Shown: positions 1 to 64,000 of the stretch, piece by piece
Numbering within the stretch: the first letter of the stretch is position 1
Layout of the letters: every line of letters starts with the position of its first letter
Virus record (IMG/VR): IMGVR_UViG_3300033997_000243
Location: 62,001 to 126,000 of that record
Strand: one strand, 5' to 3'
DNA length: 64,000 bases
The notes under the pieces: generated by a model
What the model was told of the DNA's origin: nothing
What the model saw: only the letters and a program-made list of their open reading frames with translations
The model's database searches: none
Program-made: the position numbers and the translations under genes

Positions 1-2
1 AT

Positions 3-119
3 GGGCAAATTGTTTACCGTTGGTGTCACGATTCAACTGGTTTTGAATGCAGCCAAGTTGAAAATCCGGCTTACGTAAGTAACCAACACGATCCTAAAAA
101 CATTATGATGGTGCGCTAA
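3..119 (+). CDS. 3' end of an upstream CDS (partial, ...GQIVYRWCHDSTGFECSQVENPAYVSNQHDPKNIMMVR*)
   Basis: Frame 3 is open from the window start to TAA 117-119, which overlaps the ATG of the next gene (TAATG coupling). Confidence 0.5.
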   Translation, partial: GQIVYRWCHDSTGFECSQVENPAYVSNQHDPKNIMMVR

Positions 120-1039
120 TGGAATTCAGATACAATTCAGATACTCCATTCCAATTAGGTGAATGGTTTAAAATAGAGCGTAATCATTTCTGGCATGTGT
201 ACTTAGATTCACGTATTAAAATTCGTGATGACAAAGGCGCTGTTGCTGTAGTTGATGAACGTACTTTGCGAGATCTTGTTGAAAAAAGCTTAATGCTTAA
301 TGGCGATCCTGCTTTGTTCGATTCTGTTTGGATTACACTAAACAACATTAAACCTGTTGCCATTGACTCTAAGGATATTGTTAGCGAAAGTGCAACATTG
401 AATTACAACTACCGTGTTGTTCTTCAACCTCCTGCAATTAAAAAAGCGCATCCATTAGCAATAGGTTTTCTTGAGGAAAATCTTGAACGCAGAAGAAATG
501 AATGGTGCTACCCATTAGCTGACATTGAGCGTAAGGCCGTAAATCAAGCTTTAGATTACACAGGATTTAAGAAGAAGATCAACTTAAATCATTTTATTCT
601 GTGTAAATCTGATGTAGTACCTACTTGCTTCAGTCGTCAAACCGATGCCTCTATAAAAGCGCGTCAGTTGCTTGTTCTGAACTTCAATCAACTTCAAGGC
701 TTACGTTCAGGTGCAATAACTTCAGGATTCCTTGCTCAAGTTATCACGCACGAGCTTGCTCACTTTTTAATGTATGATGGCATTGTACGTCAATCTCAGA
801 TGGAGCGTTACAAACAAGCTTTGGTTGCAAGACGTTTGCATCCAGATCAATTTAATCATGCAGGATATACTTATCCTTGGTATGAAGAAGCTTGGGCTAC
901 ATTGTGTGAGTATATGGTTCACGGTAAATCTGAACGTGGTTTAAGCTGCACAGATGGTTGGGAACTTGCAAAACAATACTTCGATAACAACTTTTTAATT
1001 AACGGAAATCCAACTGGTGATCGCTTAATTAAAATTTAA
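119..1039 (+). CDS. Putative zinc metallopeptidase (HExxH, gluzincin-like)
   Basis: VITHELAHFLM followed by WYEEAWA (candidate third ligand E). Confidence 0.65.
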   Translation: MEFRYNSDTPFQLGEWFKIERNHFWHVYLDSRIKIRDDKGAVAVVDERTLRDLVEKSLMLNGDPALFDSVWITLNNIKPVAIDSKDIVSESATLNYNYRVVLQPPAIKKAHPLAIGFLEENLERRRNEWCYPLADIERKAVNQALDYTGFKKKINLNHFILCKSDVVPTCFSRQTDASIKARQLLVLNFNQLQGLRSGAITSGFLAQVITHELAHFLMYDGIVRQSQMERYKQALVARRLHPDQFNHAGYTYPWYEEAWATLCEYMVHGKSERGLSCTDGWELAKQYFDNNFLINGNPTGDRLIKI

Positions 1040-1048
1040 GGAAAACAT

Positions 1049-1447
1049 ATGAAAATCAAAGTATTCGTTTCGCAAAGTTCGTACTCTTTGGCCAGACTTA
1101 AAGCATCTGACTCTAAATTCAGACAGTTGGCTGACGACAGATTTACTTCGTCACAAATCAAAAAACTTATGACCAAAGGAACGAAACTTCTTATGGTTGT
1201 TACAGGTGCTTACACACGTAAGGCTGATAACAAAGTAACTCCACAACTAAACAAATATACTCTTGTCATCAAAGAAGTTGAAATAGCTGGCAACGGAAAA
1301 TTAAAAAGAGTGTTGATTGCTCCAGAAGGTAAACATTCAAAAGATGAAATTAAACCTTTATCTGCGGCTGCTTTGGCAAAACTGTTGAACGGCGAAAAGG
1401 CTACTCTTAAATCTAAGAAAGGCACCAAAAGTGCTTCTCTTAAATAA
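1049..1447 (+). CDS. Lys-rich hypothetical protein with shared N-terminal leader (putative internal head protein)
   Basis: SD AAGGA; starts MKIKVFVSQSS; highly basic. Confidence 0.75.
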   Translation: MKIKVFVSQSSYSLARLKASDSKFRQLADDRFTSSQIKKLMTKGTKLLMVVTGAYTRKADNKVTPQLNKYTLVIKEVEIAGNGKLKRVLIAPEGKHSKDEIKPLSAAALAKLLNGEKATLKSKKGTKSASLK

Positions 1448-1465
1448 ATTCAATAGGAAAATCTT

Positions 1466-2293
1466 ATGAAAATTCAAGTTATGTTGTCTGAGAGCGCAGA
1501 TTTAACTGCTGCCCAAGAAAAGAAAATTGTTGTTGGCGGTACTTTTACTTTATATACAATAGTATCAACTAAAAAGACTCCACCAAGACCGAGCATTGGC
1601 TTTATTCCGAAAGAAACTATAGAGCGCTACAAAAAGATGCCTCCTGTTATAACAAAGGCGGCCACTAACTATCGTATAACCGAAGTGAATAGCACTAAAT
1701 CTGGATCAGTTAAATCCATAGTTGCTGTTGCAGAGCGTGACAATTCTCTTACACGTAAGCATCCCGGCAATTTATCAACTTTAACATTAACTAAAGCTAA
1801 ACTTTTGAGTTTAATCGGAAACAAAATAACAAAAGAAGATGTTGGAAGTCAGAGTATAACACTTACTACAAATTCTAAAGATACAACAGCATTCTTTAAC
1901 AAAACTGAGGCAAAAGACAAACAACGCATAAAAGCCTTAGATGAACAAATAGCTAAACTTCAAAAACAACGTGAAGAATTAGCTGGAGTTCAGAAAAAGC
2001 GTAACGATGCTATACACGATGCGGAATCCGCTAAGAAACGTGCTGAACTTAAAGCACAAGGCTATAGTTATTTAGTTGTTATTGAAGGTAAAGAAACAAA
2101 GAAAAAAACTTTAAGTGAAGCCCGTTCAGTCAGACCAAAGATCGGTGAAACCGCTTCGATTTTTGCTGTATTAGCAGGTAAACGCTCAAAGATTCTTACG
2201 TGGTCAGCTAAAGATCCTGTAACCAAAAGAGTCCTTAAAGGATATAATTGGTTCTTTACTTCAGCTGCTGCACAGAAAAAGTTTGATGTATGA
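1466..2293 (+). CDS. Lys-rich hypothetical protein with shared leader; central coiled coil
   Basis: SD AGGA; starts MKIQVMLSESA. Confidence 0.75.
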   Translation: MKIQVMLSESADLTAAQEKKIVVGGTFTLYTIVSTKKTPPRPSIGFIPKETIERYKKMPPVITKAATNYRITEVNSTKSGSVKSIVAVAERDNSLTRKHPGNLSTLTLTKAKLLSLIGNKITKEDVGSQSITLTTNSKDTTAFFNKTEAKDKQRIKALDEQIAKLQKQREELAGVQKKRNDAIHDAESAKKRAELKAQGYSYLVVIEGKETKKKTLSEARSVRPKIGETASIFAVLAGKRSKILTWSAKDPVTKRVLKGYNWFFTSAAAQKKFDV

Positions 2294-2330
2294 ACTTAAT
2301 GCGTTCGATTCCTACTATTAAGGCGGCCCT

Positions 2331-2933
2331 ATGAAAATCAAAGTATTTATTAGCTCTTCAAATAACAAACCTAAAAAAATTGGAGGCTCCAATTGGTTTG
2401 ATGAACTTTCAGACGAAGCTAAAAAAGAATATATTGAAGAACATCCAAATAGTCAGTACGCTAAACATCATATGCGTATGGCAAAACATAAGGAACGTAA
2501 ATCAAGGACTGGCCAATTCGCATCCGGCTTAGATCCTAGATTTGCAGAAGCATCTAAAGGTTTAGATCCTAATCTATTAAAAGAAGTATCTAAACTGGAT
2601 GACGATTTGCAGCAAAGTTTCGCCAAAAGATTTTCTGGCGCTATGGAAGAGTTTGGTTTGGATGCTGATAGTGAAGAAACAACTGCTTCACTGGAAAGTC
2701 ACAAAAATAGAGCGTTGAAAGCAAAGAAAGATGCAGAAAACGCAACTAATCCTATCGCCAAAAAGAAAGCTTTAGCTACTTTTGAGCGTGAACGAGATAA
2801 CTACAAAGAGTTAAAGCTTGCTCACCAGAAAGCTTTGGATGTTTTAAAGACTCCTGGTAAGTTGGATAAATTTAAGAATCAGCTTGGTAGACAGCTTTTA
2901 AGTAAGCTAAGTAAAGTTCAAGCGGAAGAGTAA
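2331..2933 (+). CDS. Basic hypothetical protein with shared leader
   Basis: Starts MKIKVFISSSN; WFDELSDEAKKEYIEEHPNSQYAK resembles a motif recalled from jumbo-phage virion proteins. Confidence 0.75.
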   Translation: MKIKVFISSSNNKPKKIGGSNWFDELSDEAKKEYIEEHPNSQYAKHHMRMAKHKERKSRTGQFASGLDPRFAEASKGLDPNLLKEVSKLDDDLQQSFAKRFSGAMEEFGLDADSEETTASLESHKNRALKAKKDAENATNPIAKKKALATFERERDNYKELKLAHQKALDVLKTPGKLDKFKNQLGRQLLSKLSKVQAEE

Positions 2934-2935
2934 GA

Positions 2936-3094
2936 ATGAAAAAACTCATGGTGGCTAATCTTGCTAAGAAAATTCCTGAAGATCAGCGCAATAAACGTCA
3001 ACAAAAATTAGTTGATGAAATTCCTGAGATTCATGCACGCCTTAAACAAAAAACTGGCCCCTTTGCCTTTATGCGTAAATCGAAGTTTAATTAA
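2936..3094 (+). CDS. Small basic ORF, 52 aa (MKKLMVANLAKK...RKSKFN), absent from the ORF track
   Basis: Translated by hand; fills the gap between 2933 and the terminator at about 3093. Confidence 0.6.
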   Translation: MKKLMVANLAKKIPEDQRNKRQQKLVDEIPEIHARLKQKTGPFAFMRKSKFN

Positions 3095-3113
3095 GGGCTT
3101 CGGCCCTTTTCTT
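3093..3113 (+). terminator. Intrinsic terminator with C(UUCG)G tetraloop
   Basis: AAGGGC-TTCG-GCCCTT followed by TTCTTT. Confidence 0.8.
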
Positions 3114-3124
3114 TAGGTGAGCTT

Positions 3125-3457
3125 ATGAAAATTCTTGTGAGTCTTTGTACAAGTGTAGACAGTATTCAAAAAGAAAATGGTAAACTTGTATACAAGGGAA
3201 TGACTTTCATTGATTTTGATAAACCCATTGAAATAAAGGATAAGCGCTACAAACGTGCGGTATTAGCACGTAAAGGAAATAATTTTAAACTAATAAAGTA
3301 TGGCCATGTTGACTATGAAGATTTCACTACTCACAAAGATCCTGAACGTAGAGAAAATTTTCGCAAAAGATTTCGTGGCATCTTAAAGTCTAATGGTAAG
3401 CCAGCTTATAAAGATAAATGGCAAGCTGCGTATTGGGCATACAACGATCTTTGGTAG
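3125..3457 (+). CDS. Basic protein with leader; DUF5754-like family (recalled from large DNA viruses)
   Basis: MKILVSLCTS leader; YGHVDYEDFTTHKDPERRENFRKRF...AAYWAYNDLW. Confidence 0.65.
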   Translation: MKILVSLCTSVDSIQKENGKLVYKGMTFIDFDKPIEIKDKRYKRAVLARKGNNFKLIKYGHVDYEDFTTHKDPERRENFRKRFRGILKSNGKPAYKDKWQAAYWAYNDLW

Positions 3458-3465
3458 GGAATTCT

Positions 3466-4143
3466 ATGAAGGTTAATATATTAATTTCTGAATCTGCTTC
3501 GACAACTCGTGCATTTAAAGCAAAACTTGCTGAATTAGGTTCCTTATTGTTTGAGTCAGATAATAAATTGATCAGGGAACTAAAGGTAACTAAACCTTTT
3601 GTTAAGACCATTGATGGATTAGCTTATGCTATCCGACTTGCACGTAAATCACACGTTGCTCAAAATAAAGTTGAAGAGTTAGCTACTTTGCTCGGAGTCA
3701 ATCCAGCACATATAACTTCTGCTGTGGATAAAACTGGCTATTGTCTCCACTTTAGCTCTGGTGCTGCTACCAAAGCAATTGCTACATTAAAAAGAATGGC
3801 TAAAGCCAAATCAGTTGGAGCACCTGCTAAAAAATCTAAGACCGCAGACTTCGGTTGGAATGTAGCAATCCAACAAATGACTCGTCAGAAAGAGAATATT
3901 GTTCAAGATAAAGGTCTTGAAGTTGCAGCTAAATGTAAACTGGCTTTTGCTGACCGCATTGATAAGCTTGTTGCTAAAAATACTAAAACACATGATGTCA
4001 GAAGTTTTAGTATGGAAGTTGTTGACTATCCACAAATGACAAGCACTGTCGGCACAGACGAAGTTTATATAACTGTCAAACTAAAGCTGGATCAAAAATC
4101 TCGACCTTCTCAGGGTCGTCCAGTGAAAAAAGAATTCAAGTAA
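3466..4143 (+). CDS. Basic hypothetical protein with shared leader
   Basis: Start moved from 3418 to ATG 3466 (SD AGGGA); begins MKVNILISESA. Confidence 0.75.
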   Translation: MKVNILISESASTTRAFKAKLAELGSLLFESDNKLIRELKVTKPFVKTIDGLAYAIRLARKSHVAQNKVEELATLLGVNPAHITSAVDKTGYCLHFSSGAATKAIATLKRMAKAKSVGAPAKKSKTADFGWNVAIQQMTRQKENIVQDKGLEVAAKCKLAFADRIDKLVAKNTKTHDVRSFSMEVVDYPQMTSTVGTDEVYITVKLKLDQKSRPSQGRPVKKEFK

Positions 4144-4173
4144 TTGGTCGCTCTAAAAAGAATTCAAGTAATT
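4127..4173 (+). repeat. 19-bp direct repeat AAAAAGAATTCAAGTAATT x2
   Basis: Copies at 4127-4145 and 4155-4173; the first spans the stop codon of the upstream gene. Confidence 0.85.
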
Positions 4174-4200
4174 AAATATTTTAGTTAAAGGAAATCAAAA

Positions 4201-5421
4201 ATGAAAATTCGTGTATTCACATCAACCTCAGCGCGTAAGCGTGATATTGTAGTAAATCAAGTTGGCACCAGTTTTGAAGTGTCTGTTGACGATAAAGTTC
4301 TGGTTAAGTTTACTGGCAAAGCAACACCTGATACTATTACAGAAAAATTGCAAAAGAAAGAATTCAATGGCGCAGAAATCAAACGTGTGTTTGCTCAGAT
4401 TGCTAAGCTTGGTAAAGCTGATTCCCGTGAAGTTAAGGTTAAACCTTCAGCTGCTGATTCAAAAACAAAGAAACAGCTTTTCTCTGATGCAACTGTACGT
4501 TTGGTGGCAAAAGAATTTCCAGAAGCTATAGCTACTTTAGCTCAACTGAATAAAACAGATCGTGCTAAAGCCTATGCCAGATCGCATCATGGCCTTGGTA
4601 TGGGTGTTCGGAATTTTATGCGTTCTAAGACCACAGAAAAAGCAGTGAGAAATCCTGTCACTGCCGACGATATTTGGTCAGAAGTTTTAGATCGTGCAAT
4701 CGAATTGAAACTTTATAAAGATACGGATGCTGATGTTTACCAGTTAGCAAAAATAACTGGTAATGCTGTAAAAGAGTTGGATATGGTTTTGTACAAAGAC
4801 GCAGATTCAGTGAAGAAATTAGGAGCCTCTATTGCACGTAGCTTGAAAAAAGCTTTCGGTGATGGCATGACTATTAAAGCTCGTGTACGTGAGCACTTTA
4901 GTCCGTCACCTAATGTACCTGCACACAGATACAATCACTTTGCTGTTTCCTTACCTATCAATATGATTACTGTAGGCGGCAACAATAAACTAAATATTTA
5001 TGTCGGTACTGGCATTGTAATGATCGAAGAGGATGGGCCGAAATCTACTAAGGTTACTAACCATAAACTGGTGAAAGGAACTAACGCAGAAGTTTTGGAG
5101 GCTATTACCAAGAATCTTAAGATCAAAACCAATACTGTTGAAAAACCTGCGTCAACAGGAAAATTCAATGAAGCAAGTCAATATGTTGTTGATAAATTCG
5201 GCAAAGATCTTAAGGCAAAAGGTATTGACTTAATACCTACACCTGGTGGCATTAGTTTTTATCATCCACGTCGCGGAACCGTTAAAGCACGTTTCGGAAT
5301 CAAAAATGGTAAGATGATGCACATGACTAAGTATAAGGCCAGTTTTGGTGAAACTTTTGACATGAGTAAACCAATTAGTAAAGCTGTTATCAGCAAAATT
5401 GTCGCTCCCTTACTTAAATAA
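4201..5421 (+). CDS. Basic hypothetical protein with shared leader
   Basis: SD AAGGA; starts MKIRVFTSTSA. Confidence 0.8.
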   Translation: MKIRVFTSTSARKRDIVVNQVGTSFEVSVDDKVLVKFTGKATPDTITEKLQKKEFNGAEIKRVFAQIAKLGKADSREVKVKPSAADSKTKKQLFSDATVRLVAKEFPEAIATLAQLNKTDRAKAYARSHHGLGMGVRNFMRSKTTEKAVRNPVTADDIWSEVLDRAIELKLYKDTDADVYQLAKITGNAVKELDMVLYKDADSVKKLGASIARSLKKAFGDGMTIKARVREHFSPSPNVPAHRYNHFAVSLPINMITVGGNNKLNIYVGTGIVMIEEDGPKSTKVTNHKLVKGTNAEVLEAITKNLKIKTNTVEKPASTGKFNEASQYVVDKFGKDLKAKGIDLIPTPGGISFYHPRRGTVKARFGIKNGKMMHMTKYKASFGETFDMSKPISKAVISKIVAPLLK

Positions 5422-5434
5422 TTTTTCCATAGGA

Positions 5435-5603
5435 TAAGGAGGTGATCCATATCTCGTGGTAACTACACCACGTTAAAGAAGGTAGTAGAGCAACCGCTCC
5501 GCTGCATAGAGTCAGTGATTTGATCAACTTTAACTGGAGATCATTATGAAGGCACTTCTTATCTAAACTTTATTTCAAGAGCATTCTTTTGGGTGCTCTT
5601 TCT
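5435..5603 (+). ncRNA. Candidate structured small RNA or leader element (16S 3'-end complement, pseudoknot, mini-ORF, terminal hairpin)
   Basis: TAAGGAGGTGATCCA 5435-5449; stem CGTGGT/ACCACG whose loop ACTAC is complementary to GTAGT 5482-5486; hairpin AAGAGCATTC-TTTT-GGGTGCTCTT 5577-5600. Confidence 0.45.
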
Positions 5604-5629
5604 AATAAGGTTTCCACTAAGGAACAAAT

Positions 5630-6286
5630 ATGAAAATTCGTGTATTCATTTCAGAATCAAGTCAAGAAGATGAAGAGTTTCAAAGAATTTGCGCGTTGTA
5701 CCTTGAGCGTCAATCCGTAGTACGTGCTTTAGGTGAAATCGACCGTGTGGTAAACGCCACAACTCAGGACGCAAACGAAATAGAAAGTGATAAAAGCTTT
5801 AATACTCGTAAACGAAATCTTCAGGAAGAGGTTGCAAAGTTTGATCTTGAAATCTCAAATCTCAAACGCAGAATTTTATACGGTACTTCTCCGTGGAAAA
5901 GTAAAGATAGCGAGTGGGTTAAAGAATTTATAGCAAAATGTTCTACCTCACTTATTGCCAATCCTTCACTAATACAAGCGAATAATGAAACCCAGTATAT
6001 AGAAGTAGCTTCAAAACTTCGCAGAGAGTTACTTGATAGTGTTAGAATGATCGCAAACTTTAAAAGCGAAAATATAGCTAATCTGTTATACGCTTGCGCT
6101 AAGTTTTATTTGGATATGTCAAACAGCGGTCAAAGTTCTTTATCTCAAGTTACGTATTCGGCTGCTGTAACCGAATTGCATAAAGTTCTTGAGTTATATG
6201 AACCTATTCTTATTCGTATATACAAACACGGCATTCGTAAAGATTACATGAAAGTGTTTGCTCAGGTTTTCAAGAATTTTGGTTAA
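5630..6286 (+). CDS. Helical hypothetical protein with shared leader
   Basis: SD AAGGA; starts MKIRVFISESS. Confidence 0.8.
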   Translation: MKIRVFISESSQEDEEFQRICALYLERQSVVRALGEIDRVVNATTQDANEIESDKSFNTRKRNLQEEVAKFDLEISNLKRRILYGTSPWKSKDSEWVKEFIAKCSTSLIANPSLIQANNETQYIEVASKLRRELLDSVRMIANFKSENIANLLYACAKFYLDMSNSGQSSLSQVTYSAAVTELHKVLELYEPILIRIYKHGIRKDYMKVFAQVFKNFG

Positions 6287-6296
6287 GGAATTTATT

Positions 6297-7115
6297 ATGC
6301 CTAATGCTGTGGTTAAATCTTATGCGGAAAAGACGGGCAAATCTGTAAAAGAAGTTGAGGCTCTTTGGGATCAGGCTAAGCAAATAGCAGGTAAAAAGTT
6401 TAAGGAAAATACCGAAAAGTTTTACCGTTACACAATGGGCATTTTTAAACGTAGCTTAGGTATATCCTCGGTTCAAACTATTGTGTCTGTAAGCACAACA
6501 ACTGGCGCACTTATAAGTCGTTCTGGTTGTTCTTGTGATGAAACAAAAGATGAAGGCCGCTTTAAAATTTGGTGGCAAGGCCCAGTCTATTCTTCAAAAA
6601 TTCTGTATGCCGCTGATAGTATTCCAGATTTGTTTGCTATGGTGGATTCTACTAGATTGCGCCAAAAACATTATCCTGAAGGAACTTACAGAATTATTGA
6701 TGACGCTGCTGACGGAAAAAGTGTTTATGGTCTACATCGTTTCGGTGGGAATGGTAGTCCAATAAAAGAACTTTGGATTCCATTGGATTTTAATCATAAA
6801 GAATTATCCAAAGTAGATTCAAGAACCACAGCTTTTCTCGCCAACTACTTAAAAGCAAATCTTTCTACACTTGAGTCAAGCTTATCAACTCACGAATTTC
6901 TTTCTCGTATGGAGCAATACGCCACTTATTATTTTAATGCAAAAGAAAGATTTGAAAGTTTATCCCCAGTTCCTGCATTTGAATCTAGCATGGATGGCCA
7001 AGCTTTATTGTCTGTTTTTCAAGATACAAATAATGCTGATCGTATTCGCTGGAAATATCCTGACAGTGCAAAGCGTGGAACCTATCCAAAAATTGAAAGT
7101 CTTGTTTTTAATTAA
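6297..7115 (+). CDS. Hypothetical virion/prohead-core-like protein
   Basis: Start moved to ATG 6297 (SD AAGGA); N-terminal module MPNAVVKSYAEKTGKSVKEVEALWDQAK...FYRYTMGIFKR resembles a small myophage protein family; internal QTIVSVST leader-like motif. Confidence 0.7.
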   Translation: MPNAVVKSYAEKTGKSVKEVEALWDQAKQIAGKKFKENTEKFYRYTMGIFKRSLGISSVQTIVSVSTTTGALISRSGCSCDETKDEGRFKIWWQGPVYSSKILYAADSIPDLFAMVDSTRLRQKHYPEGTYRIIDDAADGKSVYGLHRFGGNGSPIKELWIPLDFNHKELSKVDSRTTAFLANYLKANLSTLESSLSTHEFLSRMEQYATYYFNAKERFESLSPVPAFESSMDGQALLSVFQDTNNADRIRWKYPDSAKRGTYPKIESLVFN

Positions 7116-7117
7116 TC

Positions 7118-7153
7118 AAAAGCCAGTTGAACCAAGTGTTCGCTGGCTTTTTT
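7118..7153 (+). terminator. Intrinsic terminator
   Basis: AAAAGCCAG...CTGGCTTTTTT. Confidence 0.8.
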
Positions 7154-7182
7154 CATTTCCCTCATTGTTTTCCACTTAAATC

Positions 7183-7193
7183 TATAATTTAGT
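7183..7193 (+). promoter_or_regulatory. Candidate late promoter TATAATTTAGT
   Basis: Identical 11-mer at 29925-29935; core TAATTTA also occurs upstream of the scaffold and sheath genes. Confidence 0.45.
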
Positions 7194-7230
7194 TAGGTAA
7201 GACAAATTAACCGTGTACAAAGGAACTCGT

Positions 7231-8931
7231 ATGAAAAAGCCGATTAAAGCCAAGGTTACGCCTGTGCATGATAAAAATGCAGCCAAGCCAAAAGCTAAGA
7301 AACCAGTTGTAATTCCGAATAGCATTAAGTATGCTGCGGAAAAATCGAAATCTCGTGTTGTGTTTGCTGTTCCAGGCCGTTACATTTTAAAAAATCGTCG
7401 TGCAACCTTCGCTATTGTGCGGATTGCAGATGACGTTAAAATGAGTCCAAGCGTAGCCACTAAAGTTTTCAAGGTTACTGCAAGTGATATGGATCTTACA
7501 CAAGAACAAATCTTTGCACTTGAGCCAATTGAAATGGATTCTTTGAGTGCTGCACCTGGTGCGAAAGTTTCTGGTCTTGACTCAAAGATGGGCAAGAAAA
7601 CACATGCACCAAATACCTTATCAAAAGGTTGGTGGGTTTTCCGTAAAGGTAATGACGGTAAAGTTGCAAAAGCTTTTGCTGGTGGCCGCATCAGTGGTCG
7701 TCGTATCTTATCTTTAATCGATCCTTCTCAAGCACCTAAGCCAAAAACTGAAGTGATTGACGAAACCAAAAAAGCTCCGGCCAAGAAAACTGGTGCTGAA
7801 TTAAAAGCAGCTGGTCAAATCAAAGCTTTGCAGACTGAGTTCAAAAAACTTGGTGGCGAACTTACTGCTGGCAAAGAACGCTTAACCACTTTACAACGTG
7901 CAACATCTAAAATTGCTTTGAAAGAAAAGCTGAAGAAAATAATTGCCCGTCGTAAAGAAATTTCTGCTGAGATTAAAGCTTTGAAATCTGGTGAACCTGC
8001 ACCAAAAATTAATCCTTCAGCTAAGGCTCCTGCCGTTAAGAAACCTGCTGCTACAGGAAAGATCACTAAGTCTGATATTAGTGCGTTACCTAAACGCCAA
8101 CAAACAGCTTATATGAATCTGAAGGAAAAAGGCACGGCTATTGTTCAGGCTATTAAAGCACTGAGAGAAAAGTTGACTAAGTTGAAAACAAAACCAGCTA
8201 AAGCCAAAGTAGAAGCTGAGATTGCTAAGCAAACAAAACTTCGTGATAAGGTTGTAAAAGCTTTAGCTGACTTCCATGAAAAAATTCGTAATGGAAGTGC
8301 AGGTCAGGTAGTTCCTGCTCATAAACAAAAACCTTCAAAATCACCTGAAGCTGGTAAAGCAGTTCCTCCTGCTAAAAAACCAAAGGCTGAGCCAGCATCT
8401 AAAGCTCCGGCAGCTAAGCCAAAAGCTACGGTTCCAAATGCTGAAGTAAAACAGGCCAAACAAGAAGTTAAAAAGTTGGATCAAGAAATTGATCGTGACG
8501 TTCAAACAATAGATCGTTTGAAAGACATGCTTGAAAAAACAAAAGACGTTAATCGTCGTAAAAAACTTCAGGCCAGCATTGATGGTCTTAACAAGCGTAT
8601 TGATTTAAAAGCTCGTAAGCAAAGTGGTGCGAATAGCGTACTGCAATCAAAAAGCAGTGAGCAAATTTACTTCCCTACTTACTCAGCTGCCGTTCAACAT
8701 GCCGTCGATGGTTTAGCTTCAAAAGGATTAGCCTACGAAGCTGCCGATTTTGAACGCATCGTCACACATGGAACAGCAAAACCTGCTGCTGGTAAAACAA
8801 CTCGCTTTGTGTTGCCAATTAAATCTAAAGGCGGCTTGATCAGTAAGAGCGCTAAAGGTTTAACTGTTGCTGTTTATCATGCAGATGATCGCACTCAAAA
8901 TCCATTTGAATTAACTCACTACGTTTCTTGA
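7231..8931 (+). CDS. Large Lys/Ala/Pro-rich (histone H1-like composition) putative DNA-condensing head protein; paralog of 8964
   Basis: SD AAGGA before ATG 7231; PAKK/PAAK repeats, coiled coils; N-terminal ~150 aa align with 8964. Confidence 0.7.
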   Translation: MKKPIKAKVTPVHDKNAAKPKAKKPVVIPNSIKYAAEKSKSRVVFAVPGRYILKNRRATFAIVRIADDVKMSPSVATKVFKVTASDMDLTQEQIFALEPIEMDSLSAAPGAKVSGLDSKMGKKTHAPNTLSKGWWVFRKGNDGKVAKAFAGGRISGRRILSLIDPSQAPKPKTEVIDETKKAPAKKTGAELKAAGQIKALQTEFKKLGGELTAGKERLTTLQRATSKIALKEKLKKIIARRKEISAEIKALKSGEPAPKINPSAKAPAVKKPAATGKITKSDISALPKRQQTAYMNLKEKGTAIVQAIKALREKLTKLKTKPAKAKVEAEIAKQTKLRDKVVKALADFHEKIRNGSAGQVVPAHKQKPSKSPEAGKAVPPAKKPKAEPASKAPAAKPKATVPNAEVKQAKQEVKKLDQEIDRDVQTIDRLKDMLEKTKDVNRRKKLQASIDGLNKRIDLKARKQSGANSVLQSKSSEQIYFPTYSAAVQHAVDGLASKGLAYEAADFERIVTHGTAKPAAGKTTRFVLPIKSKGGLISKSAKGLTVAVYHADDRTQNPFELTHYVS

Positions 8932-8934
8932 TAA

Positions 8935-8952
8935 AATGGGCTTCGGCCCATT
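8935..8952 (+). terminator. UUCG-tetraloop hairpin (probable terminator)
   Basis: AATGGGC-TTCG-GCCCATT; weak U tract. Confidence 0.55.
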
Positions 8953-8963
8953 AAGGAAAAACA

Positions 8964-10007
8964 ATGATTATCTCGTTGAGCGTTTCGGCAAAGAAGCCAG
9001 CCGTGCCGAACAGTGTTCAGTATGTTTTGGAACAAGCTAAAGGCCGTTTAGTTTTTGCGGAATCAGGACGTTATGTTTTCAAAACAAGACAAGGCGATTT
9101 TGCTTTAGCCCGTTTCAAAGACGAAACTAAATTTTCACCATCTATGAATGTGAAAATGTTTAGCAATAAAATGGTTTCTAAATCGGAAGATTTCAATGTA
9201 AGTACAGAAGCTTACTCTGAACCTGAAGATGAATTGCAAGCAGAAGCGGCAGCTAAAGCACCTGGTGCAAAAAATAATGCAGCCTCTACAAAGATGGGCG
9301 TTAAAAAACGTGCTCCTGGAATGATGGCTCCAGGTTGGTGGCTTTTCCATAAAGACGGCGGTAAGGTTACTCGTCAGTATGTTGGCCCACGTTTAAGCGG
9401 AAGAAAATTACTTTCTCTTGTTAAGTCTGAGAGCCAATCTAATAATGGTAAGCCTGATACAAAAGAAACCAAACATGATATTGGAGACAATACTCCGGTT
9501 AAAGTATCTAAAGTAAGTGAACTTTATGTTCCAACAAAAGATCCTGTTAATGACGCAATCAAAGTATGGAAAGCCTTGGACAAAAAACTTGAGTCCGAAG
9601 GTATTCCAACAAAAGAAACTTTAGCTGCTGTTGATGCTGCTATAGCTAAAATGCAAAAGATGTACGATGTTTTAACTTCACCTGAAAACAAAAGCAAACA
9701 TTTAGGTGACAGTATTGAACTTAACTACTACCTGAAAGACCTGAAATCTATAAGATCTGAAATGGCTAAAAAACCAAAATTAGATGAAGCAAATAAAAAA
9801 ACGCTTGCTTTATTTATGAAGGCTAAAGATGATGGTCACGGAAACATTCAAGTAAATTTTGGTGAAGAAGCAAAAGCAAAAGCAGCTAAAACTTTAATGT
9901 CAAGCTTAGGTATTTTAGCTTACACTACAGGAATGAATAGAAGATACGTCAATATTGGCAAACCTGGACATAAAAAGCTTAGAGCAATTATGAAGCAATT
10001 GTCTTAA
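8964..10007 (+). CDS. Basic hypothetical protein with leader; paralog of 7231
   Basis: Starts MIISLSVSA; shares PNS..Y.....K.R.VFA..GRY and APGAK..KMG..GWW.F.K..GKV blocks with 7231. Confidence 0.8.
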   Translation: MIISLSVSAKKPAVPNSVQYVLEQAKGRLVFAESGRYVFKTRQGDFALARFKDETKFSPSMNVKMFSNKMVSKSEDFNVSTEAYSEPEDELQAEAAAKAPGAKNNAASTKMGVKKRAPGMMAPGWWLFHKDGGKVTRQYVGPRLSGRKLLSLVKSESQSNNGKPDTKETKHDIGDNTPVKVSKVSELYVPTKDPVNDAIKVWKALDKKLESEGIPTKETLAAVDAAIAKMQKMYDVLTSPENKSKHLGDSIELNYYLKDLKSIRSEMAKKPKLDEANKKTLALFMKAKDDGHGNIQVNFGEEAKAKAAKTLMSSLGILAYTTGMNRRYVNIGKPGHKKLRAIMKQLS

Positions 10008-10012
10008 ACCAA

Positions 10013-10056
10013 CGAAAATCGACTTAAATTTATTTTCTATTTTTTGTCGATTTTCG
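10013..10056 (+). terminator. Inverted repeat / probable terminator
   Basis: CGAAAATCGAC / GTCGATTTTCG 11-bp stem with a 22-nt AT-rich loop. Confidence 0.55.
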
Positions 10057-10078
10057 TGCTGTTCTTAGTTGTAAAACT

Positions 10079-10085
10079 TAATTTA
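10079..10085 (+). promoter_or_regulatory. Candidate late promoter core TAATTTA
   Basis: Upstream of the scaffold-capsid operon. Confidence 0.35.
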
Positions 10086-10135
10086 ATGGTATACGGAATG
10101 ACACTCTGTATATGAACTTTAACAGGAGCCACACG

Positions 10136-12469
10136 ATGATCAAGACAAAAATGAAAGCCTCAAAACAGGCTATCATAGTTCATGGCGCAAGTGAGGCAGA
10201 GGCTATCGCTAAATATACAGCTGTTGCTTCTGGAGAAAGCCTTCAAGCTTTCACAGACGGTACAAATGAGTTTTATACTCATGCGTCAGCAACATCTTTA
10301 TATAATCCAGACACAGGAGATTTTGATCTTGATGCTTTGGACAATGGTGAATTTTCTGCTGAAGCCAGCGCTCGTACTGGAGCCGTAGATGTTTTCTACG
10401 GCGTATGTTCTGATGGTTGCGGTGAGCATGTTGTTGCTGACTGCCCTGTCACTTTCTGTCCTTCATGTTCAAGCGCTATGCCTGAAGAAGATGAAGGAGT
10501 CGATTTATCAGATGATGAAGATCTGGTATCGATGGAAGATGAAGAACCGGAAGAAGAAACTGAAGAAGAAATGGATGATGTTGAATACGAAGATTTAGAA
10601 GCTGAAGCTTCTGAAGGCATGATTGTAGTTTCAGGTGATAACTTAGATGAAGCACTTGAAAACTTCCGTGCCGTAGCTTCAAATCAAAGTCAACGTGTTA
10701 TTACTTCAGGCCATTCGGTTTTTGTAACTCATGCCAGTGATTCATTTGATTATGATCCATTAACCGGATCGCCAGACATCGAAGAAGCTGAAGCCTCTGA
10801 AATTACTATGCAGAGTGAAAGTTCTGACGGTAGCGACAACGTAGAAGCTGAACATTATATTTGTTCAGATGTTGACGGTTGTGGCGCACACGTAATCAGT
10901 ACCTCAAGTTCTGTATTGAACTGTCCTCGTTGTGCCAGCGGTTTGTTAGATCCGGCTGATTTCCATTCACACTCAGAAGATGATTCTGAAGATGAAGAAC
11001 TGGAAGCACTGTCGGCTGAAATCGAAGAACTGGAAAACGAATTAGGTATCTCAAGCGAAAGCGCTGACGAAGAGTTAGATGCTGAAATCGCTGCGTTACT
11101 TGCTGAATCAGGTGACGAAGAAGAAACCGAAGAAGAGGAAGAAATGGAGGAAGTTAATTATGACGACCTCGAAGCAGATCTTGCCTCTGATTTAGAATTC
11201 GAAGAAGAACTGGAATCTGAAAGTTCTGACAGCGATCTGGATGAAGATTTAGATCCAGATGCTGAAGAAGATTTATCAAGCGATGACATTCTTGAATCAG
11301 AATCTTATGATGAAAACGACGAGTTTGAATCTGTAAGTGCTGACGAAGATGAAGAGTATGATTTAGATGCTCTTGATCAAGAAATGTCTGCTTTAGATTC
11401 AGACGATATGGAATCAGAAAGTTCTGATGACATTGAATTGGATTCCGACATTGCCGCACTTCTGGCCGAATCAGAAGATGAAGAAATGGAAGATGACGAA
11501 ACTGAAGAAGAGTCCATTGAAATGGATGAATCTGAAGAAGAATCTGAAGAAGAAATCGAAGATACTGAATTAGATGACGAAGGTGACTACGGTGACATCG
11601 AAGGTCTGGATTTAGAATCAGAAAGTTCTGAATCTCCTGTAATGGAATTCGACGTCGATTTGTTATCTGCAATTTCTGCAACGGAAGATTTATCTGTTGA
11701 TAAATTCCATGTTGCTCACTGCGGTAAAATTGAAGGTCAATCAACTTGGACAGCATTCTATGGAAAACTTCCTGTAGCTATGGCGTCTGAGTCAAGTGTC
11801 GCTGATAAAGCTGCACTGAAAGATATTTTTGAAAGCGCTAAATTCGGTTCCGCTATCATGGCTCATGCGAAAGCTGAAGGCATTGAAAGTGCATTAGCTG
11901 AATTTAACTTTGAACGTATCAGTCCAGACCTTGATGTTGATGCTGTTGTGTCTAACGAAATCATTAAACGCAGCGAAAGCCGTGTTCGTGAAGTCGAGAC
12001 ACAAATGCAATCATACTCTGCAAATGTTCAAGCTGAAATAAATGCAGATATGGAACATCGTATGGATCGTTTAATGTCAGCATTAGCTACTTCGGCTTTA
12101 GGCATTAACCGTCATGTTTTTGCAAATGTAAGAAACCCAGTTGCTGATGCTCTGATTAGTGCATTATCTTCTGCTGGAGTTCGTAACGCTGACTCATTGG
12201 TTTCAGATGCTTTTGCTCAACACGGTGATCGTTACAGCGAAATCCTTTTAGGTCAAGCTCGTGAACTTCTGGAAAAATCAGAAGATACTCAAGACGAAAT
12301 TACACAACTTGTAGTTTCTGCTTCTGTGAATCGCGGTGGCTTAACAAGTGAAAGTAATACAGTGGAAGATCGTTTGTCTAACTTAACCACGGTTAAGCCT
12401 CAAACTCTTCAATCTGAATCTGCTCACAAACCACAAACAAATCGTTACCTGAGTCTTTTAGATTCGTAA
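10136..12469 (+). CDS. Prohead scaffold/core protein, extremely acidic, with two Cys4 zinc-ribbon modules
   Basis: Directly upstream of the decoration and capsid genes; long D/E tracts; CSDGCG...CPSC and CSDVDGCG...CPRC; SD CAGGAG before ATG 10136. Confidence 0.75.
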   Translation: MIKTKMKASKQAIIVHGASEAEAIAKYTAVASGESLQAFTDGTNEFYTHASATSLYNPDTGDFDLDALDNGEFSAEASARTGAVDVFYGVCSDGCGEHVVADCPVTFCPSCSSAMPEEDEGVDLSDDEDLVSMEDEEPEEETEEEMDDVEYEDLEAEASEGMIVVSGDNLDEALENFRAVASNQSQRVITSGHSVFVTHASDSFDYDPLTGSPDIEEAEASEITMQSESSDGSDNVEAEHYICSDVDGCGAHVISTSSSVLNCPRCASGLLDPADFHSHSEDDSEDEELEALSAEIEELENELGISSESADEELDAEIAALLAESGDEEETEEEEEMEEVNYDDLEADLASDLEFEEELESESSDSDLDEDLDPDAEEDLSSDDILESESYDENDEFESVSADEDEEYDLDALDQEMSALDSDDMESESSDDIELDSDIAALLAESEDEEMEDDETEEESIEMDESEEESEEEIEDTELDDEGDYGDIEGLDLESESSESPVMEFDVDLLSAISATEDLSVDKFHVAHCGKIEGQSTWTAFYGKLPVAMASESSVADKAALKDIFESAKFGSAIMAHAKAEGIESALAEFNFERISPDLDVDAVVSNEIIKRSESRVREVETQMQSYSANVQAEINADMEHRMDRLMSALATSALGINRHVFANVRNPVADALISALSSAGVRNADSLVSDAFAQHGDRYSEILLGQARELLEKSEDTQDEITQLVVSASVNRGGLTSESNTVEDRLSNLTTVKPQTLQSESAHKPQTNRYLSLLDS

Positions 12470-12503
12470 CGGCTTTGAAATTTTTCAGTTCTGGAGATAA
12501 ACC

Positions 12504-13205
12504 ATGCTTAACTATGCAAATACTCGTTTCTTCAAGACCGTTGACCGCGTTCTGGCCGACGGCGTTGGTATCAAAGAAGAAGGTTTCACTTTAGCTTTAG
12601 TTCAGGAAGAAGGTGAGTTACGTGCTCGTCTTTCAACTGGCGTTTCTGGTGAAATTTTTGGTGGCTTCGCTTGTTCAACAAACCTGCCAACAACTTTCTC
12701 AACTAAAGTTGTTGAAATTGCTGAACTGGATGATTTGACTGTTCAGTTAGATCGTACTCCACAATCTGCACAGATTCTGGTTAAAGTTGCTGGCGTTAAA
12801 TTAACTGTTGAAACTGGCACAGCTGCACCAACTGCTGATACTTCAGTTGTTCTGACTCCAGCCAACACTTTACTGTTCCACGGTAATGCTGCTGGCGAAT
12901 CAGTATTAATTCAGTATCATTATGAACTGTTAGCTTCTGAAGCAGTTGCTGAAACTGGCGATTACTTCGGTGGTGTAGGTAACAGTCCGGCTTCTGTTAT
13001 GGGTGTAGTTGGTGCTGTAATCGAAGGCACAATCTCTACAAACTTGTTCTTTGCTTCTGACGACTGGACTGGTGTTATCCATCCGAAGATGGGCGCTGGC
13101 GGTATGTTACGTGCTTCAGGTAATGGTACAGAATTAACGAATGTTAAAGTTGTACAAGTGCCGAACGCTGGTTCACCTTTCCTGACAGTTGAAGTTGGTA
13201 ACTAA
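12504..13205 (+). CDS. Head decoration/cement-like structural protein
   Basis: Lies between scaffold and capsid gene; highly-expressed codon usage; beta-rich; SD GGAG. Confidence 0.6.
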   Translation: MLNYANTRFFKTVDRVLADGVGIKEEGFTLALVQEEGELRARLSTGVSGEIFGGFACSTNLPTTFSTKVVEIAELDDLTVQLDRTPQSAQILVKVAGVKLTVETGTAAPTADTSVVLTPANTLLFHGNAAGESVLIQYHYELLASEAVAETGDYFGGVGNSPASVMGVVGAVIEGTISTNLFFASDDWTGVIHPKMGAGGMLRASGNGTELTNVKVVQVPNAGSPFLTVEVGN

Positions 13206-13252
13206 TAGTTACTGATTAAAACTTGAATCAAATTTTTGTGGAGAAATACAGT

Positions 13253-14347
13253 ATGAAAACCAATTTACAAGTCGGCGCTTCTTATCAACTGAAGAACGGC
13301 GCACCTTTGCACGATCTTCGTTTTGCCGGACAAGGTATGGCTGCACTTTCATCTAACGGTGAAATTAACGCATCAAGCAATGCAGATCTGTTAAAACAAA
13401 TTGGCCAACTTTTACAATCAGTATCAAGCGGTACTGTTGTTCAAGCTGCAACGCCTGATTCTTTCCTGTCATTATCTGCCGAGCAGAAACGTGATATTTT
13501 AGTTGCCGCAAAAGCATGTCCTAATAAGTGGGCTGCTTTAGGTGCTCACATTGCTGCTGACGTTCGTGAACAAGCAAGTCGTCAAGGTTTTTCACGCAAT
13601 CTGTGTGTGATCAATAACCTGAAGCAAGGTGAAACTCAAAAAGTTCCAATGCCTCGCCATCAAGCTAAAGCCGTTTTAGCTACTGGCCCAACTTCAATTT
13701 CTTACCAAATGATGCGTGATAAATATTTCACGCCACCAGAGTTTGAATTGAAAGCTGCTGTTCGCGTGAACAAACTGGATTTGGGTCAAGCGACTCACGA
13801 TCTGTTAGACCACGCTTACAACGATGCTGTTGAAGGTATGATCACTGCTGCTGACCGCGTGTGGAAACGTGCTGCTGATGCAACTGTAGGTAAAGCAAAT
13901 ACTTTAGCTGCTTTCGCTGGTGCATTTACTCCTGCCGTTATCGCTCGTGCTTCAACACAAATTCGTGATTGGAACTTACCAGTAAGTCGCGCTGTTATCG
14001 CAAACAGTTTTTGGGAAGATATTCAATCTGAAGGTGCCTGGGCCAATACACTGACTCCAGTATCTCAGTACGAATTAGTTATGACTGGCCGTGTTGCAAC
14101 TATCTTCGGTCTGGAATTAACTACTGACGGTTTCCGTCCTGAAAACCAACGTGTTCTGTCTCGCGGTGAAGCGTACATTGTTGCTGATAATGAATATCAC
14201 GCAACTTTAGGTTCTCGCGGTGGCATTGAATCTACTCCGACCGATGGTGCAAACCAAGGCGATACAACTAAGGGCTGGTTACTGTCAGAGGTTATGTCTC
14301 TGATAATTCCAAATACTCGCTCTGTAGTTAAAATGCAAAAGCTGTAA
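13253..14347 (+). CDS. Major capsid protein (HK97 fold)
   Basis: Start moved to ATG 13253 (SD GGAG); SRQGFSRNL..L.QG...P, ATGPT...FTPPEF, AADRVWK and TG.V.TIFG.EL.TDGFR motifs recalled from PaBG/Y3-type jumbo MCPs; position. Confidence 0.85.
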   Translation: MKTNLQVGASYQLKNGAPLHDLRFAGQGMAALSSNGEINASSNADLLKQIGQLLQSVSSGTVVQAATPDSFLSLSAEQKRDILVAAKACPNKWAALGAHIAADVREQASRQGFSRNLCVINNLKQGETQKVPMPRHQAKAVLATGPTSISYQMMRDKYFTPPEFELKAAVRVNKLDLGQATHDLLDHAYNDAVEGMITAADRVWKRAADATVGKANTLAAFAGAFTPAVIARASTQIRDWNLPVSRAVIANSFWEDIQSEGAWANTLTPVSQYELVMTGRVATIFGLELTTDGFRPENQRVLSRGEAYIVADNEYHATLGSRGGIESTPTDGANQGDTTKGWLLSEVMSLIIPNTRSVVKMQKL

Positions 14348-14350
14348 GAA

Positions 14351-14515
14351 ATTAGGTTACAAGCTAACTTTGAATGTTCGCCATGTGGCAATTGCTCTCC
14401 AGCCATTCAATTAGCCTAATCTTCGATTGAGGGTGCAGGTGTTAGCTGATTTGCTAGGCCATAGAAAACCTCTCACTTTTCTATGAAGTAGCTTAGTAAA
14501 GTAATCGTGACGCAC
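14351..14515 (+). ncRNA. Candidate structured RNA in the capsid mRNA 3' region
   Basis: Stems TTGAATG/CATTCAA, GCTAA/TTAGC, ATTAG/CTAAT, CATAGAAAA/TTTTCTATG; possible pseudoknot TGAGGG/CTCTCA. Confidence 0.4.
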
Positions 14516-14518
14516 AGG

Positions 14519-14552
14519 AACCCGTATCGAGGCAACTTGGTACGGGTTTTCT
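14519..14552 (+). terminator. Strong intrinsic terminator (GNRA loop)
   Basis: AACCCGTATCGAG-GCAA-CTTGGTACGGGTT followed by TTCT. Confidence 0.85.
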
Positions 14553-14573
14553 CATTTCTAAGGTGGATTCACA

Positions 14574-15260
14574 ATGACTGGTTACGTACAAATTGCAGAT
14601 GAAGATCTTGATGGTTATAGCGGAACATTAGTTGGTGTATCTGCTTTCGCCCAAAAACTAATTCAAATTTTTAAATTCGAGCATGTTCCATTAGTTTTAG
14701 ATGACGATTGGAAAGGTGCGTTGAAAAAAGTTCATGGCATTGCCAACAACATAGAATCAAAACTTCCTGATCCCTATTGTTATTTAAAAATAACTAATCT
14801 TGGGTTAAGAGAAGGCGCACACAACGCAAAAGGTATTGCGAGATTTGGCTCTGGTTACAATATAAGTGGGGAAGAAACAGGAGATCTTAGTAATTCTCTT
14901 GTTGAAAAGAACTATCACTTTTGGGCCGATGTTCAAATTGAGCTATGTGTGGGCTTTAGAGAATTTCAAAAGTTTTTTGCTTTTTGCGAAAAACTAAGTA
15001 TCGCCATTAAGTCTGGTGGTTTTTCTTGCTTTCCGGTTGTCAATGGAAACAAATGGTCAGTAACTATAGATCAGTCTGCGTCATCTATTCCAATTCAATC
15101 TGCGACAAAAGATGATCCTTCTAACCCAAACTGGTTTATTTTAAATCACGCACTTACAATTTGGACACAATTTGGCGTTAGCGTTGAAGTTCCTAAACTT
15201 AATAACGAAGGTATTGTAACAACAAATATAAGGGCGGAACGTCAACATGGCAGGAATTAA
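14574..15260 (+). CDS. Putative neck/tail-completion protein
   Basis: Position between capsid and sheath genes; no diagnostic motif. Confidence 0.45.
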   Translation: MTGYVQIADEDLDGYSGTLVGVSAFAQKLIQIFKFEHVPLVLDDDWKGALKKVHGIANNIESKLPDPYCYLKITNLGLREGAHNAKGIARFGSGYNISGEETGDLSNSLVEKNYHFWADVQIELCVGFREFQKFFAFCEKLSIAIKSGGFSCFPVVNGNKWSVTIDQSASSIPIQSATKDDPSNPNWFILNHALTIWTQFGVSVEVPKLNNEGIVTTNIRAERQHGRN

Positions 15261-15630
15261 TAGATACAGACAAGTTGGTCGTACACTAACAACTTCCGTT
15301 GTTGTTACTTCAACAACGGCTAAGACTCGTGAAACTAAAATTTCAGGAGACACAAGTGTTCACTTAGGAGAAGCAGATCGTTTGCAAGAAGTTGAGTTGG
15401 CTGTTTCTGAGACTCAAGAATATGAACTTCCAATAAACTCTATAAATAAAGTTCTGATAATCACATCGGCACATCGTTTCCGTTTAATGTTTAGAAGTTC
15501 TGTTGTAGACGATTATGTTTTGCTTTCTGTGTGCGATAAACAATTTATCCTGAACGGAAATTTTATAGGGCAGTTAAAATTGGTTGGTGATTACACTGAA
15601 CCTACGGCCTGTAAAATTGTATTCGCTTAG
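15247..15630 (+). CDS. Hypothetical structural protein
   Basis: Coupled ORF in the structural operon. Confidence 0.6.
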   Translation: MAGINRYRQVGRTLTTSVVVTSTTAKTRETKISGDTSVHLGEADRLQEVELAVSETQEYELPINSINKVLIITSAHRFRLMFRSSVVDDYVLLSVCDKQFILNGNFIGQLKLVGDYTEPTACKIVFA

Positions 15631-15651
15631 GCTATAGTTGCAAATAGTAGA

Positions 15652-15658
15652 TAATTTA
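15652..15658 (+). promoter_or_regulatory. Candidate late promoter core TAATTTA
   Basis: Intergenic, upstream of the sheath gene. Confidence 0.35.
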
Positions 15659-15691
15659 TAATAGATCCCAAAAAACTTAGGAGTCACCCGT

Positions 15692-17317
15692 ATGTCTTTA
15701 GCGCCTAACAATCCGAGTGCGGGCGTCTATACTTCCGAGAACGTGATACCAGAACAAATCGCTTCAACAAGCGTTAGTACCGGTGTCATTGTAACGGCTG
15801 CTGATCGCGGTCGTGTAGGACAAAGAATCTTTGTCGGAAATAAAGGCGACCTGCGTACAAAGTTCGGAAAAAATAATCCAAAGCTTACAAAAGCTTTGAA
15901 TTGTGCTGAACACTTTTTAGAAGAAAGTAACGCACTTTACGTTACTCGTGTTGCCCGTGATTCAAAGTATGCTGGCATTTTAATTCGCACAGTATCAAAC
16001 TTTGCTACCACAATTAAACTTTCTGCTGGTATTTCAGATCCAACCAGTGTTGGATTGGGTGAAGCTGACATCATGTTGGTTTATGCTGATAACCAAGGAA
16101 AGTGGGGCGATGATCTTTACGTAGTAATGTACCCTGATGTAGATGATGTTGATGGACATCAGTTCATTTTTGAAATTTACGAAGGAACTACTTCTACTGT
16201 TCCGGCTGAGAGATTCTCATGTACTACATTCTATAAAAAGAATGACAGTGGTTCTCAGTTGTTTGTCGAGGATGTTATTAATAACAGAAGTAAATTGGTT
16301 AAAGTAAAATTCAACCATGAGCATTTTGTTTTTGCATCCAATGATTCTCCACTGTTAGTAAACGCAATAATTGGCGGCCCATTTGATCCAGTTTCTGGAC
16401 AAAACAACGGACAATTATTTGGTGGCGATAACGGTTTGCCAATTACTAACGGTGATTTAATTAACGGCTGGAATTTATATGAAGATCATGAAAAAGTTGC
16501 TGTAGATATTCTGATGTCTGCTGGCTACACAGATCTTCCTATTCTGCATACAATCAACGACATTGCTGCTCGTCGTTTAGATTGTATTGCTGTTTTAGAT
16601 GCGCCTGAGATATTAACTGACGCTTCTGACTTAGTTAACTTCAGACGTAACACTTTAAATCTGAATAGCAGTAGTGCCGCACTTTATACTCCTTACCTGA
16701 AAATGTTGGACACAGATAATTCACGTTCTTATTTCGTTCCACCTTCAGGTAAAGTTGGTGCTGTTTACGCAAAAACAGATAGTATTGCACGTAGTTGGTT
16801 TGCTCCTGCTGGTTTGAATCGCGCTATTCTTTCTGGCGTTGAAGAACTTGGTAGTGTGTTCAAGCAAGCTGATCGTAACATGCTTACTCAAAACCAAATC
16901 AACTTTATTATTGAGAAGCAAGGTTACGGAAATGTAATTTGGTTAGCTGATACACTTTATGCGAGTGGCGGCCCATTACAAGACATTGGTGTTCGTCGTT
17001 TACTTGCGATCTTACACCGTATTGTTCGTCGCGCTCAACTTCAATCTGTTTTCCAACCTAACGATGATTTCTTACGTCGTAAAATTCGTGACGATATGAT
17101 TGCATTACTTGCACCTATTCGTCGTGATCGTGGTTTGGATTGGTACGAAGTTGTTTGCAGTCGTGTTAATAACCCGAACGATCAAATTGCAAACGGCGAT
17201 TTAGTTTGTGATGTGTATTTAGATCCTACACGTTACACTAAACGTATCCACTTGAATGCAATCGTGCCGAAGAAAGGCGCTATTTCGTTCTCTGAAACTT
17301 TCTTGGATGCTGCCTAA
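15692..17317 (+). CDS. Contractile tail sheath protein
   Basis: N-terminal PSAGVYTSE; PPSG.V.AVYAKTD...WFAPAG.NR; NQINFI; IGVRRLL; C-terminal GDLVCDVYLDP. Confidence 0.95.
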   Translation: MSLAPNNPSAGVYTSENVIPEQIASTSVSTGVIVTAADRGRVGQRIFVGNKGDLRTKFGKNNPKLTKALNCAEHFLEESNALYVTRVARDSKYAGILIRTVSNFATTIKLSAGISDPTSVGLGEADIMLVYADNQGKWGDDLYVVMYPDVDDVDGHQFIFEIYEGTTSTVPAERFSCTTFYKKNDSGSQLFVEDVINNRSKLVKVKFNHEHFVFASNDSPLLVNAIIGGPFDPVSGQNNGQLFGGDNGLPITNGDLINGWNLYEDHEKVAVDILMSAGYTDLPILHTINDIAARRLDCIAVLDAPEILTDASDLVNFRRNTLNLNSSSAALYTPYLKMLDTDNSRSYFVPPSGKVGAVYAKTDSIARSWFAPAGLNRAILSGVEELGSVFKQADRNMLTQNQINFIIEKQGYGNVIWLADTLYASGGPLQDIGVRRLLAILHRIVRRAQLQSVFQPNDDFLRRKIRDDMIALLAPIRRDRGLDWYEVVCSRVNNPNDQIANGDLVCDVYLDPTRYTKRIHLNAIVPKKGAISFSETFLDAA

Positions 17318-17342
17318 GATTTTTTAGTTAAAGGAACCAATT

Positions 17343-17894
17343 ATGTCAAAAGTAACTTTGGATGAATTCACTAGCGTAGGCGATCCTTTATTGTCTGACG
17401 CTTTTGAAATCATCATTCCAAACTTGCCTACGGGCTTGAATAGTCAAGGTGGTCGTTTTTTCCGACTGCAATGTAAAACATTTACAAAGCCTGGTGCAAC
17501 ACTGGAAGAAGTTTTGCAAGAAGCTTATGGCCATACGTTGCGCTATGCAGGTCGTAAAACTTTCTCTGGTTCAATCAGCTCAGAGTTTGTTGAAAACAGC
17601 CAGATGCGTATGTACACTGTGTTGGAAGATTGGGTGAACGTAACTCGTTCTACAGAATTCCAGTTAGGTCTGTTCAAGCGCGAATATTCTGTTACCGCAA
17701 CAATTAATATCTTTGACCAAAAAGGTGCGATTACTTATGCAGGTGAACTGCGTGGTTTCTTCCCTAAAGGTCTGCAAGATATTAGCTTTGATGGTACTGC
17801 TGCCGCTGTTCCGGTAAACTGTGATTTTTCTTACGATCACTTTTATCGCACTATTCCTGCTCCGGTTGAACCTTCAGGTGTTCCAGCCTCTTAA
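17343..17894 (+). CDS. Tail tube protein (T4 gp19-like)
   Basis: Directly after the sheath gene; DPL....FEI.IP, YAGRKTFSG, FP.GL.DISFD...V.CDFSYD. Confidence 0.85.
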   Translation: MSKVTLDEFTSVGDPLLSDAFEIIIPNLPTGLNSQGGRFFRLQCKTFTKPGATLEEVLQEAYGHTLRYAGRKTFSGSISSEFVENSQMRMYTVLEDWVNVTRSTEFQLGLFKREYSVTATINIFDQKGAITYAGELRGFFPKGLQDISFDGTAAAVPVNCDFSYDHFYRTIPAPVEPSGVPAS

Positions 17895-17902
17895 TAAACC
17901 GT

Positions 17903-17928
17903 TGGGGCTTCGTATTGAAGCCCCATTT
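17903..17928 (+). terminator. Intrinsic terminator after tail tube gene
   Basis: TGGGGCTTC-GTATT-GAAGCCCCA TTT. Confidence 0.75.
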
Positions 17929-17946
17929 ACGTTTGGGCCACACATT

Positions 17947-18276
17947 ATGAAAATTTTAGTGAGTTTGTCTGTTGGTTATGAGGACATAGGAAGCACGAAA
18001 CCTGTCTTAAGACTTCACCGTCCTAAAAGACGCTTTGGGCCTCGTAGAAAACTTCCGAAACCTTTTAAACGCTTGGACATTCTAAAACGCAAGTTAAGTA
18101 ACATCAGAGCGCAAATAAAACAACGCTTGAATGCAACAACTTTCCGCTTAGGTGATCCTAAAAAACTATCTAAAAAGAAATCTGAAACAATTTCGCTTTA
18201 TCTACAGTACAAAAGATTGAAGCAACAGATTGAGAAGATGGAACAGATTCAAAAAACAAAGCCTCGGCTTATGTGA
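17947..18276 (+). CDS. Very basic (R/K-rich) small protein with shared leader
   Basis: Start moved from 17821 to ATG 17947; begins MKILVSLSVG. Confidence 0.7.
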   Translation: MKILVSLSVGYEDIGSTKPVLRLHRPKRRFGPRRKLPKPFKRLDILKRKLSNIRAQIKQRLNATTFRLGDPKKLSKKKSETISLYLQYKRLKQQIEKMEQIQKTKPRLM

Positions 18277-18282
18277 GGTCAT

Positions 18283-18963
18283 ATGCTTATTGTAGTCTCC
18301 GCTACAAATAAAAGAAGTGTCAAAGATTTTGACTGGTATAAATTCAAAGGTAAAAGATCCGTTGACATACCTAAGTCAAATCCTGAAGCCGACATTTCAG
18401 AAAACGATATATTCGGAGTTAGAAAAGTTGGTGAAAACTATCAACTGATCTTCAAAGAATATCCTGAAATCCTTTTCCGCCTCAGCGAAAAAATTGCCTT
18501 ACTTGTTCTCAAGCGTTCAATTGGTTGGACTGGTACTGTCTCCAAGATAAAAGTATTTGCTGGTAGTCTTGGTGGTGCTGAACCTAAACCTGCGAACACT
18601 TTGCTAGACAATAAACCTTTTGTTCCACCAAAGGAACCGAAAAGCGTAAAGGCTAAATTTATTGCACCCGAAGAAAATGCTGCACTTACTAAAAAGCTTA
18701 AGTCCTTAGATATTGACGGAATGAAGAGTATTAAGTTCCTTCAGGCACAAGAATTGATTCCTGGAGAAATAGTGTATTACTATGAAATCCGAAATGTTTA
18801 CAATCAATATTTGAAAAACAATGGCTTTAGAGTAGCACCTAAAAACTGGGGTGACGAAATAGAAGCTTTAATTGAAAGTATGGAACCTGATTTAGATATT
18901 GAGTGTAATACTGTTCGTTATCTTGGCGAAGTAAAACACATAATGTCTGTTGCAGAGGAGTAA
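18283..18963 (+). CDS. Hypothetical protein with leader-like start; N-terminal domain paralogous to an internal domain of 34345
   Basis: MLIVVSAT; DFDWYKF...DIFGVRKVG...LIFKEYPEILFRLSEK. Confidence 0.75.
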   Translation: MLIVVSATNKRSVKDFDWYKFKGKRSVDIPKSNPEADISENDIFGVRKVGENYQLIFKEYPEILFRLSEKIALLVLKRSIGWTGTVSKIKVFAGSLGGAEPKPANTLLDNKPFVPPKEPKSVKAKFIAPEENAALTKKLKSLDIDGMKSIKFLQAQELIPGEIVYYYEIRNVYNQYLKNNGFRVAPKNWGDEIEALIESMEPDLDIECNTVRYLGEVKHIMSVAEE

Positions 18964-18967
18964 TAGC

Positions 18968-19366
18968 ATGTTGGTATTTCTACCAGGAACTCATGTTGGT
19001 ATGCGAAATGGAAAGTTTCATCTTTCCGCGAATATAGTAATGAGCAATTTGGATGGAGCGAAGTTGCCTCGTGATCTTGCTCAGAAACTTTATAAAATTG
19101 CTAAGCACTCCAATATAGAATCATGGAGAAAAGAAGCAGCTTACATGCTTTGCTGTCTATCCGGCAATTTTAACAATAGCGTTAAGCAAACTTTCTTTGC
19201 CAATCGTGATGATATTCGAGAAGTAGTTGATCTGCGCTTTACATCTACACTCGAAAGAAAGGCAAACAATAAAGCAAACAGGTTTCGTAATCAAAGATTG
19301 TCGGATTTGTTTGAACAATATGCACATGAAATGGTAAACACTTTCTTTCCATTTGAGGTCGATTAA
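18968..19366 (+). CDS. Hypothetical protein
   Basis: SD GAGGAG before ATG 18968. Confidence 0.65.
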   Translation: MLVFLPGTHVGMRNGKFHLSANIVMSNLDGAKLPRDLAQKLYKIAKHSNIESWRKEAAYMLCCLSGNFNNSVKQTFFANRDDIREVVDLRFTSTLERKANNKANRFRNQRLSDLFEQYAHEMVNTFFPFEVD

Positions 19367-19368
19367 TT

Positions 19369-19902
19369 ATGGGCATATTGAAGATCGATGATTTAGCCGA
19401 TCTTCACAGTGGAGATAGAGAACCGTTTCAATCGTGGAAATGGTCGTTAGTTTCTTTTCCAGAAATTGGCGGATTTACGTTACCTCCTTCTTACTGTGAG
19501 GAAATCGGTTTACCGTTTCCAGCATTTGCTACCAAACAAAAAGAAATCGCTGGAACTACCGTTACATTTCCTGGAAATACCAGCATTGATAGTTTTGAAA
19601 TGATTATGTATGAGGACAGTGTTTTAAGTAGCATAGCCTACATACAAGATTGGCAGTCACTGGTGCAAAATCCGAGGACAGGTGGCTACAGAACACCGTC
19701 ACATTATTGGAAAGATTTTGCGGTAGAACTTTATAACAATAAAAATGAAGTAGCTGCTACTTCAACGATAAGAAATGTCTGGCCTATAAGTTTAGGGAAT
19801 CCACAACTTAATCAGGAAACTGGAAGGCTAAGGGTGAACGTACAATTTGTCTGTACTGCTCAGATTTTCCTTCCTTCCAAAAGAATAAACTTTTCAGGAT
19901 AA
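19369..19902 (+). CDS. Second tail-tube-like protein (gp19/gp54-like baseplate tube initiator)
   Basis: YCEEI.LPF, FPG.T....F...YED, W.......G.Y, L.N.WP..LG...L. Confidence 0.7.
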   Translation: MGILKIDDLADLHSGDREPFQSWKWSLVSFPEIGGFTLPPSYCEEIGLPFPAFATKQKEIAGTTVTFPGNTSIDSFEMIMYEDSVLSSIAYIQDWQSLVQNPRTGGYRTPSHYWKDFAVELYNNKNEVAATSTIRNVWPISLGNPQLNQETGRLRVNVQFVCTAQIFLPSKRINFSG

Positions 19903-19907
19903 TAACT

Positions 19908-20798
19908 ATGTATAGTCAACAGCAACCACTAGAAATTCCATTCAACAAACTTCCAAGCTTGGGACTGAACTACGAAAGCTCTACTCAAATTGCACAGTTA
20001 GTTCCATTTGACTTTAATTCCCTGATGAAAGTTAGTGAAGCTATAGAAACCGATGATTACTTACCTTTCATTCTTGCCGTGCAAGATCATTGCGGCATAC
20101 AGAATTTAGAGGTAGTAGACTTTTATTTTATTGTAGCACTGTTACGCATCATAACTCTGACAGATATGCCAATTCAAATGAATTGGATGTGCAGAGAAAA
20201 TCATCTACGAGTTCAGATAACTGGCGATTCAGAAATTTCTCAAGCTGCCGTTCAATTTCTTATTGAGCAGCATTTCAATTTTGATAGTGAAAGCAACACA
20301 TGGTTGTTGTACTCAGTAACTGAATCTCAATACAAAACTTTTAATGCTGAGATAACGGCTAATTATTCAGAGGTTGCTAAAGGATCTTGGTTTACCTGTA
20401 AAACCGAGAATTCCCAAGATCTAACTGTAGATCATTTAATGGAATTCGTTAAGCACTATCCAAGTGATATGCAGCTTGAACAAGGTTATCAAACTCCAAA
20501 AGCCATTGATATAGCAGATTACAATGCTATGGGTAAAAATCCTGCGCTGAAAAAACTAAGACCTGTCTTAATGTGGATGGATGAAAGTTTTGGCTCCACA
20601 CTACAAGACCGTTTGAAGTTTATGCAGACAAAGCCAAATAATATAGTGATGCCTATTGTTCAGCAAGCACTTAAATATGATGCTGATTATCGTGCCGGAA
20701 TTTCAAAAATTATAACTTGTCCTCCATGTTCGTGTTGCGGTGCTCGAACTGAACCTTATTCACTTAACATAACTCCAAAAATGTTCTTTGTTGGATAA
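19908..20798 (+). CDS. Baseplate hub assembly chaperone (T4 gp26/gp51-like)
   Basis: LPS.G..Y; L.VVDFYFIVALLR; W.C; C-terminal CSCCG. Confidence 0.6.
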   Translation: MYSQQQPLEIPFNKLPSLGLNYESSTQIAQLVPFDFNSLMKVSEAIETDDYLPFILAVQDHCGIQNLEVVDFYFIVALLRIITLTDMPIQMNWMCRENHLRVQITGDSEISQAAVQFLIEQHFNFDSESNTWLLYSVTESQYKTFNAEITANYSEVAKGSWFTCKTENSQDLTVDHLMEFVKHYPSDMQLEQGYQTPKAIDIADYNAMGKNPALKKLRPVLMWMDESFGSTLQDRLKFMQTKPNNIVMPIVQQALKYDADYRAGISKIITCPPCSCCGARTEPYSLNITPKMFFVG

Positions 20799-20801
20799 CT
20801 T

Positions 20802-21746
20802 ATGTATAGTAGCATTGGTGGTTTACCTAGCGAATACCGCTGGTACGACATAAAAGCTTTGAATGTTCGTCAAATTCTTCTGAGCGATATGTCAGCTATT
20901 GAAAGAAGTAAATCGCAATCTCGTATGCAAGATACAGTCAGTTTATTGAGTGAGTTTACTGATTGGTCTGAATCTGATATTTGGAATCTTACTTGCGGTG
21001 ATGCAATTTATATTCTAGCTTATTTAAGAAAAACCTGTTACACCGAAAGTCATTTAACTATGACTTGGGATTGTCATTCTTCTGCCGTCAAAAATGCAAG
21101 AGGAACAATTTTTCGTGAGTATAGCGATAAAGATGATCGCTGGCTTTTACGAAATAAAATGAAAAGATCTACGTGTGGAACTAAGAACACGAATTTAGTC
21201 TATGGTAATAAATACAAGTATGTTCCTATAATTCCAAAATGGAATAACCTTGTCATACCCTCAGACTGTCATGTTCCGACGCTACACGATCTTCATTTGA
21301 TTGAAGAATATTCTGACTCTAACGAACAAGATTGGCTTAAATACAGAAAATTTAAAGATGTTATTGCTTGCCTAGATGGAAGTACATTTGAGCAAAAACT
21401 TGAATTGTTCTCTGTTAAATATTCTGCAAAATTCGTCAAGGAAGTAAATAAATTCTATTCCGATTCTTATCATGGCGTAGAATTACGATATGAACTTGAT
21501 TGCGCTGAGTGCGGAAACAGACCTCAAATGGTTAAACGTCTTGGGCCTCACGATGTGTTGCCTAACATTACTGAAAAATCTGTAATGAACATGCAATTTA
21601 ATATCATGCAAGCCATGAACATTCAGGTAATTGAAGATACCCCAATCAAAAAACTCTTGTATTGGCACAGTGTTTATCAAAAGAATGCGGCAGAACGTAA
21701 ACAAAAAGAATTGGCTAACAAGGCCAAGAGGCGCTCTAGTCGTTGA
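20802..21746 (+). CDS. Baseplate hub/tail assembly chaperone, paralog of 19908
   Basis: LPS.Y.WY; LTCGDAIYILAYLR; W.C; CAECG. Confidence 0.6.
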   Translation: MYSSIGGLPSEYRWYDIKALNVRQILLSDMSAIERSKSQSRMQDTVSLLSEFTDWSESDIWNLTCGDAIYILAYLRKTCYTESHLTMTWDCHSSAVKNARGTIFREYSDKDDRWLLRNKMKRSTCGTKNTNLVYGNKYKYVPIIPKWNNLVIPSDCHVPTLHDLHLIEEYSDSNEQDWLKYRKFKDVIACLDGSTFEQKLELFSVKYSAKFVKEVNKFYSDSYHGVELRYELDCAECGNRPQMVKRLGPHDVLPNITEKSVMNMQFNIMQAMNIQVIEDTPIKKLLYWHSVYQKNAAERKQKELANKAKRRSSR

Positions 21747-21757
21747 GGTATTTCGCA

Positions 21758-24082
21758 ATGGAAGAAAAAACCGAATTGACCATTATCGATCTACTGGATA
21801 ATTATGTTCCAGACGATACTGTGGTTACGCCAGATAACAACGACGACACAAATATAACCGCTGAAGATTTTGCTCCTGATCAAATTGTTGATGTGCAGAC
21901 AACAGAAAATTCAAGTAGTGTTGAAGATACTGTTCAAGATATATCAGAAGATGAATCAGGAAACACTGTAATAAACAATACTTCTATTACAGAAGTCAGT
22001 AACACCACAAATGAATATACCACACAGTCAGATGATACTCAGTTAAGTGAAGGTATTTCTGATCTTGGAGAAGTCACTCAAGATCTTGTCGGTGTTACTG
22101 TTGAAGGAAATGAACAACAGCAAGATTTGCTTGGTAGCATAGATGCTACGTTAAGAAATCAATTTGAAGCCGATGAAAAGCAACGAAGAAAAGATGCTAT
22201 TATAAATGAAACTACTCCGTTTGATTTTTTAATAGGATCGGATTCAAGCTTGAGTGGTCGTGCTGGACAAAACGGTGGAATGCTTGGAGATCTAGCGGCT
22301 GCCGCTGCTGCCGCTGCTGCCGCACGAGGCGGTAACAACAAAGACGAAAAAGCAAAGAATAAAAAATGGAAAGACCAGACAACAAGTGAAAAAATAAGAA
22401 GTGGTGCGCGTACTGGAATAAAAGCAACTGGACTTGCAGCTATTGCGGCTTTAGTCGGAGCAACTGCTTACGATAAACTTGGAGGTAAACTTCCAGAGTG
22501 GGTTCCATTTACTGGTGAAGATTCAGAAGGTAATAGCGATAGCCCTATTGCAGATGCTGCGGCCACTGCTGGTTTAGTAGGTGCGACTTATCTTGGCGGT
22601 AAAAAAGTTTATCAAGCTTACACGGCACCAAAAGATGTTGTGGAAACTGCTGATACTGCGGAAGCAGATAAACCGAAAGAAGTTGATTCTGATTCCGATA
22701 AAAAGAATTCTGTTTCAAATGATACAGATAAATCACCGGATAAAAAATTCGGATTGAAGAATTTCAATAAAGCTGGTTTAGCTGGTGCTGCTGTTACTAC
22801 CGCAATGACAGTTTCTGAGATAGTTAATATTCGTAATGACGAAACACTTACTCAAGAACAAAAAAATGTAGCGACCGCTGATCTTGTAGGATCTACTGTT
22901 GCTTCTGGTGGTGCAGCTTGGGCAGGTGGCGCTGTTGGTGCAAAACTTGGAGCAAGTGCTGGTTTATTAACTGGGCCAGCTGCACCAATTATGGTTCCTC
23001 TTCTTGGTGTGCTTGGTGGTATTGCAGGCAGTATGGGAGCTATTGAACTCGCTGAGAATTCTGGCCTCGTTGAATTTGGCCAAAATCTTGCAGTCGATGT
23101 TTACGAAACTTCCTCAAATTTAACTGACTCTGCCGATCAGCTTTATAAAGATACGGTCGCTAGTGTTGATGCTACTGTTAAATCAGGTAAAGAACTTTTA
23201 GCTGGTGCAGGAAATGCAATAACAAATTTTGCAAACAGTTTGTTTACTTCAAATGAAACAACAGCCAATGCTATTGTAGATAATACGCTAAGCACCAAAA
23301 TGAAAGTTTTGGAGAGCACTTCCGATTTCTCTATGGAAACTTATTCTGCATTTGATGTGAATTCTACTGAGCAAAATTCAATAGGAATGTTAGCGAAGTC
23401 TATTGGATTACTTCCGGCCTCTTTAAGTCCGATTATAAATCTTTCTACTGAAGGATTAGTTGGATTATTCTCTACTTTCGGCATTTCACTGACAGACAGC
23501 ATAGATAGTTTGAAAGAAGAAATTTCTGAAATAGGTGATGCTCTTTGGGACAACATCGTTGGAATTTTTGAAGGTGATAGTGATACTGAACGCGCTTTAA
23601 AAGACGCTCAGAAAAAGTTTGATAGCAACACAAAACAAGAGTCTGGTATATTCAGCAACTTTTTTGGTTTTGGTAACGATAGTAAAACAGTTGTAGTTAA
23701 TAACACTGCTCCTGTTGCTCCTGTCGGCCGACTTAAACCAAAACAAACTTACACTGCAACTCCATTAGATCCTAATCTAAATATTGATTCGGATTATGGA
23801 ACAGCGGTTAATGTTACAGAAGCTGGCATGGTTGTTAATCCAGATCCTGCTCCAGTAATAAACAACTTTGTTGAAGAACGTCCCGTAGAAAAATCTGGTT
23901 ACGGAAATTCCAGCAAGCGTGAACAGAAACGTCCAGAAAAAGCCAGCATTAAAACAGTTAGCCGAAAAGATTTTGGTGGCAAAACTCAAAGCGGTACTGG
24001 CAGCGGTGTTCCTTCGTTAGCAAATACTCCTGTTCATATGGAAGATGCAACACTCAATTTAGTGAACCTTGGAATTTTATAA
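21758..24082 (+). CDS. Tape measure protein
   Basis: Position between chaperones and baseplate genes; Gly/Ala-rich hydrophobic segments (AGGAVGAKLGA..G..TGP); poly-Ala; SD GAGG before ATG 21758. Confidence 0.7.
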   Translation: MEEKTELTIIDLLDNYVPDDTVVTPDNNDDTNITAEDFAPDQIVDVQTTENSSSVEDTVQDISEDESGNTVINNTSITEVSNTTNEYTTQSDDTQLSEGISDLGEVTQDLVGVTVEGNEQQQDLLGSIDATLRNQFEADEKQRRKDAIINETTPFDFLIGSDSSLSGRAGQNGGMLGDLAAAAAAAAAARGGNNKDEKAKNKKWKDQTTSEKIRSGARTGIKATGLAAIAALVGATAYDKLGGKLPEWVPFTGEDSEGNSDSPIADAAATAGLVGATYLGGKKVYQAYTAPKDVVETADTAEADKPKEVDSDSDKKNSVSNDTDKSPDKKFGLKNFNKAGLAGAAVTTAMTVSEIVNIRNDETLTQEQKNVATADLVGSTVASGGAAWAGGAVGAKLGASAGLLTGPAAPIMVPLLGVLGGIAGSMGAIELAENSGLVEFGQNLAVDVYETSSNLTDSADQLYKDTVASVDATVKSGKELLAGAGNAITNFANSLFTSNETTANAIVDNTLSTKMKVLESTSDFSMETYSAFDVNSTEQNSIGMLAKSIGLLPASLSPIINLSTEGLVGLFSTFGISLTDSIDSLKEEISEIGDALWDNIVGIFEGDSDTERALKDAQKKFDSNTKQESGIFSNFFGFGNDSKTVVVNNTAPVAPVGRLKPKQTYTATPLDPNLNIDSDYGTAVNVTEAGMVVNPDPAPVINNFVEERPVEKSGYGNSSKREQKRPEKASIKTVSRKDFGGKTQSGTGSGVPSLANTPVHMEDATLNLVNLGIL

Positions 24083-24865
24083 ATGGCAAACTATTTACAG
24101 AGAGGCGGTACTCTTCCTGGAGTTCAAGGAATTGTACACAATAATCCGGCTGTACGTAAAGGGATTGAAGTTGATCCAATTTACAGAACAGTCATTAGAA
24201 ATCGCAGTGGAACCCTAAACTTTTCCGGTTATGTTCCTACTGATTTTCAAATAGCTATGGCTAGTGGTTGGCAACCTTTATTCTCTGGATCTATGGCGGA
24301 TCTTGCAGGTCAAACTGGTTTAATAAAACAAAGCAGTGCTGATTTATTTTCTGGCGCTGCCAGTTTATTAGGTGCGAGTTCACGAGTTAAAGCAGCTACT
24401 GCCCAAGCTTGGACAGAACCAGCTTATCTGCAAATAAGTCTACCTATTGAAATACACGCATATCAAGATACTAAAGAAGAAGTTATTAACCAACTTATTC
24501 GCATGAGTAAATTTGTTACACCTAACGAAAAGGGAAATTTTGATGGCACTGTTAAATTCGGTGCGCTTCAACCTCCTGGTCCGGCTGCTGGTGTTGCCAT
24601 TCTTGATAGTGTTGCCGATGGTACAAACTTTTCTATTGACGATGAATTTGAAATCATTTGTCAAGTTGGTAAATTTTTTCGCATGACCCCTTGTATAGTA
24701 ACAAACGTAGTTGCTGCACTTGATGGTCAAATGGAAGATGAATCCGGTAATCCTTTAGGTGTTGATTTCAATTTAGAGCTAACAAGTTATTTCGCGGTTA
24801 CTCAGCAAGATATAGAAAAATGGTTTGCTGGCGGCTTTGGTAATGACTTCAGTGAAAGAACTTAA
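24083..24865 (+). CDS. Baseplate tail-tube cap/initiator-like protein (gp48/54-like)
   Basis: After TMP; W..P.YL.ISLP....A, L.PPGP, .GKFF.M..C.VT.V. Confidence 0.55.
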   Translation: MANYLQRGGTLPGVQGIVHNNPAVRKGIEVDPIYRTVIRNRSGTLNFSGYVPTDFQIAMASGWQPLFSGSMADLAGQTGLIKQSSADLFSGAASLLGASSRVKAATAQAWTEPAYLQISLPIEIHAYQDTKEEVINQLIRMSKFVTPNEKGNFDGTVKFGALQPPGPAAGVAILDSVADGTNFSIDDEFEIICQVGKFFRMTPCIVTNVVAALDGQMEDESGNPLGVDFNLELTSYFAVTQQDIEKWFAGGFGNDFSERT

Positions 24866-24873
24866 GGTGCATC

Positions 24874-25191
24874 ATGAGTAAAGCCAAAACTGTTGTGGTC
24901 GATGAATATGGGCCAGATCCATTAGCCTTGACCTTGCTTGATGAAATATGCGCTATTGATCTGGCCTTTAGTGTAGAGATTGACGCTACATATTTAAGTA
25001 ATCCGCAACTGTTAGCCTACGATACTTTAGGTGATGTTGAATTATATTTCGTCATACTTAATTACAATGGCCTTTGTGATAGCTTTCAGGTTACGAGAGG
25101 AATGACTTTAAATATTCCAGATCCTAATCAAGTGAAAGAAATTTTAAGTCGCGTAGAAAAACGTCAGACTGCCACTAGGATGTCAATATGA
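24874..25191 (+). CDS. Baseplate wedge LysM-like protein (gp53-like)
   Basis: P.LLAY..LG...LY.VIL.YNG......GM.L.IP. Confidence 0.7.
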   Translation: MSKAKTVVVDEYGPDPLALTLLDEICAIDLAFSVEIDATYLSNPQLLAYDTLGDVELYFVILNYNGLCDSFQVTRGMTLNIPDPNQVKEILSRVEKRQTATRMSI

Positions 25192-27107
25192 TTGCTTTAA
25201 GCGTTGCTGGAACCGAGATCCAATTAAAAATAAATGGTAGAGAGTTGCCTCCTGCTAATAACTTTTTCCAATCTTTTATTCTTAATGGTGGCTTTGGTTA
25301 TAATACACCAGCCATAGAATTTAAGTTTGAAGATAGAAATCGTATATTATCTGGCCCTCTTGCTTTAGTTGATGGATCTAAGATTACACTAACCTATAGT
25401 TTTTCAGATAAGCCAAAACTAGAACTTAACTTTACTACAGTAAGCTGCAAAGAAGAAGAAATTGCAGGTGCAGGTGTTCGTTATGATATAGTTGCTGTTC
25501 TTGGCGAACCTTCTTATGTTTTTGGCGCACAACAGCAAGCTCAAAAAGGCACAAGCATCGATGCTGTTACCCAAATTCTTCAAGCACATGGCATTACGGT
25601 TGATAGCGATGTAACTTCTGACGACTCCATGACTTGGTTAAATGTCGGTAAAAGTCGTGCTCAATTTGTTCAAGATATTTTAGCCAGATCTTTTAAAGAT
25701 ACTGAAAGTGTTATTGCTGGTTTGCATGACATAGATAACACTTTTATCATTCGTGAGTTGTTTTCCACTATTCAACAAGACCCTGAGTACACAATATTAT
25801 TAGGTGATATGCCAGAAAAGAAAGAAGCCAATACTTTCTTTGCGCTTGAATACAAACCATTTAAACATTCTGGCTTAACAAATTTAATGTTTAACTATGG
25901 TCATGTACGAACTCAAGCTCGTGCTGATGGAAAGATTGATACATACGAATCTGTAAATCCTCCAGTAATACAAGATGGTTTACCTATAAACCAAGAAGTG
26001 CGTAACAGCTTTGCTTACAGTAGTTCGGTTAGCGCAAAATATTATGACAGTGGTATTGGCAAGAATTTAAGTGGCTCAAACGCGCACGAAAAATATTATG
26101 AGGCCAAAACGCAGAATATGCGTTATCTAAGTTTGTTCAACAGCGGTATTCGCGTTAACATTCCCAAAATGGCTAACATTCCATTATTTTCTGTGGTTGA
26201 AGTGAAAGCTTTCAATCAATTTCAAGAGCTTGATGTTCAGGAAACCGTTCAAGGCATTTATATTGTTGGAGGTAAAACGGCTGCATGTGTAGGAAATAAC
26301 TACAGAGAGTTTTACACTCTTTATCGCTGTTTTGTTACTCAAAGCGGAAACACCCCACTACTAGGATCTAAGAATCAAAGATCTGACAGCAAAAAACCAA
26401 AAATGGAAAAAGCTGACAGCGTTGTTGATTATAATGATCCAATAAAAGAACAGGCCATAAGCCAACAAGCAAGCACTACACTGGCTGGCGGTGATACGCA
26501 AACTCCAATTCAAGCTGCTGATGCTGCACAACAAAATATTAAAACTGGATTTGACGGCTTCATTGATAAAGCTACCGGAAGCATAGATGCTCTTGAAAAT
26601 TCTTTTGCGTCTGAAAGTGATCGTTTCGGATTCGGAGCTTTGTCTGCAAAATACGGAGCAGGAAAAGATCAACTGTTGAATTTACTCAGTGAGTTCAGCA
26701 TGGCAAAATCTATTTTAGAAAACTGTGGCGAGTTAAATCCACTTGAATCTCTGGTAATAGATTTTATTAAACTTAATCTTGATGATCTAGTTAATGCGGT
26801 TATTGATCGTATTGGAAGAATTGAAGGATTGAGTGCCAGACTTCTTAATGAAATAAATGCCTTGCTTGCTCTTGGAGATCTAAATGGTGGTTATTTAAAA
26901 GCACCTCAATTAAATGTTAGTTGCCGAGCTTTTGCTCAAGACCACTTGAATGCGGCTTTACGTGGTTTATATCCTGACCAATGTATAGACAATTTCAACA
27001 TGAATAGATTGCGCTTTCCCTTCAATAAATTGAACAGATTGAAAAGATTACTTCTTTCTTTTTTACGCGATCTTCTTTGCGCTTTAGGTGAGAATGCCAC
27101 AGAATGA
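25188..27107 (+). CDS. Baseplate hub protein (gp27/VgrG-like) with helical C-terminal extension
   Basis: Position between LysM and spike genes; P..EFKFED, D.M.W.N. Confidence 0.65.
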   Translation: MIALSVAGTEIQLKINGRELPPANNFFQSFILNGGFGYNTPAIEFKFEDRNRILSGPLALVDGSKITLTYSFSDKPKLELNFTTVSCKEEEIAGAGVRYDIVAVLGEPSYVFGAQQQAQKGTSIDAVTQILQAHGITVDSDVTSDDSMTWLNVGKSRAQFVQDILARSFKDTESVIAGLHDIDNTFIIRELFSTIQQDPEYTILLGDMPEKKEANTFFALEYKPFKHSGLTNLMFNYGHVRTQARADGKIDTYESVNPPVIQDGLPINQEVRNSFAYSSSVSAKYYDSGIGKNLSGSNAHEKYYEAKTQNMRYLSLFNSGIRVNIPKMANIPLFSVVEVKAFNQFQELDVQETVQGIYIVGGKTAACVGNNYREFYTLYRCFVTQSGNTPLLGSKNQRSDSKKPKMEKADSVVDYNDPIKEQAISQQASTTLAGGDTQTPIQAADAAQQNIKTGFDGFIDKATGSIDALENSFASESDRFGFGALSAKYGAGKDQLLNLLSEFSMAKSILENCGELNPLESLVIDFIKLNLDDLVNAVIDRIGRIEGLSARLLNEINALLALGDLNGGYLKAPQLNVSCRAFAQDHLNAALRGLYPDQCIDNFNMNRLRFPFNKLNRLKRLLLSFLRDLLCALGENATE

Positions 27108-27907
27108 AACCAACAATTAATTTGCTCCGTGAGTTGGAACGTAAAGGACTTGATCCTAAAATTCCTTATAATGCAATCGTCGTTGACAATAATGATCCTG
27201 ATAGACTTTTTAGAATACGCGCACGTATTCCAATTTTACAGGACGCAATAAAGGATGATGAACTTCCTTGGTTAATACCTGAAGATAATATTCATCCTCG
27301 CGGTCTAATGGGCGGTGTGTTGGGACATACAGCTTGTGTTTGGGGAACTCCAGTTCGTGGTTCTTGGGTTTCCGTTAGTTATAAACATGATGGAGATCCG
27401 CACTTAGGATCTTATTCAACAAGAGTTCCCTTTAACAGCACTACATTGGCCGAAGAATTTGAAGTTAATTATCCTGATCGTCTAGGTTACGTGCTTCCAA
27501 GCGGCCACTATTTTGTAATAGATGAAAGAACCAGAGAAACTTTTGTAAATTTTCCTGGTGATCACCATGTTACTGTTTTTGGAGATCTTCGCCAAACAGT
27601 TATAGGTAATCATCAGCTGCATGTAGCAAAAGATGTAAATGCGATTCCTCAGTATTTAAAAGATAACGTAAGTTCAATTCTTGATAGCCTTGGTAAGCAA
27701 CAAAAAGGTCGTGTTCCGTTTGCTGGTTTCCGTAAAAAAGACAGCGGTAATATGCACGTTATCGTCGAAGGTGATTTCACACAAGACATAAAGGGCGATC
27801 ATGAAATGAAAATAGGTGGAAAGCAAGTAATCCAAGTTAAAGGAAGCGTCGATTACACTACAAGCTCTACCTATAAAATCAATGGTACTCGAATCGATTT
27901 AGCGTAA
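27104..27907 (+). CDS. Baseplate puncturing spike (gp5/Gp138/VgrG OB-fold and beta-helix)
   Basis: IVVDNNDPDRL.RIRARIP..Q....LPW; P.RGS.V.V; C-terminal repeats ending INGTRIDLA. Confidence 0.85.
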   Translation: MKPTINLLRELERKGLDPKIPYNAIVVDNNDPDRLFRIRARIPILQDAIKDDELPWLIPEDNIHPRGLMGGVLGHTACVWGTPVRGSWVSVSYKHDGDPHLGSYSTRVPFNSTTLAEEFEVNYPDRLGYVLPSGHYFVIDERTRETFVNFPGDHHVTVFGDLRQTVIGNHQLHVAKDVNAIPQYLKDNVSSILDSLGKQQKGRVPFAGFRKKDSGNMHVIVEGDFTQDIKGDHEMKIGGKQVIQVKGSVDYTTSSTYKINGTRIDLA

Positions 27908-27918
27908 GGAATGTTAAA

Positions 27919-28737
27919 ATGTCAGAAGTTGAAATCAAAATTTATGACACCACGAATACTCCTGAAGGTAAGCACATAGGTATTCCTTATGTAAAAGAAA
28001 ACACTGCTGAATACTTCAGGCAAAGTGTGCTTGTTCCGGCTTTAACACAACACGAAACAATATTAATCGATTTTATTAACCCTGAAACCAAAGAAGAACT
28101 TTCTATCGCAGCTTCTTGGCTAGAGGAAGCGTTTGCTGGCCTTATTAAATACGGATATTTAACTCTGGACGAATTCAAAAGAAGAGTACGTTTTAAACCA
28201 GCCAGTAACCAACGCTTCTATAATCTTAAAGTAAACCAGTACGTATCACAAGCAGTTTACTGTAGTGATATTTATGTTGCTCCACTTGAAGGACATTCCA
28301 TTTTGCAAGAACAACATTCACAATCTGATTCAATAGATTTAAACAACTCTTCTCGAATTTTTGGGAAATTTAATGTAGTTGCGTCAGAAAGATCTGATGT
28401 AAATACAAAACGCTATGCTTTCGTTTATGAAACGGATCTTGAGCCGCACCAACAAATTTTGTGCTTAGAGCTTGAATTATATTTTCCATCAAGTTTGCAG
28501 TTTGTGGTAGATGGTGCAATCAAGTATGAACCTTTGTTAAACAGTTTGTCTGCACTACATTTGCTGGATCAACCTGAATTCATGGAATACGTAAAATCTT
28601 ATAATCTATTCAGCTGTGACCGAGACGAAATAGAAGAACAATTAGAAGAATTATCCAATTGTACTTTTTTACGCAGACTAAAACGTAAGGGTGAGGTTAC
28701 AACTTTTGATCCTTATGTTTATCGTGGCGGCTGTTAA
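27919..28737 (+). CDS. STAS-like (DUF4325-like) domain protein
   Basis: P.G..........AE.FR...L.PAL......IDF.....SWLEEAFAGLI..G. Confidence 0.6.
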   Translation: MSEVEIKIYDTTNTPEGKHIGIPYVKENTAEYFRQSVLVPALTQHETILIDFINPETKEELSIAASWLEEAFAGLIKYGYLTLDEFKRRVRFKPASNQRFYNLKVNQYVSQAVYCSDIYVAPLEGHSILQEQHSQSDSIDLNNSSRIFGKFNVVASERSDVNTKRYAFVYETDLEPHQQILCLELELYFPSSLQFVVDGAIKYEPLLNSLSALHLLDQPEFMEYVKSYNLFSCDRDEIEEQLEELSNCTFLRRLKRKGEVTTFDPYVYRGGC

Positions 28738-29124
28738 ATGAAACTTGATTTAAAGAAAAATCGTAAAAGGATTATTCCTATGGGTGAATACGTAAAAATC
28801 GGTGTAATCACTTTTGTTGAGTACGATTTGCCTGAACTGGAAAGACTTGTTGATGCTGCGCTCAGAAAAGAGCATCTTATGTGGGGAGCAGGACACATAG
28901 TAATATGTAAAAAAGACCCTAGCATTGAGCATGTTACTCGTCAATTCAGATCCACAAAATTTGCTGGTATGTCATGGAAAGATAAACAATCAGACATATT
29001 ACCTGAAGTAACGTATTTACTTGTGGTAGGGAAAACAGGCGAACATCGTAAAAAGTTTGATGAATTATCTTTGAGCGCAGCCAAAACATTTAATTTACGT
29101 AGAAGGAAATACATCGCAATATAA
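28738..29124 (+). CDS. Hypothetical protein
   Basis: Abutting ORF, 128 aa. Confidence 0.6.
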   Translation: MKLDLKKNRKRIIPMGEYVKIGVITFVEYDLPELERLVDAALRKEHLMWGAGHIVICKKDPSIEHVTRQFRSTKFAGMSWKDKQSDILPEVTYLLVVGKTGEHRKKFDELSLSAAKTFNLRRRKYIAI

Positions 29125-29158
29125 TTTAAGCTTATCTAATACAAGTAGGTGACTTATC

Positions 29159-29512
29159 ATGGAAACCAGAACTCAACTTGGTTCATGTCATTTATTGTTG
29201 CTTGTAGATAAGTCCTTACATGATTGTGTGAGATTCCGAGGATTATCTTTACTGCAATACGCTAAAACATTTTCAGGATATTCTAAAGGAATCAATTTAA
29301 GCGCATACGGTAACAAACTTGGTGTTGTTGAGTTTGACTGTGATGGTGAGTACGCTAATAATATCATTAGCGAATATGAAATGGATGATTTAACAGCTAA
29401 TGGATTTTGCTTTGAAGAACTTTTAGAAAAGTTTGAGCTTACTAAAGCTGATACTAATCTTGTGAAAGCCAAATTTAAAGAAATTTGTCCTGTTCAATCT
29501 GCGGTAATTTAA
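29159..29512 (+). CDS. Hypothetical protein
   Basis: SD AGGTG; 117 aa. Confidence 0.6.
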   Translation: METRTQLGSCHLLLLVDKSLHDCVRFRGLSLLQYAKTFSGYSKGINLSAYGNKLGVVEFDCDGEYANNIISEYEMDDLTANGFCFEELLEKFELTKADTNLVKAKFKEICPVQSAVI

Positions 29513-29513
29513 A

Positions 29514-29876
29514 GTGAGCTATGCAGTATCGCCACTTACATTTGGTTTGGTTCTTAAGAAAGTTTATCCAGAGTTAAAATTGTGTTTGTTGGAAATACCT
29601 GATGTACTTTTTTGCGAACGTGCTTACAAGGCATTAGAGTTAGAAAGTATCATACTGCCAATCTTAATGCGAAACTTAGGGTACGGCAGTAAGATAATGC
29701 GTAGTATAACTGAGTATGCGGATCAGCACAGTTTTATAATTGTGTTGAATCCATCCACAGCCTTCGGAAGCAATCTTAAAAGACTTACACAATTTTATAC
29801 AAGATTTGGATTTCAACCTGTAGATCCTAAACTGATAAAGGCATCGTATAAAATGTACAGACTGCCTAAACAATAA
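29514..29876 (+). CDS. GNAT-fold acetyltransferase-like protein
   Basis: LESI......RNLGYGSKIM......D......L.P...FG....RL..FY.RFGF (motif A RxxGxG plus FY...GF). Confidence 0.7.
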   Translation: MSYAVSPLTFGLVLKKVYPELKLCLLEIPDVLFCERAYKALELESIILPILMRNLGYGSKIMRSITEYADQHSFIIVLNPSTAFGSNLKRLTQFYTRFGFQPVDPKLIKASYKMYRLPKQ

Positions 29877-29878
29877 CC

Positions 29879-29906
29879 CAAAGGCAGCTTAATTGCTGCT
29901 CTTTGC
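29879..29906 (+). terminator. Probable terminator hairpin
   Basis: CAAAG-GCAGC-TTAATT-GCTGC-T-CTTTG. Confidence 0.5.
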
Positions 29907-29924
29907 ATTTATGGGCTGTATTTT

Positions 29925-29935
29925 TATAATTTAGT
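29925..29935 (+). promoter_or_regulatory. Candidate late promoter TATAATTTAGT
   Basis: Identical to 7183-7193; upstream of a highly-expressed-type basic gene. Confidence 0.45.
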
Positions 29936-29984
29936 AGAGTAAGTTAATCAACTTCAAAACAGCATCTTATTCAAGGAATTTGCT

Positions 29985-30860
29985 ATGAAAATCGAAAGTT
30001 TGGTAAGTCTGAATGCAGGTAACACTTATTTAGCTGCTGATGGTTTGGCTAATCTGCCAAACATTTTGGCTGTACGTAAAGACATTGAATCTTATTTACG
30101 TAACATGAAGCCAATCTCTACCATCAAAAAATCGCGTGATGGTTTTTCCGTGAGTGTTGTTGCTCCGGTTAAAATGCGTAAAGAGGCAGTAACCTTAAGT
30201 GCTGTTATCAAGCCGCATACAGCTGACGGTAAAGTTAAGATCGAAGGCGAAGCTGGTAAGTTCACATTAAACTTTTTGTGTGAAGATAAAGCCACTGCTG
30301 AAAAAGCTGTTGCCGCTTTTGGCAAATCAAGTGTTGTTCCTGCACCAATGGGATATTACACTGTTCCGAAACGTAGCAAAGCCATGCAGTATAGTGCGGC
30401 TCGCGCTAAAGCCAAAGAACCAAATTACATGAAGAAACGGGCAATCGCAGTTTCTTTGCGTAGCAAAATGACTGAGACAGCAACTCAAATTCTTCCTATT
30501 TATGCTAACGGCGTTTTGTCTGCCGCGCTGGAAAAGAAAATGAAAGCTGCTGCTTCTGCACTTAACAGTCACATCAAAAAAGTTCCTGCGACTAAAGAAG
30601 CTGCTGGAAAAGTTGCGGATAAAAATCGCGCAGCCAAAGCAAAAGAATATGGCCTTCTGGCGAAAGAAGTTGTCAAGATGCTGACAGAAGCCGGTATCAA
30701 AACTTCTAACATCGTGTTAGGTAAATCTATTTCAGGCCAGACGTTGTATGTTAAATTGCCAAGTGGCAAAGTAATGACTGTAGGCTTGAGCACTATGACT
30801 AACTTCAACACAGCTAAAAAAGCTGCTGCTGAAGCTTACACAGAAGATGAACTGGAATAA
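29985..30860 (+). CDS. Lys/Ala-rich putative internal head/DNA-binding protein with leader variant
   Basis: SD AAGGA; starts MKIESLVSLNA; own promoter and terminator; strong codon bias. Confidence 0.75.
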   Translation: MKIESLVSLNAGNTYLAADGLANLPNILAVRKDIESYLRNMKPISTIKKSRDGFSVSVVAPVKMRKEAVTLSAVIKPHTADGKVKIEGEAGKFTLNFLCEDKATAEKAVAAFGKSSVVPAPMGYYTVPKRSKAMQYSAARAKAKEPNYMKKRAIAVSLRSKMTETATQILPIYANGVLSAALEKKMKAAASALNSHIKKVPATKEAAGKVADKNRAAKAKEYGLLAKEVVKMLTEAGIKTSNIVLGKSISGQTLYVKLPSGKVMTVGLSTMTNFNTAKKAAAEAYTEDELE

Positions 30861-30871
30861 GTTGTAAATGT

Positions 30872-30895
30872 GGGGCTGCATTAATCTGTGGCCCC
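30872..30895 (+). terminator. Probable terminator hairpin
   Basis: GGGGCTGCA-TTAATC-TGTGGCCCC. Confidence 0.55.
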
Positions 30896-30913
30896 AAATC
30901 CGTTTTTGGAGAC

Positions 30914-31339
30914 ATGATGAATATTCTAATACCATTAAAACGCTTTCTTTCCATTAGTAGTGTTGAACCTCGTTCGCTTGATATTTCATCTTTACTTACA
31001 CGCGCTGTTCTCTTAATTAAAGATCGCAGACTCTTAGCCAGTGAACGTGACTCACGAGTTAAAGCGCTTGCACTTTGCGTCATTGAAATGCAAAATATTA
31101 ATGACGCAAAAACAAAGCTTGTTGTGCTGGAAACAGAATCTGGCGATAACATAAGAGCAATCATTGTTCTTGGTACTCAAATTCTTTATGATCCTGCTGA
31201 GAAATTCAGACGTACTCAAATTTACGATCAAAATTCTAGCATTATTTATCGTGCAGGGAAAACAGATATAAAGGCTGAGTATTTTACTTACGTTTCCTAT
31301 ACTCACAAAGCTATTATGTCACGAATTGAGAAGGCTTGA
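30914..31339 (+). CDS. Hypothetical protein (leader-like FLSISS)
   Basis: SD GGAG; 141 aa. Confidence 0.65.
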   Translation: MMNILIPLKRFLSISSVEPRSLDISSLLTRAVLLIKDRRLLASERDSRVKALALCVIEMQNINDAKTKLVVLETESGDNIRAIIVLGTQILYDPAEKFRRTQIYDQNSSIIYRAGKTDIKAEYFTYVSYTHKAIMSRIEKA

Positions 31340-32328
31340 TTATGTCATTACGTTCCATATACGGCGCTGAATTCGATAAATTAGATCAGCAACTTTCCAA
31401 AAACCGTAATCAATATTCACCTGAGATTCTGCAAGCACTGAAAAAAGTTTGCAAAGGAATAACAGGCGATTCTCTTGAAATGGTGGATGAAGAATATCCG
31501 GCTGATGCTCAAAAGTTTGAGCAAGGCGTCGAATGGTTACGTAGGAATTTATTATCTGCAACACAAATTTTATTGTTTATAGGTGAACCTAAATTCCCTG
31601 AAATATGTGTTGTTGATACTTGGTCAGCTGATAAAAATTTCCCTCATTTATATCCTTTCGCTTTTGATGCGCGTAATAAAACCAGAGTTGATGAACTTTA
31701 TGATTCTCAGCGTAAACAAATAAGTTATGAGTCTGTTGATAGGAAAACTCAAGAAACTTATGTTTTCACTCAAAGAGTTTTATCAGAAATTGACTACACA
31801 ACTCTTCGCAGTTATTTGTGCAATCCTGAATTCATTTGTCATCATTACGTAGATCAGTATGTAAATGAAATTAAATATACCGACAGTCAAAATGTTGTGC
31901 GTAGAGCAATAGCACACTGCTGCGGTAAACACGTAGACTTTCCACAGTGGGCAGGATATTGGGGATTGAGTAACGCCAGAGAAATTGAAAATGTCTTAGA
32001 GGCTTTGTATTTACATACAAACTTCGATAAAAATTCTGACAGATATTATGTCGGGAATTTTATTAGACAAGATAGATCCATGAATGATTGGAACATTGTT
32101 TGGATTCTTAACGAGCATGGCCAACGCATTGTAGTAAGAAACGGAAAGCCTTATGTAATGGCTTCTGATCCGAAAGCTCTGTGCAACAGCGTGAATCTTA
32201 ATTTCAAAAACTTTGGCATTTCTGCCTATGATCGTGATGCAATTTACAGAGAAACGTCACGACATCCATTAAAACCATTACTACAAGAATTTGGAGGCTA
32301 TCATGGTCGGAACTTACCTAGCTGTTAA
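31336..32328 (+). CDS. Hypothetical protein
   Basis: 330-aa coupled ORF. Confidence 0.7.
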   Translation: MIMSLRSIYGAEFDKLDQQLSKNRNQYSPEILQALKKVCKGITGDSLEMVDEEYPADAQKFEQGVEWLRRNLLSATQILLFIGEPKFPEICVVDTWSADKNFPHLYPFAFDARNKTRVDELYDSQRKQISYESVDRKTQETYVFTQRVLSEIDYTTLRSYLCNPEFICHHYVDQYVNEIKYTDSQNVVRRAIAHCCGKHVDFPQWAGYWGLSNAREIENVLEALYLHTNFDKNSDRYYVGNFIRQDRSMNDWNIVWILNEHGQRIVVRNGKPYVMASDPKALCNSVNLNFKNFGISAYDRDAIYRETSRHPLKPLLQEFGGYHGRNLPSC

Positions 32329-32758
32329 ACCTGATGCTTTTGCTGTCACAGATATTCAAAAGATTCAACGTGCAATTAAATTTGCAAATCCGATTCCCAA
32401 AGAAAAATTGCATTGTACACTTATGTACAGCAAAGAAAAACAGGGTACAGATTATGTACCTAGTCCGAATGTTCGATATTCGGCTGAAGTAGTTGGTTGC
32501 GATGTTATGGGTGATGTAGGTTCTCCTTGGAGAGCTATAGTTTTAAAGCTTCATTGCCCTGCCTTAGAAAGACGGTTTAACTATGCTAAAACGAAAGGGC
32601 TTGAACATAGCTATCCAGATTTTAAACCACACATTTCACTTGCTTACGGTGACGATGTTGAAGGTTATCTGATTGACCTGAAAAAATATTTGGAGAATAG
32701 TAAGCAAATTACTTTAATCCTCACTAATGAATACAGCGAAGAATTAGTAGACGATTAA
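32303..32758 (+). CDS. acb1: Anti-CBASS nuclease Acb1-like 2H phosphodiesterase (T4 gp57B family)
   Basis: G.Y.A.K, NPIPKEKLHCTLMYS, VL.L....L..RF.YA...G..H.Y.DF.PHISLAY, ...L..EY.E.L..D; two HxT/S motifs; colinear with T4 57B as recalled; SD GGAGG before ATG 32303. Confidence 0.85.
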   Translation: MVGTYLAVKPDAFAVTDIQKIQRAIKFANPIPKEKLHCTLMYSKEKQGTDYVPSPNVRYSAEVVGCDVMGDVGSPWRAIVLKLHCPALERRFNYAKTKGLEHSYPDFKPHISLAYGDDVEGYLIDLKKYLENSKQITLILTNEYSEELVDD

Positions 32759-32759
32759 T

Positions 32760-33407
32760 ATGACAAGAAAAAATGATACATTGCGGCTTAAACGGGCCGC
32801 AACTTATTATCTTGTGGATAAGCTGTATTCTGTCTATGACGAAGTTGGATTAAAATCTGACAATAAATATAGCAAATTAAGAGCCGACATACTTGGCTTA
32901 ACTGTTAGAGGGCAAACAGTTATTGTTGAGGTTAAAAGTTGTTGGGCCGATTTTACTAGCGATACAAAATGGGAATCTTACTTACCATTCGCAAATAAGA
33001 TGTATTTTGCTATATCTATTGAATTGTTTGAAAGCAAACATGGAGCTTATATCAAGCAGCGATTAAAAGCGCATGGTGTAGGTTTAATGGTTGTTACTGA
33101 TGGCGGTAATGTCATTATCAAGCAAAATGCAAAACACAGAAAAGTAGATGGAAGCTTAAAGCGTTGGGTCATTACCAAAATGGCTTGGCGTGGCGGATTC
33201 TGCAAAGCCACTGCTGATAGATCAATGCGTTTTAATCTGCGATCTGTTCAGACTCCACATAGAGAAGTTAATCTTCTTGAATTTCTCACCATGCCAAAAA
33301 GCGAACGCACGATTTATTTTGCAGCTAATCCAAGGTGTGGATTCAAGAAATACATTAACTATCCTTTGCTAGATGCTAAGTTTATTACGGGTGGGATATG
33401 CGAATAG
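32760..33407 (+). CDS. MmcB-family PD-(D/E)XK nuclease / DNA repair protein
   Basis: RADILGL...G..VIVEVKS..ADF.SD.KWE.YLPF...YFA. Confidence 0.8.
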   Translation: MTRKNDTLRLKRAATYYLVDKLYSVYDEVGLKSDNKYSKLRADILGLTVRGQTVIVEVKSCWADFTSDTKWESYLPFANKMYFAISIELFESKHGAYIKQRLKAHGVGLMVVTDGGNVIIKQNAKHRKVDGSLKRWVITKMAWRGGFCKATADRSMRFNLRSVQTPHREVNLLEFLTMPKSERTIYFAANPRCGFKKYINYPLLDAKFITGGICE

Positions 33408-33790
33408 ATCTTGACGCTAATAAGTTTCTATCCGATTGGACAAGAAACAAAACAAATTTAAGTATTATTGCTGTGAAATTTCTTGACGAAGTTAAACCCA
33501 ATTCTGTTCTCAAAGGTTTAAAATCTAAAGCACTGAGATTTGTGCCTGTTCTTCCAAATAAAAATGCACAAATAGAAAAACTTGTCAAGAAGTCAGCTAC
33601 AGTTTTTGCTACACAAGGTAAGCCAAAACCTTTAGGTGAGATATTTAATACGCTCGATGCTGTTTCAGAAAAATTTCCAAAAGAGAGCGTATTTGAGGTA
33701 ATGGTTTTTATTCAAGGCTTCGACGATTCCACGGATGCCGAAACTTACGAGTACGTGTTTACTCTAATGATTAAAAAGGTTGAGAAATGA
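33398..33790 (+). CDS. Hypothetical protein
   Basis: Coupled ORF, 130 aa. Confidence 0.6.
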   Translation: MRIDLDANKFLSDWTRNKTNLSIIAVKFLDEVKPNSVLKGLKSKALRFVPVLPNKNAQIEKLVKKSATVFATQGKPKPLGEIFNTLDAVSEKFPKESVFEVMVFIQGFDDSTDAETYEYVFTLMIKKVEK

Positions 33791-34335
33791 GAATATTAAT
33801 TAGTCTATCCAGTAAGGCTATTCGTATTGAGCAGTCGTTCGGGCCTCTGCATCTTAAAGTACAACGTGCTGACAGAAATATGTATGCAGTAAGTTGGACA
33901 AATAAAATGAAAAATGCTACTGCAAACTTTGCTAAGATGGGACAAAAGAATTATCTTGTGAGTTCAGCTGGCCCTAATCTTCCAGAAACTCAATTAGATA
34001 CGAAAGATTTAAAGCAAGGTCTGCTAATGTTCTTTGGCAATTGCAGTATTTTAAAAGTTGCTGATGAACAAGTATTGGCCGCACGTAAATGGATAGGTGA
34101 AATCATTAAAGATTACGAAGGCGTACATTCTTTGAATATTCGTATTGCTGTTCGTGGTCGTGAGCAAGATAACTTGCACCTACCTGTTACATACGGGCCA
34201 GCTGGTCAAAAGAAGAAGGGTATTTTGCTTTATATTCTGCCGCTCAGCGAGAAATGTCGAGTCATGGTATTGAACGAAGATGGTTCCAAAGGAAATGTCT
34301 TAGAAATGCCTAAAGATCAAATTTGGATAGATTAA
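33787..34335 (+). CDS. Hypothetical protein with shared leader
   Basis: Starts MRILISLSS. Confidence 0.75.
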   Translation: MRILISLSSKAIRIEQSFGPLHLKVQRADRNMYAVSWTNKMKNATANFAKMGQKNYLVSSAGPNLPETQLDTKDLKQGLLMFFGNCSILKVADEQVLAARKWIGEIIKDYEGVHSLNIRIAVRGREQDNLHLPVTYGPAGQKKKGILLYILPLSEKCRVMVLNEDGSKGNVLEMPKDQIWID

Positions 34336-34344
34336 GGGATAGCC

Positions 34345-37140
34345 ATGTTTCCACACATTCAAAAGAAAATAGATCGTTTGCAGTCTTTAGGTATGGTAGC
34401 CACTTGTTCAGTTGGTTGCGGTTCTACAAATGCACTGGTTGGCGGATCTACCTGCAAAATAGAGGGTATTCCAAAACTACATCACAGAGACAATTATATG
34501 TACTGTGAAGAAACTGGTGTTTACTACACTATTGATCGCAATTACATTGGAACCAAACCTGTGATTGCCGCATTACAATTGCTGGATGTTATTGAACCTG
34601 AATTGGCCTGTGCCGAAGATGTAGTCTGCTCTGTGGGTTATTCTCGCTTTTTAGAATCTTGGGTTCAATGGTCTATGCACGGACTTTCAATTCACAGATG
34701 CCGTGAAGATGCTGCCGAATTTAGTAAAATGATTGGCGATTTCAACATTAGTATCGAATCTGAGTTTAATGTTGACAAGTTATTTGCTCAGCGGTTTTTA
34801 ACCAGCCCAAGTATGACTCGTATTCTTGAAACCGTTGCCACTCGCTTGCAGAATCCAATAGCAACAGAAAAACATACTGTTGATCCTGAGCTAAAAGAAA
34901 TTTGCGATCAAGAAGAATCTACTCCAATGGAATTAAAACTTCAGGCGTTACGTGAACGTCGCGGTGAAACTCCTGAAGAATTTGAAAACCTTATTCGTGA
35001 TAACCTGCCAACTCCTGAGCAAAATGAAGTGTTTAAGGAAATGTTTGGCGATTTAGTTTCTTTGTTTGAACAAAAATCTGCACCACAACCTGTTCAAGTT
35101 CGTACTGTTGGTGGCCCATACCATTCTGACCACGGAAAGATAAGTGGCGAACACAAACAGCATAACGTAGATTCAAACAAAAGTGTGTTCAACAATCGTC
35201 GTCAAAGCGGTGATCATATACAGCATGGTGTACCGACTGACGCAAAACCAACTATTCCAACGAAGCCTCAAATGAATCGTTCAAAAATTAGTGGTGAGCA
35301 TATTCAACAAGGCCACCCAAATCCACCTACTCTTTATGTGACAAGTAGCGATTTGCGTTCACAAAGTTCTGACACTGTTCACGATTATACTTGGATGCGT
35401 TACAGTCCACCGAATGGGCGAAGCCGTCACTTCAATAATCACCATCGTCAGCACGAAATGTCTTTGGACATGAATGAAGTGTTTGGTTATCGTGCGATTC
35501 GTGGTGGTGAATTTTATGTTGTGTTTGAAGATAATCGCAACATAAAATTCAAATTAAGTGCGAAAGAAATGGAATCGGTTTTAAAAGTTTGTAAACCATT
35601 CCGTGGTAAAGTTGAAGGTCAGGTTATTCAACGTAAAGAAGTACCAATTCCAAAACTTTCTACTGATCGTCCATTGACACCAAAAGAAAAACAGAAACTT
35701 GCTGAGTTAGAAGCCGCTAAGAAAAAAGTGGAACCTAAGTTAAAGAATTCTGTTATCACTGGTGAGGGCAAAATTGATTTAAGTCGTGTATCTCAAGAAG
35801 AAGCTTTGAGCCGTGATACAACTTATGTTGGTTTCTTTCAATCTTCTGCATTTGCTGATGACTTTGATGTGTTCATGGATGATGATAAAGAAGATTTAGA
35901 AGATGAACTGCTTGACGCAATGCGCCGTACTAAAAATGGTATTCCAGTTTCTTATGTAATGAAGGTTAAAACAAGTTTACCTTGGGTACGCTCATTATTA
36001 GGTACTTCTGGAAAAATGCGTTTACATACTCAAGTTGCACAAAGAATTCTTGCTACACAAAAGCATGAAAAATTAGAAGCTGGAATAAACATAGAGCATT
36101 TTAAAGAACGTCCAGAGCAACCAAATTCAGGAAAGTTCAAACGCAAAGAACCTTTGTATTACGGCAACAGTTTTGCCGTGCTTTCTGAAGTTAAGCAAGC
36201 TATTCTGGCCGGACACTTTACTAAAGCTTTCCGAATCACGCAGATAACAGGTAAGTCGTCGATTAATATTGACAACAAGTTAGCTGCACAAGATCCTAGC
36301 TTTGGTATTGTATCTAATGATCCATCAAACGATGATTTCATGCTGGTACTTGCTGCTCAGAATGACAACCCGCTTTATCAACACGAAGCTGAAGAGATAC
36401 AAGGTCGGTTAGCCAGAGTTTATGGGCCAGCACTTAAATCTATTGTGAAGCATACTAAAACTTCACAAAATGGATCTGGTGTGTTGTTTGTTGTTATTAA
36501 ACTGAATCTTGCTCGTCGTCCTGATGTTGATATTGCGCGTAGCCGTAAGCTTCATAAACTTGTACAAAACATTCTTGAAAATAAACAAGGTGTTGCCAAG
36601 AAAAGTCTGGCTGAATCTGAGTTGTTAAAACTCAGTGAGCAAATGAGTGCCTTACGTAAGAATGCGGCTGCTGATGCAAGTATCTTAAAGGATAAGTTTG
36701 AAACACAACGCACTACCTTAAAGAACAGTATCATCCGTGCTAAAACTATTGCAAACCAACGTACAGTAAATCCAGCAGGTTCTGCTCGTGCTGCAAAAGA
36801 TTTAGTGCGTCATCAAACAGCTTTACAAAGTTTAGATCAGGAATATGAATTTGAACTGACTAATCTTGAGCGCAAAACAGAAGAAGCTGTTGCTAAAATT
36901 CAAAACAAAATCGATGCCATGACATCTGCTAAAGATTTCCGTTATAGCAGCGAATTAGTTTTGAATGTTCCTATCTATGCGATTAAAACAGGAACCGGCA
37001 CTTTTGTTTCGGTTGAAGCTGTTGACTATAGCATTCCAGATGGAACGATTGGTGTGCGTACTGTTCGTGGTAAAGATCGTACTATTACTCAAGTAAAAGA
37101 ACTTTACACATTTAACGGCCATTCTAAGGTTTTCCCTTAG
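34345..37140 (+). CDS. Large multidomain hypothetical (probable virion) protein, 931 aa
   Basis: His-rich repeats; domain shared with 18283 directly after RSQSS; C-terminal coiled coil. Confidence 0.8.
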   Translation: MFPHIQKKIDRLQSLGMVATCSVGCGSTNALVGGSTCKIEGIPKLHHRDNYMYCEETGVYYTIDRNYIGTKPVIAALQLLDVIEPELACAEDVVCSVGYSRFLESWVQWSMHGLSIHRCREDAAEFSKMIGDFNISIESEFNVDKLFAQRFLTSPSMTRILETVATRLQNPIATEKHTVDPELKEICDQEESTPMELKLQALRERRGETPEEFENLIRDNLPTPEQNEVFKEMFGDLVSLFEQKSAPQPVQVRTVGGPYHSDHGKISGEHKQHNVDSNKSVFNNRRQSGDHIQHGVPTDAKPTIPTKPQMNRSKISGEHIQQGHPNPPTLYVTSSDLRSQSSDTVHDYTWMRYSPPNGRSRHFNNHHRQHEMSLDMNEVFGYRAIRGGEFYVVFEDNRNIKFKLSAKEMESVLKVCKPFRGKVEGQVIQRKEVPIPKLSTDRPLTPKEKQKLAELEAAKKKVEPKLKNSVITGEGKIDLSRVSQEEALSRDTTYVGFFQSSAFADDFDVFMDDDKEDLEDELLDAMRRTKNGIPVSYVMKVKTSLPWVRSLLGTSGKMRLHTQVAQRILATQKHEKLEAGINIEHFKERPEQPNSGKFKRKEPLYYGNSFAVLSEVKQAILAGHFTKAFRITQITGKSSINIDNKLAAQDPSFGIVSNDPSNDDFMLVLAAQNDNPLYQHEAEEIQGRLARVYGPALKSIVKHTKTSQNGSGVLFVVIKLNLARRPDVDIARSRKLHKLVQNILENKQGVAKKSLAESELLKLSEQMSALRKNAAADASILKDKFETQRTTLKNSIIRAKTIANQRTVNPAGSARAAKDLVRHQTALQSLDQEYEFELTNLERKTEEAVAKIQNKIDAMTSAKDFRYSSELVLNVPIYAIKTGTGTFVSVEAVDYSIPDGTIGVRTVRGKDRTITQVKELYTFNGHSKVFP

Positions 37141-37148
37141 AAAAAGAA

Positions 37149-37174
37149 GGGGCAGGGAAACTTGCCCCAATTTT
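37149..37174 (+). terminator. Intrinsic terminator (GAAA loop)
   Basis: GGGGCAGG-GAAA-CTTGCCCC then AATTTT. Confidence 0.75.
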
Positions 37175-37189
37175 CGACCGGAGTTTTAT

Positions 37190-37966
37190 ATGCCAGAAAC
37201 TGCACTGCTTCAAATGTTCTTCGATAAAATAAATAATAACAGCATGACTCTACCTACTCTTCCAGATATTGCAATTAAAGTAATGGAAGTTACGGATAGA
37301 CAAGAAGTAAACGCGCAGTTGCTTGTTAGTGTGTTGATGCGAGATAGTGCATTATCTTTGCGACTTATTCGATTAGCAAACAGCGCTCATTTTAATAGAA
37401 GAGTTCCTGTGGAAACTGTACATCAAGCAGTTGTTCGCATAGGATTTACTCAAGTAAAAGCTTTGGTTGTTGCTATGGCTATGGAACAACTTTTTATTTC
37501 GGCTGATCCTTATATATCTAAAATACTGAAAAGTGTTTGGGATGACAGTGTGCGTATTACAGCATACGCGATAGCGCTATCTCAGGTTAGAAAGAATACC
37601 AAAATATTTGAACCTCTTATGTTGTTAGGGGTTACAAGTAGAATAGGGATGTTAGCCATTTTATGTGAAATGGAAAAATCTTTTAATCGTTCAATGTTCA
37701 AAGATTTAGATTTATCTAATCTACAGGTAATTGAAAAATCAGTTACTCTTAAGATTTTTGAAACATGGGATTTTCCAGAAGAATTGCGTACAGCCGTGAC
37801 GAACTATTTTCAAGGTAATGAAGTCGGAATAGCTGAGTACGTAATATTTTCCAGCTTGTATGGAGGCAAACCCAGTGCCGATTATACAAGCCAGCGTTAC
37901 GTGGCTCCAGATAAATTGCCTGAACTTGAAAAAATAGCTGCGGAAGTTAAAGCTATATTTGCTTAA
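37190..37966 (+). CDS. HDOD-domain protein (degenerate HD motif)
   Basis: LPTLPDIA.KV.........L...L.RD.AL..RL.RLANSA.F.....V.TV.QAV.RIG. Confidence 0.9.
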   Translation: MPETALLQMFFDKINNNSMTLPTLPDIAIKVMEVTDRQEVNAQLLVSVLMRDSALSLRLIRLANSAHFNRRVPVETVHQAVVRIGFTQVKALVVAMAMEQLFISADPYISKILKSVWDDSVRITAYAIALSQVRKNTKIFEPLMLLGVTSRIGMLAILCEMEKSFNRSMFKDLDLSNLQVIEKSVTLKIFETWDFPEELRTAVTNYFQGNEVGIAEYVIFSSLYGGKPSADYTSQRYVAPDKLPELEKIAAEVKAIFA

Positions 37967-37974
37967 GGAATTTT

Positions 37975-39642
37975 ATGATTATTTCAATTTCTGCTGTGAG
38001 TAAAAACTCTACAGAATCATTCATCAAACTTGTAGCCAGTTCAATAATGGTGTGTTTGATTGAAGAACCTTTGGGCGCTAAAGTTAAATCTAAGATCCGT
38101 AAGTGGAATTCAGACGCCGAAGAATTTTTGAAAAGATTTCGTATTCCAAGATCAACTTTCAATCCTATAGTAAATGGCTGCTTAAACGACAATGCCGATA
38201 TGGATTGGGATCTTGATGCTTTAATTCGTGTTCTGAAAGAACGTGAAAAAGCTGGTATGCTTACAAAAGAGTTGGATCTTACCAAAGACCATATTGATCT
38301 TTTGAAGTATATGATGGGTATTGTACTTCGTGGGAGTGACGCAAGTTTAAAAAATCTTACTCGTCATATTAGTAAACTTGGTGATCCTGATCTAACAGCT
38401 GTTTTCCTTCACGAAGATGCTGAGCAAAGTAACCAACAAGATTTAGTTGCAGAACTTAATAAATTCTGCCGTAAAATCTTCGGTAAGCCTGAAGCCGACT
38501 TAACTGTCGAAGATAAAAATTCGTTACGTGACAAAAAACCTGAACAGTATAAAGTTTTCCTGAAATTAATGCGGGACATTAACGAAGGGACAAAGCAAGC
38601 AACATTAAGCTTTGTCCGACAAAGTGGTGAAAAGCTTGTTAAGGCTACAGAGTTAGTTCGCTATCTAAAGCAGAACAAAATTCGCAGCAAAGTGCCTGAA
38701 GGATTCAATGGTTACGTTGATGAAAACGGTGCTTATTACAACACGAACAAAGTAAAACTTGATGGTGCTATAACAGGCCGCTTAGAAGCAAATCCTAAGT
38801 ACGATCCTGAATTGGATAACACTTACGTTTTCCTTCACTATCCACTGTTTGGTACTGGGCAGCCTCAACGTATTTACACAGTTGAGTATCGCAAAGAGAA
38901 GGCGGGTAAAAAGTTTAACACTGTTGATGCACTAATAAAAGATCTTCCGGCTGCCCGTAAAAAATGGTTGCATGAATTAAAGACAGGTCATTATGAAGAT
39001 GCTGACACTGTATCTGCTTTAATTCTTGAACTTATTTACGAAACCTCTGCTCGTATTGGTACTGCTGGTCAAAGTGGTCAAGGCATTAGCACGTTGGTAT
39101 GTAAAAACTATACTTCTCGTGGAACCGGATATTTCACATTGAATTATTTGGGCAAGAGTGGCGTTAAACAAATTCATAAAATACATACTAATAAGCCTGA
39201 AGGCAAAATGATGAAGGGGTTATTAGATAGTTTGGTTGAAGGTAAAAAGCCAAATGATTTAATAATGACTGCTCAATTCGGTCGTGCTGTTAAGCATGTG
39301 AATGGTACTTACGTAAATAAATATTTGCGTTCGTTAGGTGTAGATCAAAGCATTACACTTCACAAATTCCGACATGCCCGTGGAACCATTGTTGCAGGTG
39401 CTGTTCTTGATAAAGCTCCGGCTTTCCGTGGTAAATCTGAAGCCGAAATAAATAAATGGTTTATTGAGGCCATGAAAAAAGTTGGTGAAGAATTAGGTCA
39501 TGTTAACGGTGAAAAAGTAACTGCTACTACTGCAATTCAAAACTATATTGATCCAAACTTAATTAAAGAATGGTTCGAGAAAGTTGGTGCTCGTCCGAAC
39601 AGCACTATTCAAAAAGCAATCAACAAAGTAGCTAAGGATTAA
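37975..39642 (+). CDS. DNA topoisomerase IB-like tyrosine transesterase with N-terminal extension and leader
   Basis: ETSARIG (R), G.STL, YLGKSG (K), HKFRH (R), LGH (H), NYIDP (Tyr); starts MIISISAVS. Confidence 0.8.
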   Translation: MIISISAVSKNSTESFIKLVASSIMVCLIEEPLGAKVKSKIRKWNSDAEEFLKRFRIPRSTFNPIVNGCLNDNADMDWDLDALIRVLKEREKAGMLTKELDLTKDHIDLLKYMMGIVLRGSDASLKNLTRHISKLGDPDLTAVFLHEDAEQSNQQDLVAELNKFCRKIFGKPEADLTVEDKNSLRDKKPEQYKVFLKLMRDINEGTKQATLSFVRQSGEKLVKATELVRYLKQNKIRSKVPEGFNGYVDENGAYYNTNKVKLDGAITGRLEANPKYDPELDNTYVFLHYPLFGTGQPQRIYTVEYRKEKAGKKFNTVDALIKDLPAARKKWLHELKTGHYEDADTVSALILELIYETSARIGTAGQSGQGISTLVCKNYTSRGTGYFTLNYLGKSGVKQIHKIHTNKPEGKMMKGLLDSLVEGKKPNDLIMTAQFGRAVKHVNGTYVNKYLRSLGVDQSITLHKFRHARGTIVAGAVLDKAPAFRGKSEAEINKWFIEAMKKVGEELGHVNGEKVTATTAIQNYIDPNLIKEWFEKVGARPNSTIQKAINKVAKD

Positions 39643-39718
39643 CTACATAACATACAGGCTTTGGTAGAGGGACATACTGTAAGCTAATTGGACTTACTTT
39701 ATGATATTGAAAGGGAAT

Positions 39719-40201
39719 ATGTCCCCTACCAATGCAAACTCTATTGTATTGAAAAACACTTTAACTATTTCAGTCGCTACTGATCAGCCTATTCCTATTG
39801 TTTGGGGCGAGGTTGAAGGTCTACCAAATGCAAAACTTTTTACTCATGTTAAAGGTCGTGCTGAAGTAATTTCAAAGATGTCAGGTCGTGTTAAAATCGG
39901 CTTTAAGTTAAATTGTACGTTAACCGGATCTAACGGATCTCCTACAAATCGAGCCGATACAGTTGTTGCTTTTTTATCTATTAACGATATATCAGTTGAT
40001 AGATCTGTCTCTTACGGCTCTTTATATGAGGTAGGTGGAGGATTGACCTCTATTACTGCTGATATTGATAACTTAAGCATTAAACCTAATGATGTCATTA
40101 AACTTTATCTATACAGGTTAGCTAATAATGGAACAATAGTTATGCGTCCGAGCGAAGCATCTATCTCTATTGAACTTACCACGGTGAATCCAAATGGTTA
40201 A
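39719..40201 (+). CDS. Small beta-sandwich structural protein (C1q/BclA-like?)
   Basis: IPIVW...SGRVKIGFKL...IKPNDVIKLYL pattern; SD AAGGG before ATG 39719. Confidence 0.45.
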   Translation: MSPTNANSIVLKNTLTISVATDQPIPIVWGEVEGLPNAKLFTHVKGRAEVISKMSGRVKIGFKLNCTLTGSNGSPTNRADTVVAFLSINDISVDRSVSYGSLYEVGGGLTSITADIDNLSIKPNDVIKLYLYRLANNGTIVMRPSEASISIELTTVNPNG

Positions 40202-40844
40202 AATGACATTCAAGGTGAAAATAAATCCAAACTTAGCGGGAGCCAACTTAGATGGGAGGCCACCGCTTCCAAGTTACGTCGAAGCAATATCTTGGTACTA
40301 TCCTTCATTAAAAGTTTATTCTTATGGCGATGAATACTCAGATATTGTTTGGCCAAATTCTTACGAAAAAGTTTCTAAACCTGCACTTGATAACATAAGA
40401 CTTCAATATGCAAAATATCTGTACATTGAAAGAAGTTTTGAGCAAGCAAATAAAGTGCAGGAAGCCGCAACTGGTTATCATACTGTATCAAAAACAACAA
40501 CTCAAATTCAAACTGATGTATATCGTATGAAGTATGATGATGCACTTGCATACGTCACTTCTTACGAAGCAGCTGAAAATAAAGATAATGTTGAAGTTCC
40601 TCAGCTTCTAGTAAATGAAAGTCAATTGGTAGGTCAAAATCCCTACGAATTAGCATTAGGTATCATAAAGAATTTTAACGGATCTGATTTAAGTTTAAGA
40701 TCTTATTTCGGAACCATTGAAGGAATACGTAGGTTGTTAAAAAAGCGTATTCTTGAAGTAGATTCTTTATCTGCATTGGAAAGTATGCCTTGGGTAACAT
40801 GGCCTAATTATGTCCCATCTACTGAAGTGGATTTGGAAGCTTAG
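40194..40844 (+). CDS. Tail fibre assembly-like protein
   Basis: Y..KY..A..Y......P.LL..E....G.....LA..I.......IEG.RR..KK.I pattern typical of phage fibre chaperones. Confidence 0.5.
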   Translation: MVKMTFKVKINPNLAGANLDGRPPLPSYVEAISWYYPSLKVYSYGDEYSDIVWPNSYEKVSKPALDNIRLQYAKYLYIERSFEQANKVQEAATGYHTVSKTTTQIQTDVYRMKYDDALAYVTSYEAAENKDNVEVPQLLVNESQLVGQNPYELALGIIKNFNGSDLSLRSYFGTIEGIRRLLKKRILEVDSLSALESMPWVTWPNYVPSTEVDLEA

Positions 40845-40846
40845 TC

Positions 40847-41341
40847 ATGAAAATTTTAATCAGTTTGTCTGGCGAGAAATTTTATCGTGGAATAAATGGT
40901 AAATTTTCTACTGACTACCAAAACAAAAGCCATATAATTTGGGTCACATTAAATGCCAAATATGCTTTGCAGTATGGCGATCATTTAATGGAATATGACA
41001 TAAACTTAGGCCAAGGATTTAATTTTGGCTTTCGTACACTTGATGCTCAAGTGACCTTTAGTGAAATCATTTCCAGAATAAAGCAAGGTATCCTAGATTC
41101 CTATAAAAAATTTAACCTTGTATCAAAAGATAAAGCGCTGACACTGTACAATGAGTTAAATTCATTAAATCATGGTGGCCATAAAAAAGTTTGGGAGTGG
41201 TATCAGACTGAGCCAAAACTTGCTGAATTGTTATTGAAGTCTGGATACACTCATATAGATGCACTTGAAGGAAAATACAACGACATAAGAACTGTTGGTA
41301 TTCTTAAAAAGAGCATTATAAAGGGAAACAAATCATTATGA
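40847..41341 (+). CDS. ADP-ribosyltransferase-fold (ART-PolyVal-like) protein with shared leader
   Basis: MKILISLSG leader; FYRG, W.T.N..YA.QYG.....Y.I, L.K.GY..I. Confidence 0.55.
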   Translation: MKILISLSGEKFYRGINGKFSTDYQNKSHIIWVTLNAKYALQYGDHLMEYDINLGQGFNFGFRTLDAQVTFSEIISRIKQGILDSYKKFNLVSKDKALTLYNELNSLNHGGHKKVWEWYQTEPKLAELLLKSGYTHIDALEGKYNDIRTVGILKKSIIKGNKSL

Positions 41342-41601
41342 AAAAGAAGCAACTTTTGCTATCGGAATCCGCTAATGCAAAACAAATAGCTGCACTAACT
41401 ACAACAGCTCCTGAAACACTGCAACTTATAAATGATGCGATTAAGGCAAGTGATAAAAAATTACGCGCTCTTAAGAGTCGAGGCACACAAGCCAGTGAAA
41501 TAATGGCTCATGAAATTGTTGGAAGGATTGATGCACTTAAGATAGTCAAAGAATCTTTGTTGGGTAACAGTGTAGATCTTAAGATGCTTACAAAACAATA
41601 A
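41338..41601 (+). CDS. Small helical protein with leader variant
   Basis: Starts MKKKQLLLSESA. Confidence 0.7.
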   Translation: MKKKQLLLSESANAKQIAALTTTAPETLQLINDAIKASDKKLRALKSRGTQASEIMAHEIVGRIDALKIVKESLLGNSVDLKMLTKQ

Positions 41602-41615
41602 GGCTGGAGTATAAG

Positions 41616-42053
41616 ATGGCTCGAATACAATACGGTATTAGTGATTCTTTTAACGGGTTTCGTGCCAGAAATTTCGTTCTGGACATGCCAAGTTCAACAA
41701 AAGGCATGTTTGAATCTTATGCAAGATCTGTTGCTGAATTCTACTATGATGACGAAATGCTTAAGGTTGAACAACAGGCTAAAAAAGAAGTAATTCGTCG
41801 ATACAGATTGGATGATGAAAGCATATTACTTCAAGACATCGATGACACTATCGCTGGATTGATAGCCGGATTGAATGTAAGTAAAACAAATATGCAAGTT
41901 GCTTTAGCGAGCATTAAAGCAAAAATTGGTGAATACAATCACTTTAATTATATAGGTGTTGAATATCTTGTAGATCGTGGTCTATTCACTAAAAACGGTG
42001 ACGGTTACAAATTTCAATACAGATACAAAACAGCATTCATTGAGTTTATCTGA
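41616..42053 (+). CDS. Hypothetical protein, paralog of 42068
   Basis: SD GGAG; aligns with the next ORF. Confidence 0.7.
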   Translation: MARIQYGISDSFNGFRARNFVLDMPSSTKGMFESYARSVAEFYYDDEMLKVEQQAKKEVIRRYRLDDESILLQDIDDTIAGLIAGLNVSKTNMQVALASIKAKIGEYNHFNYIGVEYLVDRGLFTKNGDGYKFQYRYKTAFIEFI

Positions 42054-42067
42054 GCAGAGGAACAAAC

Positions 42068-42523
42068 ATGGCTATAACAACTGCTCGTGATGTAGTTAAC
42101 GAAAACAATGGAAAGGCACAGCGATACGATGCAATTGAACTTTCCGAAAGCGATAAGCCTAGATTGCAGAGATTTATCGATGCTGAGGCTAAACGCTGGT
42201 ACACGGATTTCAGAACAGATGAATTAGGAAGAATTAACAGAGAACTTAGAGATAAGTTTGGACTGCCTGGTGATGAAGGGCTGCGTCTTTCAATATCAAA
42301 TAGAATAGAATCACTTAATATAAATCAAACGGCAGCAAACCAGAACAACGTAATAGCCTTATCTGATTTACGTGAATATTTACGAAATGTCATTGATGGC
42401 GAGGAAGATGATCCACGTTACGCGAGAATTCGAGATTTAATCGATAACGGTAAAATAACTAAACGTAATAAAAGATTCTTCCTTGAAGGTGAGGGCAAAC
42501 GCATGACGTTTGTATTCATATGA
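42068..42523 (+). CDS. Hypothetical protein, paralog of 41616
   Basis: SD GAGG; internal ELSESD. Confidence 0.7.
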   Translation: MAITTARDVVNENNGKAQRYDAIELSESDKPRLQRFIDAEAKRWYTDFRTDELGRINRELRDKFGLPGDEGLRLSISNRIESLNINQTAANQNNVIALSDLREYLRNVIDGEEDDPRYARIRDLIDNGKITKRNKRFFLEGEGKRMTFVFI

Positions 42524-42840
42524 AAATAAATTTTAAAAATGTCCCATCAGTTGCCATTGATTCTAGGTTTCAAAAAGTATTTAATGCTTATAACAAAGAA
42601 ACTCGTGAATACATGCACTATCTACATAGCGTTGCCGAGAATCCAAGTCTACAGCACGAAAGACCTGCTATAAATACCAACAGGCTTCACAGAATAAGTG
42701 AACTTATTAAGGCAGAACTTAGTAAACGTATTAACATGGATGGTCTTGATTTTTACGAAAACTACGTATGCCGTTTTGATGGAAACAAAAACGCTTTTGT
42801 TCAACCAATTTATAGAATTGTTTTTAAGGACATGAAATGA
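42520..42840 (+). CDS. Hypothetical protein
   Basis: ATGA coupling on both sides. Confidence 0.65.
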   Translation: MKINFKNVPSVAIDSRFQKVFNAYNKETREYMHYLHSVAENPSLQHERPAINTNRLHRISELIKAELSKRINMDGLDFYENYVCRFDGNKNAFVQPIYRIVFKDMK

Positions 42841-43229
42841 AAGTTAAAGTATTTGTAGCTAAGGCCACCAATCTGAGAAATAAACCGTTAAGTGAATACT
42901 CACAGCGCGAAGAGTTACGGAAATTTTGGCCGTTGCGTGATGCTATTGTTGTAGGGAACATGCAGGAAAAGCAACTGATAAATATGATTCGAGATCTTAT
43001 TGACTGGTACTACGATGCTAAAGATGAACGTGACGAAAATTTAGCATTAGCTTGTGTTGAGTTAATGCGTACTCGTGGAGTAACCAGACGCTTACCTCAA
43101 ATTGCGGCAGTAAATGCAGAATTCAACAATTCACCTACTTACAAACATTGGTCAAAGATAACACTGGCAGCCAGTATAGCCGAAAATAAAATCATTTTAG
43201 CTAATCGTAAACCAGAGGACAGATTTTAA
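42837..43229 (+). CDS. Hypothetical protein with leader variant
   Basis: Starts MKVKVFVAKAT. Confidence 0.7.
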   Translation: MKVKVFVAKATNLRNKPLSEYSQREELRKFWPLRDAIVVGNMQEKQLINMIRDLIDWYYDAKDERDENLALACVELMRTRGVTRRLPQIAAVNAEFNNSPTYKHWSKITLAASIAENKIILANRKPEDRF

Positions 43230-43588
43230 TGTTCCGAGCAAAAGTTGTAGATAAGTCTGTTGTATTTTTCTGTGTAGGTTGTAATCTTGAACATGCTGTC
43301 AACATAGATGTTACGAAGAATCCTAAATGGGTATTCAATTTTAATCTGAATACACCTACTCTTAAACCTTCGGTGGATATTAAATCATGTAATCCAGATT
43401 TAAGTCCTGAACTTGAAGAAGAATACGACAGAATTTCTGTATTACCTAATGGAAGAAATTTGGTTTTGAATGATCCACGGTTTAGAACAGTGTGTCATTC
43501 TTTTATTGAAAATGGAAAGATTCGATATTTACCTGATTGTACTCACAGTTACGCAGGTCAAACAGTCGAACTTCCAGCTAAGTATTAG
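43229..43588 (+). CDS. DUF6527-like Cys/His metal-binding protein
   Basis: FFC.GC...H.V.......W.FN.N...PTL.PS...CHSFI..GKI.YL.DCTH..AGQTVELP. Confidence 0.75.
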   Translation: MFRAKVVDKSVVFFCVGCNLEHAVNIDVTKNPKWVFNFNLNTPTLKPSVDIKSCNPDLSPELEEEYDRISVLPNGRNLVLNDPRFRTVCHSFIENGKIRYLPDCTHSYAGQTVELPAKY

Positions 43589-43627
43589 ATCTGTAATCGT
43601 GCAGATCTTTATCTGGAGAAAGTAAAG

Positions 43628-44146
43628 ATGGAAATACAACTAAACTACGTTCAGCAAGCAACACTTGCGTACATAAATGCCTGCCGTGAAAGTTCGATGA
43701 AAATTTCGGAAGCCATTCATGTAAAAGCGAATGAAGATGGTTCTTATTCACCTATTGAATTTAACGCCTCTGATGTAGCCGCGTTTCGAGTTATTGGATT
43801 ACGCGCCCCACAAAGAGCCGGAATGTCAATTTTTCAGGAATGGTTCTGTTATGAAGAATCTAAGAAATTGGAGCTTGAAAATAGTTCTGAACGAATTTTG
43901 TGGATAACGACTCAGGATAACGACTTTTCTTTACCTAGTTTTGTCGATTACTACAAAGTCAGACAGCCAGCAGAATATGGACGTTTGTGTCAGTCGTTAA
44001 AGAAAGCAGAGTTTAAAAAGTATCGTTGGATAATTATCGATCAACATACTTGGATTTGTGGACATGATATACATTTGGAAAAATTAATTTCAGCTGTGTA
44101 TGATGGAAATAACACAAAGCAATTCTTTTTAACATTCTCAAGTTGA
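43628..44146 (+). CDS. Hypothetical protein
   Basis: SD GGAG; last gene of the + arm. Confidence 0.65.
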   Translation: MEIQLNYVQQATLAYINACRESSMKISEAIHVKANEDGSYSPIEFNASDVAAFRVIGLRAPQRAGMSIFQEWFCYEESKKLELENSSERILWITTQDNDFSLPSFVDYYKVRQPAEYGRLCQSLKKAEFKKYRWIIIDQHTWICGHDIHLEKLISAVYDGNNTKQFFLTFSS

Positions 44147-44149
44147 TTG

Positions 44150-44174
44150 AAGGGGCTTCGGCCCCTTTTCTTTT
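44150..44174 (+). terminator. Intrinsic terminator ending the + strand arm (UUCG loop)
   Basis: AAGGGGC-TTCG-GCCCCTT TTCTTTT. Confidence 0.9.
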
Positions 44175-44199
44175 ACCTAAAGTTTATCAGTTTTTGGCA

Positions 44200-44235
44200 A
44201 ATAAAAAAGGGAACCCCGAAAGAGGTTCCCTTTTG
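44200..44235 (-). terminator. Intrinsic terminator of the groES-groEL operon
   Basis: Minus strand AAAAGGGAACCTC-TTTC-GGGGTTCCCTTTTTT. Confidence 0.85.
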
Positions 44236-44240
44236 CGATC

Positions 44241-46164
<1,924 letters not shown>

Positions 46165-46174
46165 GTTTCCTCTC

Positions 46175-46729
46175 TTATGTGTGAATTGCTAAGAATTTTC
46201 TTAAGTTGCTTGCGCGATTTCCTAAGAAATTAAATGTCGGAATGTCAAACTTTCTAGCAAGGTGAACTGCCGTTGCTGTTCCGCCTGACACTACTCCGTG
46301 GGTTTCCGGTGCAGAAAACAAAACGAATTTACTTCGAGTTTGTAGATCTTTACCGAGAATTTGATAAACATTTCGTATATGAAGTTCTCTGTGATCAGGA
46401 ATCATTTTATTGTACGCTGGATGTACACTTGCTGCATACGCCATTGCCTTAGATCTGATCTCAGTATCTGTAACAACAATGTTCCAATCTTCACTTCCAA
46501 AATGTTTGTTAAAACTTAAGTTGGGTAAGTATGCTTCAAAGGTACACTCTATTCCCAAACTTCTACAAAACTCAAATCCAGCTTGAGTAGCTTGATCTGG
46601 CCCAACTGCTTTTCCACTTCTACCCGTAAAGTTATCGGCAGCTAAATCAGTAGCGACTCTTTCCATAGCCAACAAAATCTTTTCGCAGGTTTCTCGTGAA
46701 CCAATTCCTGTGAAAATACGTTGACTCAT
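46175..46729 (-). CDS. SLOG/DprA-like Rossmann-fold protein
   Basis: FTGIGSRET, RSG.A.G.D, RNVYQILG.DL, SGGTATAV.LA....IP.FN. Confidence 0.75.
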   Translation of the reverse strand: MSQRIFTGIGSRETCEKILLAMERVATDLAADNFTGRSGKAVGPDQATQAGFEFCRSLGIECTFEAYLPNLSFNKHFGSEDWNIVVTDTEIRSKAMAYAASVHPAYNKMIPDHRELHIRNVYQILGKDLQTRSKFVLFSAPETHGVVSGGTATAVHLARKFDIPTFNFLGNRASNLRKFLAIHT

Positions 46730-47310
46730 TTAGCATCTGGTAAGTAATTGCAGCTTTCAAGCGAACGCTTCTTTTCGTAGTCAGGTAACTCAGTTTTGTA
46801 CAACAGAGTATCTAGTAAACGAGCTTCATTTGCATCAAAATACTCACAAAGAATTTTTGTTATTTGCGCTGCACGAGAATCAGAACTTTCACGGCCTTCA
46901 CGGATTGTATCAATTGTATAAACCACTGTAGGCTTAGAAGCGTTGATCTTACCTGTTGCCATTTGAATACGTTCGGCAACAGCATAATAAACTCCATGTT
47001 CATCTTCGTGTATTAAAGTGTGAACAACTTCAACATTTTTCACTTCGATCACATGGTTGTTATAACGAAAAACATCTAAACCAGTTTTACCTAATGGCTC
47101 ACTTGACGATCCAGAAGCAACTGGTTTAATTATTTCTGTCACGTTGTATTTAAAGCGTAATTCTTTTTGGAGAAACTCTTCAATGGACTTTGATTTGATT
47201 TTTGCAGCATAAATGCAAATATCATCAGGATCTGGATTTGTTTTATCGAACTTAGCTAACCTCAGTCGTCCAAGAGTAGAGCAAAATAGAACAACGAAAA
47301 TCGGTTTCAT
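46726..47310 (-). CDS. Hypothetical protein
   Basis: Coupled ORF, 194 aa. Confidence 0.65.
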   Translation of the reverse strand: MKPIFVVLFCSTLGRLRLAKFDKTNPDPDDICIYAAKIKSKSIEEFLQKELRFKYNVTEIIKPVASGSSSEPLGKTGLDVFRYNNHVIEVKNVEVVHTLIHEDEHGVYYAVAERIQMATGKINASKPTVVYTIDTIREGRESSDSRAAQITKILCEYFDANEARLLDTLLYKTELPDYEKKRSLESCNYLPDAK

Positions 47311-47311
47311 G

Positions 47312-47983
47312 TTATTTCCTTTTCAAACTTTCTTTCATTAAATTTCTTTCAGACTTCTTTTCTATTCCAACTACTCTTTCAGGCCGTAATAAAAGATCTG
47401 CGAAACTTTGGTTCATAGTTCTTCTTGCTCTGGATTCAAGACTATTCATTTGCATAATGGACATCATTGCCAAGTGTCCAAACATACTTACTCTTTTTCT
47501 TCTTTCATTAAGATCACGTTCATAACGCGCCTTGATTTCTATGCCTCTTTGTTTTTCTTCTTGAGCAATAAAATCAGCCGGATTTTCAATAAAGTTTGGA
47601 ATTGCAGATATTGCATCCCAAATTCGTTTGGTTGCTCGATCAGTATTACAATACTCGTCGATTACTTCAGTGTAATCTTTTGGACTTCCACCAATTTTGT
47701 ACGCGGCATAATAAACAAATAGCGTTTTACGGATATTACCTTCTGTGCTATCGTTGTGTACCAGCCATTTATCAATTCTCGGCCACATGCGAGTTTCTTC
47801 ACGCCAATGATTAATATTGTATTCTTTGAAAAGATGCCAACAATTATCGCCAGCTTTATCAATAAGCGTAAACATACGCTCTATTTCAAGAGGGAGTAGT
47901 TTACGTTTATTATTTGCCCAAGCTAGTTCAGGCAATTTTAATAAGGCTGTGCAAAATTCATTTGACAATTCTTGTACATTCAT
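47312..47983 (-). CDS. Hypothetical protein
   Basis: SD AAGGAG. Confidence 0.7.
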   Translation of the reverse strand: MNVQELSNEFCTALLKLPELAWANNKRKLLPLEIERMFTLIDKAGDNCWHLFKEYNINHWREETRMWPRIDKWLVHNDSTEGNIRKTLFVYYAAYKIGGSPKDYTEVIDEYCNTDRATKRIWDAISAIPNFIENPADFIAQEEKQRGIEIKARYERDLNERRKRVSMFGHLAMMSIMQMNSLESRARRTMNQSFADLLLRPERVVGIEKKSERNLMKESLKRK

Positions 47984-48002
47984 GTTGGCTCCTTAGTTAC
48001 CA

Positions 48003-48017
48003 ACTGATTTACAGTTT
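48003..48017 (-). promoter_or_regulatory. Repeated motif AAACTGTAAATCAGT (copy 1)
   Basis: 15/15 identical to 54237-54251; 12-nt core also at 60031-60042; just upstream of an SD. Confidence 0.55.
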
Positions 48018-48233
48018 TTTATTATCAGCCTGAATAGCCAAACACTTTTTAACTAAATAATCGTAGAGTCCATCTGGCATAACACGAGTGTATTTTTTGA
48101 ATTCAGATACCATAGTACCTTGGCGACTTTCGTTCATAAATACAGGCCGTGTGAATCTCCAATCATTTCTCCAAATGGTGTGGTCTGCCTCACAGCCATT
48201 TAAAATGTCGAACATTTTTTCAACTTTCATCAT
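48009..48233 (-). CDS. Hypothetical protein
   Basis: 74 aa, coupled to the upstream ORF. Confidence 0.6.
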   Translation of the reverse strand: MMKVEKMFDILNGCEADHTIWRNDWRFTRPVFMNESRQGTMVSEFKKYTRVMPDGLYDYLVKKCLAIQADNKKL

Positions 48234-49387
48234 TAACCTGTATACGTAATTGAGTAAATGGATTGGGATAAAGCCTTTTCAAATTCAGCTATTTCTGTTT
48301 CTGTGGTATCACGCTTATTCATTTTGATCAAGAAACTATCTTGATCTTTTGTCCAGATTTTTCCGTTCTTTCCAACATAAGTGATTTGAGTTTTGTATTC
48401 GGCACGTACACTGTCTTTGTTTGAGATCATCACAACCATGTATTCACAGCCGTTACGGTGTGTCCACACTGTCTTAGGTAAAACAACTTCAACGTCTTTA
48501 ATGTCTGAAGTTATGTCACCAAAGTCCAGATAATCAACTAACTGATCTGGCTTAAATATATTATCCCAAATTTCTTGAGATATTATATCGAAAGAGTATT
48601 CTAACTTTGATTTACCTTCAACAATTTCACTGCGATTCAAAACAAATTTGATTACTTTTTGGTGATTACTTTGTCTAGGATTTGCATAGAATGTGAGGGT
48701 AATCTCAACAGATTTAGAATCATCTAAGGTCTTAATTTCTGACCTATATAACTCAGGCATTACAGCGCGTGTGTTCAAAAAACTACGCTTTATCTCCAAC
48801 ATAGTTTCATGTAGTGTCTGTTTTATCGAGTCTAGTTCTGGCTGATCTCCGTTTGCTGAATGTGCATCCAAATAATTGTTGCAAATTTCAGAATGTATCA
48901 TTTCAAACGCAGTAAAGAAACTGATGTACTCAGGTAAAAATATATCGTAGTCGAATCCTGTGTAGATGGCTTGACCCCAAATTACTGCATGTTTGGCCGG
49001 AATATTCCGAGCAGTTTCATTCGTATACATAGAACGAATTGCATTGAATCCGATTTCAGATAATTCATTAAGATCTTCCGATGTATAAATACCTAATGCA
49101 ATTCTATCTTTGTTTGAAGTTGCTTCAGGCGAATTTGCTTTTGAAAAGAATGACGATGATTCTATACCTGCTAACGGAGGAAGTTCTGGTGCAATACGTA
49201 ATTCTGTTTGGAAATAATTTTCAATAGCCGCGTGTACGCGATCACGATTTTCCTGATAATCTATATCCAACACGTTTAGCTCTTGAAGTATTCCATTCCC
49301 TGATACATAATAAATCAGGGAATGAGGTTTTGCATTGTAATTAATGTCGGAAGTTACTTCAAATCTTTTTGGTACACAAAAATTCAT
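48233..49387 (-). CDS. Hypothetical protein with C-terminal DUF1653-like domain
   Basis: VWTHRNG.EY.V......YV...GKIW.K....F. Confidence 0.6.
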   Translation of the reverse strand: MNFCVPKRFEVTSDINYNAKPHSLIYYVSGNGILQELNVLDIDYQENRDRVHAAIENYFQTELRIAPELPPLAGIESSSFFSKANSPEATSNKDRIALGIYTSEDLNELSEIGFNAIRSMYTNETARNIPAKHAVIWGQAIYTGFDYDIFLPEYISFFTAFEMIHSEICNNYLDAHSANGDQPELDSIKQTLHETMLEIKRSFLNTRAVMPELYRSEIKTLDDSKSVEITLTFYANPRQSNHQKVIKFVLNRSEIVEGKSKLEYSFDIISQEIWDNIFKPDQLVDYLDFGDITSDIKDVEVVLPKTVWTHRNGCEYMVVMISNKDSVRAEYKTQITYVGKNGKIWTKDQDSFLIKMNKRDTTETEIAEFEKALSQSIYSITYTG

Positions 49388-50565
49388 TATGATATTCCTC
49401 TGCCTTTAAAGTTTTCTAATGGTATTCTATATTCAAAACCTGCGGCTGTTGGGTGTCCACCACCACCGAATCTTTTTGCAATTTCATTTACATCAACTGC
49501 TTTTGTAGAACGTAAACTAACATCCATTACGACAGTTTGGTTTTCAATGCGTAAGGTCACGTTGGCCGCTATATTGACACCTAAAAATTCGTAAAGTGCT
49601 TGAGCAGCATCCGATCTAAATTCACGAGGAAGAACAACACAAGGAACTTTAAAATAATAGCCGCTTGTCTCCACCGTCGCATGTGAAACAAAAGTAAACT
49701 CAAAATGCTTTCTAATCTCACTTTGAATAATCAACTTGCGTTGCATCAACAAGATTTTACCTTGTTTAATAATTGAATTCCAATCTCTGGTTGTTTCAAA
49801 GTCTTTAAAAACAGTATCAAGAGTTTGACGCTTTTCATTCAATCTTGTTGTGGTTAAGCTGTTTTGAATTTGAAGCATCATGTAGGCTACAACTTCATCT
49901 GTTCCCTCAACATCTTTTTTCCAAAGATCTCTACTGTTTACATAACGAAGAAATTCATACTCTTTACGTATTCCTTCTTCTGGAAATACATTTTGTGCCA
50001 ACATATCCATGTTTAGATTATGCTTTCCGCTTTGCATACGAGATAACTGTTCTATAGCGAATGCTGTCAATACTGCACCACAATAATCAGTAGATACCAA
50101 CCCATAGATAAGATCTTTCTCTATCCAACTACGTGCTATTTCTACACGATCTTTGTGGTGATCTATAATACAAATTTTATCGCCACGATTGACCACTTGC
50201 TGAATTTGATCATCTGACCAAGAAAAGTCTACCAATATATAAAGAGTATTGCCAGCGTACTTTCCAGGTAGGGCATCTTTGTAGTTTGCTGAAAGTGGGA
50301 TAACATCACGAATTGCACTTACTGCTCTGTTCCAATTTGTAGAACCCTTGACCTTTCTATTTTGAAACATAGAATCAGCTGTTTTCATTTCAAAGAATTC
50401 ATTGAAATTTATATTGCTGTCTTTTCGGTGCGCTATTGCTGTGAACAGAAATTTAGTCATTAAATAGCCTGACGAATAGCCGTCCAAGCATTGATCGCCA
50501 TGATATAAAATTCTTATGTGCTGGACACCATGAAACATATTGAGATCTAAGCTTTGTGTAATCAT
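49387..50565 (-). CDS. DHH-family phosphoesterase with DHHA1 domain
   Basis: LYHGDQCLDG, LVDFS, IIDHH, DLWK, SLRS, FGGGGHPTAAGF. Confidence 0.9.
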   Translation of the reverse strand: MITQSLDLNMFHGVQHIRILYHGDQCLDGYSSGYLMTKFLFTAIAHRKDSNINFNEFFEMKTADSMFQNRKVKGSTNWNRAVSAIRDVIPLSANYKDALPGKYAGNTLYILVDFSWSDDQIQQVVNRGDKICIIDHHKDRVEIARSWIEKDLIYGLVSTDYCGAVLTAFAIEQLSRMQSGKHNLNMDMLAQNVFPEEGIRKEYEFLRYVNSRDLWKKDVEGTDEVVAYMMLQIQNSLTTTRLNEKRQTLDTVFKDFETTRDWNSIIKQGKILLMQRKLIIQSEIRKHFEFTFVSHATVETSGYYFKVPCVVLPREFRSDAAQALYEFLGVNIAANVTLRIENQTVVMDVSLRSTKAVDVNEIAKRFGGGGHPTAAGFEYRIPLENFKGRGIS

Positions 50566-50566
50566 T

Positions 50567-51079
50567 TTAATTACCTTTGTAGAGCGAGAAAAACTTTGAT
50601 AAATTTACATGATACTTCGGATCTGTCTGCAAAAGCCTCAACTGATCTAGTGTAGGATCGCCTTTACTAACTAAGTTATATTTTACATAAAACTTTAATA
50701 GATTTTTACATTCAGCTTGTTGTATGGATTCAAAAGCTATTTTATTTAGTGTTGGGCGTCGAATATTTAACTGCTCATGAAATAACTTGGCTACCTCTGT
50801 GTCGGCTTTTGGGTATAAATAATTCTTATGTCTGAGAAAGGTATCAAATATCTCCTCTCCATTCTCTACAATAACTAGATTATCCTGAAGTAGATCTAAG
50901 TATTTATGAGACGAACCTTTATCTATTAGCTGCGATCTGATCATTTTGTGGTAACAAATCATCCATAGTTCAAACTCTTCCATGATTTGACCTATGTTAT
51001 GCACAACATTTTTAATTTCCGCTCTATTTTGACGCCAAGCTCGAAACTTTTCTTTCCACAAGTTTATTCTTTCAAACAT
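50567..51079 (-). CDS. Hypothetical protein
   Basis: SD AGGA; 170 aa. Confidence 0.6.
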   Translation of the reverse strand: MFERINLWKEKFRAWRQNRAEIKNVVHNIGQIMEEFELWMICYHKMIRSQLIDKGSSHKYLDLLQDNLVIVENGEEIFDTFLRHKNYLYPKADTEVAKLFHEQLNIRRPTLNKIAFESIQQAECKNLLKFYVKYNLVSKGDPTLDQLRLLQTDPKYHVNLSKFFSLYKGN

Positions 51080-51160
51080 TATAATCTTCCTAGTTCATCA
51101 AGAATTAAACACATTATGCACATGCCAGTAAAATGTTGGTGAGTATAAGTTGTTTTATTT

Positions 51161-51832
51161 TTACCCTTTGGTTTCGCCACGTAAAGCAGCGCTAATAGCA
51201 GAGTTAAAATCCAAAGTAGTTTGAGTGGCGAAAACATTGTTAACCTCTTGAATAAGTCTTGCTGGAAATGTTTGAGAATATTTGCTAGTTACTTCACCTA
51301 GTATACTCAAACATTCTTCAATATGTTGCTCGTTGATTCCGTATCTACCGTGCGGCTGTACAAAATGAGCTAAAAGATTTGCGTAAGGCTTGTTTTTATA
51401 CCAAGCATGATTTGGATGGTTGCGATAACATCTTCCGTCATCATCCAATATTACAAAACGCTTTACATTATTTTCAACAATGTAATTGAGTATTTCCAAA
51501 GACCGTTCGCCTCCGAAAATATTTCCATATAATTCAAAACCTACAAATTTGTTATAGGATTCTGTGTCTTTGCTATTATTTCTGCATACCCAACTTGATA
51601 TGTTTATAACACGAATATTGTAATCTAATATCATCCTTTTCAGCAATTTTAATTTGTGCGCTGATACACAATCATCTGTTTCATATCCATTAGGCATCCA
51701 ATGTAAGGTATCTGGATTGTTCCAACGATTTTCTCTTATTGCATTACTGTCGTTAGAGAATGTATACCAAACATCATAAATACCGTTAAGAACTCCATCC
51801 ATATCCAGAAACAAATAAGCAGGATCTTTCAT
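51161..51832 (-). CDS. HAD-superfamily protein (Swiss-Army-Knife RNA repair-like HAD)
   Basis: LFLDMDGVLN, ISSW, FVILDDD, .G......E....L. Confidence 0.8.
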   Translation of the reverse strand: MKDPAYLFLDMDGVLNGIYDVWYTFSNDSNAIRENRWNNPDTLHWMPNGYETDDCVSAHKLKLLKRMILDYNIRVINISSWVCRNNSKDTESYNKFVGFELYGNIFGGERSLEILNYIVENNVKRFVILDDDGRCYRNHPNHAWYKNKPYANLLAHFVQPHGRYGINEQHIEECLSILGEVTSKYSQTFPARLIQEVNNVFATQTTLDFNSAISAALRGETKG

Positions 51833-51876
51833 TTGACTACCTTAAATGAAAATAGAGCGGAAAATCCGCCCTATTC

Positions 51877-52263
51877 TTAGTTTGCCAGTGGAAGTCCACC
51901 ACCTACATCCGAAAATTCTTTCGTCTTTTCTATTACTGCTAAGGCTGCTTCTTTCAAAGCTTTCTTGTGTTGAGTTTGAGTCTGAACTTGTTTGATTTCA
52001 ATCATTTCTTTAGTTAGTGTTGATTGAATTTCATCGTAGGCCGCACTTAAGTCTGCAAGAGTAACACCATAGTGACGCGCTATCAATACAGGATCTAACT
52101 TTGCTCCACCTACAATACCGATAAAGTTGTTGTCACCAATTCTTTGGATTCTTACTGATACATGATCGATCACTGTCTGACGAAACAATACAACGGTTTC
52201 TCTTTCAACAACAGTTTCAAATATTGTTACTGGCTTCGCAAACAAACTTTTTAGAAAATTCAT
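51877..52263 (-). CDS. Hypothetical protein
   Basis: SD AGGT; 128 aa. Confidence 0.65.
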   Translation of the reverse strand: MNFLKSLFAKPVTIFETVVERETVVLFRQTVIDHVSVRIQRIGDNNFIGIVGGAKLDPVLIARHYGVTLADLSAAYDEIQSTLTKEMIEIKQVQTQTQHKKALKEAALAVIEKTKEFSDVGGGLPLAN

Positions 52264-52267
52264 ATTA

Positions 52268-53380
52268 TTACCTTTTAATCCAATGCCAAACAGGTTCTAC
52301 AAAGATACCTGCAACATCACTCTTACTTCCCACACGTTTAGCCATTCTATAGCCAAAATGTTTTCCTTCCTTTGCACCTATTTTTCGCATGTAGTTATTC
52401 AACGGATCACACAATTTATTAACAGTGTGATTAGAATATACATCGCTTATATTAATGCAAAGATGCCCACCTACACGTAAACTATCGTAAGCTTTTTGTG
52501 CAAGTGGTAATAAAAATTTCTTTATCCAAACATCACAATCTTTATACCGGATAAAACTTTGATCGTCATCACGACTGTAACGCTCAATATTGAAATAGGG
52601 CGTACTTGTGAAAGCTATGTCGTAATGATTTTGTTTTAATGCAGCGCGTTCAAATCCACTATAATGAATCTTCGCTATTTTATCGCTGCTTTTGTATCTG
52701 CGTATTTGTTGGTTGTAGCCTTCATGTAGATGAATGTTTGGATCGTAACCTGTGTATTCAACTGCACTACTTGCTAAGAATCCTTCAAGTCGATCACCCC
52801 AACCGCTACACATATCTAAAACTGCACCGCCTTGAGCAAATTTATCATACAATGCTTTTGCTGCACTTGGTCTAAACTGACTTGCAATATATTTACGCAT
52901 TGCAATGCACGAACCTAATACCTTTGAATCTACGTGGGCATTTTTTAAACTGAATACTGCACGTAACATGCTTTCACGGAATTTAGGTGTGTGCCAAACT
53001 CTCATAGGGCTTGGACTATTAATGCTGTCGCAAAACATTCTTGATCTATGGTGAAAATGATTGGATGCTGCATTCCCAACATTGCTGCTGTTTACGTAAC
53101 GACTTGCCAACGGAAATAATTCTGATGGATACCGTGTTACAACATCACCATTTTTCAACAAAGATCTTGAATTCAATTCCAACAATTTTTCATGAGCAAT
53201 ATCTGCTTCTTCTAGTGTAGGTGCTTTAAGAGGAAGCTCGATATTGTATTCGTCAATCAAATTGCTTAAAAACTTTACACTGGCCTCGACTCCATATTTT
53301 TCATGAAGTCGAGCCAGATTTTTGTGACTTATGTAAAGTTCGTTATCACGTATTTCAAAAAGCGCCATTACACAAATCAC
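52268..53380 (-). CDS. SAM-dependent DNA amino-methyltransferase (N4C/N6A type)
   Basis: QFRPSAAKALY, VLDMCSGWGDRL (motif I), G.DPN, FTSTPYF..E.Y (motif IV variant). Confidence 0.85.
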   Translation of the reverse strand: MICVMALFEIRDNELYISHKNLARLHEKYGVEASVKFLSNLIDEYNIELPLKAPTLEEADIAHEKLLELNSRSLLKNGDVVTRYPSELFPLASRYVNSSNVGNAASNHFHHRSRMFCDSINSPSPMRVWHTPKFRESMLRAVFSLKNAHVDSKVLGSCIAMRKYIASQFRPSAAKALYDKFAQGGAVLDMCSGWGDRLEGFLASSAVEYTGYDPNIHLHEGYNQQIRRYKSSDKIAKIHYSGFERAALKQNHYDIAFTSTPYFNIERYSRDDDQSFIRYKDCDVWIKKFLLPLAQKAYDSLRVGGHLCINISDVYSNHTVNKLCDPLNNYMRKIGAKEGKHFGYRMAKRVGSKSDVAGIFVEPVWHWIKR

Positions 53381-53386
53381 CTTTAA

Positions 53387-53716
53387 TCAAATGTATTCAC
53401 ATACGCTGTATATCATTTCAGTATAACCACCGTTCTGTGGGGTACTTTGCTTCAAAGTACCTTGAGAAAAGCGCTCTCTCAGTGTTGCTAACAATGTCAT
53501 GTTAGAACTTTCAACATTGTTTATTTTGAACCAGTGGAAATACTCTCGCGTTGTTCCCTGATCTACGCGCCAACTATAATATACACCATCTACAACAACA
53601 TACCAAAGTCTCATAGTAGGTGACACAGTGTATACTACAACACGATTGTTAATATCATAACGACACGTTAATTCAGGTAAAGCTTCTTTATCGTAGCGCT
53701 GAGAATGAACTGACAT
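53387..53716 (-). CDS. Hypothetical protein
   Basis: SD GAGGT. Confidence 0.6.
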   Translation of the reverse strand: MSVHSQRYDKEALPELTCRYDINNRVVVYTVSPTMRLWYVVVDGVYYSWRVDQGTTREYFHWFKINNVESSNMTLLATLRERFSQGTLKQSTPQNGGYTEMIYSVCEYI

Positions 53717-53727
53717 AACTACCTCTT

Positions 53728-53749
53728 GGTTAAGCCTAATTGCTTAACC
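53728..53749 (-). terminator. Hairpin / possible terminator
   Basis: GGTTAAGC-loop-GCTTAACC 8-bp perfect stem. Confidence 0.45.
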
Positions 53750-53754
53750 TTAAA

Positions 53755-53907
53755 TTAGTTAGCATAGCATTTCTTGAACAAGAACCCTAAATGCCGTTCC
53801 AACTCACCATATTTCTTTTCAAGAAAAAGTTGATGTGCTTGTGATCCATGTTGAACCCATATTTCACCATGTACCGGATGATCGTATTTTAATACATTGC
53901 GTGGCAT
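53755..53907 (-). CDS. Small His-rich ORF, 50 aa (MPRNVLKYDHPVHGEIWVQHGSQAHQLFLEKKYGELERHLGFLFKKCYAN), absent from the ORF track
   Basis: Translated by hand; GGGG SD-like; fills the gap. Confidence 0.55.
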   Translation of the reverse strand: MPRNVLKYDHPVHGEIWVQHGSQAHQLFLEKKYGELERHLGFLFKKCYAN

Positions 53908-53919
53908 AATTACCCCAAT

Positions 53920-54225
53920 TTAATTTACACATGAAGGCAATGGTGCAGGACTTACATACGTGAACTCTATTGCAGCTCCATGAGCGCCACGTACAAAATC
54001 AAGTTTTCCATTTTCAAATCTTTTCAGCCGATAATGAATGACCAGTGTAGAATTTATGCAATATCGTGCAATCTCTACAACTTCATCTTTAGGAATTTCT
54101 GGCTTCACTTCAACAGTTTTAACAGGTGCCTCTTTGTGAATATCCTCCACCATGAAAGGAATTCTGAACATCAAAATTGCTACTGTTACAGCAACAACTA
54201 ATGTGATTGTTTTACCTTTAGTCAT
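53920..54225 (-). CDS. Small protein with N-terminal membrane anchor
   Basis: ITLVVAVTVAILMF hydrophobic stretch. Confidence 0.65.
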   Translation of the reverse strand: MTKGKTITLVVAVTVAILMFRIPFMVEDIHKEAPVKTVEVKPEIPKDEVVEIARYCINSTLVIHYRLKRFENGKLDFVRGAHGAAIEFTYVSPAPLPSCVN

Positions 54226-54236
54226 AACCTACCCTT

Positions 54237-54251
54237 ACTGATTTACAGTTT
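54237..54251 (-). promoter_or_regulatory. Repeated motif AAACTGTAAATCAGT (copy 2)
   Basis: Intergenic, directly before the SD of the 54225 gene. Confidence 0.55.
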
Positions 54252-54252
54252 A

Positions 54253-54864
54253 CTATTTTCTACGATTTCTCTTACGCGCTGCTTTGGCGGCCTTGCGCTT
54301 TTCCTTACTGGCTTTCACTCCACCAATTTTAGTAGGTTTACTATTCCATGATGGACGTTTGCTTTCTTTATGGTAAAAGGCAGCTTCATCGTACTGATAT
54401 TTGACTTTTATTGTGCCTTCAATTGGAGAATCATTAAGCTTGACTGAATTACCTTCTACCGTGAATTGAACTGGCTCATTATTCAATAAAACTTGAATTC
54501 CGTCTTGTACGTATAATCCATCATCCACAAAATCTTTTTCCAGCACACGTACACTGGACGAAGTATTATTCCAAGTCACTGGATTGTCTCTTACCTCCAT
54601 CCAAGGATTTCCACATTCAGTGGTGAATACCACTGTTTTGGGTTTTGCATCAGGATCGATTTTATCCACAATGCTTGGGCAGTAGATTAAATTTGCTCCG
54701 TTCCCTATACGTTGTTTAATAGCTCTGAAGGAAGATGATCCAACTGAATCAATTACAACCGCGTCTTTGGAATCTACGAGACTCTCAGAAGAACAAAATT
54801 CAAAGTATTCAACAGCTCTCTTTAAAGCTTCTGGATCTACCGCTTCTATTTCTTTTTGAGGCAT
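54253..54864 (-). CDS. Hypothetical protein with basic C-terminal tail
   Basis: Ends KEKRKAAKAARKRNRRK. Confidence 0.7.
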   Translation of the reverse strand: MPQKEIEAVDPEALKRAVEYFEFCSSESLVDSKDAVVIDSVGSSSFRAIKQRIGNGANLIYCPSIVDKIDPDAKPKTVVFTTECGNPWMEVRDNPVTWNNTSSSVRVLEKDFVDDGLYVQDGIQVLLNNEPVQFTVEGNSVKLNDSPIEGTIKVKYQYDEAAFYHKESKRPSWNSKPTKIGGVKASKEKRKAAKAARKRNRRK

Positions 54865-55160
54865 TCTAAATTCCTTAAGTTTCTGTGTTTGTATACAGCA
54901 ACAATATCAAAAGGCGATTCAGGATCGATACTGCCGTAGACGCGAATAGCATTGCGTTTTTCACAATATTCCCAATCGTGCATACGATCTAAAAAGAAAA
55001 CCGTATGATGGTGTAACATACATCCTTTCATGCTTTTAAACATTTCTTCATTTAAAAGAAGTGCTACATATACTGGCTGTTGATCGACCGGATGCCATTC
55101 ACGAGTGTTATAAGGATTCTTAGTCCTAACGATAGTACCCTTTAATGCTTGTGTAGTCAT
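54846..55160 (-). CDS. Hypothetical protein
   Basis: Start at 55160 by ATGA coupling. Confidence 0.6.
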   Translation of the reverse strand: MTTQALKGTIVRTKNPYNTREWHPVDQQPVYVALLLNEEMFKSMKGCMLHHHTVFFLDRMHDWEYCEKRNAIRVYGSIDPESPFDIVAVYKHRNLRNLECLKKK

Positions 55161-55453
55161 GTTTTTGCACCAACTCTTGTGTTTATCCAAGTGCAGTACA
55201 GTTGCATGACTTCATCCATAACAATAGCAATCGGTTGCAGCAAATCTTTTTCCGAAAACTGAAGTTCAAAACATTGACCGGATTCATCAACACGTAAATA
55301 ATAACTTATGTTGAAAACAATATCACGATCTTGGTTTGGTCTTGGAAGCGAAGCATGTGGCTCCACTCCGGCCACAGCTAAATGCCCTAAACGATTTTTA
55401 AATGCAGCCAATATATCTAACACACTTAACTTGTTCATATTTTTCCTTAACAC
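55157..55453 (-). CDS. Hypothetical protein
   Basis: Coupled ORF. Confidence 0.55.
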   Translation of the reverse strand: MLRKNMNKLSVLDILAAFKNRLGHLAVAGVEPHASLPRPNQDRDIVFNISYYLRVDESGQCFELQFSEKDLLQPIAIVMDEVMQLYCTWINTRVGAKT

Positions 55454-56361
55454 TCAGCCAGATCTTTAAATAAATCTTCGACAACTCCGCAAGGTTCACA
55501 TACTAACCAATCGGCATCCAACTCTTTGACATCAATTTGGTGATCTACAAAATTTAACCAGTATTCGTTGAAATCAATTTCCTTCAGTGTTCCTTTGGTG
55601 CATTCATAATCACCTACTTTGGTGATCCACATTATGAATAAAAGCATCATTTGAGTTTTTACGTATTCACGTAATTCAGATTTACGTTTGGTCAATCTTA
55701 TTTCACGATCTGCCCAAGCTAAAGACATATCTGAAAGGATTTTTACATCTGACCACAAAGCTGTTAATAAATCAGCTCCTTTAAGTTCAGCATTTTTTGC
55801 TTGATTGACCCAAAATATTTCATTATTTTCGACCGTAAAATCAAACGGATGCTCTATGATCTTTGGCTTATCGGCTTCAGCTTGGCTATATCGCATAAAG
55901 GTGCGGGGCATATTCAAGTAAACTTGTTTTCCGCTAAAGTGTTGCTTTTCAAGACTGCGCTTTTGTTTTATATCCAGTGCATGGCGTACACGCATTTCAT
56001 TGCATCCGTATGATGGACGCTCCCAAATATTTATTCCATGTTCTTTTTGCCAAGCAACAACTTCTTTCGCATCAACAATAATTCTTAAATCATCTAGTGT
56101 GTATGCACCCAACAATTTACTACGTACAGTCATTTGATGTTTCGATACATCTTCTTTTTCAATGTACTGTAGTCTTTGCAGTTCATAAACCACTTCTGGA
56201 TCTAAAGTAATCTTGTAAAGAGCGTTATATCGATGGTGGTTATATTCCTCAATATTGGCAACGTAACCACGAATTCGACCTGCTGGATTTTCAGAAGCAA
56301 CTTCTACCAGCGTATACAATGGAATAGGATTGAACGGCTTAGATCTTAAATAAATTCTCAT
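55447..56361 (-). CDS. Hypothetical protein
   Basis: 304 aa; SD AAGGA. Confidence 0.7.
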   Translation of the reverse strand: MRIYLRSKPFNPIPLYTLVEVASENPAGRIRGYVANIEEYNHHRYNALYKITLDPEVVYELQRLQYIEKEDVSKHQMTVRSKLLGAYTLDDLRIIVDAKEVVAWQKEHGINIWERPSYGCNEMRVRHALDIKQKRSLEKQHFSGKQVYLNMPRTFMRYSQAEADKPKIIEHPFDFTVENNEIFWVNQAKNAELKGADLLTALWSDVKILSDMSLAWADREIRLTKRKSELREYVKTQMMLLFIMWITKVGDYECTKGTLKEIDFNEYWLNFVDHQIDVKELDADWLVCEPCGVVEDLFKDLAEC

Positions 56362-56840
56362 TTGATTTCCTTAAAATCTGACAACATCTGACTAAAGAAG
56401 TTTTGAATGCGAGAACTGAATTCAGTTGCTTCTGCTTCTGAATAGCAAGGTGTAGCAAAGATAATGTCAGAAAGATTATCAATTGTTTTTAAAAATTCTG
56501 GTGGAATACGCAGAGCAATAAATATTTCATTACTATCAGGTCGCTTTAATTTGTGCGTCCATTCGTAGTCAGAATATTCATACACAGCATTTAAAATATC
56601 TAACAACAATTTGTCTGTTCTACGTGCTTGTTCTTGAGCGGCCAACATTTGTTTTTCATTTGCTTCTTCTTGGCCAGACTCTAACAAAGTTAGTTCATGT
56701 GCAGTTCGCATAGCAAGACCGCTACCATAACTTTCGTCAATGTCTTTCATAAAAGTTGGCTTTATTCTTACATAGTAAGATTCGCCTGAAAAATAAACAG
56801 CGCACATTTGAATATTCATTGTCTGAAGTGTTCCTTGCAT
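56358..56840 (-). CDS. Hypothetical protein
   Basis: Coupled ORF. Confidence 0.6.
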   Translation of the reverse strand: MQGTLQTMNIQMCAVYFSGESYYVRIKPTFMKDIDESYGSGLAMRTAHELTLLESGQEEANEKQMLAAQEQARRTDKLLLDILNAVYEYSDYEWTHKLKRPDSNEIFIALRIPPEFLKTIDNLSDIIFATPCYSEAEATEFSSRIQNFFSQMLSDFKEIK

Positions 56841-57484
56841 TTGTTTTTGGTTATTTCATACGGATAATAAGAATCGAGAATCATTGCTGGCTTTTCGCAA
56901 TACGCACACGTTATTATTTTGTGCTTGGCCGCATATATTTTGTTTATCAATCTGGTTTTACCCAATACCGATGTTTCTACAAATACTTCATCATCCAACG
57001 CCATTTTAGTAGAGAAAGATGTTTTTGGCGCGTAAACTGAATTCGAGGCTAAAAGATTAAGTCCGTGCTTTAATCTGTTGACAGCAAAGTTATCCATAGG
57101 ACTGTCGAATGCACCTATAAACAAAGCTATTTGTCTGTCAGTTTCTCCGGTTGTCCAATGACTTGCATAATCAAACATTCGATAGATGTTTCCGGCCACT
57201 AGAGGAAGTTCGACAGGATCTCCACTTCGCTCTAAAAACGCATTGATTGTCCCAGTAGATTCAAACAATGGCATGAAGTACATAAAGCCAGTTCGATCTA
57301 CGTGAGGCGCTACATTAGGATGCCAACCGTATAATTCAACACCTTTTTTATTTTGAGTACCTACAACTGGATCGGTAAATCTTTGTTTTGTGTTCAACAC
57401 TGCTTTGGTGGCAGCAATATGTCTGTGATTTAACACTGATTCGCTTACAGGGAAGTTCCCGACTATTTTTAATATTTCTTTCAA
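56816..57484 (-). CDS. Putative 2OG-Fe(II) dioxygenase/cupin with C-terminal Cys/His finger
   Basis: PHVD (HxD), G..Y.MF...SH (distal His), downstream R in TDRQIALF; C-terminal CAYC...C..H. Confidence 0.5.
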   Translation of the reverse strand: MKEILKIVGNFPVSESVLNHRHIAATKAVLNTKQRFTDPVVGTQNKKGVELYGWHPNVAPHVDRTGFMYFMPLFESTGTINAFLERSGDPVELPLVAGNIYRMFDYASHWTTGETDRQIALFIGAFDSPMDNFAVNRLKHGLNLLASNSVYAPKTSFSTKMALDDEVFVETSVLGKTRLINKIYAAKHKIITCAYCEKPAMILDSYYPYEITKNKCKEHFRQ

Positions 57485-57502
57485 AGTAAGCTCCCTATAA
57501 AT

Positions 57503-57676
57503 TTATTTCTTAAACTGAACTTTATCTATTGGTTGAATAAACTCAATTCCTGATATTTTATCAATGAAGCAAACTTTATCAGCTGTTAGATTTGTTACTG
57601 TGCATGTTCCAGTTCGAGTTTTCTTCTTTTTATCTTTATATGTGTACGAGTAGACGGTGCCAACTTTTAGCCTCAC
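57503..57676 (-). CDS. Small SH3-like protein, 57 aa, absent from the ORF track; paralog of 57699
   Basis: SD GAGGAG, GTG start; MRLKVGTVYSYTYKDKKKKTRTGTCTVTNLTADKVCFIDKISGIEFIQPIDKVQFKK. Confidence 0.8.
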   Translation of the reverse strand: MRLKVGTVYSYTYKDKKKKTRTGTCTVTNLTADKVCFIDKISGIEFIQPIDKVQFKK

Positions 57677-57698
57677 TTTGATTCTCCTCGATAAACAA

Positions 57699-57899
57699 TT
57701 AATCCACTACTGCCGTAAAAGTTACTTCATCTGCTCTGCGTATAAACTCTATGTCAGAAATGCAATCGATAAACTTTACGTTGACTGGAGTTATATCAAC
57801 AATAACACAAACGCCAGTACGTACTCCATTTCCACGTTTTTCTTTAAATGAATATTGGGCTTTAAGACCTACACGCGGATTCAGTTTTTTCTTGTTCAT
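57699..57899 (-). CDS. Small SH3-like protein, paralog of 57503
   Basis: RVG....Y..K.K....RTG.C.....V.FID.IS.IEFI. Confidence 0.75.
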   Translation of the reverse strand: MNKKKLNPRVGLKAQYSFKEKRGNGVRTGVCVIVDITPVNVKFIDCISDIEFIRRADEVTFTAVVD

Positions 57900-58294
57900 T
57901 TTATACTCTGCCTTATTCTATAAAGCGCGTTTTGTATTTTAGATTGACCTTGCATTCCAATCCAATAAGAATGAATATTAGGCATGACCTTAAATTCTTC
58001 ATCAAATCTACTTATATTGTTCAACAAATCTTCCAAAGTATAAACATCCAAAACTTTCCATATATGTTCTGGACTCAAGTTGTCATCTAAAAACTGAAAT
58101 ACTTTGTTGTCTTTATGTTTATCAAATTTTTGTATAGCCAGATCCGCTTTCTGCACTACACTTACAGTACGTGCAAGATAATAACCTTGACGTACCAAGC
58201 TTTGGACTATAAAGCGATCAACTGCTTGCTGCTCTGTAAAGCTAAATACATTCATTTGATTCTCCAAACAAAGACTTTTGTTTAGCCAATTCAT
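57896..58294 (-). CDS. Hypothetical protein
   Basis: Coupled ORF. Confidence 0.6.
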   Translation of the reverse strand: MNWLNKSLCLENQMNVFSFTEQQAVDRFIVQSLVRQGYYLARTVSVVQKADLAIQKFDKHKDNKVFQFLDDNLSPEHIWKVLDVYTLEDLLNNISRFDEEFKVMPNIHSYWIGMQGQSKIQNALYRIRQSIK

Positions 58295-58808
58295 TTAATT
58301 CTTTTTCAATCAAAAATGTAGCGTCAAGTAATTGATCGACTTGATTAATAATCCTTTTAAGGATTTTACACAGCTTTGCTTCGCCACCGACTTCATGTGA
58401 GTGTATGCGTATTTTAAACTTGCACGAAGAAATTTCAAAAATTGATATTAAGTTACCAGAAGGTGATTTGTCACGTTTCCAGTAAATAGCACCACTGAAC
58501 GGAGTATCTTCATCATTCAAGTGTGTATGGTACGTAGAGTAACTATTGGAATGAACAGCCCTAATATAACGGTCGATACAAACGATTGCTGTTTCGCATT
58601 TTTCTCGAAACTTGCTGGCAGCTTTGTGCCCATATTCACCATAGCTATGAATACCAACAACTGTGCTACCCCAAGCAATAGTAAACTTTCCATAAAAATG
58701 AATTGGAACTTCGTATTCTGGAGTCTGCTTTACTCGCGTTTCCCAAGAAATAGAATTCAAACTTGGTGACGGTTGGAGAAATGTACGACCGCTATATTCT
58801 TTGCTCAT
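58242..58808 (-). CDS. Hypothetical protein
   Basis: SD AAGGG; 188 aa. Confidence 0.65.
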   Translation of the reverse strand: MSKEYSGRTFLQPSPSLNSISWETRVKQTPEYEVPIHFYGKFTIAWGSTVVGIHSYGEYGHKAASKFREKCETAIVCIDRYIRAVHSNSYSTYHTHLNDEDTPFSGAIYWKRDKSPSGNLISIFEISSCKFKIRIHSHEVGGEAKLCKILKRIINQVDQLLDATFLIEKELNELAKQKSLFGESNECI

Positions 58809-58817
58809 GATTTTCCC

Positions 58818-59693
58818 TTAAAAGTTTTTGATTATTACCTCTACTGTTCCATTGTCTTTTGTATCGGCTGCTCGATTCAATGAGTAGAGTTCACCCTTAC
58901 CCGTAAAAGAAGGATAAGAATAATTGTATTGTTTCATCCACTTTGCCAGTGGTTTGTTTTTATGCCCACGATGTTTTGTTACGTTACTGAGTACCCAACG
59001 TATTCCAATTTTGTTCAGGTAATCAAGTAAGTCACGCAACTTTTGATCGTCTGCTGCTGTCCATTCGCCAACATATACATTTGCACCACTGGCTAAATAC
59101 GGCGGATCAAAATAAAACACATGCGATTTATCTGCTTTAGCCAGTGCGTGTTTCACATACTGCAAGTAAGTTTTGTTGTGTAACTTAACTCGTTGCAAGC
59201 GAGTCCAAAATTGCTGAATCCAAAAATCACGACTTTTAGATTTCTGTGGACTACGAAAACCAAAAGGTAAGTTGAATTCACCTTCTTCGTTAAAACGAAT
59301 CAAACTGCTGAAACTGTGCTTGCTTAAAACCCACAAATCAAACCAATTGGGAGACTTATTAAACTTATTGCGAAAGCGATAGTAAGCGTCCTCGTATTCT
59401 CGCGTGTTACCAAGTTTGTGTTTGCGTATTGTAGCATCCAACTGCTTAACAATTTCTTGCCAAGTTGGTCTGGATTTTAAATGGCACAGTACACCATACA
59501 CATTCGGATCTAATTCGTTAATGTGTACTGTTTTAGCTATAGGCATATTCAAACCTACAGTACCACTTCCACCAAACACATCATGTAATACTTTTACCGG
59601 AGAACAATTTTGTTGTAGGGCCGCCAACAACTTGTACTTGCTTCCTTGATAACTTAATGGCGATCTTACTAATAAATGACTATCCATTATCAA
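58818..59693 (-). CDS. dam: Dam/D12-class N6-adenine DNA methyltransferase
   Basis: RSPLSYQGSK..LL, DVFGGSG.V (motif I), INELD, FNLPFG, FYFDPPY (motif IV), LSN. Confidence 0.9.
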   Translation of the reverse strand: MIMDSHLLVRSPLSYQGSKYKLLAALQQNCSPVKVLHDVFGGSGTVGLNMPIAKTVHINELDPNVYGVLCHLKSRPTWQEIVKQLDATIRKHKLGNTREYEDAYYRFRNKFNKSPNWFDLWVLSKHSFSSLIRFNEEGEFNLPFGFRSPQKSKSRDFWIQQFWTRLQRVKLHNKTYLQYVKHALAKADKSHVFYFDPPYLASGANVYVGEWTAADDQKLRDLLDYLNKIGIRWVLSNVTKHRGHKNKPLAKWMKQYNYSYPSFTGKGELYSLNRAADTKDNGTVEVIIKNF

Positions 59694-59971
59694 ACCTTTC
59701 TGTATGCTGTGACTGATTGTACTGCTTCAAACTTTTCTTTGGTGTAACCTATGCCTTTACACAAATCACATTCAACGTGACGTATTTGAATTTTTTCTAC
59801 AAAGCCACTATCCGGTAAATTTGATGGATACGCATCATATTTTTCTTGCCGCTTTCCACTACCCGCGCATTTTGGGCATTTATGTAGACCTTCATGTGCT
59901 GCACAAGCATCGGCAGTGTCAAATACTTTACCGTCAGCGGCCTCGAACTTGGGAACCGTTATTTTACGCAT
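59690..59971 (-). CDS. Small protein with DnaJ-type zinc finger repeats
   Basis: CPKCAGSG and CDLCKGIG. Confidence 0.75.
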   Translation of the reverse strand: MRKITVPKFEAADGKVFDTADACAAHEGLHKCPKCAGSGKRQEKYDAYPSNLPDSGFVEKIQIRHVECDLCKGIGYTKEKFEAVQSVTAYRKV

Positions 59972-60030
59972 GTTACCTCCAGTTTTAAAACTATGACTGG
60001 AAATGAAAAATCCTCCAGCTTATGCCAGAG

Positions 60031-60042
60031 GATTTACAGTTT
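60031..60042 (-). promoter_or_regulatory. Repeated motif core AAACTGTAAATC (copy 3), overlapping a hairpin
   Basis: Intergenic upstream of 59971; overlaps the AAATCCTC/GAGGATTT stem. Confidence 0.5.
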
Positions 60043-60046
60043 TGTA

Positions 60047-61198
60047 CTATTCAGCGATATATTGAGTCGGTAAACCTAATGTCACACATGAGGCCATTGC
60101 GTTAAAGCAAGCTCTATTTATTTCATTGTTATGATCCACGAAATTCTTTTCATGAAAAATACCTAAAGTCGTATGGCCACGTACTGCAAATTTACTGATC
60201 GGTTCTGTTGTATAAACAACAGTGACTCCATTCACTACTTCAGTCTTATTTTCATAGTGGTCAAACACGCGAATAAAAATATTACCTTCTCCACCTAAAG
60301 TAATTAACTTTGCTATTTCATAGTTGGGAAATTTTCTCACCGAATCTATAAAAGCATTGGCTTTAACAATATGAGACTTACGCTTAACATCCTGTATATC
60401 TGAAATTATTTTCAGTGGCTTCATTGTTTTGTTGCCTGTGAGTGATCTTAAATAAATAAGGTAGGCAACTGAATCTAAAATATCACCTTTTTCCAGGTGA
60501 GCAATTAATGACTCACGACATTGATCTGCGTTAACAAAGAAACGTCCTTTTCCAAGTTCTTCCTTATTAACGTGTTCTGGAACAACAGACCAACCTTCGG
60601 ACAATCCATATTGTTCTTGCGACTGAAAAAGTTTACTGGCTAATTCTTTGAAGAAAATTGTAAGAACTTCTGTTGTTGATTTGTGCAGACCTTCAGGAAA
60701 CTTCAACGCTTCTCGGCTGGAACCAAAAAATTGGTTAGCATTTTCTTCGTGTCGGGTTTCGGCCTTAATATTGATCAGTGTATTGCGAAAAGACTCACCT
60801 AAGTTATCTATCTCAATTTTAACACCGAATCTTTTAAACAAAGCTTCTGTCACAAAAATCAAACTTTGTCCAAAGTTGTGGTAAATATCGTCCTCGCTTT
60901 TATTCTGAATTGCAACAAGGAAAACATATTGATCCTCACAACGGAGTGTAGGATATTGCACAGTGTTATCCAGAATATTCGCTTGCATACACAAATGAGA
61001 AAGTCTGGTATACAATTGAGCTATTTCAAGTATGTAACGATTGTTGGAATTAAATGCTTTATTCGTAGTATCTATGTGTTCCGACTCTATTACACCTGAA
61101 GTATCTGACAAATATTTCAAATTTTCTACATGCTGATTAACAGCACAAACTGCCGCCACGTATTTCACATACATCTTGTTCCATAAATTCAGATTCAT
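60047..61198 (-). CDS. Hypothetical protein with possible MazG-like helical domain
   Basis: KL......YG...GW...C..SL..HL.KGD.LD...Y..YL resembles a recurrent phage domain. Confidence 0.6.
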   Translation of the reverse strand: MNLNLWNKMYVKYVAAVCAVNQHVENLKYLSDTSGVIESEHIDTTNKAFNSNNRYILEIAQLYTRLSHLCMQANILDNTVQYPTLRCEDQYVFLVAIQNKSEDDIYHNFGQSLIFVTEALFKRFGVKIEIDNLGESFRNTLINIKAETRHEENANQFFGSSREALKFPEGLHKSTTEVLTIFFKELASKLFQSQEQYGLSEGWSVVPEHVNKEELGKGRFFVNADQCRESLIAHLEKGDILDSVAYLIYLRSLTGNKTMKPLKIISDIQDVKRKSHIVKANAFIDSVRKFPNYEIAKLITLGGEGNIFIRVFDHYENKTEVVNGVTVVYTTEPISKFAVRGHTTLGIFHEKNFVDHNNEINRACFNAMASCVTLGLPTQYIAE

Positions 61199-61205
61199 AT
61201 TTACC

Positions 61206-61433
61206 TCACAGTAAATTAATTTTAATTGAAAGCCAATTCAAGTGCTCATAAAGATTAAATGTATCTAATAAAAACAAGACTGCTGAAATAGTGCTGATGA
61301 CCACACAAAAAGTAAAACGCAATAAATTCGATCTAACGTCCTCCAGATTCAATAAATCTTCATAAAGATTTTGAGCCATCACAAACCAAAATACGAATAA
61401 ACTAAGGTAGATCAATGGCAGTATCATTTTCAA
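61206..61433 (-). CDS. Small two-TM membrane protein
   Basis: Two hydrophobic segments. Confidence 0.6.
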   Translation of the reverse strand: MKMILPLIYLSLFVFWFVMAQNLYEDLLNLEDVRSNLLRFTFCVVISTISAVLFLLDTFNLYEHLNWLSIKINLL

Positions 61434-62077
61434 ATCCCCTCGTGTTCAATAAACCAGCTCAACACTTCACGGCCTTGATCTGTGTACATTTGTGCGGTTG
61501 ACCAAAACTTCTGCTGCTGGTAGAACAATTCGTCATCCGTAAAATCTGCATGTCCATGAATTTCGACAGAAAGTTTGCGTAGAATTTCTAAACGCTTAAT
61601 CTTATCGTCTGTCATGGCATACATCAAATCCGCATCACGTAGCGCAGCTTCAAAAATTGTTGTTGGCGTGTTTTCCAGTAAAAAAGGATATTGAGTTATC
61701 TTGATAAGACGTTTAATCTCTACCAAAATGTAACCATGATATTTATTTGTCAGTAAATCATCCACACCATTTAACGCATTTTGAATGTTAACAACATCAC
61801 TTTCTTTACCTACTGTGTGATCGTAATCGTGCATCAAACAGGCAAGAGCGAAAGTCTTATTGGGTTTGACTCCATTTGTAATAAGCAACCACTGAGCTAT
61901 AATGAATACTTGCTCCATGTGATCGTTGCTATGGTAATTTTTAGCGTCACCACTTGTATTGGTATTCTGAATTATTTCCCACTGAGTTTTCAAACCGAAA
62001 TTTTCTATAACACCCGCACTATACGCCCAATTAAACGCTGCTGTACGAATATTTAAAAATTGACCCACTGAATTCAT
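61430..62077 (-). CDS. HD-domain phosphohydrolase with class-I cyclic-nucleotide PDE-like signature
   Basis: YHSNDH, ACLMHDYDHTVG, LRDADL; SD AAGGA before ATG 62077. Confidence 0.75.
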   Translation of the reverse strand: MNSVGQFLNIRTAAFNWAYSAGVIENFGLKTQWEIIQNTNTSGDAKNYHSNDHMEQVFIIAQWLLITNGVKPNKTFALACLMHDYDHTVGKESDVVNIQNALNGVDDLLTNKYHGYILVEIKRLIKITQYPFLLENTPTTIFEAALRDADLMYAMTDDKIKRLEILRKLSVEIHGHADFTDDELFYQQQKFWSTAQMYTDQGREVLSWFIEHEGI

Positions 62078-62087
62078 TTTTCTTTCC

Positions 62088-62837
62088 TTAGATGAAACAA
62101 TCATCAGATCTACTAAACAACTTAGTACCATTTAATGTTTCCACAAATACATAGTTTCTGAAAGTATGCTTGCAGACTGGATGTAATTCTTTTTGTAGCT
62201 CAACATTGAAAACACCTGACCAGTATTTCAATAGCTTAACAGGATCAGCTTCATTTGTCTTTACTGCGTCTGCTAACTTTAATCGAATCGCAGCTTTTAA
62301 ACAATATTCTTCAAATGATTTACATGCTTGATTCAAGTCAAGATTGTAATGCTCACCAAAAAAGAATTCTTGTTCTTTCTGCACCAAAGAATCAAAATTA
62401 GTTAGATCTCCAAAACCAAACACTTTGATGTATACATCTTTTAATTGTTCGTATGAATTCCAACGCAACGTGATTGTCTGTACAAATTCTGGAACTTCAG
62501 TTTGAAATTCTACGAATTCTGATGTGTTTGGCATTCGTTTCATTATAATGCTAATAGATATATCTGGATTAGATTGCATTAATAAAACGCTGTGCTTGAA
62601 TATGTTTTCTACACGATCAAAACCTAATTCAGAATACACCAATGAAATATGGCCATGATCTTCAGTATCATTACCGCTGTTATACTCAAGCACCGATACA
62701 CCGTTATAAGAGTTTATTAAGCGAATAAGTGGAGTTAATGTTGGAGAAATTAAATTGTTAGCCAGATAACGATCCGTTATCTGTTTTCTTTTGAAAAGCA
62801 AATCTTCACTTACTCGTAGATAGTCGCAGTGAATCAT
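62088..62837 (-). CDS. Hypothetical protein
   Basis: SD AAGGAG before ATG 62837. Confidence 0.65.
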   Translation of the reverse strand: MIHCDYLRVSEDLLFKRKQITDRYLANNLISPTLTPLIRLINSYNGVSVLEYNSGNDTEDHGHISLVYSELGFDRVENIFKHSVLLMQSNPDISISIIMKRMPNTSEFVEFQTEVPEFVQTITLRWNSYEQLKDVYIKVFGFGDLTNFDSLVQKEQEFFFGEHYNLDLNQACKSFEEYCLKAAIRLKLADAVKTNEADPVKLLKYWSGVFNVELQKELHPVCKHTFRNYVFVETLNGTKLFSRSDDCFI

Positions 62838-62838
62838 A

Positions 62839-63381
62839 TTAAACTCCTTTGGAAACTTTGTTCCAGCGAATTCCTTGGCGTATAATAAAATCTTGCAAAG
62901 CCGAAGAATTTTCATTATTCAAGGACATACGTTTTAAAATATCAATATGCTTCATTACAGAGGCTTCTATAACCACCTGAACATTCGCAAATTCATTTTG
63001 CATATCAATATAAGGCGGCCATGTTAAATTGGTAACAATATGTGAAACATTTGGATCTTGAAAACCTAATATTTGTTCGGCATCTGTTAAGTTGTCACTA
63101 ATCTGTTTCGCGCATTTACGAAGTTCATAAGAAATACGTCCAGCCGAAGTTAATTCTGGCAGATAGGTATTATCAAAATACTTTTCACGCGCATTCTCAA
63201 AATCTTGCAGATTAAAATCCTGAGTTAAAACAAGTGCAAGGTTTAGTAAGTTTGTTGTCCAACGGGCAAAATATCTGTAAGACTTTACCGTTGCCTCTAT
63301 TTCAGAAAACTCTTGTTTTGGGGTGTTGGCCTTGTTTTCCGTTTGGGCTGGAACGCGACCTGATTCACTAGCTGAATTCAC
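62839..63381 (-). CDS. Hypothetical protein
   Basis: 180 aa, abutting ORFs. Confidence 0.6.
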   Translation of the reverse strand: MNSASESGRVPAQTENKANTPKQEFSEIEATVKSYRYFARWTTNLLNLALVLTQDFNLQDFENAREKYFDNTYLPELTSAGRISYELRKCAKQISDNLTDAEQILGFQDPNVSHIVTNLTWPPYIDMQNEFANVQVVIEASVMKHIDILKRMSLNNENSSALQDFIIRQGIRWNKVSKGV

Positions 63382-63382
63382 T

Positions 63383-63979
63383 TTAGTTATCCTGTAAATA
63401 TTTTGATTTGAAGTCCTCTGGATAAATTCCAGAACCGCATAATATCCGCGCTTTAGCTATATTATTAAATATAAGCGCTTTGTTTGGAAATTCTGAAAGC
63501 AAGCTGCATAAATTTTCAGAATGGCGTAGAAGTATTTCTTGTATAAGATAATAAAACTCACTCATTTTTTCAGTGGATAGTGAAGAACATACTTCATGTA
63601 TTAAACTTTCTATATTAACGTCAATGTCGTTGTGTTCTTCACGTTCTGATCTTAATCCACCTACATCAAATAGTACACTTTGCATAACACTGGCCGTATT
63701 TGCCAAACTTTTTAATATTGGAAAATGACCATACAATGCAATTGGGTTCAGACCTTCGATTTCCTCGGCAGCAACCGAACAAATTTTATGAATGTTTTCT
63801 AAATACAACTCAGTTAATTTCTTAAAGCGTTTTTTGGACGATGTATCTGGATCGTCTTTCTCAAGTAAAATACTTTGATATAGCAGATGACACGTTATTG
63901 ACCAGTTTCCGAATTCGTTGAGAACATGAAGGACTTTTTGAATTTGAAGCATCTTCACGAACATTGTTTCTTTTTTCAT
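63383..63979 (-). CDS. Hypothetical protein
   Basis: SD GAGGTGAG. Confidence 0.7.
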   Translation of the reverse strand: MKKETMFVKMLQIQKVLHVLNEFGNWSITCHLLYQSILLEKDDPDTSSKKRFKKLTELYLENIHKICSVAAEEIEGLNPIALYGHFPILKSLANTASVMQSVLFDVGGLRSEREEHNDIDVNIESLIHEVCSSLSTEKMSEFYYLIQEILLRHSENLCSLLSEFPNKALIFNNIAKARILCGSGIYPEDFKSKYLQDN

Positions 63980-64000
63980 TACTCACCTCATTTATACTGT

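What the first reader, a model, noticed from the sequence alone, without database searches (positions are those of the whole stretch)
1049..43229. A shared 8-11 aa N-terminal leader on about 15 unrelated proteins: candidate capsid-targeting/cargo-loading system
Seen in the sequence: unrelated + strand ORFs begin with near-identical leaders. They are MKIKVFVSQSS (1049), MKIQVMLSESA (1466), MKIKVFISSSN (2331), MKILVSLCTS (3125), MKVNILISESA (3466), MKIRVFTSTSA (4201), MKIRVFISESS (5630), MIISLSVSA (8964), MKILVSLSVG (17947), MLIVVSAT (18283), MKIESLVSLNA (29985), MRILISLSS (33787), MIISISAVS (37975), MKILISLSG (40847), MKKKQLLLSESA (41338) and MKVKVFVAKAT (42837, degenerate). The consensus is M-K/R-hydrophobic beta strand-S-x-S-small, after which the sequences diverge completely. 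The serines use both TCN and AGY codons, so selection acts on the protein and not on a DNA repeat. Sheath, tube, baseplate and the whole - strand arm lack the motif. Established: T4 internal proteins carry a ~10-aa capsid targeting sequence that directs them into the prohead and is removed by the prohead protease. Inference: this is an independent, much larger address-tag system for loading and ejecting a protein payload, and the tag might be reusable for packaging foreign proteins. The leader is too short and polar to be a Sec signal peptide.
Basis: partly seen in the sequence, partly recalled or inferred. Interest (0 to 1): 0.92.

Follow-up and report, generated by a model that had tools for sequence, protein, structure and literature searches.

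The report
Shared N-terminal leader on jumbo-phage proteins
About twenty unrelated late proteins of this uncultivated jumbo phage start with the same 6-15-residue leader ending in hydrophobic-Ser-x-Ser, which is most likely a tag read and cut off by the phage's T4-gp21-like head protease, as the T4 capsid targeting sequence is, and many related phages have it too.

Summary
All 16 leaders are at the stated coordinates. Thirteen of 54 + arm proteins have [ILVFMY]-S-x-S starting at residues 2-14, against 1.4 expected (p=3e-9). The - arm has 1 of 33 and a T4 control 1 of 57. The proteins share nothing beyond the leader, and the Ser codons vary.

New findings:
- The window opens on the last codons of a head maturation protease gene. 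Its predicted fold is closest to T4 gp21.
- The tagged genes cluster around that gene, and four more lie just upstream of the window.
- Orthologues at 30-70% identity keep the leader, but its length varies. Some homologues lack it and start where the leader would end.
- 80 loci from phages with this protease family show the same enrichment. The modal leader is 8 residues: M-K-[IL]-x-[IVL]-S-x-S, then A or S.
- A small-x-small motif is conserved near the protease's own N-terminus and in the N-terminal region of the capsid protein. In phage G, which has a homologous protease, the capsid protein is cut after V-A-L-A.
- In an AlphaFold model of the tagged topoisomerase-IB-like protein, the leader lies outside the fold.

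Verdict: a CTS-like propeptide system, a new variant of a known kind. Neither cleavage nor packaging is shown.

The parts
3..119 (+). Last 38 codons and stop of the head maturation protease gene. The whole gene is L004 9207-10001 (264 aa). Its own N-terminus carries K-F-V-S-S-S then F-D.
   Evidence: tblastn with AD1 gp142; own contig fetched; phrog_18299, E=6e-88; Foldseek top hit is T4 gp21 5jbl_B, prob 0.96
119..1039 (+). 306-aa protein with an H-E-L-A-H motif, the conserved neighbour of the protease gene. It has an internal I-V-S-E-S|A at residues 88-92 that is not conserved in homologues.
1049..1447 (+). Tagged gene, 132 aa. Leader MKIKVFVSQS (bases 1049-1078).
1466..2293 (+). Tagged gene, 275 aa. 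Leader MKIQVMLSES (1466-1495). Orthologues keep a leader (MKVFISHS, MKINVMISES).
2331..2933 (+). Tagged gene, 200 aa. Leader MKIKVFISSS (2331-2360). A distant homologue has no leader and starts near the mature domain.
3125..3457 (+). Tagged gene, 110 aa, with DUF5754 and a match to part of phrog_220 (minor head protein and DNA pilot). Leader MKILVSLC (variant).
3466..4143 (+). Tagged gene, 225 aa. Leader MKVNILISES (3466-3495).
4201..5421 (+). Tagged gene, 406 aa. Leader MKIRVFTSTS (T at P4).
5630..6286 (+). Tagged gene, 218 aa. Leader MKIRVFISES.
7231..8931 (+). 566-aa paralogue of 8964 without a leader. It starts MKKPIK, where 8964 reads MIISLSVSA-KKPAV.
8964..10007 (+). Tagged gene, 347 aa. 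Leader MIISLS(VS). The NCTB orthologues start MKIISIS and MKIVSIS.
13253..14347 (+). Major capsid protein, 364 aa. Candidate maturation sites are Q-S-V-S|S (residues 55-58, bases 13415-13426; the small-x-small pattern is conserved in all 35 homologues) and L-S-L-S|A (residues 72-75, bases 13466-13477; not conserved in the family alignment).
   Evidence: phrog_2522; PaBG capsid protein loses about 20% of its mass
17947..18276 (+). Tagged gene, 109 aa, lying between the tube genes. Leader MKILVSLS.
18283..18963 (+). Tagged gene, 226 aa, with a KMPT-N domain. Leader MLIVVSAT (variant). Orthologues start MLISLSAA (NCTB) and MLILLSES (AD1).
29985..30860 (+). Tagged gene, 291 aa. Leader MKIESLVSLN (variant).
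30914..31339 (+). The 15-residue leader ends F-L-S-I-S.
33787..34335 (+). Tagged gene, 182 aa. Leader MRILISLS.
37975..39642 (+). Tagged topoisomerase-IB-like protein, 555 aa. Leader MIISIS. Residues 1-6 are disordered in the model and the first helix starts at residue 10.
   Evidence: Pfam Topoisom_I, E=1e-15; Foldseek to topoisomerase IB structures, prob 1.00; alignment A1; AlphaFold model
40847..41341 (+). Tagged gene, 164 aa. Leader MKILISLS. The NCTB orthologue starts MLISISLG.
41338..41601 (+). Tagged gene, 87 aa. Leader MKKKQLLLSES.
41616..42053 (+). Possible extra tagged gene, 145 aa. N-terminus MARIQYGISDS. Weak case.
42837..43229 (+). Tagged gene, 130 aa. Leader MKVKVFVAKA (A-x-A variant).

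Best explanation
The leader is a short N-terminal propeptide that works like the T4 capsid targeting sequence. Its 6-15 residues have the modal form M-K-hydrophobic-x-hydrophobic-S-x-S, a pattern of alternating hydrophobic and polar residues that suggests an amphipathic beta strand. The strand would let an otherwise unrelated protein dock onto the prohead core or onto the head protease itself while the shell closes around it. The gp21-like protease would then cut after the second small residue (hydrophobic-S/A-x-S/A, cut, then usually A or S), the same rule it would use on itself and on the capsid protein. The short peptide would leave, and the mature proteins would stay in the head and presumably enter the host with the DNA. 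These include a topoisomerase IB, KMPT-N proteins and about 15 proteins of unknown function.

Shown: the motif, its N-terminal and late-gene specificity, its modularity, its conservation across the clade, its linkage to the protease gene, and the fold of the protease. Inferred: cleavage at this site, loading into the capsid, and ejection.
For: (1) N-terminal enrichment with p=3e-9. Internal occurrences are at chance, and the - arm and T4 controls are negative.
(2) The proteins are not paralogues and there is no DNA repeat.
(3) Orthologues at 30-70% identity keep S-x-S-A, while the residues before it vary from 2 to 8 (A1). Leaderless homologues start at the predicted cut (7231 against 8964; L041 against 2331).
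(4) The window starts inside the protease gene. Four more tagged genes, the protease among them, lie in the 10 kb upstream, whereas the tail-like genes further upstream are untagged.
(5) The protease matches phrog_18299 at E=6e-88. Its AlphaFold model has pLDDT 86 and its top Foldseek hit is T4 gp21, prob 0.96.
(6) In 80 loci around homologous proteases the strict N-terminal motif exceeds expectation in 69, for example 11 against 0.7 and 9 against 0.7. There are 181 distinct leaders with a modal length of 8. Positions 2, 3 and 5 differ from untagged N-termini with p of 1e-12 to 1e-19.
(7) Small-x-small followed by F-D/G is conserved near the protease N-terminus, and small-hydrophobic-small followed by [SNA]-G is conserved in all 35 capsid protein homologues. 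The PaBG capsid protein loses about 20% of its mass (PMC7412058). Phage G gp19 is a homologue of the protease, and its capsid protein goes from 282 to 255 aa by N-terminal sequencing, which places the cut after V-A-L-A (PMC5646251).
(8) The leader of the topoisomerase-IB-like protein has pLDDT below 50 and lies outside the fold.
(9) The cargo is plausible: topoisomerase IB, KMPT-N and a piece of a DNA-pilot protein.
Against: No experiment shows cleavage or packaging for any tagged protein in this clade. The PaBG gel study lists only 14 abundant bands and no N-termini.

In the conserved capsid protein site and the protease site, the hydrophobic residue sits at P5 or P2 rather than at P4 as in the leaders, so the shared rule is only small-x-small. 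The second capsid protein site (L-S-L-S|A) is not conserved in the family alignment. The internal site in the 119-1039 protein is not conserved.

Genes 17947 and 18283 lie between tail tube genes. A leader of 6-8 residues is shorter than the 10-20 residues given for the T4 sequences. Phage G has a related protease but a different shared leader. The Foldseek match to gp21 is weak in E-value (1e-2) and TM-score (0.39 and 0.56).
Confidence: 0.5

Rival explanations
1. Processing only. The leader is cut off by the head protease but does not target anything. Loading depends on other parts of each protein, and the propeptide merely blocks the N-terminus or delays activity until the head has closed.
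For: The best-conserved part is the small-x-small site shared with the protease and the capsid protein. Leaderless paralogues exist (7231), which could mean that loading does not need the leader.
Against: A bare cleavage site would not need a fixed modal length of 8, nor conserved K at position 2 and hydrophobic residues at positions 3 and 5. It is hard to see what six to eight residues outside the fold could inhibit in some 20 unrelated proteins.
Confidence: 0.17
2. Uncleaved docking strand. The N-terminal strand stays on the mature protein and adds to a beta sheet of a common partner in the virion, in the head interior, the neck or the tail. It would be a shared assembly adaptor and not a propeptide.
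For: The alternating hydrophobic and polar pattern suits an edge strand. Residues 12-16 of the protease, which carry the motif, are modelled as a strand. Two tagged genes lie in the tail block.
Against: The motif ends with the same small-x-small rule as the sequenced phage G capsid protein cut. The distance from the Met varies from 2 to 17 residues in orthologues while S-x-S-A stays, which fits a cut site better than a fixed structural strand. Sheath, tube and baseplate proteins lack it.
Confidence: 0.13
3. Expression signal. The shared start (AUG AAA AUU ...) reflects selection for efficient translation initiation of late genes and not a protein function.
For: M-K-I is common in AT-rich genomes. 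AAA as the second codon is known to favour initiation (own knowledge).
Against: The defining S-x-S uses both TCN and AGY codons, and third positions vary. Highly expressed late genes (capsid protein, sheath, tube) lack the leader. The motif persists in loci of 32-57% GC.
Confidence: 0.04
4. Export or membrane signal (Sec, lipoprotein or similar) cut by host signal peptidase, which also prefers small residues at -3 and -1.
For: The end of the leader obeys the -3,-1 rule.
Against: The hydrophobic stretch is only 3-5 residues long and is interrupted by polar or charged residues. The whole leader is 6-10 residues long. The carriers include a DNA topoisomerase. The motif also occurs inside the capsid protein and at the protease N-terminus.
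Confidence: 0.03

Closest known systems
T4 capsid targeting sequence (CTS) of the internal proteins, Alt and gp24, removed by prohead protease gp21
   Same: A short N-terminal peptide shared by unrelated proteins and ending at the protease's cut site. The protease has the same fold class. The carriers are enzymes expected to travel with the DNA. The role of the T4 sequence is as described in PMC5694885.
   Different: P1 is Ser or Ala and not Glu, with no sequence similarity. The leader is shorter (modal 8 against 10-20 residues). There are about 20 carriers per genome against a handful. It is found across a large clade of uncultivated phages. The function is untested here.
phiKZ / 201phi2-1 / SPN3US head protein propeptides
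   Same: Jumbo phages in which many head and ejection proteins are trimmed by a gp21-like protease that also cuts itself.
   Different: Those cuts follow S/A/G-x-E or A-x-E, and most of those propeptides exceed 100 residues. Here the peptide is very short and uniform and ends in S-x-S.
Herpesvirus assemblin cutting scaffold at (V/L/I)-x-A then S (own knowledge)
   Same: The same protease superfamily as gp21, with a preference for a small P1 residue and an aliphatic residue upstream.
   Different: Assemblin acts on the C-terminal region of the scaffold, not on N-terminal tags of many cargo proteins.
Signal peptidase I substrates (-3,-1 rule)
   Same: Small residues at -3 and -1 after a hydrophobic segment.
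   Different: There is no real h-region, the carriers are cytoplasmic and DNA-binding, and the motif is linked to a head protease gene.
Encapsulin cargo-loading peptides
   Same: A short peptide that addresses unrelated cargo to the inside of an HK97-fold shell.
   Different: Those peptides are usually C-terminal, bind the shell protein directly and are not removed (own knowledge).

Membership tests
T4-type capsid targeting sequence system | A short N-terminal peptide shared by several otherwise unrelated late proteins | tested here: met
T4-type capsid targeting sequence system | The phage encodes a gp21-type (assemblin-fold) prohead protease | tested here: met
   phrog_18299, E=6e-88. Foldseek top hit 5jbl_B, prob 0.96, E=1e-2. 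Invariant H131 and S188 lie 57 residues apart; T4 H85 and S140 lie 55 apart. The correspondence of these residues is inferred.
T4-type capsid targeting sequence system | The leader ends at the motif that the protease also uses on the capsid protein and on itself | tested here: inconclusive
   Small-x-small is conserved in the protease and the capsid protein. The phage G cut is V-A-L-A|Q. The register of the hydrophobic residue differs, and no cut has been mapped in this clade.
T4-type capsid targeting sequence system | The leader is removed from the protein found in mature heads | not testable with these tools
   Needs virion N-terminal peptide mapping.
T4-type capsid targeting sequence system | The leader is necessary and sufficient for encapsidation | not testable with these tools
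   Needs fusion and deletion experiments.
T4-type capsid targeting sequence system | Cleavage after Glu in L/I-x-E | tested here: not met
   P1 is Ser in all 181 leaders by the definition of the pattern. Glu appears only at P2, in 14%.
phiKZ-type head propeptides | Cut after S/A/G-x-E, and propeptides mostly longer than 100 residues | tested here: not met
Sec signal peptide | Hydrophobic core of at least 7 uninterrupted residues | tested here: not met
   3-5 hydrophobic residues, interrupted
Paralogous gene family with a shared N-terminal domain | Similarity that continues beyond the leader | tested here: not met
   best E-value 0.19 after trimming 12 residues. The exception is the pair 7231 and 8964, which are paralogues, one of them without a leader.

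The most novel reading that the evidence does not exclude
The 8-residue strand is a self-sufficient, portable loading address that binds by strand addition in the substrate groove of the prohead protease. The protease would then double as the cargo receptor. In that case the set of tagged genes can be read straight from sequence as the injected proteome (topoisomerase IB, KMPT-N proteins, about 15 unknowns per genome) for more than a thousand lineages of uncultivated jumbo phages.
Probability: 0.2. Interest if true: 0.8.

Novelty: new variant of a known kind. Interest (0 to 1): 0.62.

Why it matters
If the leader is a loading tag, a regular expression would predict which proteins jumbo phages of this large clade carry in their heads and inject. 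The protease family has 2811 representatives at 50% identity. Most of the predicted proteins are of unknown function, and some are likely counter-defence or take-over factors.

It would also define the specificity of a second branch of gp21-like proteases. That bears on head assembly and on host sensors that detect prohead protease activity (PMC12991175).

An 8-residue tag would be the shortest known capsid address and a handy tool for packaging proteins into large capsids in laboratory hosts.

Tried and rejected
- Near-identical DNA search in the phage collection found nothing. The nearest cultured relative is only about 46% identical in the sheath protein.
- Paralogy was rejected, and so was a DNA-level repeat.
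- Pfam gave nothing for the protease, and sequence search of solved structures gave nothing either. Only the fold search linked it to gp21.
- The internal motif in the 119-1039 protein was checked in homologues and is not conserved.
- Internal motif enrichment in late proteins was tested and rejected.
- Eight literature searches found no description of this leader and no mapped cleavage site for the PaBG/Lu11/NCTB/AD1 group. The AD1 paper has no virion proteomics, and the jumbo-phage survey by Iyer et al. has no occurrence of the related terms searched for.
- The 6wkk alignment first looked like a mature N-terminus at window capsid protein residue 71. The deposited chain turned out to be nearly full length, so the cut was placed from the published mature length instead.

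Full report
What the window is. It is a 64-kb piece of an uncultivated jumbo myophage, IMG/VR contig of 319,518 bp, with about 37% GC. The + arm, bases 1-44146, holds late genes. These include a major capsid protein at 13253 (phrog_2522), the sheath at 15692, tube proteins at 17343 and 19369, and baseplate genes from 24083 to 29124. The - arm holds other functions, among them GroEL and GroES. The nearest cultured relatives are phage NCTB (sheath 46% identical), then Lu11, PaBG and the Dickeya and Erwinia Alexandravirus phages. This is the 'Lupandier group' of PMC7412058.

The observation. All 16 quoted N-termini are correct. They reduce to one pattern: Met, then 1-7 residues rich in K and aliphatic residues, then hydrophobic-S-x-S, then usually A or S. 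Eleven fit this strictly, five are variants, and two more carriers were missed (30914, 41616).
- Thirteen of 54 + arm proteins have the strict motif starting at residues 2-14, against 1.39 expected (p=3e-9).
- The - arm has one of 33.
- Internal occurrences match shuffles.
- The T4 structural region shows no enrichment.
- After removal of 12 residues the proteins show no mutual similarity.
- The codons for the conserved serines differ.

Link to the head protease. Bases 3-119 are the end of a gene homologous to the annotated head maturation protease of AD1. I fetched the same contig upstream. The complete protease has 264 aa and matches phrog_18299 at E=6e-88. It has no Pfam or PDB sequence match. 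An AlphaFold model from 52 homologues has pLDDT 86. Its best Foldseek hit, by a wide margin, is the T4 prohead protease gp21 (prob 0.96, E=1e-2).

Three more leader-bearing genes lie in the 10 kb before the window. The protease itself carries K-F-V-S-S-S followed by F-D at residues 12-19. Tail-like genes further upstream have no leader. In AD1 the order is protease, gp141, gp140, gp139, capsid protein. In this phage the block of tagged genes at 1049-10007 is inserted after the gp141 homologue (119-1039).

Conservation and modularity. NCTB orthologues of 8964, 17947, 18283, 37975 and 40847 also start with such leaders, and so do AD1 gp132 and PaBG gp84. In the alignment of 16 homologues of the topoisomerase-IB-like protein, S-x-S-A-V-S-K is conserved. 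The residues before it vary from M-Y to an 8-residue extension. Leaders come and go among homologues. Gene 7231 is a paralogue of 8964 that starts at the point where the leader of 8964 ends, and a distant homologue of 2331 starts at the mature domain. In the AlphaFold model of the topoisomerase-like protein, residues 1-6 have pLDDT below 50 and the first helix starts at residue 10. The fold is confirmed as topoisomerase IB.

A clade-wide trait. I used the protease alignment to fetch 80 loci of about 20 kb from viral contigs. The strict N-terminal motif exceeds its expectation in 69 of them, up to 11 against 0.7. Together they give 181 distinct leaders with a modal length of 8 and the consensus M-K-[IL]-x-[IVL]-S-[L/E/I]-S followed by A (35%) or S. 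Compared with untagged proteins of the same loci, tagged ones have more K/R at position 2 (48% against 22%) and more hydrophobic residues at positions 3 and 5 (64% and 70% against 33% and 34%). The leader is therefore more than a cut site. The protease family has 2811 representatives at 50% identity. Its cultured members reach phiRSL1, Burkholderia BCSR5 and Xanthomonas PhiXhv-16.

Is the end of the leader a protease site? Three lines of evidence suggest so.
- Near the N-terminus of the protease family there is a conserved hydrophobic-x-[SA]-x-[SA]-F-[DGS], placed after an extension of 3-35 residues.
- All 35 capsid protein homologues have [SA]-hydrophobic-[SA] followed by [SNA]-G at about residue 58. 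That lies between an N-terminal helix and the part that aligns with the HK97-type protein of phage G. This phage has a second site, L-S-L-S|A, at residue 75.
- The PaBG capsid protein loses about 20% of its mass on maturation. Phage G gp19 is a homologue of this protease. The phage G capsid protein matures from 282 to 255 residues by N-terminal sequencing, which puts the cut after V-A-L-A.
The common rule is small-x-small with a nearby hydrophobic residue. It resembles the specificity of assemblin (own knowledge) and not the Glu specificity of T4 or phiKZ. No cut has been mapped in the PaBG-like group, so this step is inferred.

Mechanism proposed. The leader tags proteins for the prohead and is removed by the gp21-like protease, as the T4 capsid targeting sequence is. 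The carriers fit cargo: a topoisomerase IB, three KMPT-N proteins and a fragment related to a DNA-pilot protein. KMPT-N is a Pfam family named for an N-terminal domain fused to KTSC and metallopeptidase domains. I take it to be typical of injected polyvalent proteins, the class discussed in the paper read. I put the full reading at about 0.5, cleavage alone at about 0.65. The rivals are processing without targeting, an uncleaved docking strand, an expression signal and an export signal, in that order.

Limits. There is no proteomic or N-terminal evidence for any tagged protein. The register of the hydrophobic residue differs between the leaders and the capsid protein and protease sites. Two carriers lie among tail genes. 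The Foldseek match is modest. Gene starts in the 80 loci come from my own simple caller. It reproduced the curated starts in the window, but it will make errors elsewhere.

Novelty. The principle is known from T4 and, with long propeptides, from phiKZ-like phages. This leader, its motif, its size and its spread are not described in any paper I could find. I rate it a new variant of a known kind.

Noticed in passing
L095 (Bacillus phage G 8000-40000), genes gp9, gp10, gp12, gp13, gp17, gp20, gp38: Phage G has a homologue of the same protease (gp19). Seven of 49 proteins in its head region share a different N-terminal leader, [KR]-L-[IK]-[KS] within the first 12 residues (for example MKRLIKK), against 0.22 expected. 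I defined the motif after seeing it.
   Followed up: partly
window 32303-32758 (+): A 151-aa protein in the late arm matches Pfam Acb1 (anti-CBASS) at E=1e-27. PHROGs calls it an RNA ligase. It has no leader.
   Followed up: partly
window 44241-46164 (-): Phage-encoded chaperonin pair: Cpn60 (535 aa, E=3e-72) and Cpn10 (101 aa, E=2e-22).
   Followed up: partly
window 10136-12469 (+): The 777-aa protein between the tagged block and the capsid protein gene is labelled 'ATPase' in PHROGs and RefSeq, but it has no Pfam ATPase match. Its N-terminal third holds two copies of a roughly 50-residue unit, acidic linkers and a Cys cluster. Its role in the head module is unknown.
   Followed up: no
window 34345-37140 (+): A 931-aa protein without a leader carries an internal KMPT-N domain (residues 348-411), like the tagged 18283, and has a weak Tad6-like match.
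   Followed up: no
L001 5998-6780 (NCTB BN7874_230); Burkholderia phage BCSR5 139585-140196: Genes annotated as 'endolysin' in these records are homologues of the head maturation protease. The annotation is probably wrong.
   Followed up: partly
NCTB record 9071-9514 (+), locus L007: An FHA-domain protein outside the structural arm of NCTB also starts with MNILISLS, so not every carrier is encoded in the late module.
   Followed up: no
window 6297-7115 (+): A 272-aa protein without an N-terminal leader has I-V-S-V-S and L-I-S-R-S at residues 63-77. Its first 60 or so residues resemble small 88-aa proteins of NCTB and L020. It is possibly a longer propeptide.
   Followed up: no

What the first reader, a model, noticed from the sequence alone, without database searches (positions are those of the whole stretch)
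1049..10007. 9-kb block of strongly basic ORFans abutting an extremely acidic scaffold
Seen: about ten consecutive Lys-rich proteins, with 7231 showing histone-H1-like PAKK/PAAK tracts, directly precede a scaffold with several hundred residues of D/E-rich sequence. Inference: the acidic scaffold could recruit basic cargo electrostatically in the prohead, and after scaffold proteolysis the basic proteins could condense DNA or coat the injected genome against host nucleases.
Basis: partly seen in the sequence, partly recalled or inferred. Interest (0 to 1): 0.6.

Follow-up and report, generated by a model that had tools for sequence, protein, structure and literature searches.

The report
Leader-tagged basic head cargo genes
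A jumbo phage carries, between its head protease and its very acidic scaffold gene, a row of lysine-rich proteins that nearly all start with the same ten-residue tag, which most likely sends them into the capsid and is then cut off, much as phage T4 loads the internal proteins it injects with its DNA.

Summary
Eleven consecutive + strand ORFs (1049-10007) are mostly very basic. They abut a 785-aa protein of pI 4.05 and net charge -185, which lies just upstream of the major capsid gene of a 319.5-kb jumbo phage of the Lu11/PaBG/Dickeya-Erwinia group.

Seven of the eleven ORFs start with one conserved leader, M-K-I-x-V/I-x-x-S-x-S-S/A. An eighth (8964) has a variant. The leader is conserved as peptide, not as DNA. 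A strict pattern finds it only in this block; a looser one adds a second seven-gene array outside the window and a few singles.

The leader ends in a motif, hydrophobic-x-S-x-S then S/A, that recurs 10 times in the acidic protein and twice in the capsid protein's N-terminus. It is invariant in a disordered linker of the 7231 protein. At aligned sites, Lu11 and PaBG carry A-T/V-A-S instead.

Related phages keep the leader but swap the cargo; one cargo is an ADP-ribosyltransferase. PaBG's positional counterpart, gp83, is a published abundant virion protein.

Best reading: T4-like internal or ejection proteins with a capsid-targeting and cleavage leader. Electrostatic recruitment and DNA coating remain plausible but untested. 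These are not true ORFans, and the histone H1 likeness is compositional only.

The parts
1..119 (+). 3' end of the prohead (head maturation) protease gene. The whole gene is L004:15292-16119, probable start 15325.
   Evidence: phrog_18299 at E 6.7e-88. 43% identical to Lu11 gp072. A 50-sequence family alignment shows invariant H131 and S188.
119..1039 (+). HExxH (zinc-metallopeptidase-like) protein, conserved directly after the protease. It has an internal I-V-S-E-S-A site at residue 87.
   Evidence: phrog_37079. Orthologues in L008, L009 and L014, and Dickeya AD1 gp141. Motif.
1049..1447 (+). Leader-bearing basic cargo protein, 132 aa, pI 10.3. No orthologue in L008 or L009.
1466..2293 (+). 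Leader-bearing basic cargo protein, 275 aa, pI 10.1. Family also present in L008, L009 and L014.
2331..2933 (+). Leader-bearing basic protein, 200 aa, pI 9.4. After the leader it carries a W-F...Y-I/L-x-x-H-P-x-S motif, shared with the 565-aa protein upstream of the protease.
2936..3094 (+). 52-aa basic ORF (pI 10.6) without a clear leader. Its status as a gene is uncertain.
3125..3457 (+). Leader-bearing 110-aa protein with a DUF5754 domain. About 80% identical in L008 and L009.
   Evidence: PF19058 at 37.2 bits against a cut-off of 27.4. Matches positions 510-604 of phrog_220, 'minor head protein and DNA pilot'. Identity.
3466..4143 (+). Leader-bearing basic protein, 225 aa counted from the leader ATG. 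The longer 3418 ORF start is unlikely.
4201..5421 (+). Leader-bearing basic globular protein, 406 aa, pI 10.0. Leader residues M1 K2 I3 S8 S10 A11 are invariant in 10 homologues. The leader is disordered in the model.
   Evidence: No clear fold match.
5630..6286 (+). Leader-bearing protein, 218 aa, only weakly basic (pI 8.3).
6297..7115 (+). Protein without an N-terminal leader, pI about 9.2. Its start is uncertain (TTG 6258 or ATG 6297).
7231..8931 (+). 566-aa protein, pI 10.2, net +68. Predicted as an N-terminal alpha/beta domain, three helical hairpins joined by disordered K/A/P linkers, then a C-terminal domain. An invariant L-x-S-x-S site lies in the last linker.
8964..10007 (+). Paralogue of the 7231 protein over its N-terminal domain, 347 aa, pI 9.7. 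Variant leader M-I-I-S-L-S-V-S-A.
10112..12469 (+). Acidic scaffold-like protein. It has two N-terminal Cys/His modules, about 400 residues of D/E-rich sequence with 10 copies of the S-x-S motif, and a conserved C-terminal domain.
   Evidence: phrog_20988. No Pfam domain. Alignment A1, motif count, repeats.
12504..13205 (+). Virion structural protein, the PaBG gp81 family.
   Evidence: phrog_16710 at E 1.2e-50. PaBG gp81 is in the virion proteome.
13223..14347 (+). Major capsid protein, with motif sites at residues 64-69 and 81-86.
   Evidence: phrog_2522. 43-49% identical to Lu11 and PaBG. Alignment A2, motif.
17947..18276 (+). Further leader-like start, 109 aa, pI 11.4, inside ORF 17821-18276.
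33787..34335 (+). Further leader-bearing basic protein (M-R-I-L-I-S-L-S-S), 182 aa.
37975..39642 (+). 555-aa protein of phrog_23460 starting M-I-I-S-I-S-A, the leader variant also seen at 8964.
40847..41601 (+). Two adjacent small leader-bearing basic genes, 40847-41341 and 41338-41601.

Best explanation
The block is an array of head-internal cargo (ejection) protein genes, sited inside the head morphogenesis module. The gene order is protease, HExxH protein, cargo array, acidic scaffold, decoration or structural protein, capsid protein.

Proposed mechanism:
1. Each cargo is made with a detachable N-terminal leader of about 8-11 residues: M-K-I/V-x, a short hydrophobic strand, then S-x-S followed by S or A.
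2. The front part of the leader directs the protein into the scaffolding core of the prohead. Attraction between basic cargo and the polyacidic scaffold probably helps.
3. The serine prohead protease cuts after the S-x-S motif. This removes the leaders, chops the acidic scaffold at about ten such sites so that it can leave, and trims the capsid protein's N-terminus.
4. The mature, mostly lysine-rich cargo stays with the packaged DNA and enters the host with it. There, different cargo proteins act in host take-over or counter-defence.

What is shown and what is inferred:
- Shown: the leader, its peptide-level conservation, its restriction to arrays, the shared and lineage-covarying motif, the cargo turnover between relatives, and a virion-resident positional counterpart in PaBG.
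- Inferred: targeting, the exact scissile bond, retention in this phage's virion, ejection, and any DNA binding.
For: Leader:
- A strict leader pattern hits only the 7 block genes among 1657 six-frame ORFs of the genome.
- A looser pattern hits 18 of 6044 candidate starts, against 0.64 expected: 7 in the block and 7 in a second array.
- Leader serines use both TCN and AGY codons, and Ile and Val codons vary. Selection is therefore on the peptide.
- The leader is disordered in the AlphaFold model of the 4201 protein (pLDDT 31), yet invariant in 10 homologues.

Shared motif:
- Hydrophobic-x-S-x-S-S/A occurs 68 times in the proteome, against 23.3 +/- 4.1 in shuffles. Twenty-two occurrences fall within the first 25 residues. 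There are 10 in the acidic protein, 2 in the capsid protein N-terminus and 3 in the 7231 protein.
- Sites are positionally conserved and covary by lineage. Before the scaffold's C-terminal tail, ours and L008/L009 have Q-S-E-S, Dickeya AD1 has S-Q-S-S, PaBG has A-T-A-S and Lu11 has A-V-A-S.
- At the aligned capsid protein site, ours has S-L-S-A where Lu11 and HRDY3 have A-T-A-S.
- PaBG's capsid protein loses about 20% of its mass on maturation.
- L471, S473 and S475 of the 7231 family are invariant within a disordered linker.

Comparative evidence:
- L008, L009 and L014 have the same array with the same leader but different gene content.
- In L009 the leader precedes an ART-PolyVal ADP-ribosyltransferase (39.5 bits against a cut-off of 31.2).
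- PaBG gp83 (320 aa, pI 10.3) starts with a hydrophobic leader ending in small residues and is encoded just upstream of acidic gp82. It is virion band 9; gp82 is not among the 14 bands.

Precedent: T4 internal proteins are basic, diverse, and share only a 10-residue capsid targeting sequence removed by gp21. Alt, an ADP-ribosyltransferase, is packaged the same way (PMC3012670, PMC9026906).
Against: - There are no virion or N-terminal sequencing data for this phage or its close relatives.
- PaBG gp83 is only a positional and compositional counterpart. No homology to the 1466 family was found.
- The second array is not next to head genes, so the leader could serve another destination.
- P1' and P2 of the motif are loose, and several leaders deviate (S-S-S-N, C-T-S-V, A-K-S). 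The scissile bond is a guess.
- The three proteins 2936-3094, 6297-7115 and 7231-8931 lack an N-terminal leader.
- The protease-leader complex prediction gave no verdict.
- No cargo has a recognisable DNA-binding fold.
Confidence: 0.66

Rival explanations
1. Assembly-only core proteins. The basic proteins co-assemble with the acidic scaffold to build or size the large prohead core. They are then degraded and expelled with it, so they are neither retained with the DNA nor injected.
For: They lie inside the morphogenesis module. The 7231 protein has three internal motif sites. T4 IPIII affects head assembly and co-purifies with gp22. The summed charges are roughly balanced, about +220 against -185.
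Against: PaBG gp83 persists as an abundant virion band listed among 35-kDa proteins, above the processed capsid protein. Most cargo proteins have the motif only at the leader. Gene content turns over between relatives and includes an enzyme, which is unlike structural core parts.
Confidence: 0.14
2. Purely electrostatic loading. Basic proteins are trapped by the polyacidic scaffold, and the shared N-terminus is only a protease site with no targeting role.
For: The charge contrast is extreme. The leader's end matches the scaffold and capsid protein motif.
Against: Positions 1-7 of the leader, upstream of the S-x-S part, are as conserved as the site itself. Leader-bearing proteins with pI 6.4-8.3 exist. 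In T4, the targeting and processing functions map to different parts of the 10-residue tag.
Confidence: 0.1
3. Non-virion intracellular proteins. These would be early or middle DNA-binding or host-takeover proteins, whose shared N-terminus is a degron, a translation-start feature or some other sorting tag unrelated to the capsid.
For: A second array sits among nucleotide-metabolism genes, far from the head genes. No virion data exist for this phage.
Against: Codon usage shows peptide-level, not RNA-level, conservation. The same motif sits at conserved sites in the scaffold and capsid proteins. The main array lies between the protease and the scaffold in every relative examined. PaBG gp83 is in virions.
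Confidence: 0.07
4. Secretion or lipoprotein signal peptides that send the proteins to the envelope.
For: The start is M-K followed by hydrophobic and then small residues.
Against: The hydrophobic stretch is only 4-6 residues and there is no lipobox cysteine. The motif also recurs inside the cytoplasmic scaffold and capsid proteins.
Confidence: 0.02

Closest known systems
Phage T4 internal proteins IPI, IPII, IPIII and Alt, with the capsid targeting sequence (CTS)
   Same: These are diverse, mostly basic proteins that share only an N-terminal tag of about 10 residues. The end of the tag is the prohead protease site. They are loaded into an acidic scaffolding core, kept with the DNA and injected, and one packaged enzyme is an ADP-ribosyltransferase. 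The repertoire varies between related phages (PMC3012670, PMC9026906).
   Different: - No sequence relation to the T4 tag or to the T4 internal proteins.
- The inferred cleavage follows S-x-S (or A-x-A-S in sister lineages), not L/I-x-E.
- There are about 17-25 tagged genes rather than about 4.
- They are arranged in tandem arrays, the main one placed between the protease and scaffold genes.
- The phage is a Lu11/PaBG-group jumbo phage with an HK97-type capsid protein of 374 aa.
Ejection or inner-body proteins of phiKZ-like giant phages (SPN3US, 201phi2-1)
   Same: Jumbo phage heads carry many internal proteins that are processed by the prohead protease and ejected (abstracts listed).
   Different: No PHROG or Pfam link to those families. 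Their cleavage motif ends in Glu. No single shared short leader is described for them (own knowledge).
Pseudomonas phage PaBG gp83 and gp191 (basic virion proteins of unknown function)
   Same: gp83 holds the same genomic position, directly upstream of the acidic scaffold-like gene. It has pI 10.3 and a hydrophobic N-terminal peptide ending in small residues. Its presence in virions is experimentally shown. gp191 has pI 11.3.
   Different: PaBG has one gene at that position rather than an array. There is no detectable homology to the window's proteins. The published work does not mention a leader or processing of gp83.
Linker histone H1 C-terminal tails
   Same: K/A/P-rich, disordered, strongly cationic tracts.
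   Different: No winged-helix globular domain. The tracts are short linkers between helical hairpins.

Membership tests
T4-type CTS-tagged internal head proteins (functional class) | A short N-terminal peptide shared by otherwise unrelated proteins | tested here: met
T4-type CTS-tagged internal head proteins (functional class) | The tag ends in the motif used at scaffold and capsid protein maturation sites | tested here: met
   The motif is shared, enriched, positionally conserved and covaries by lineage. Actual cleavage was not shown.
T4-type CTS-tagged internal head proteins (functional class) | Proteins are present in mature virions and ejected into the host | not testable with these tools
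   The only evidence is the positional counterpart PaBG gp83 in published virion gels.
T4 IP/CTS sequence family (homology) | Sequence similarity to T4 internal proteins or to the T4 tag, with cleavage after Glu | tested here: not met
   No PHROG or Pfam hit to internal proteins. The leader sequence is different and Glu is not conserved at P1 or P2.
Linker histone H1 | Winged-helix globular domain (Pfam Linker_histone) | tested here: not met
   No Pfam hit at E <= 0.1. No PDB fold hit for the model.
Linker histone H1 | K/A/P-rich disordered cationic tail | tested here: met
   Linkers are 56-67% K+A+P with pLDDT below 50.
Phage scaffolding protein (10112-12469) | Encoded between the protease and the capsid protein, and absent from mature virions | tested here: inconclusive
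   The position criterion is met. The PaBG homologue gp82 is not among the 14 stained virion bands, but that is weak negative evidence.
ATPase (the label carried by phrog_20988 and RefSeq homologues) | A recognisable nucleotide-binding domain | tested here: not met
   No Pfam family at E <= 0.1. The sequence consists of Cys/His modules, an acidic tract and a helical C-terminal region.
DUF5754 (PF19058), for 3125-3457 | Score above Pfam's gathering threshold | tested here: met
   37.2 bits against 27.4.
phiKZ-like inner body or ejection proteins | Homology to those families, and an S/A/G-X-E cleavage motif | tested here: not met
   No PHROG hits. The motif differs.

The most novel reading that the evidence does not exclude
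The leader is a portable capsid-loading code used across a whole clade of jumbo phages (the Lu11/PaBG/Alexandravirus group and uncultured relatives). It marks about 20 genes per genome as an exchangeable arsenal of injected proteins. On this reading, the Cys/His modules at the N-terminus of the acidic scaffold are the leader's receptor. Scanning for the leader would then give the injected proteome of uncultured jumbo phages directly, and would offer a tag for packaging foreign proteins.
Probability: 0.3. Interest if true: 0.75.

Novelty: new variant of a known kind. Interest (0 to 1): 0.6.

Why it matters
If the leader is a capsid-loading and cleavage tag, it identifies from sequence alone which proteins an uncultured jumbo phage injects with its DNA. 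These would be candidate anti-defence and host-takeover factors. The variable arrays would then be arms-race hot spots.

It would also be a second, independent example of the T4 CTS principle. Because the protease specificity differs, it would help show how targeting and processing signals co-evolve with the protease. It would also provide a possible tag for loading foreign proteins into large capsids.

In addition, it corrects the 'ATPase' label on the acidic scaffold-like protein in reference genomes of this group.

Tried and rejected
- Near-identity DNA search of 1-16000 against phage records: no match.
- Pfam and PHROG scans of all block proteins: only DUF5754 and phrog_220 for 3125-3457, plus weak coiled-coil noise.
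- PDB sequence searches for the protease, the 7231 protein and the 4201 protein: nothing.
- ESM Atlas feature search for the 4201 and 7231 proteins: no usable hit.
- Foldseek against PDB for both models: no hit at E <= 0.001 and TM <= 0.16.
- VIA wide search of the 4201 model: best Z 9.8 to an actin-capping-protein-like helix and sheet module over residues 200-308. Lower rows included PsiB, an anti-CRISPR and a P1 head chain. I judged this a common arrangement, not diagnostic.
- hhalign of the 1466 family against PaBG gp83: no homology. tblastn of PaBG gp83 and Lu11 gp068/gp069 against the genome: nothing.
- Complex prediction of the protease with the leader-bearing N-terminus of the 4201 protein: no verdict, score 0.03. 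This is not evidence either way.
- PaBG virion proteins gp257 and gp263 were located and carry no leader. gp261 could not be matched by mass. They appear to be tail-region proteins.
- Sigma-70 promoter scan: fewer sites than in shuffles, so uninformative.
- Considered and rejected: signal peptide (leader too short); an RNA-level element (codon variation argues against it).
- Not run: read laying and the large representative protein search, because no claim here rests on expression or on absence of relatives.
Full report
**Where the window lies**

The window is bases 62001-126000 of a 319,518-bp virus record with direct terminal repeats. The major capsid protein (13223-14347, phrog_2522) is 43-49% identical to those of Pseudomonas phages Lu11, HRDY3 and PaBG and of the Dickeya/Erwinia Alexandravirus-type jumbo phages. 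The gene order is syntenic with Lu11 and Dickeya AD1: DNA ligase, glycosyltransferase, a 565-aa protein, the head maturation protease, and so on.

The protease gene (phrog_18299, E 6.7e-88) ends at window base 119. The head module therefore reads:
- protease
- HExxH protein (119-1039)
- the basic block (1049-10007)
- acidic protein (10112-12469, phrog_20988)
- virion structural protein (12504-13205)
- capsid protein
- tail sheath (15692-17317)

**Checking the observation**

- Eleven + strand ORFs fill 1049-10007. Nine have pI 9.4-10.6 and lysine at or above the genome's 90th percentile. 5630-6286 (pI 8.3) and 6297-7115 (pI 9.2) are weaker.
- The run is the densest cluster of pI >= 9.4 genes in the genome. 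A permutation test of the maximum gives p of about 0.015, so charge alone is only moderately unusual.
- The acidic protein is the most acidic in the genome (net -185, pI 4.05).
- The protein starting at 7231 (566 aa, net +68) has K/A/P-rich tracts, including PAKK and PAAK.

Seven block genes (1049, 1466, 2331, 3125, 3466, 4201, 5630) begin with one leader: M-K-I/V-x-V/I/L, one to three more mostly hydrophobic residues, then S-x-S followed by S or A. 8964 has a variant, M-I-I-S-L-S-V-S-A.

- A strict pattern finds exactly these seven among 1657 six-frame ORFs.
- A looser pattern finds 18 of 6044 candidate start positions, where 0.64 are expected from its frequency at internal positions.
- Of those 18, seven are in the block and seven form a second tandem array on the minus strand at genome 194.5-198.3 kb, outside the window. 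The rest are singles: a leader-like start at 17947, 40847-41341, one small ORF near the genome's end, and one internal TTG that is probably a chance match.
- The motif scan adds leader-like starts at 33787, 37975 and 41338.
- The conservation is at peptide level. The serines use TCN and AGY codons interchangeably, and Ile and Val codons vary.
- In the 4201 family the leader residues are invariant in ten homologues of 53-86% identity. In the AlphaFold model, residues 1-12 are disordered (pLDDT 31) and lie outside the fold.

**The leader ends in a motif shared with head proteins that are normally processed**

The pattern hydrophobic-x-S-x-S-S/A occurs 68 times in the proteome, against 23.3 +/- 4.1 in within-protein shuffles. 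Twenty-two of these occurrences lie in the first 25 residues.

- Ten copies are in the acidic protein, spread through the D/E-rich tract and before its C-terminal tail. These are the E-S-E-S-S DNA repeats seen.
- Two are in the capsid protein N-terminus, at residues 64-69 and 81-86.
- Three are in the 7231 protein. One of them has L471, S473 and S475 invariant across ten homologues, in a linker predicted to be disordered.

In alignments with relatives the sites keep their positions while the residues change by lineage.
- Before the scaffold's C-terminal tail: Q-S-E-S-A/S in this phage, L008 and L009; S-Q-S-S in Dickeya AD1; A-T-A-S in PaBG; A-V-A-S in Lu11.
- At capsid protein residues 81-86: S-L-S-A here, where Lu11 and HRDY3 have A-T-A-S.
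- The leaders follow the same rule. PaBG gp83 and Lu11 gp068 start with a hydrophobic stretch that ends in A-x-A or A-A-S.

PaBG's capsid protein is reported to lose about 20% of its mass on maturation, which fits cleavage near these sites. A cut between small residues recalls the Ala/Ser sites of herpesvirus assemblin, to which phage prohead proteases are related (own knowledge; relatedness stated in PMC9026906). The protease family here has invariant His131 and Ser188.

**Comparative evidence for exchangeable cargo**

Homologues of the 7231 protein led to three related contigs, L008 (286 kb), L009 and L010. A protease homologue led to L014 (251 kb). All contigs that reach far enough upstream show protease, HExxH protein, an array of leader-bearing and mostly basic genes, and then the acidic protein.

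- L009 has 11 leader genes, L008 about 7 and L014 about 5.
- Some cargo families are shared (1466, 2331, 3125, 3466, 4201, 7231/8964). Others are unique to one phage.
- In L009 the leader precedes an ART-PolyVal ADP-ribosyltransferase, above Pfam's threshold, and a weak GNAT-like protein.
- 3125-3457 is a DUF5754 domain. It also matches an internal part of phrog_220, 'minor head protein and DNA pilot'.
- In Lu11, HRDY3 and PaBG the space between protease and scaffold holds only one to four small genes.

**Experimental anchor**

PaBG gp83 is 320 aa with pI 10.3 and a computed mass of 35,149 Da; the paper gives 35,127. It is encoded directly upstream of acidic gp82 and is band 9 of the Coomassie-stained virion proteome. 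gp82 is not listed (PMC7412058). A second PaBG virion protein of unknown function, gp191, maps by mass to a 332-aa protein of pI 11.3. At least one member of this phage group therefore does carry abundant, very basic proteins in its particles. No homology between gp83 and the window's proteins was detectable, so this is support by position and character only.

**Interpretation**

The closest known system is the set of T4 internal proteins.
- They are basic and present at about 300 copies each. They are diverse between related phages.
- They share only a 10-residue capsid targeting sequence. Its front part targets the protein to the gp22 core, and its end is the gp21 cleavage site.
- Alt, an ADP-ribosyltransferase, is packaged in the same way.
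- Lysines of the internal proteins contact the DNA phosphates (PMC3012670, PMC9026906).

The block has every sequence-level hallmark of such a system but no sequence relation to it. It also has a different inferred cleavage rule and many more tagged genes, arranged in arrays.

It is not sufficient, however: the front of the leader is conserved, and some tagged proteins are neutral.

DNA condensation or protection remains an inference. The 7231 model shows two alpha/beta domains and three helical hairpins joined by cationic disordered linkers, with no fold match. The 4201 model has no diagnostic match either. The protease-leader complex prediction gave no verdict.

**Caveats**

- There are no virion data for this phage.
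- The exact scissile bond is inferred.
- The second array lies among non-structural genes.
- Three block genes lack the leader.

The phage's DNA occurs in subsurface and wastewater metagenome runs. No run on record as RNA holds it.

**Verdict**

The best description is a new variant of the T4-type arrangement of tagged internal or ejection proteins, in the Lu11/PaBG jumbo-phage group. I found no paper describing this leader.

Noticed in passing
genome 194555-198254, minus strand (L012:4555-8254), outside the window: A second tandem array of seven genes, all starting M-K-I/V-L-V-S/N-x-S-A/S and mostly pI 8.9-10.1. It lies among non-structural genes (a thymidylate-synthase-like ORF and an RNase H-like ORF are nearby).
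   Followed up: partly
window 10112-12469: The acidic scaffold-like protein has a duplicated N-terminal module. The first copy has invariant Cys and His residues (C99, C103, H106, C116, C119 in alignment A1), which looks like a zinc ribbon. The 'ATPase' label of phrog_20988 and the RefSeq homologues has no Pfam support.
   Followed up: partly
window 119-1039: An HExxH metallopeptidase-like protein is conserved immediately after the prohead protease in L008, L009 and L014, and as Dickeya AD1 gp141. It carries an internal copy of the cleavage-type motif at residue 87.
   Followed up: partly
L009:7396-7881 and L009:6943-7386: In a related contig, the cargo array includes an ART-PolyVal ADP-ribosyltransferase and a weak GNAT-like acetyltransferase, both behind the leader.
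   Followed up: partly
L004:13072-14769 (window -2928 to -1231) and window 2331-2933: The 565-aa protein upstream of the protease has the cleavage-type motif at residues 13-18. It shares a W...L-S...Y-L/I-x-x-H-P/K-x-S motif with the 2331 family and with Lu11 gp074.
   Followed up: no
genome 13649-14389 (window -48351 to -47611): A 246-aa protein with pI 11.0 and 24% lysine, the second most positively charged in the genome. It may correspond to the very basic PaBG virion protein gp191 (pI 11.3).
   Followed up: no
L004:15292-16119 and alignment A6; L015:10001-10756: The protease family consensus has S-x-S-F near its N-terminus. One distant relative's protease starts with a leader-like peptide, which suggests autoprocessing.
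   Followed up: no
window 6297-7115: This protein has no leader. Its N-terminus is a K/E-rich helix-like motif (…Y-A-E-K-T-G-K-S-V-K-E-V-E…), and it has an I-V-S-V-S-T site about 60 residues in.
   Followed up: no
window 3093-3108 and about 8938-8951: Two nearly identical GC-rich hairpins (stem G-G-G-C, loop T-T-C-G) lie just upstream of genes 3125 and 8964. They are terminator-like and may subdivide transcription of the block.
   Followed up: no
window about 44000: GC skew and coding strand both switch here, with + strand genes up to 44146 and - strand genes from 44241.
   Followed up: no
L004:421-2832: Two adjacent paralogous genes of phrog_12249 (annotated tail sheath) lie upstream, in addition to the main sheath gene at window 15692-17317. 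PMC7412058 describes duplicated sheath genes for this phage group.
   Followed up: no
window 1049-7000: Near-identical DNA occurs in subsurface metagenome runs, which are the probable source. Partial matches occur in wastewater metagenome runs.
   Followed up: no

Follow-up and report, generated by a model that had tools for sequence, protein, structure and literature searches.

RNAs that bind the ribosome through an extended Shine-Dalgarno (SD) sequence without being translated are known only from isolated cases. The small mRNAs rreB and rreR of alpha-proteobacteria carry a stretch of 16-17 nt that is complementary to the whole free 3' tail of 16S rRNA, including the GAUCC side, next to a conserved hairpin and followed by a terminator (Hahn et al. 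2016, PMC5711450). rreB, with a 17-nt extended SD, co-sediments with 30S subunits and is barely translated. The 3' extension of its SD suppresses translation; its overexpression had no effect on growth, and the function of these RNAs is still unknown. The Rfam family CC2171 (RF01867) of Caulobacter looks like one of them. The STAB-SD of the cryIIIA 5' UTR, and related ribosome-binding 5' stabilisers in the aprE, gsiB, hbs and ompA leaders, is an SD without a start codon that lies next to a stable structure and stabilises the mRNA by binding the 16S 3' end. In the rpsO mRNA, an SD plus an H-type pseudoknot dock on the 30S platform, and protein S15 traps the subunit before the start codon reaches the P site. 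Here we describe a conserved, non-coding phage RNA element that begins with a near-perfect match to the mRNA-docking tail of the ribosome and runs straight into a pseudoknot instead of a gene.

The element was first noticed within a window of 64,000 nucleotides, positions 62,001-126,000 of a complete virus record of 319,518 bp with direct terminal repeats. The genome encodes a major head protein, a tail sheath and a GroEL, and its head protein is 43-49% identical to those of jumbo phages of Pseudomonas (Lu11, HRDY3, PaBG), Erwinia and Dickeya. The host is therefore probably a Gram-negative proteobacterium whose 16S rRNA ends in GGAUCACCUCCUUA. The phage was assembled from subsurface metagenomes, and relatives occur in wastewater. 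A preliminary description of the window had reported a 15-nt complement of the 16S 3' end that is followed by an H-type pseudoknot and no normal start codon, and our analysis confirmed this observation. The 15-mer, TAAGGAGGTGATCCA, lies at 5435-5449 on the + strand, in a 208-nt gap between two co-oriented ORFs, and is the exact reverse complement of the E. coli-type 16S 3' end. The upstream ORF (4201-5421, +; 406 aa) had no PHROG or Pfam hit and its stop lies 13 nt before the 15-mer and 16 nt before the SD core, while the downstream ORF (5630-6286, +; 218 aa) is also of unknown function. The 15-mer is unique in the whole genome, and none of its 10-mers containing GGAGG occurs anywhere else on either strand; the chance expectation for an exact 15-mer in 64 kb is about 1e-4. 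In front of 427 ORFs of 100 aa or more in the genome, the longest complement to the 16S tail is 3-8 nt. No ATG, GTG or TTG lies at start-codon distance, and the frame that had been proposed to start at ATA 5449 reads exactly as described.

The pseudoknot and hairpins are located where they had been placed previously. The 15-mer is followed by ATCTC (5451-5455), which is invariant in the family and in which AUC sits 8-9 nt after GGAGG, at start-codon distance. Pseudoknot stem S1 (CGTGGT/ACCACG, 5455-5460/5467-5472; whole hairpin 5455-5472) encloses the loop AACTAC, of which ACTAC (5462-5466) pairs across the A-rich linker L3 (TTAAAGAAG, 5473-5481) with GTAGT (5482-5486), the 3' strand of stem S2. 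Two hairpins follow, P3 (GAGC/GCTC with loop AACC, 5488-5499) and P4 (CGCTG/CAGTG, 5500-5517), the loop of which contains a conserved AUAG. The + strand of the gap folds far better than shuffled sequences (z = -4.6), whereas the - strand does not (z = -1.8). Downstream of P4 there is a mini-ORF with its own SD (5536-5566, +; GGAG 5536-5539, ATG 5546, MKALLI*, stop 5564-5566), the 3' part of which (CACTTCTTATCT, 5553-5564) can pair with the extended SD in the minimum-energy fold. It is followed by a terminator-like hairpin (AGAGCA.../...TGCTCT, 5577-5603, +) and TTCT. This hairpin is weak and was not reported by a consensus terminator scan, but it occupies the position where cultured relatives have a strong intrinsic terminator.

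We next examined whether the element is conserved in relatives of the phage. The upstream 406-aa protein has eight homologues at 53-86% identity, and we inspected the contigs of four of them, L233 (86% identity), L234 and L235 (71%), and L236 (55%). In each, the stretch from AGGAGG to CTGCATAG is nearly invariant while the surroundings diverge; the 5437-5510 core is almost invariant even where the flanking protein is only 71% or 55% identical. In L236, and in a 260-kb phage from the same sample (L240/L406), the element lies between different genes, and a 287-kb phage (L399) also carries it. A BLASTN search of GenBank phages with 700 nt around the element found nothing, but a search with the 88-nt core at a relaxed E-value matched Erwinia, Dickeya and 9NA phages. 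Together with a covariance model built in this study, this search identified the element in the Erwinia phages Alexandra, Y3 and the pEa_SNUABM series, Dickeya phage AD1, a 253-kb complete IMG/VR genome (L408) and its relative L421, and Pseudomonas phage PaBG (E = 2.5e-7). The proteins flanking the element in the Erwinia phages, and likewise in the Dickeya and Pseudomonas jumbo phages, have no detectable similarity to those in the window, and the window's downstream ORF is not homologous to the genes downstream of the element in the Erwinia phages. A link to an ADP-ribosyltransferase gene next to the element was rejected: it was seen only in SNU7, and the match is weak. Each genome checked has one copy: the element occurs once in the window phage, Y3 and Alexandra, and GGAGGTGATCC occurs exactly once in the complete genomes of Y3, Alexandra and 9NA, in the last case within the SD hairpin of a looser class described below. 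The element is an autonomous, single-copy module, and the segment 5437-5517 is a conserved structured RNA.

The shared plan consists of an invariant GGAGGUGAUCC, 2-3 variable nt, AUCUC, S1 of 5-6 bp, a 6-9-nt loop containing ACUAC, ACUGC or ACCAC, an A-rich linker, S2 (GUAGU, GCAG or GUGG) pairing with that loop to make the H-type pseudoknot, AGA, hairpin P3, and hairpin P4 with an AUAG(C) loop. The linker has 9-10 nt in the window, Erwinia/Dickeya and L408/L421 copies and 8 nt in PaBG. L408 and L421 keep the SD, AUCUC, the pseudoknot and P3 but lack P4. In contrast to the preliminary description, which presented the full 15-mer, only 11-13 nt of it are conserved. All 15 nt are present only in the window phage and a near-identical contig, while relatives conserve GGAGGTGATCC (11 nt, 5438-5448 in the window), extended to 12-14 nt in various ways; T5435, A5436 and A5449 are not conserved. 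Close relatives read T-AGGAGGTGATCCA, the Erwinia phages read TGAGGAGGTGATCC or GGGGAGGTGATCCA, and PaBG reads AGGAGGTGATCC. The conserved complementarity therefore lies on the 3' side of the SD core (GUGAUCC), pairing with the part of the 16S tail next to helix 45, which ordinary SDs rarely use and which corresponds to the extension that suppressed translation in the rreB study.

A GC-rich hairpin with a U-run follows directly in Alexandra, Y3, AD1, PaBG and L408; the consensus scan called it a strong terminator in Alexandra, and it was recognised by eye in the others. In the Erwinia and Dickeya phages this terminator separates the element from the next gene. In PaBG the element lies on the minus strand about 45 nt after gp206 and is the last feature of its transcription unit, followed by terminators and a convergent nudix gene on the + strand, with nothing co-oriented downstream. 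In the window's close relatives, and only there, the core is instead followed by the tiny ORF with its own SD (MKALLI*, or MRQALLI* in L234) and a weaker hairpin.

All four helices show compensatory changes. MAFFT and covariance-model alignments put a gap inside S1 for the window group, which shifts the register, and we therefore counted pairs on a hand-curated structural alignment of nine sequence types. S1 had 52 of 54 canonical pairs with changes on both sides at 5 of 6 positions, S2 had 40 of 45 with 2 of 5, P3 had 33 of 36 with 3 of 4, and P4 had 32 of 35 with 5 of 5; shuffled partners reached the observed pairing in 0, 6, 0 and 0 of 2000 trials, respectively. S1 reads CGUGGU/ACCACG in the window, CCUCGC/GCGAGG in Alexandra, CCGAG/CUCGG in PaBG and CUUCUU/AAGAAG in L408, and the S2 pairing ACUAC:GUAGU changes to ACUGC:GCAG in SNU7 and L408 and to ACCAC:GUGG in PaBG. 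As the helices were defined by looking for complementarity and the sample is small, this is strong support and not a formal test. The element does not appear to be coding. None of the family members has a start codon and no frame is conserved: the 24-aa ATA frame stops after 8 codons in L236, insertions and deletions shift the frames in the Erwinia and Dickeya copies, and peptides read from ATA or ATC are not conserved. The idea that ATCT marks a degenerate start codon (NTG changed to NTA) was rejected because the two preceding bases are any of AT, CC, CA, TT, TA and CT. A 16S 3'-end mimic on the minus strand, or an attP carrying the 16S end, was also rejected, because the flanking genes and the T-runs after the hairpins are on the + strand, G-U pairs and the folding z-score favour the + strand, and the conserved sequence next to the 15-mer does not match 16S. 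Two wastewater runs labelled as RNA-Seq held only contigs of relatives and carry no information on transcription.

To see whether similar arrangements occur more widely, we scanned IMG/VR for exact matches to the 15-mer. The scan returned at least 104 distinct contexts; of the 104 classified, 36 are normal strong SDs followed by a start codon and an ORF, 29 have ATCT within 0-3 nt and no start codon, against about 1.6 expected, and 39 are other. A second scan for GGAGGTGATCCA followed by 0-3 nt and ATCT returned many more, of which 87 remained after removal of GC-rich coding coincidences; 67% of these can form a pseudoknot starting within a few nt of ATCT, against 18% of shuffles. Loop and downstream segments clearly co-vary by eye, for example GCTG/CAGC against GTTA/TAAC, and GCCCGGC/GCCGGGC. 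The neighbouring genes are diverse (head to tail, holin to endolysin, portal, and several just upstream of scaffold and major-head genes), and in about half of the cases the stop codon of the upstream ORF overlaps the SD. This looser class, with an extended SD, ATCT and a hairpin or pseudoknot but no start codon, recurs in Streptococcus and Lachnospiraceae prophage-like regions and in unassigned viral contigs. A Streptococcus prophage subgroup has ATCTTGAC plus a hairpin with a conserved GAAUAGA loop, about 220 nt upstream of the scaffold gene, and 9NA-like Salmonella and E. coli phages carry the SD inside a perfect 8-bp hairpin that has been annotated as a terminator. In bacterial genomes most matches of the 16-mer are coding coincidences, for example a conserved KMWITS stretch read on the opposite strand in Acidobacteria, by our reading an acyl-CoA dehydrogenase, and a gene that by eye is DnaE2-like; the genuine ones look, by sequence pattern only, like prophage-type elements in contigs of Lachnospiraceae-type MAGs, Streptococcus and Patescibacteria.

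No catalogued RNA family covers any of these sequences. Rfam scans of 25 element-bearing loci and of the whole window gave nothing at the gathering cutoffs and only noise at E<=10, ARAGORN detected no tRNA or tmRNA in the window, and we found no description of this element in Rfam 15 or in the searchable literature. The preliminary description had noted a resemblance to the 5' half of the pistol ribozyme (RF02679), in which the loop of a 5' hairpin forms a pseudoknot with a downstream segment after a UUAAA-type linker, followed by a further hairpin, and which is often found in phage-rich samples. This resemblance was not supported: there was no pistol hit even at E<=10 on element regions of 281 and 156 nt, the pseudoknot 3' strand follows the linker directly, no P2 partner is conserved, there is no G-U cleavage junction between P2 and P3, and in relatives the CGUGG/CCACG stem sequence is replaced by unrelated ones. 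The SAM-II riboswitch model (RF00521) scored 13.8 bits (E 0.89), far below its 36-bit cutoff and limited to P1 plus UUAAA, with no hit in the Alexandra copy.

When compared with the rre small mRNAs, which have 16 nt or more of complementarity, the phage RNA follows the same concept but has a shorter stretch of 15 nt in the window and 11-14 nt in relatives. The rre RNAs are chromosomal and carry a conserved ORF of 14-18 codons whose GUG start overlaps the end of the complementarity, whereas the phage RNA has no start codon, no conserved ORF, and a pseudoknot plus two conserved hairpins. There is no sequence homology beyond the SD, through which the window gives a weak sub-threshold hit to CC2171 (10 bits against a cutoff of 75). 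The element shares with STAB-SD an SD without a start codon in an untranslated region next to stable structure, but STAB-SD sits near the 5' end of a specific highly expressed mRNA and extends on the 5' side of the SD (GAAAGGAGG), whereas the phage element extends on the 3' side, is an autonomous conserved structure, and in PaBG and the Erwinia phages lies at the 3' end of a transcript. The rpsO mRNA has a real AUG inside its pseudoknot, needs S15 and controls its own gene. The 3'-UTR-derived small RNAs of Gammaproteobacteria (CpxQ, SroC, NarS type) resemble the element in their position directly after a stop codon, a conserved single-stranded seed at the 5' side and the shared intrinsic terminator of the mRNA, but those target mRNAs through Hfq or ProQ, and here the only obvious target of the seed is 16S rRNA itself.

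What the sequence analysis shows is a conserved structured RNA of the + strand, lying immediately after an upstream ORF, which can form 11-15 consecutive base pairs with the single-stranded 16S tail, has no start codon and no conserved frame, starts a pseudoknot 4-6 nt after the complementarity, and is followed by a terminator in the cultured phages. Its production as a discrete RNA, its binding to 30S subunits and its mode of action are inferred from this anatomy. The element, of about 80-130 nt, begins within 0-45 nt of the stop codon of whatever gene lies upstream and in cultured relatives ends at an intrinsic terminator, and is therefore most likely made as the 3' end of that transcript; because PaBG's copy ends a transcription unit, we favour a 3'-UTR element or a 3'-UTR-derived small RNA over a leader for a downstream gene. 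In this view, the pairing on the 3' side of the SD core would use up the spacer that normally lets a start codon reach the P site, and the compact pseudoknot would sit where a coding region has to thread into the mRNA channel. The RNA would thus dock a 30S subunit tightly but non-productively, as a ribosome trap or roadblock and not as an initiation site, in a geometry that resembles the stalled rpsO/S15 pre-initiation complex and the behaviour reported for rreB. We consider this the best reading, although we hold it with no more than even confidence. The SD is predicted to be partly masked, because AUCUC can pair with GAGGU of the SD (a hairpin of 8-9 bp in Alexandra) or, in the window, forms a weaker pairing or uses GGAUA upstream of the SD, and docking would need strand invasion or prior unfolding; the predicted masking is no stronger than at ordinary start sites carrying the same 15-mer (P = 0.14). 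As AUCUC overlaps the 5' strand of S1, release of the SD by 16S or by a ribosome terminating on the adjacent stop codon could favour pseudoknot formation, an unproven idea. UAUCU is also complementary to AGAUA in the universally conserved 790 loop of 16S, to which we attach little weight. What the phage gains is speculative, with titrating or parking 30S subunits, protecting the transcript end, or marking ribosomes as candidates, and a single copy per genome would need very high expression to titrate ribosomes.

The interpretation given in the preliminary description was thus partly supported. The element is functional and conserved and not a gene start, and its ribosome-capturing or decoy role is the reading that best fits the anatomy but remains an inference. 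A mutated small gene with a strong SD had been named as the alternative that would overturn it, and no relative has ATG, GTG or TTG at the position of 5449, so that this alternative fails. A remnant gene start or chance SD without function, suggested by the gene slot right after a stop codon and by the use of the 15-mer as a normal SD in many phages, is effectively refuted by the near-invariance across diverged or unrelated flanks, the compensatory changes in four helices and the single copy in distant phages. Weak non-AUG initiation, which had also been proposed, is harder to dismiss and cannot be excluded, although we consider it unlikely. In this model the extended SD compensates for a near-cognate AUC codon that IF3 discriminates against, and occasional translation of a few codons unwinds S1 and the pseudoknot or simply holds a ribosome there, giving a leader-peptide-like or start-stop-like switch. 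The invariant AUC, 8-9 nt after GGAGG in every family member, fits this equally well, ATCT is over-represented in the wider class, rreB is weakly translated from GUG, and several members read AUC followed by a stop after 1-3 codons (AUC UCG UGG UAA in the window, AUC UCC UCG UAG in Y3, AUC UAG in class members). However, the ORF length from AUC varies from 3 to more than 20 codons with unrelated peptides, the U and C after AUC are conserved as well, which a start codon does not explain, AUC is a very poor initiator in E. coli, and pairing of GAUCC with 16S removes the spacer.

A cis-acting stabiliser, insulator or standby site of the STAB-SD kind appears similarly doubtful as the general role. 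Here a 30S bound to the start-less SD, together with the adjacent structure, would block 5'-end-dependent decay (RNase J1 in Firmicutes, RNase E scanning in Proteobacteria) or concentrate 30S near the next RBS. This is attractive for the short Firmicute-phage versions, in which a real RBS follows within 15-25 nt, and in many short class members a genuine RBS and ATG follow 15-60 nt after the pseudoknot, several just upstream of scaffold or major-head genes; the small ORF with its own SD in the window's close relatives would also be consistent with it. It does not fit PaBG, which has no co-oriented downstream gene, or the terminator-bounded Erwinia and Dickeya copies, the downstream genes are unrelated, and a single 30S cannot use its anti-SD for both sites. 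For the same reasons of context, the proposed translational switch for the cargo operon is unlikely as the general role. A ligand-sensing or self-cleaving RNA, either a riboswitch aptamer of the small H-type pseudoknot kind or a pistol-like ribozyme, with the SD/AUCUC pairing as expression platform is very unlikely. The weak SAM-II and pistol resemblances of S1 plus UUAAA, the two exclusive folds that arise because the 5' strand of S1 overlaps the AUCUC(CUC) segment, and the invariant unpaired AGA and AUAG loop could point to it, but no model matches, only the pairing and not the sequence of S1 is conserved, no gene is controlled in PaBG, and the genetic contexts are diverse and not metabolic.

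Overall, our analysis describes a conserved, covariation-supported RNA family with the predicted property of binding the ribosome through an extended SD without being translated, the closest described analogues of which are rreB/rreR and STAB-SD. A more far-reaching possibility, unlikely on present evidence but not excluded, is that phages of very different hosts encode a dedicated ribosome-decoy RNA, an initiation-region mimic with an extended SD and a pseudoknot placed where the codon-anticodon helix would sit, which captures 30S subunits much as 6S RNA captures RNA polymerase and could be used to park, protect or silence part of the host's ribosome pool during infection. The element is present once per genome checked in cultured, genetically tractable phage-host pairs (PaBG on P. 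aeruginosa PAO1, and the Erwinia amylovora and Dickeya jumbo phages), with looser relatives in pneumococcal prophages and other viral contigs and an ATCT-containing SD hairpin, one spacer nt beyond the spacing searched, in 9NA-like Salmonella and E. coli phages, so that the question of whether phages use RNA to manipulate ribosomes directly becomes testable with standard assays. Even if the role turns out to be cis-acting, in transcript stability or coupling, the element adds an uncatalogued, widespread regulatory RNA to phage genome annotation, where its locus is currently unannotated, overlapped by a small hypothetical ORF (Y3) or, for the 9NA-type hairpin, labelled as a terminator.

In the window, the RNA core is followed by a 6-7-codon ORF with its own SD at positions 5536-5566, and equivalents of this ORF are present in L233, L234, and L235, which are contigs of the window's relatives. 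The predicted peptide is MKALLI*, and it reads MRQALLI* in the 71%-identity relatives. The last codons of the ORF (CUU CUU AUC UAA) form an anti-SD-like stretch that pairs with the extended SD in the minimum-energy fold. The relatives L236 and L399 have a different small ORF at the same place, while the Erwinia and PaBG copies of the element have none. The covariance model built from the element (R1) also gave a weak hit at window positions 60202-60297 on the minus strand (13 bits, E 0.66), which is most likely noise.

Within the looser class of elements with an extended SD and no start codon, we observed a variant in Streptococcus phage phiARI0746 (L232, positions 3104-3332) and in about 100 related pneumococcal and S. 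mitis prophages. Here, the stop codon overlaps an extended SD, which is followed by ATCTTGAC and a hairpin with a covarying stem and the conserved loop GAAUAGA, and then by two terminator-like hairpins. All of these features lie in a roughly 225-nt non-coding gap upstream of the scaffold and major-head genes. In Salmonella phage 9NA (L377, positions 1495-1522) and E. coli phage AVIO78A (L378), the extended SD is embedded in a perfect inverted repeat (GATAAGGA / TCCTTATC, loop GGTGA) inside a 200-370-nt gene-free region after the capsid gene cluster. In AVIO78A, this repeat is annotated as a rho-independent terminator downstream of a predicted promoter. The repeat may be part of a longer non-coding RNA. 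Another class member, at the locus L088 (motif at position 5587), has a GP20-b RNA (RF03003, 41 bits) about 600 nt downstream, at positions 6184-6249 and just upstream of the next ORF. The roughly 650-nt interval holds no ORF of 50 aa or more on that strand.

Matches in bacterial genomes (loci L255-L374) included recurrent coding coincidences, which have to be filtered out in any motif scan. The 16-17-mer GGAGGTGATCCA-C-ATCT recurs in Acidobacteria and others because the opposite strand encodes a conserved ...KMWITS... stretch, by our reading of an acyl-CoA dehydrogenase. Another recurrent match lies in a gene that, judged by eye, is DnaE2-like.

We also looked at the genes surrounding the element. 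In Erwinia phage pEa_SNUABM_7 (L412), the gene just downstream of the element (positions 7891-8442, minus strand) is annotated as RNA polymerase ADP-ribosylase; it gives a weak partial PHROG match (E 3e-13 to the C-terminal part of a 1480-position profile), and the association is not seen in the other phages. The window encodes a GroEL-type chaperonin (44241-45848, minus strand; PHROG E 1e-179), a major head protein (13223-14347, plus strand), and a tail sheath (15692-17317, plus strand), which place the phage near the Lu11 / PaBG / Alexandravirus jumbo phages. The neighboring proteins of unknown function encoded on the plus strand at 3125-3457, 3418-4143, 4201-5421, and 5630-6286 share an N-terminal MKI(R/L)V(F/L).S.S-type start, which in the 241-aa ORF as listed lies within the first ∼20 residues. 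Only the 110-aa protein hits Pfam (DUF5754). Genes next to the element in the Erwinia phages share this type of start as well, suggesting a paralogous gene family typical of this jumbo-phage group.
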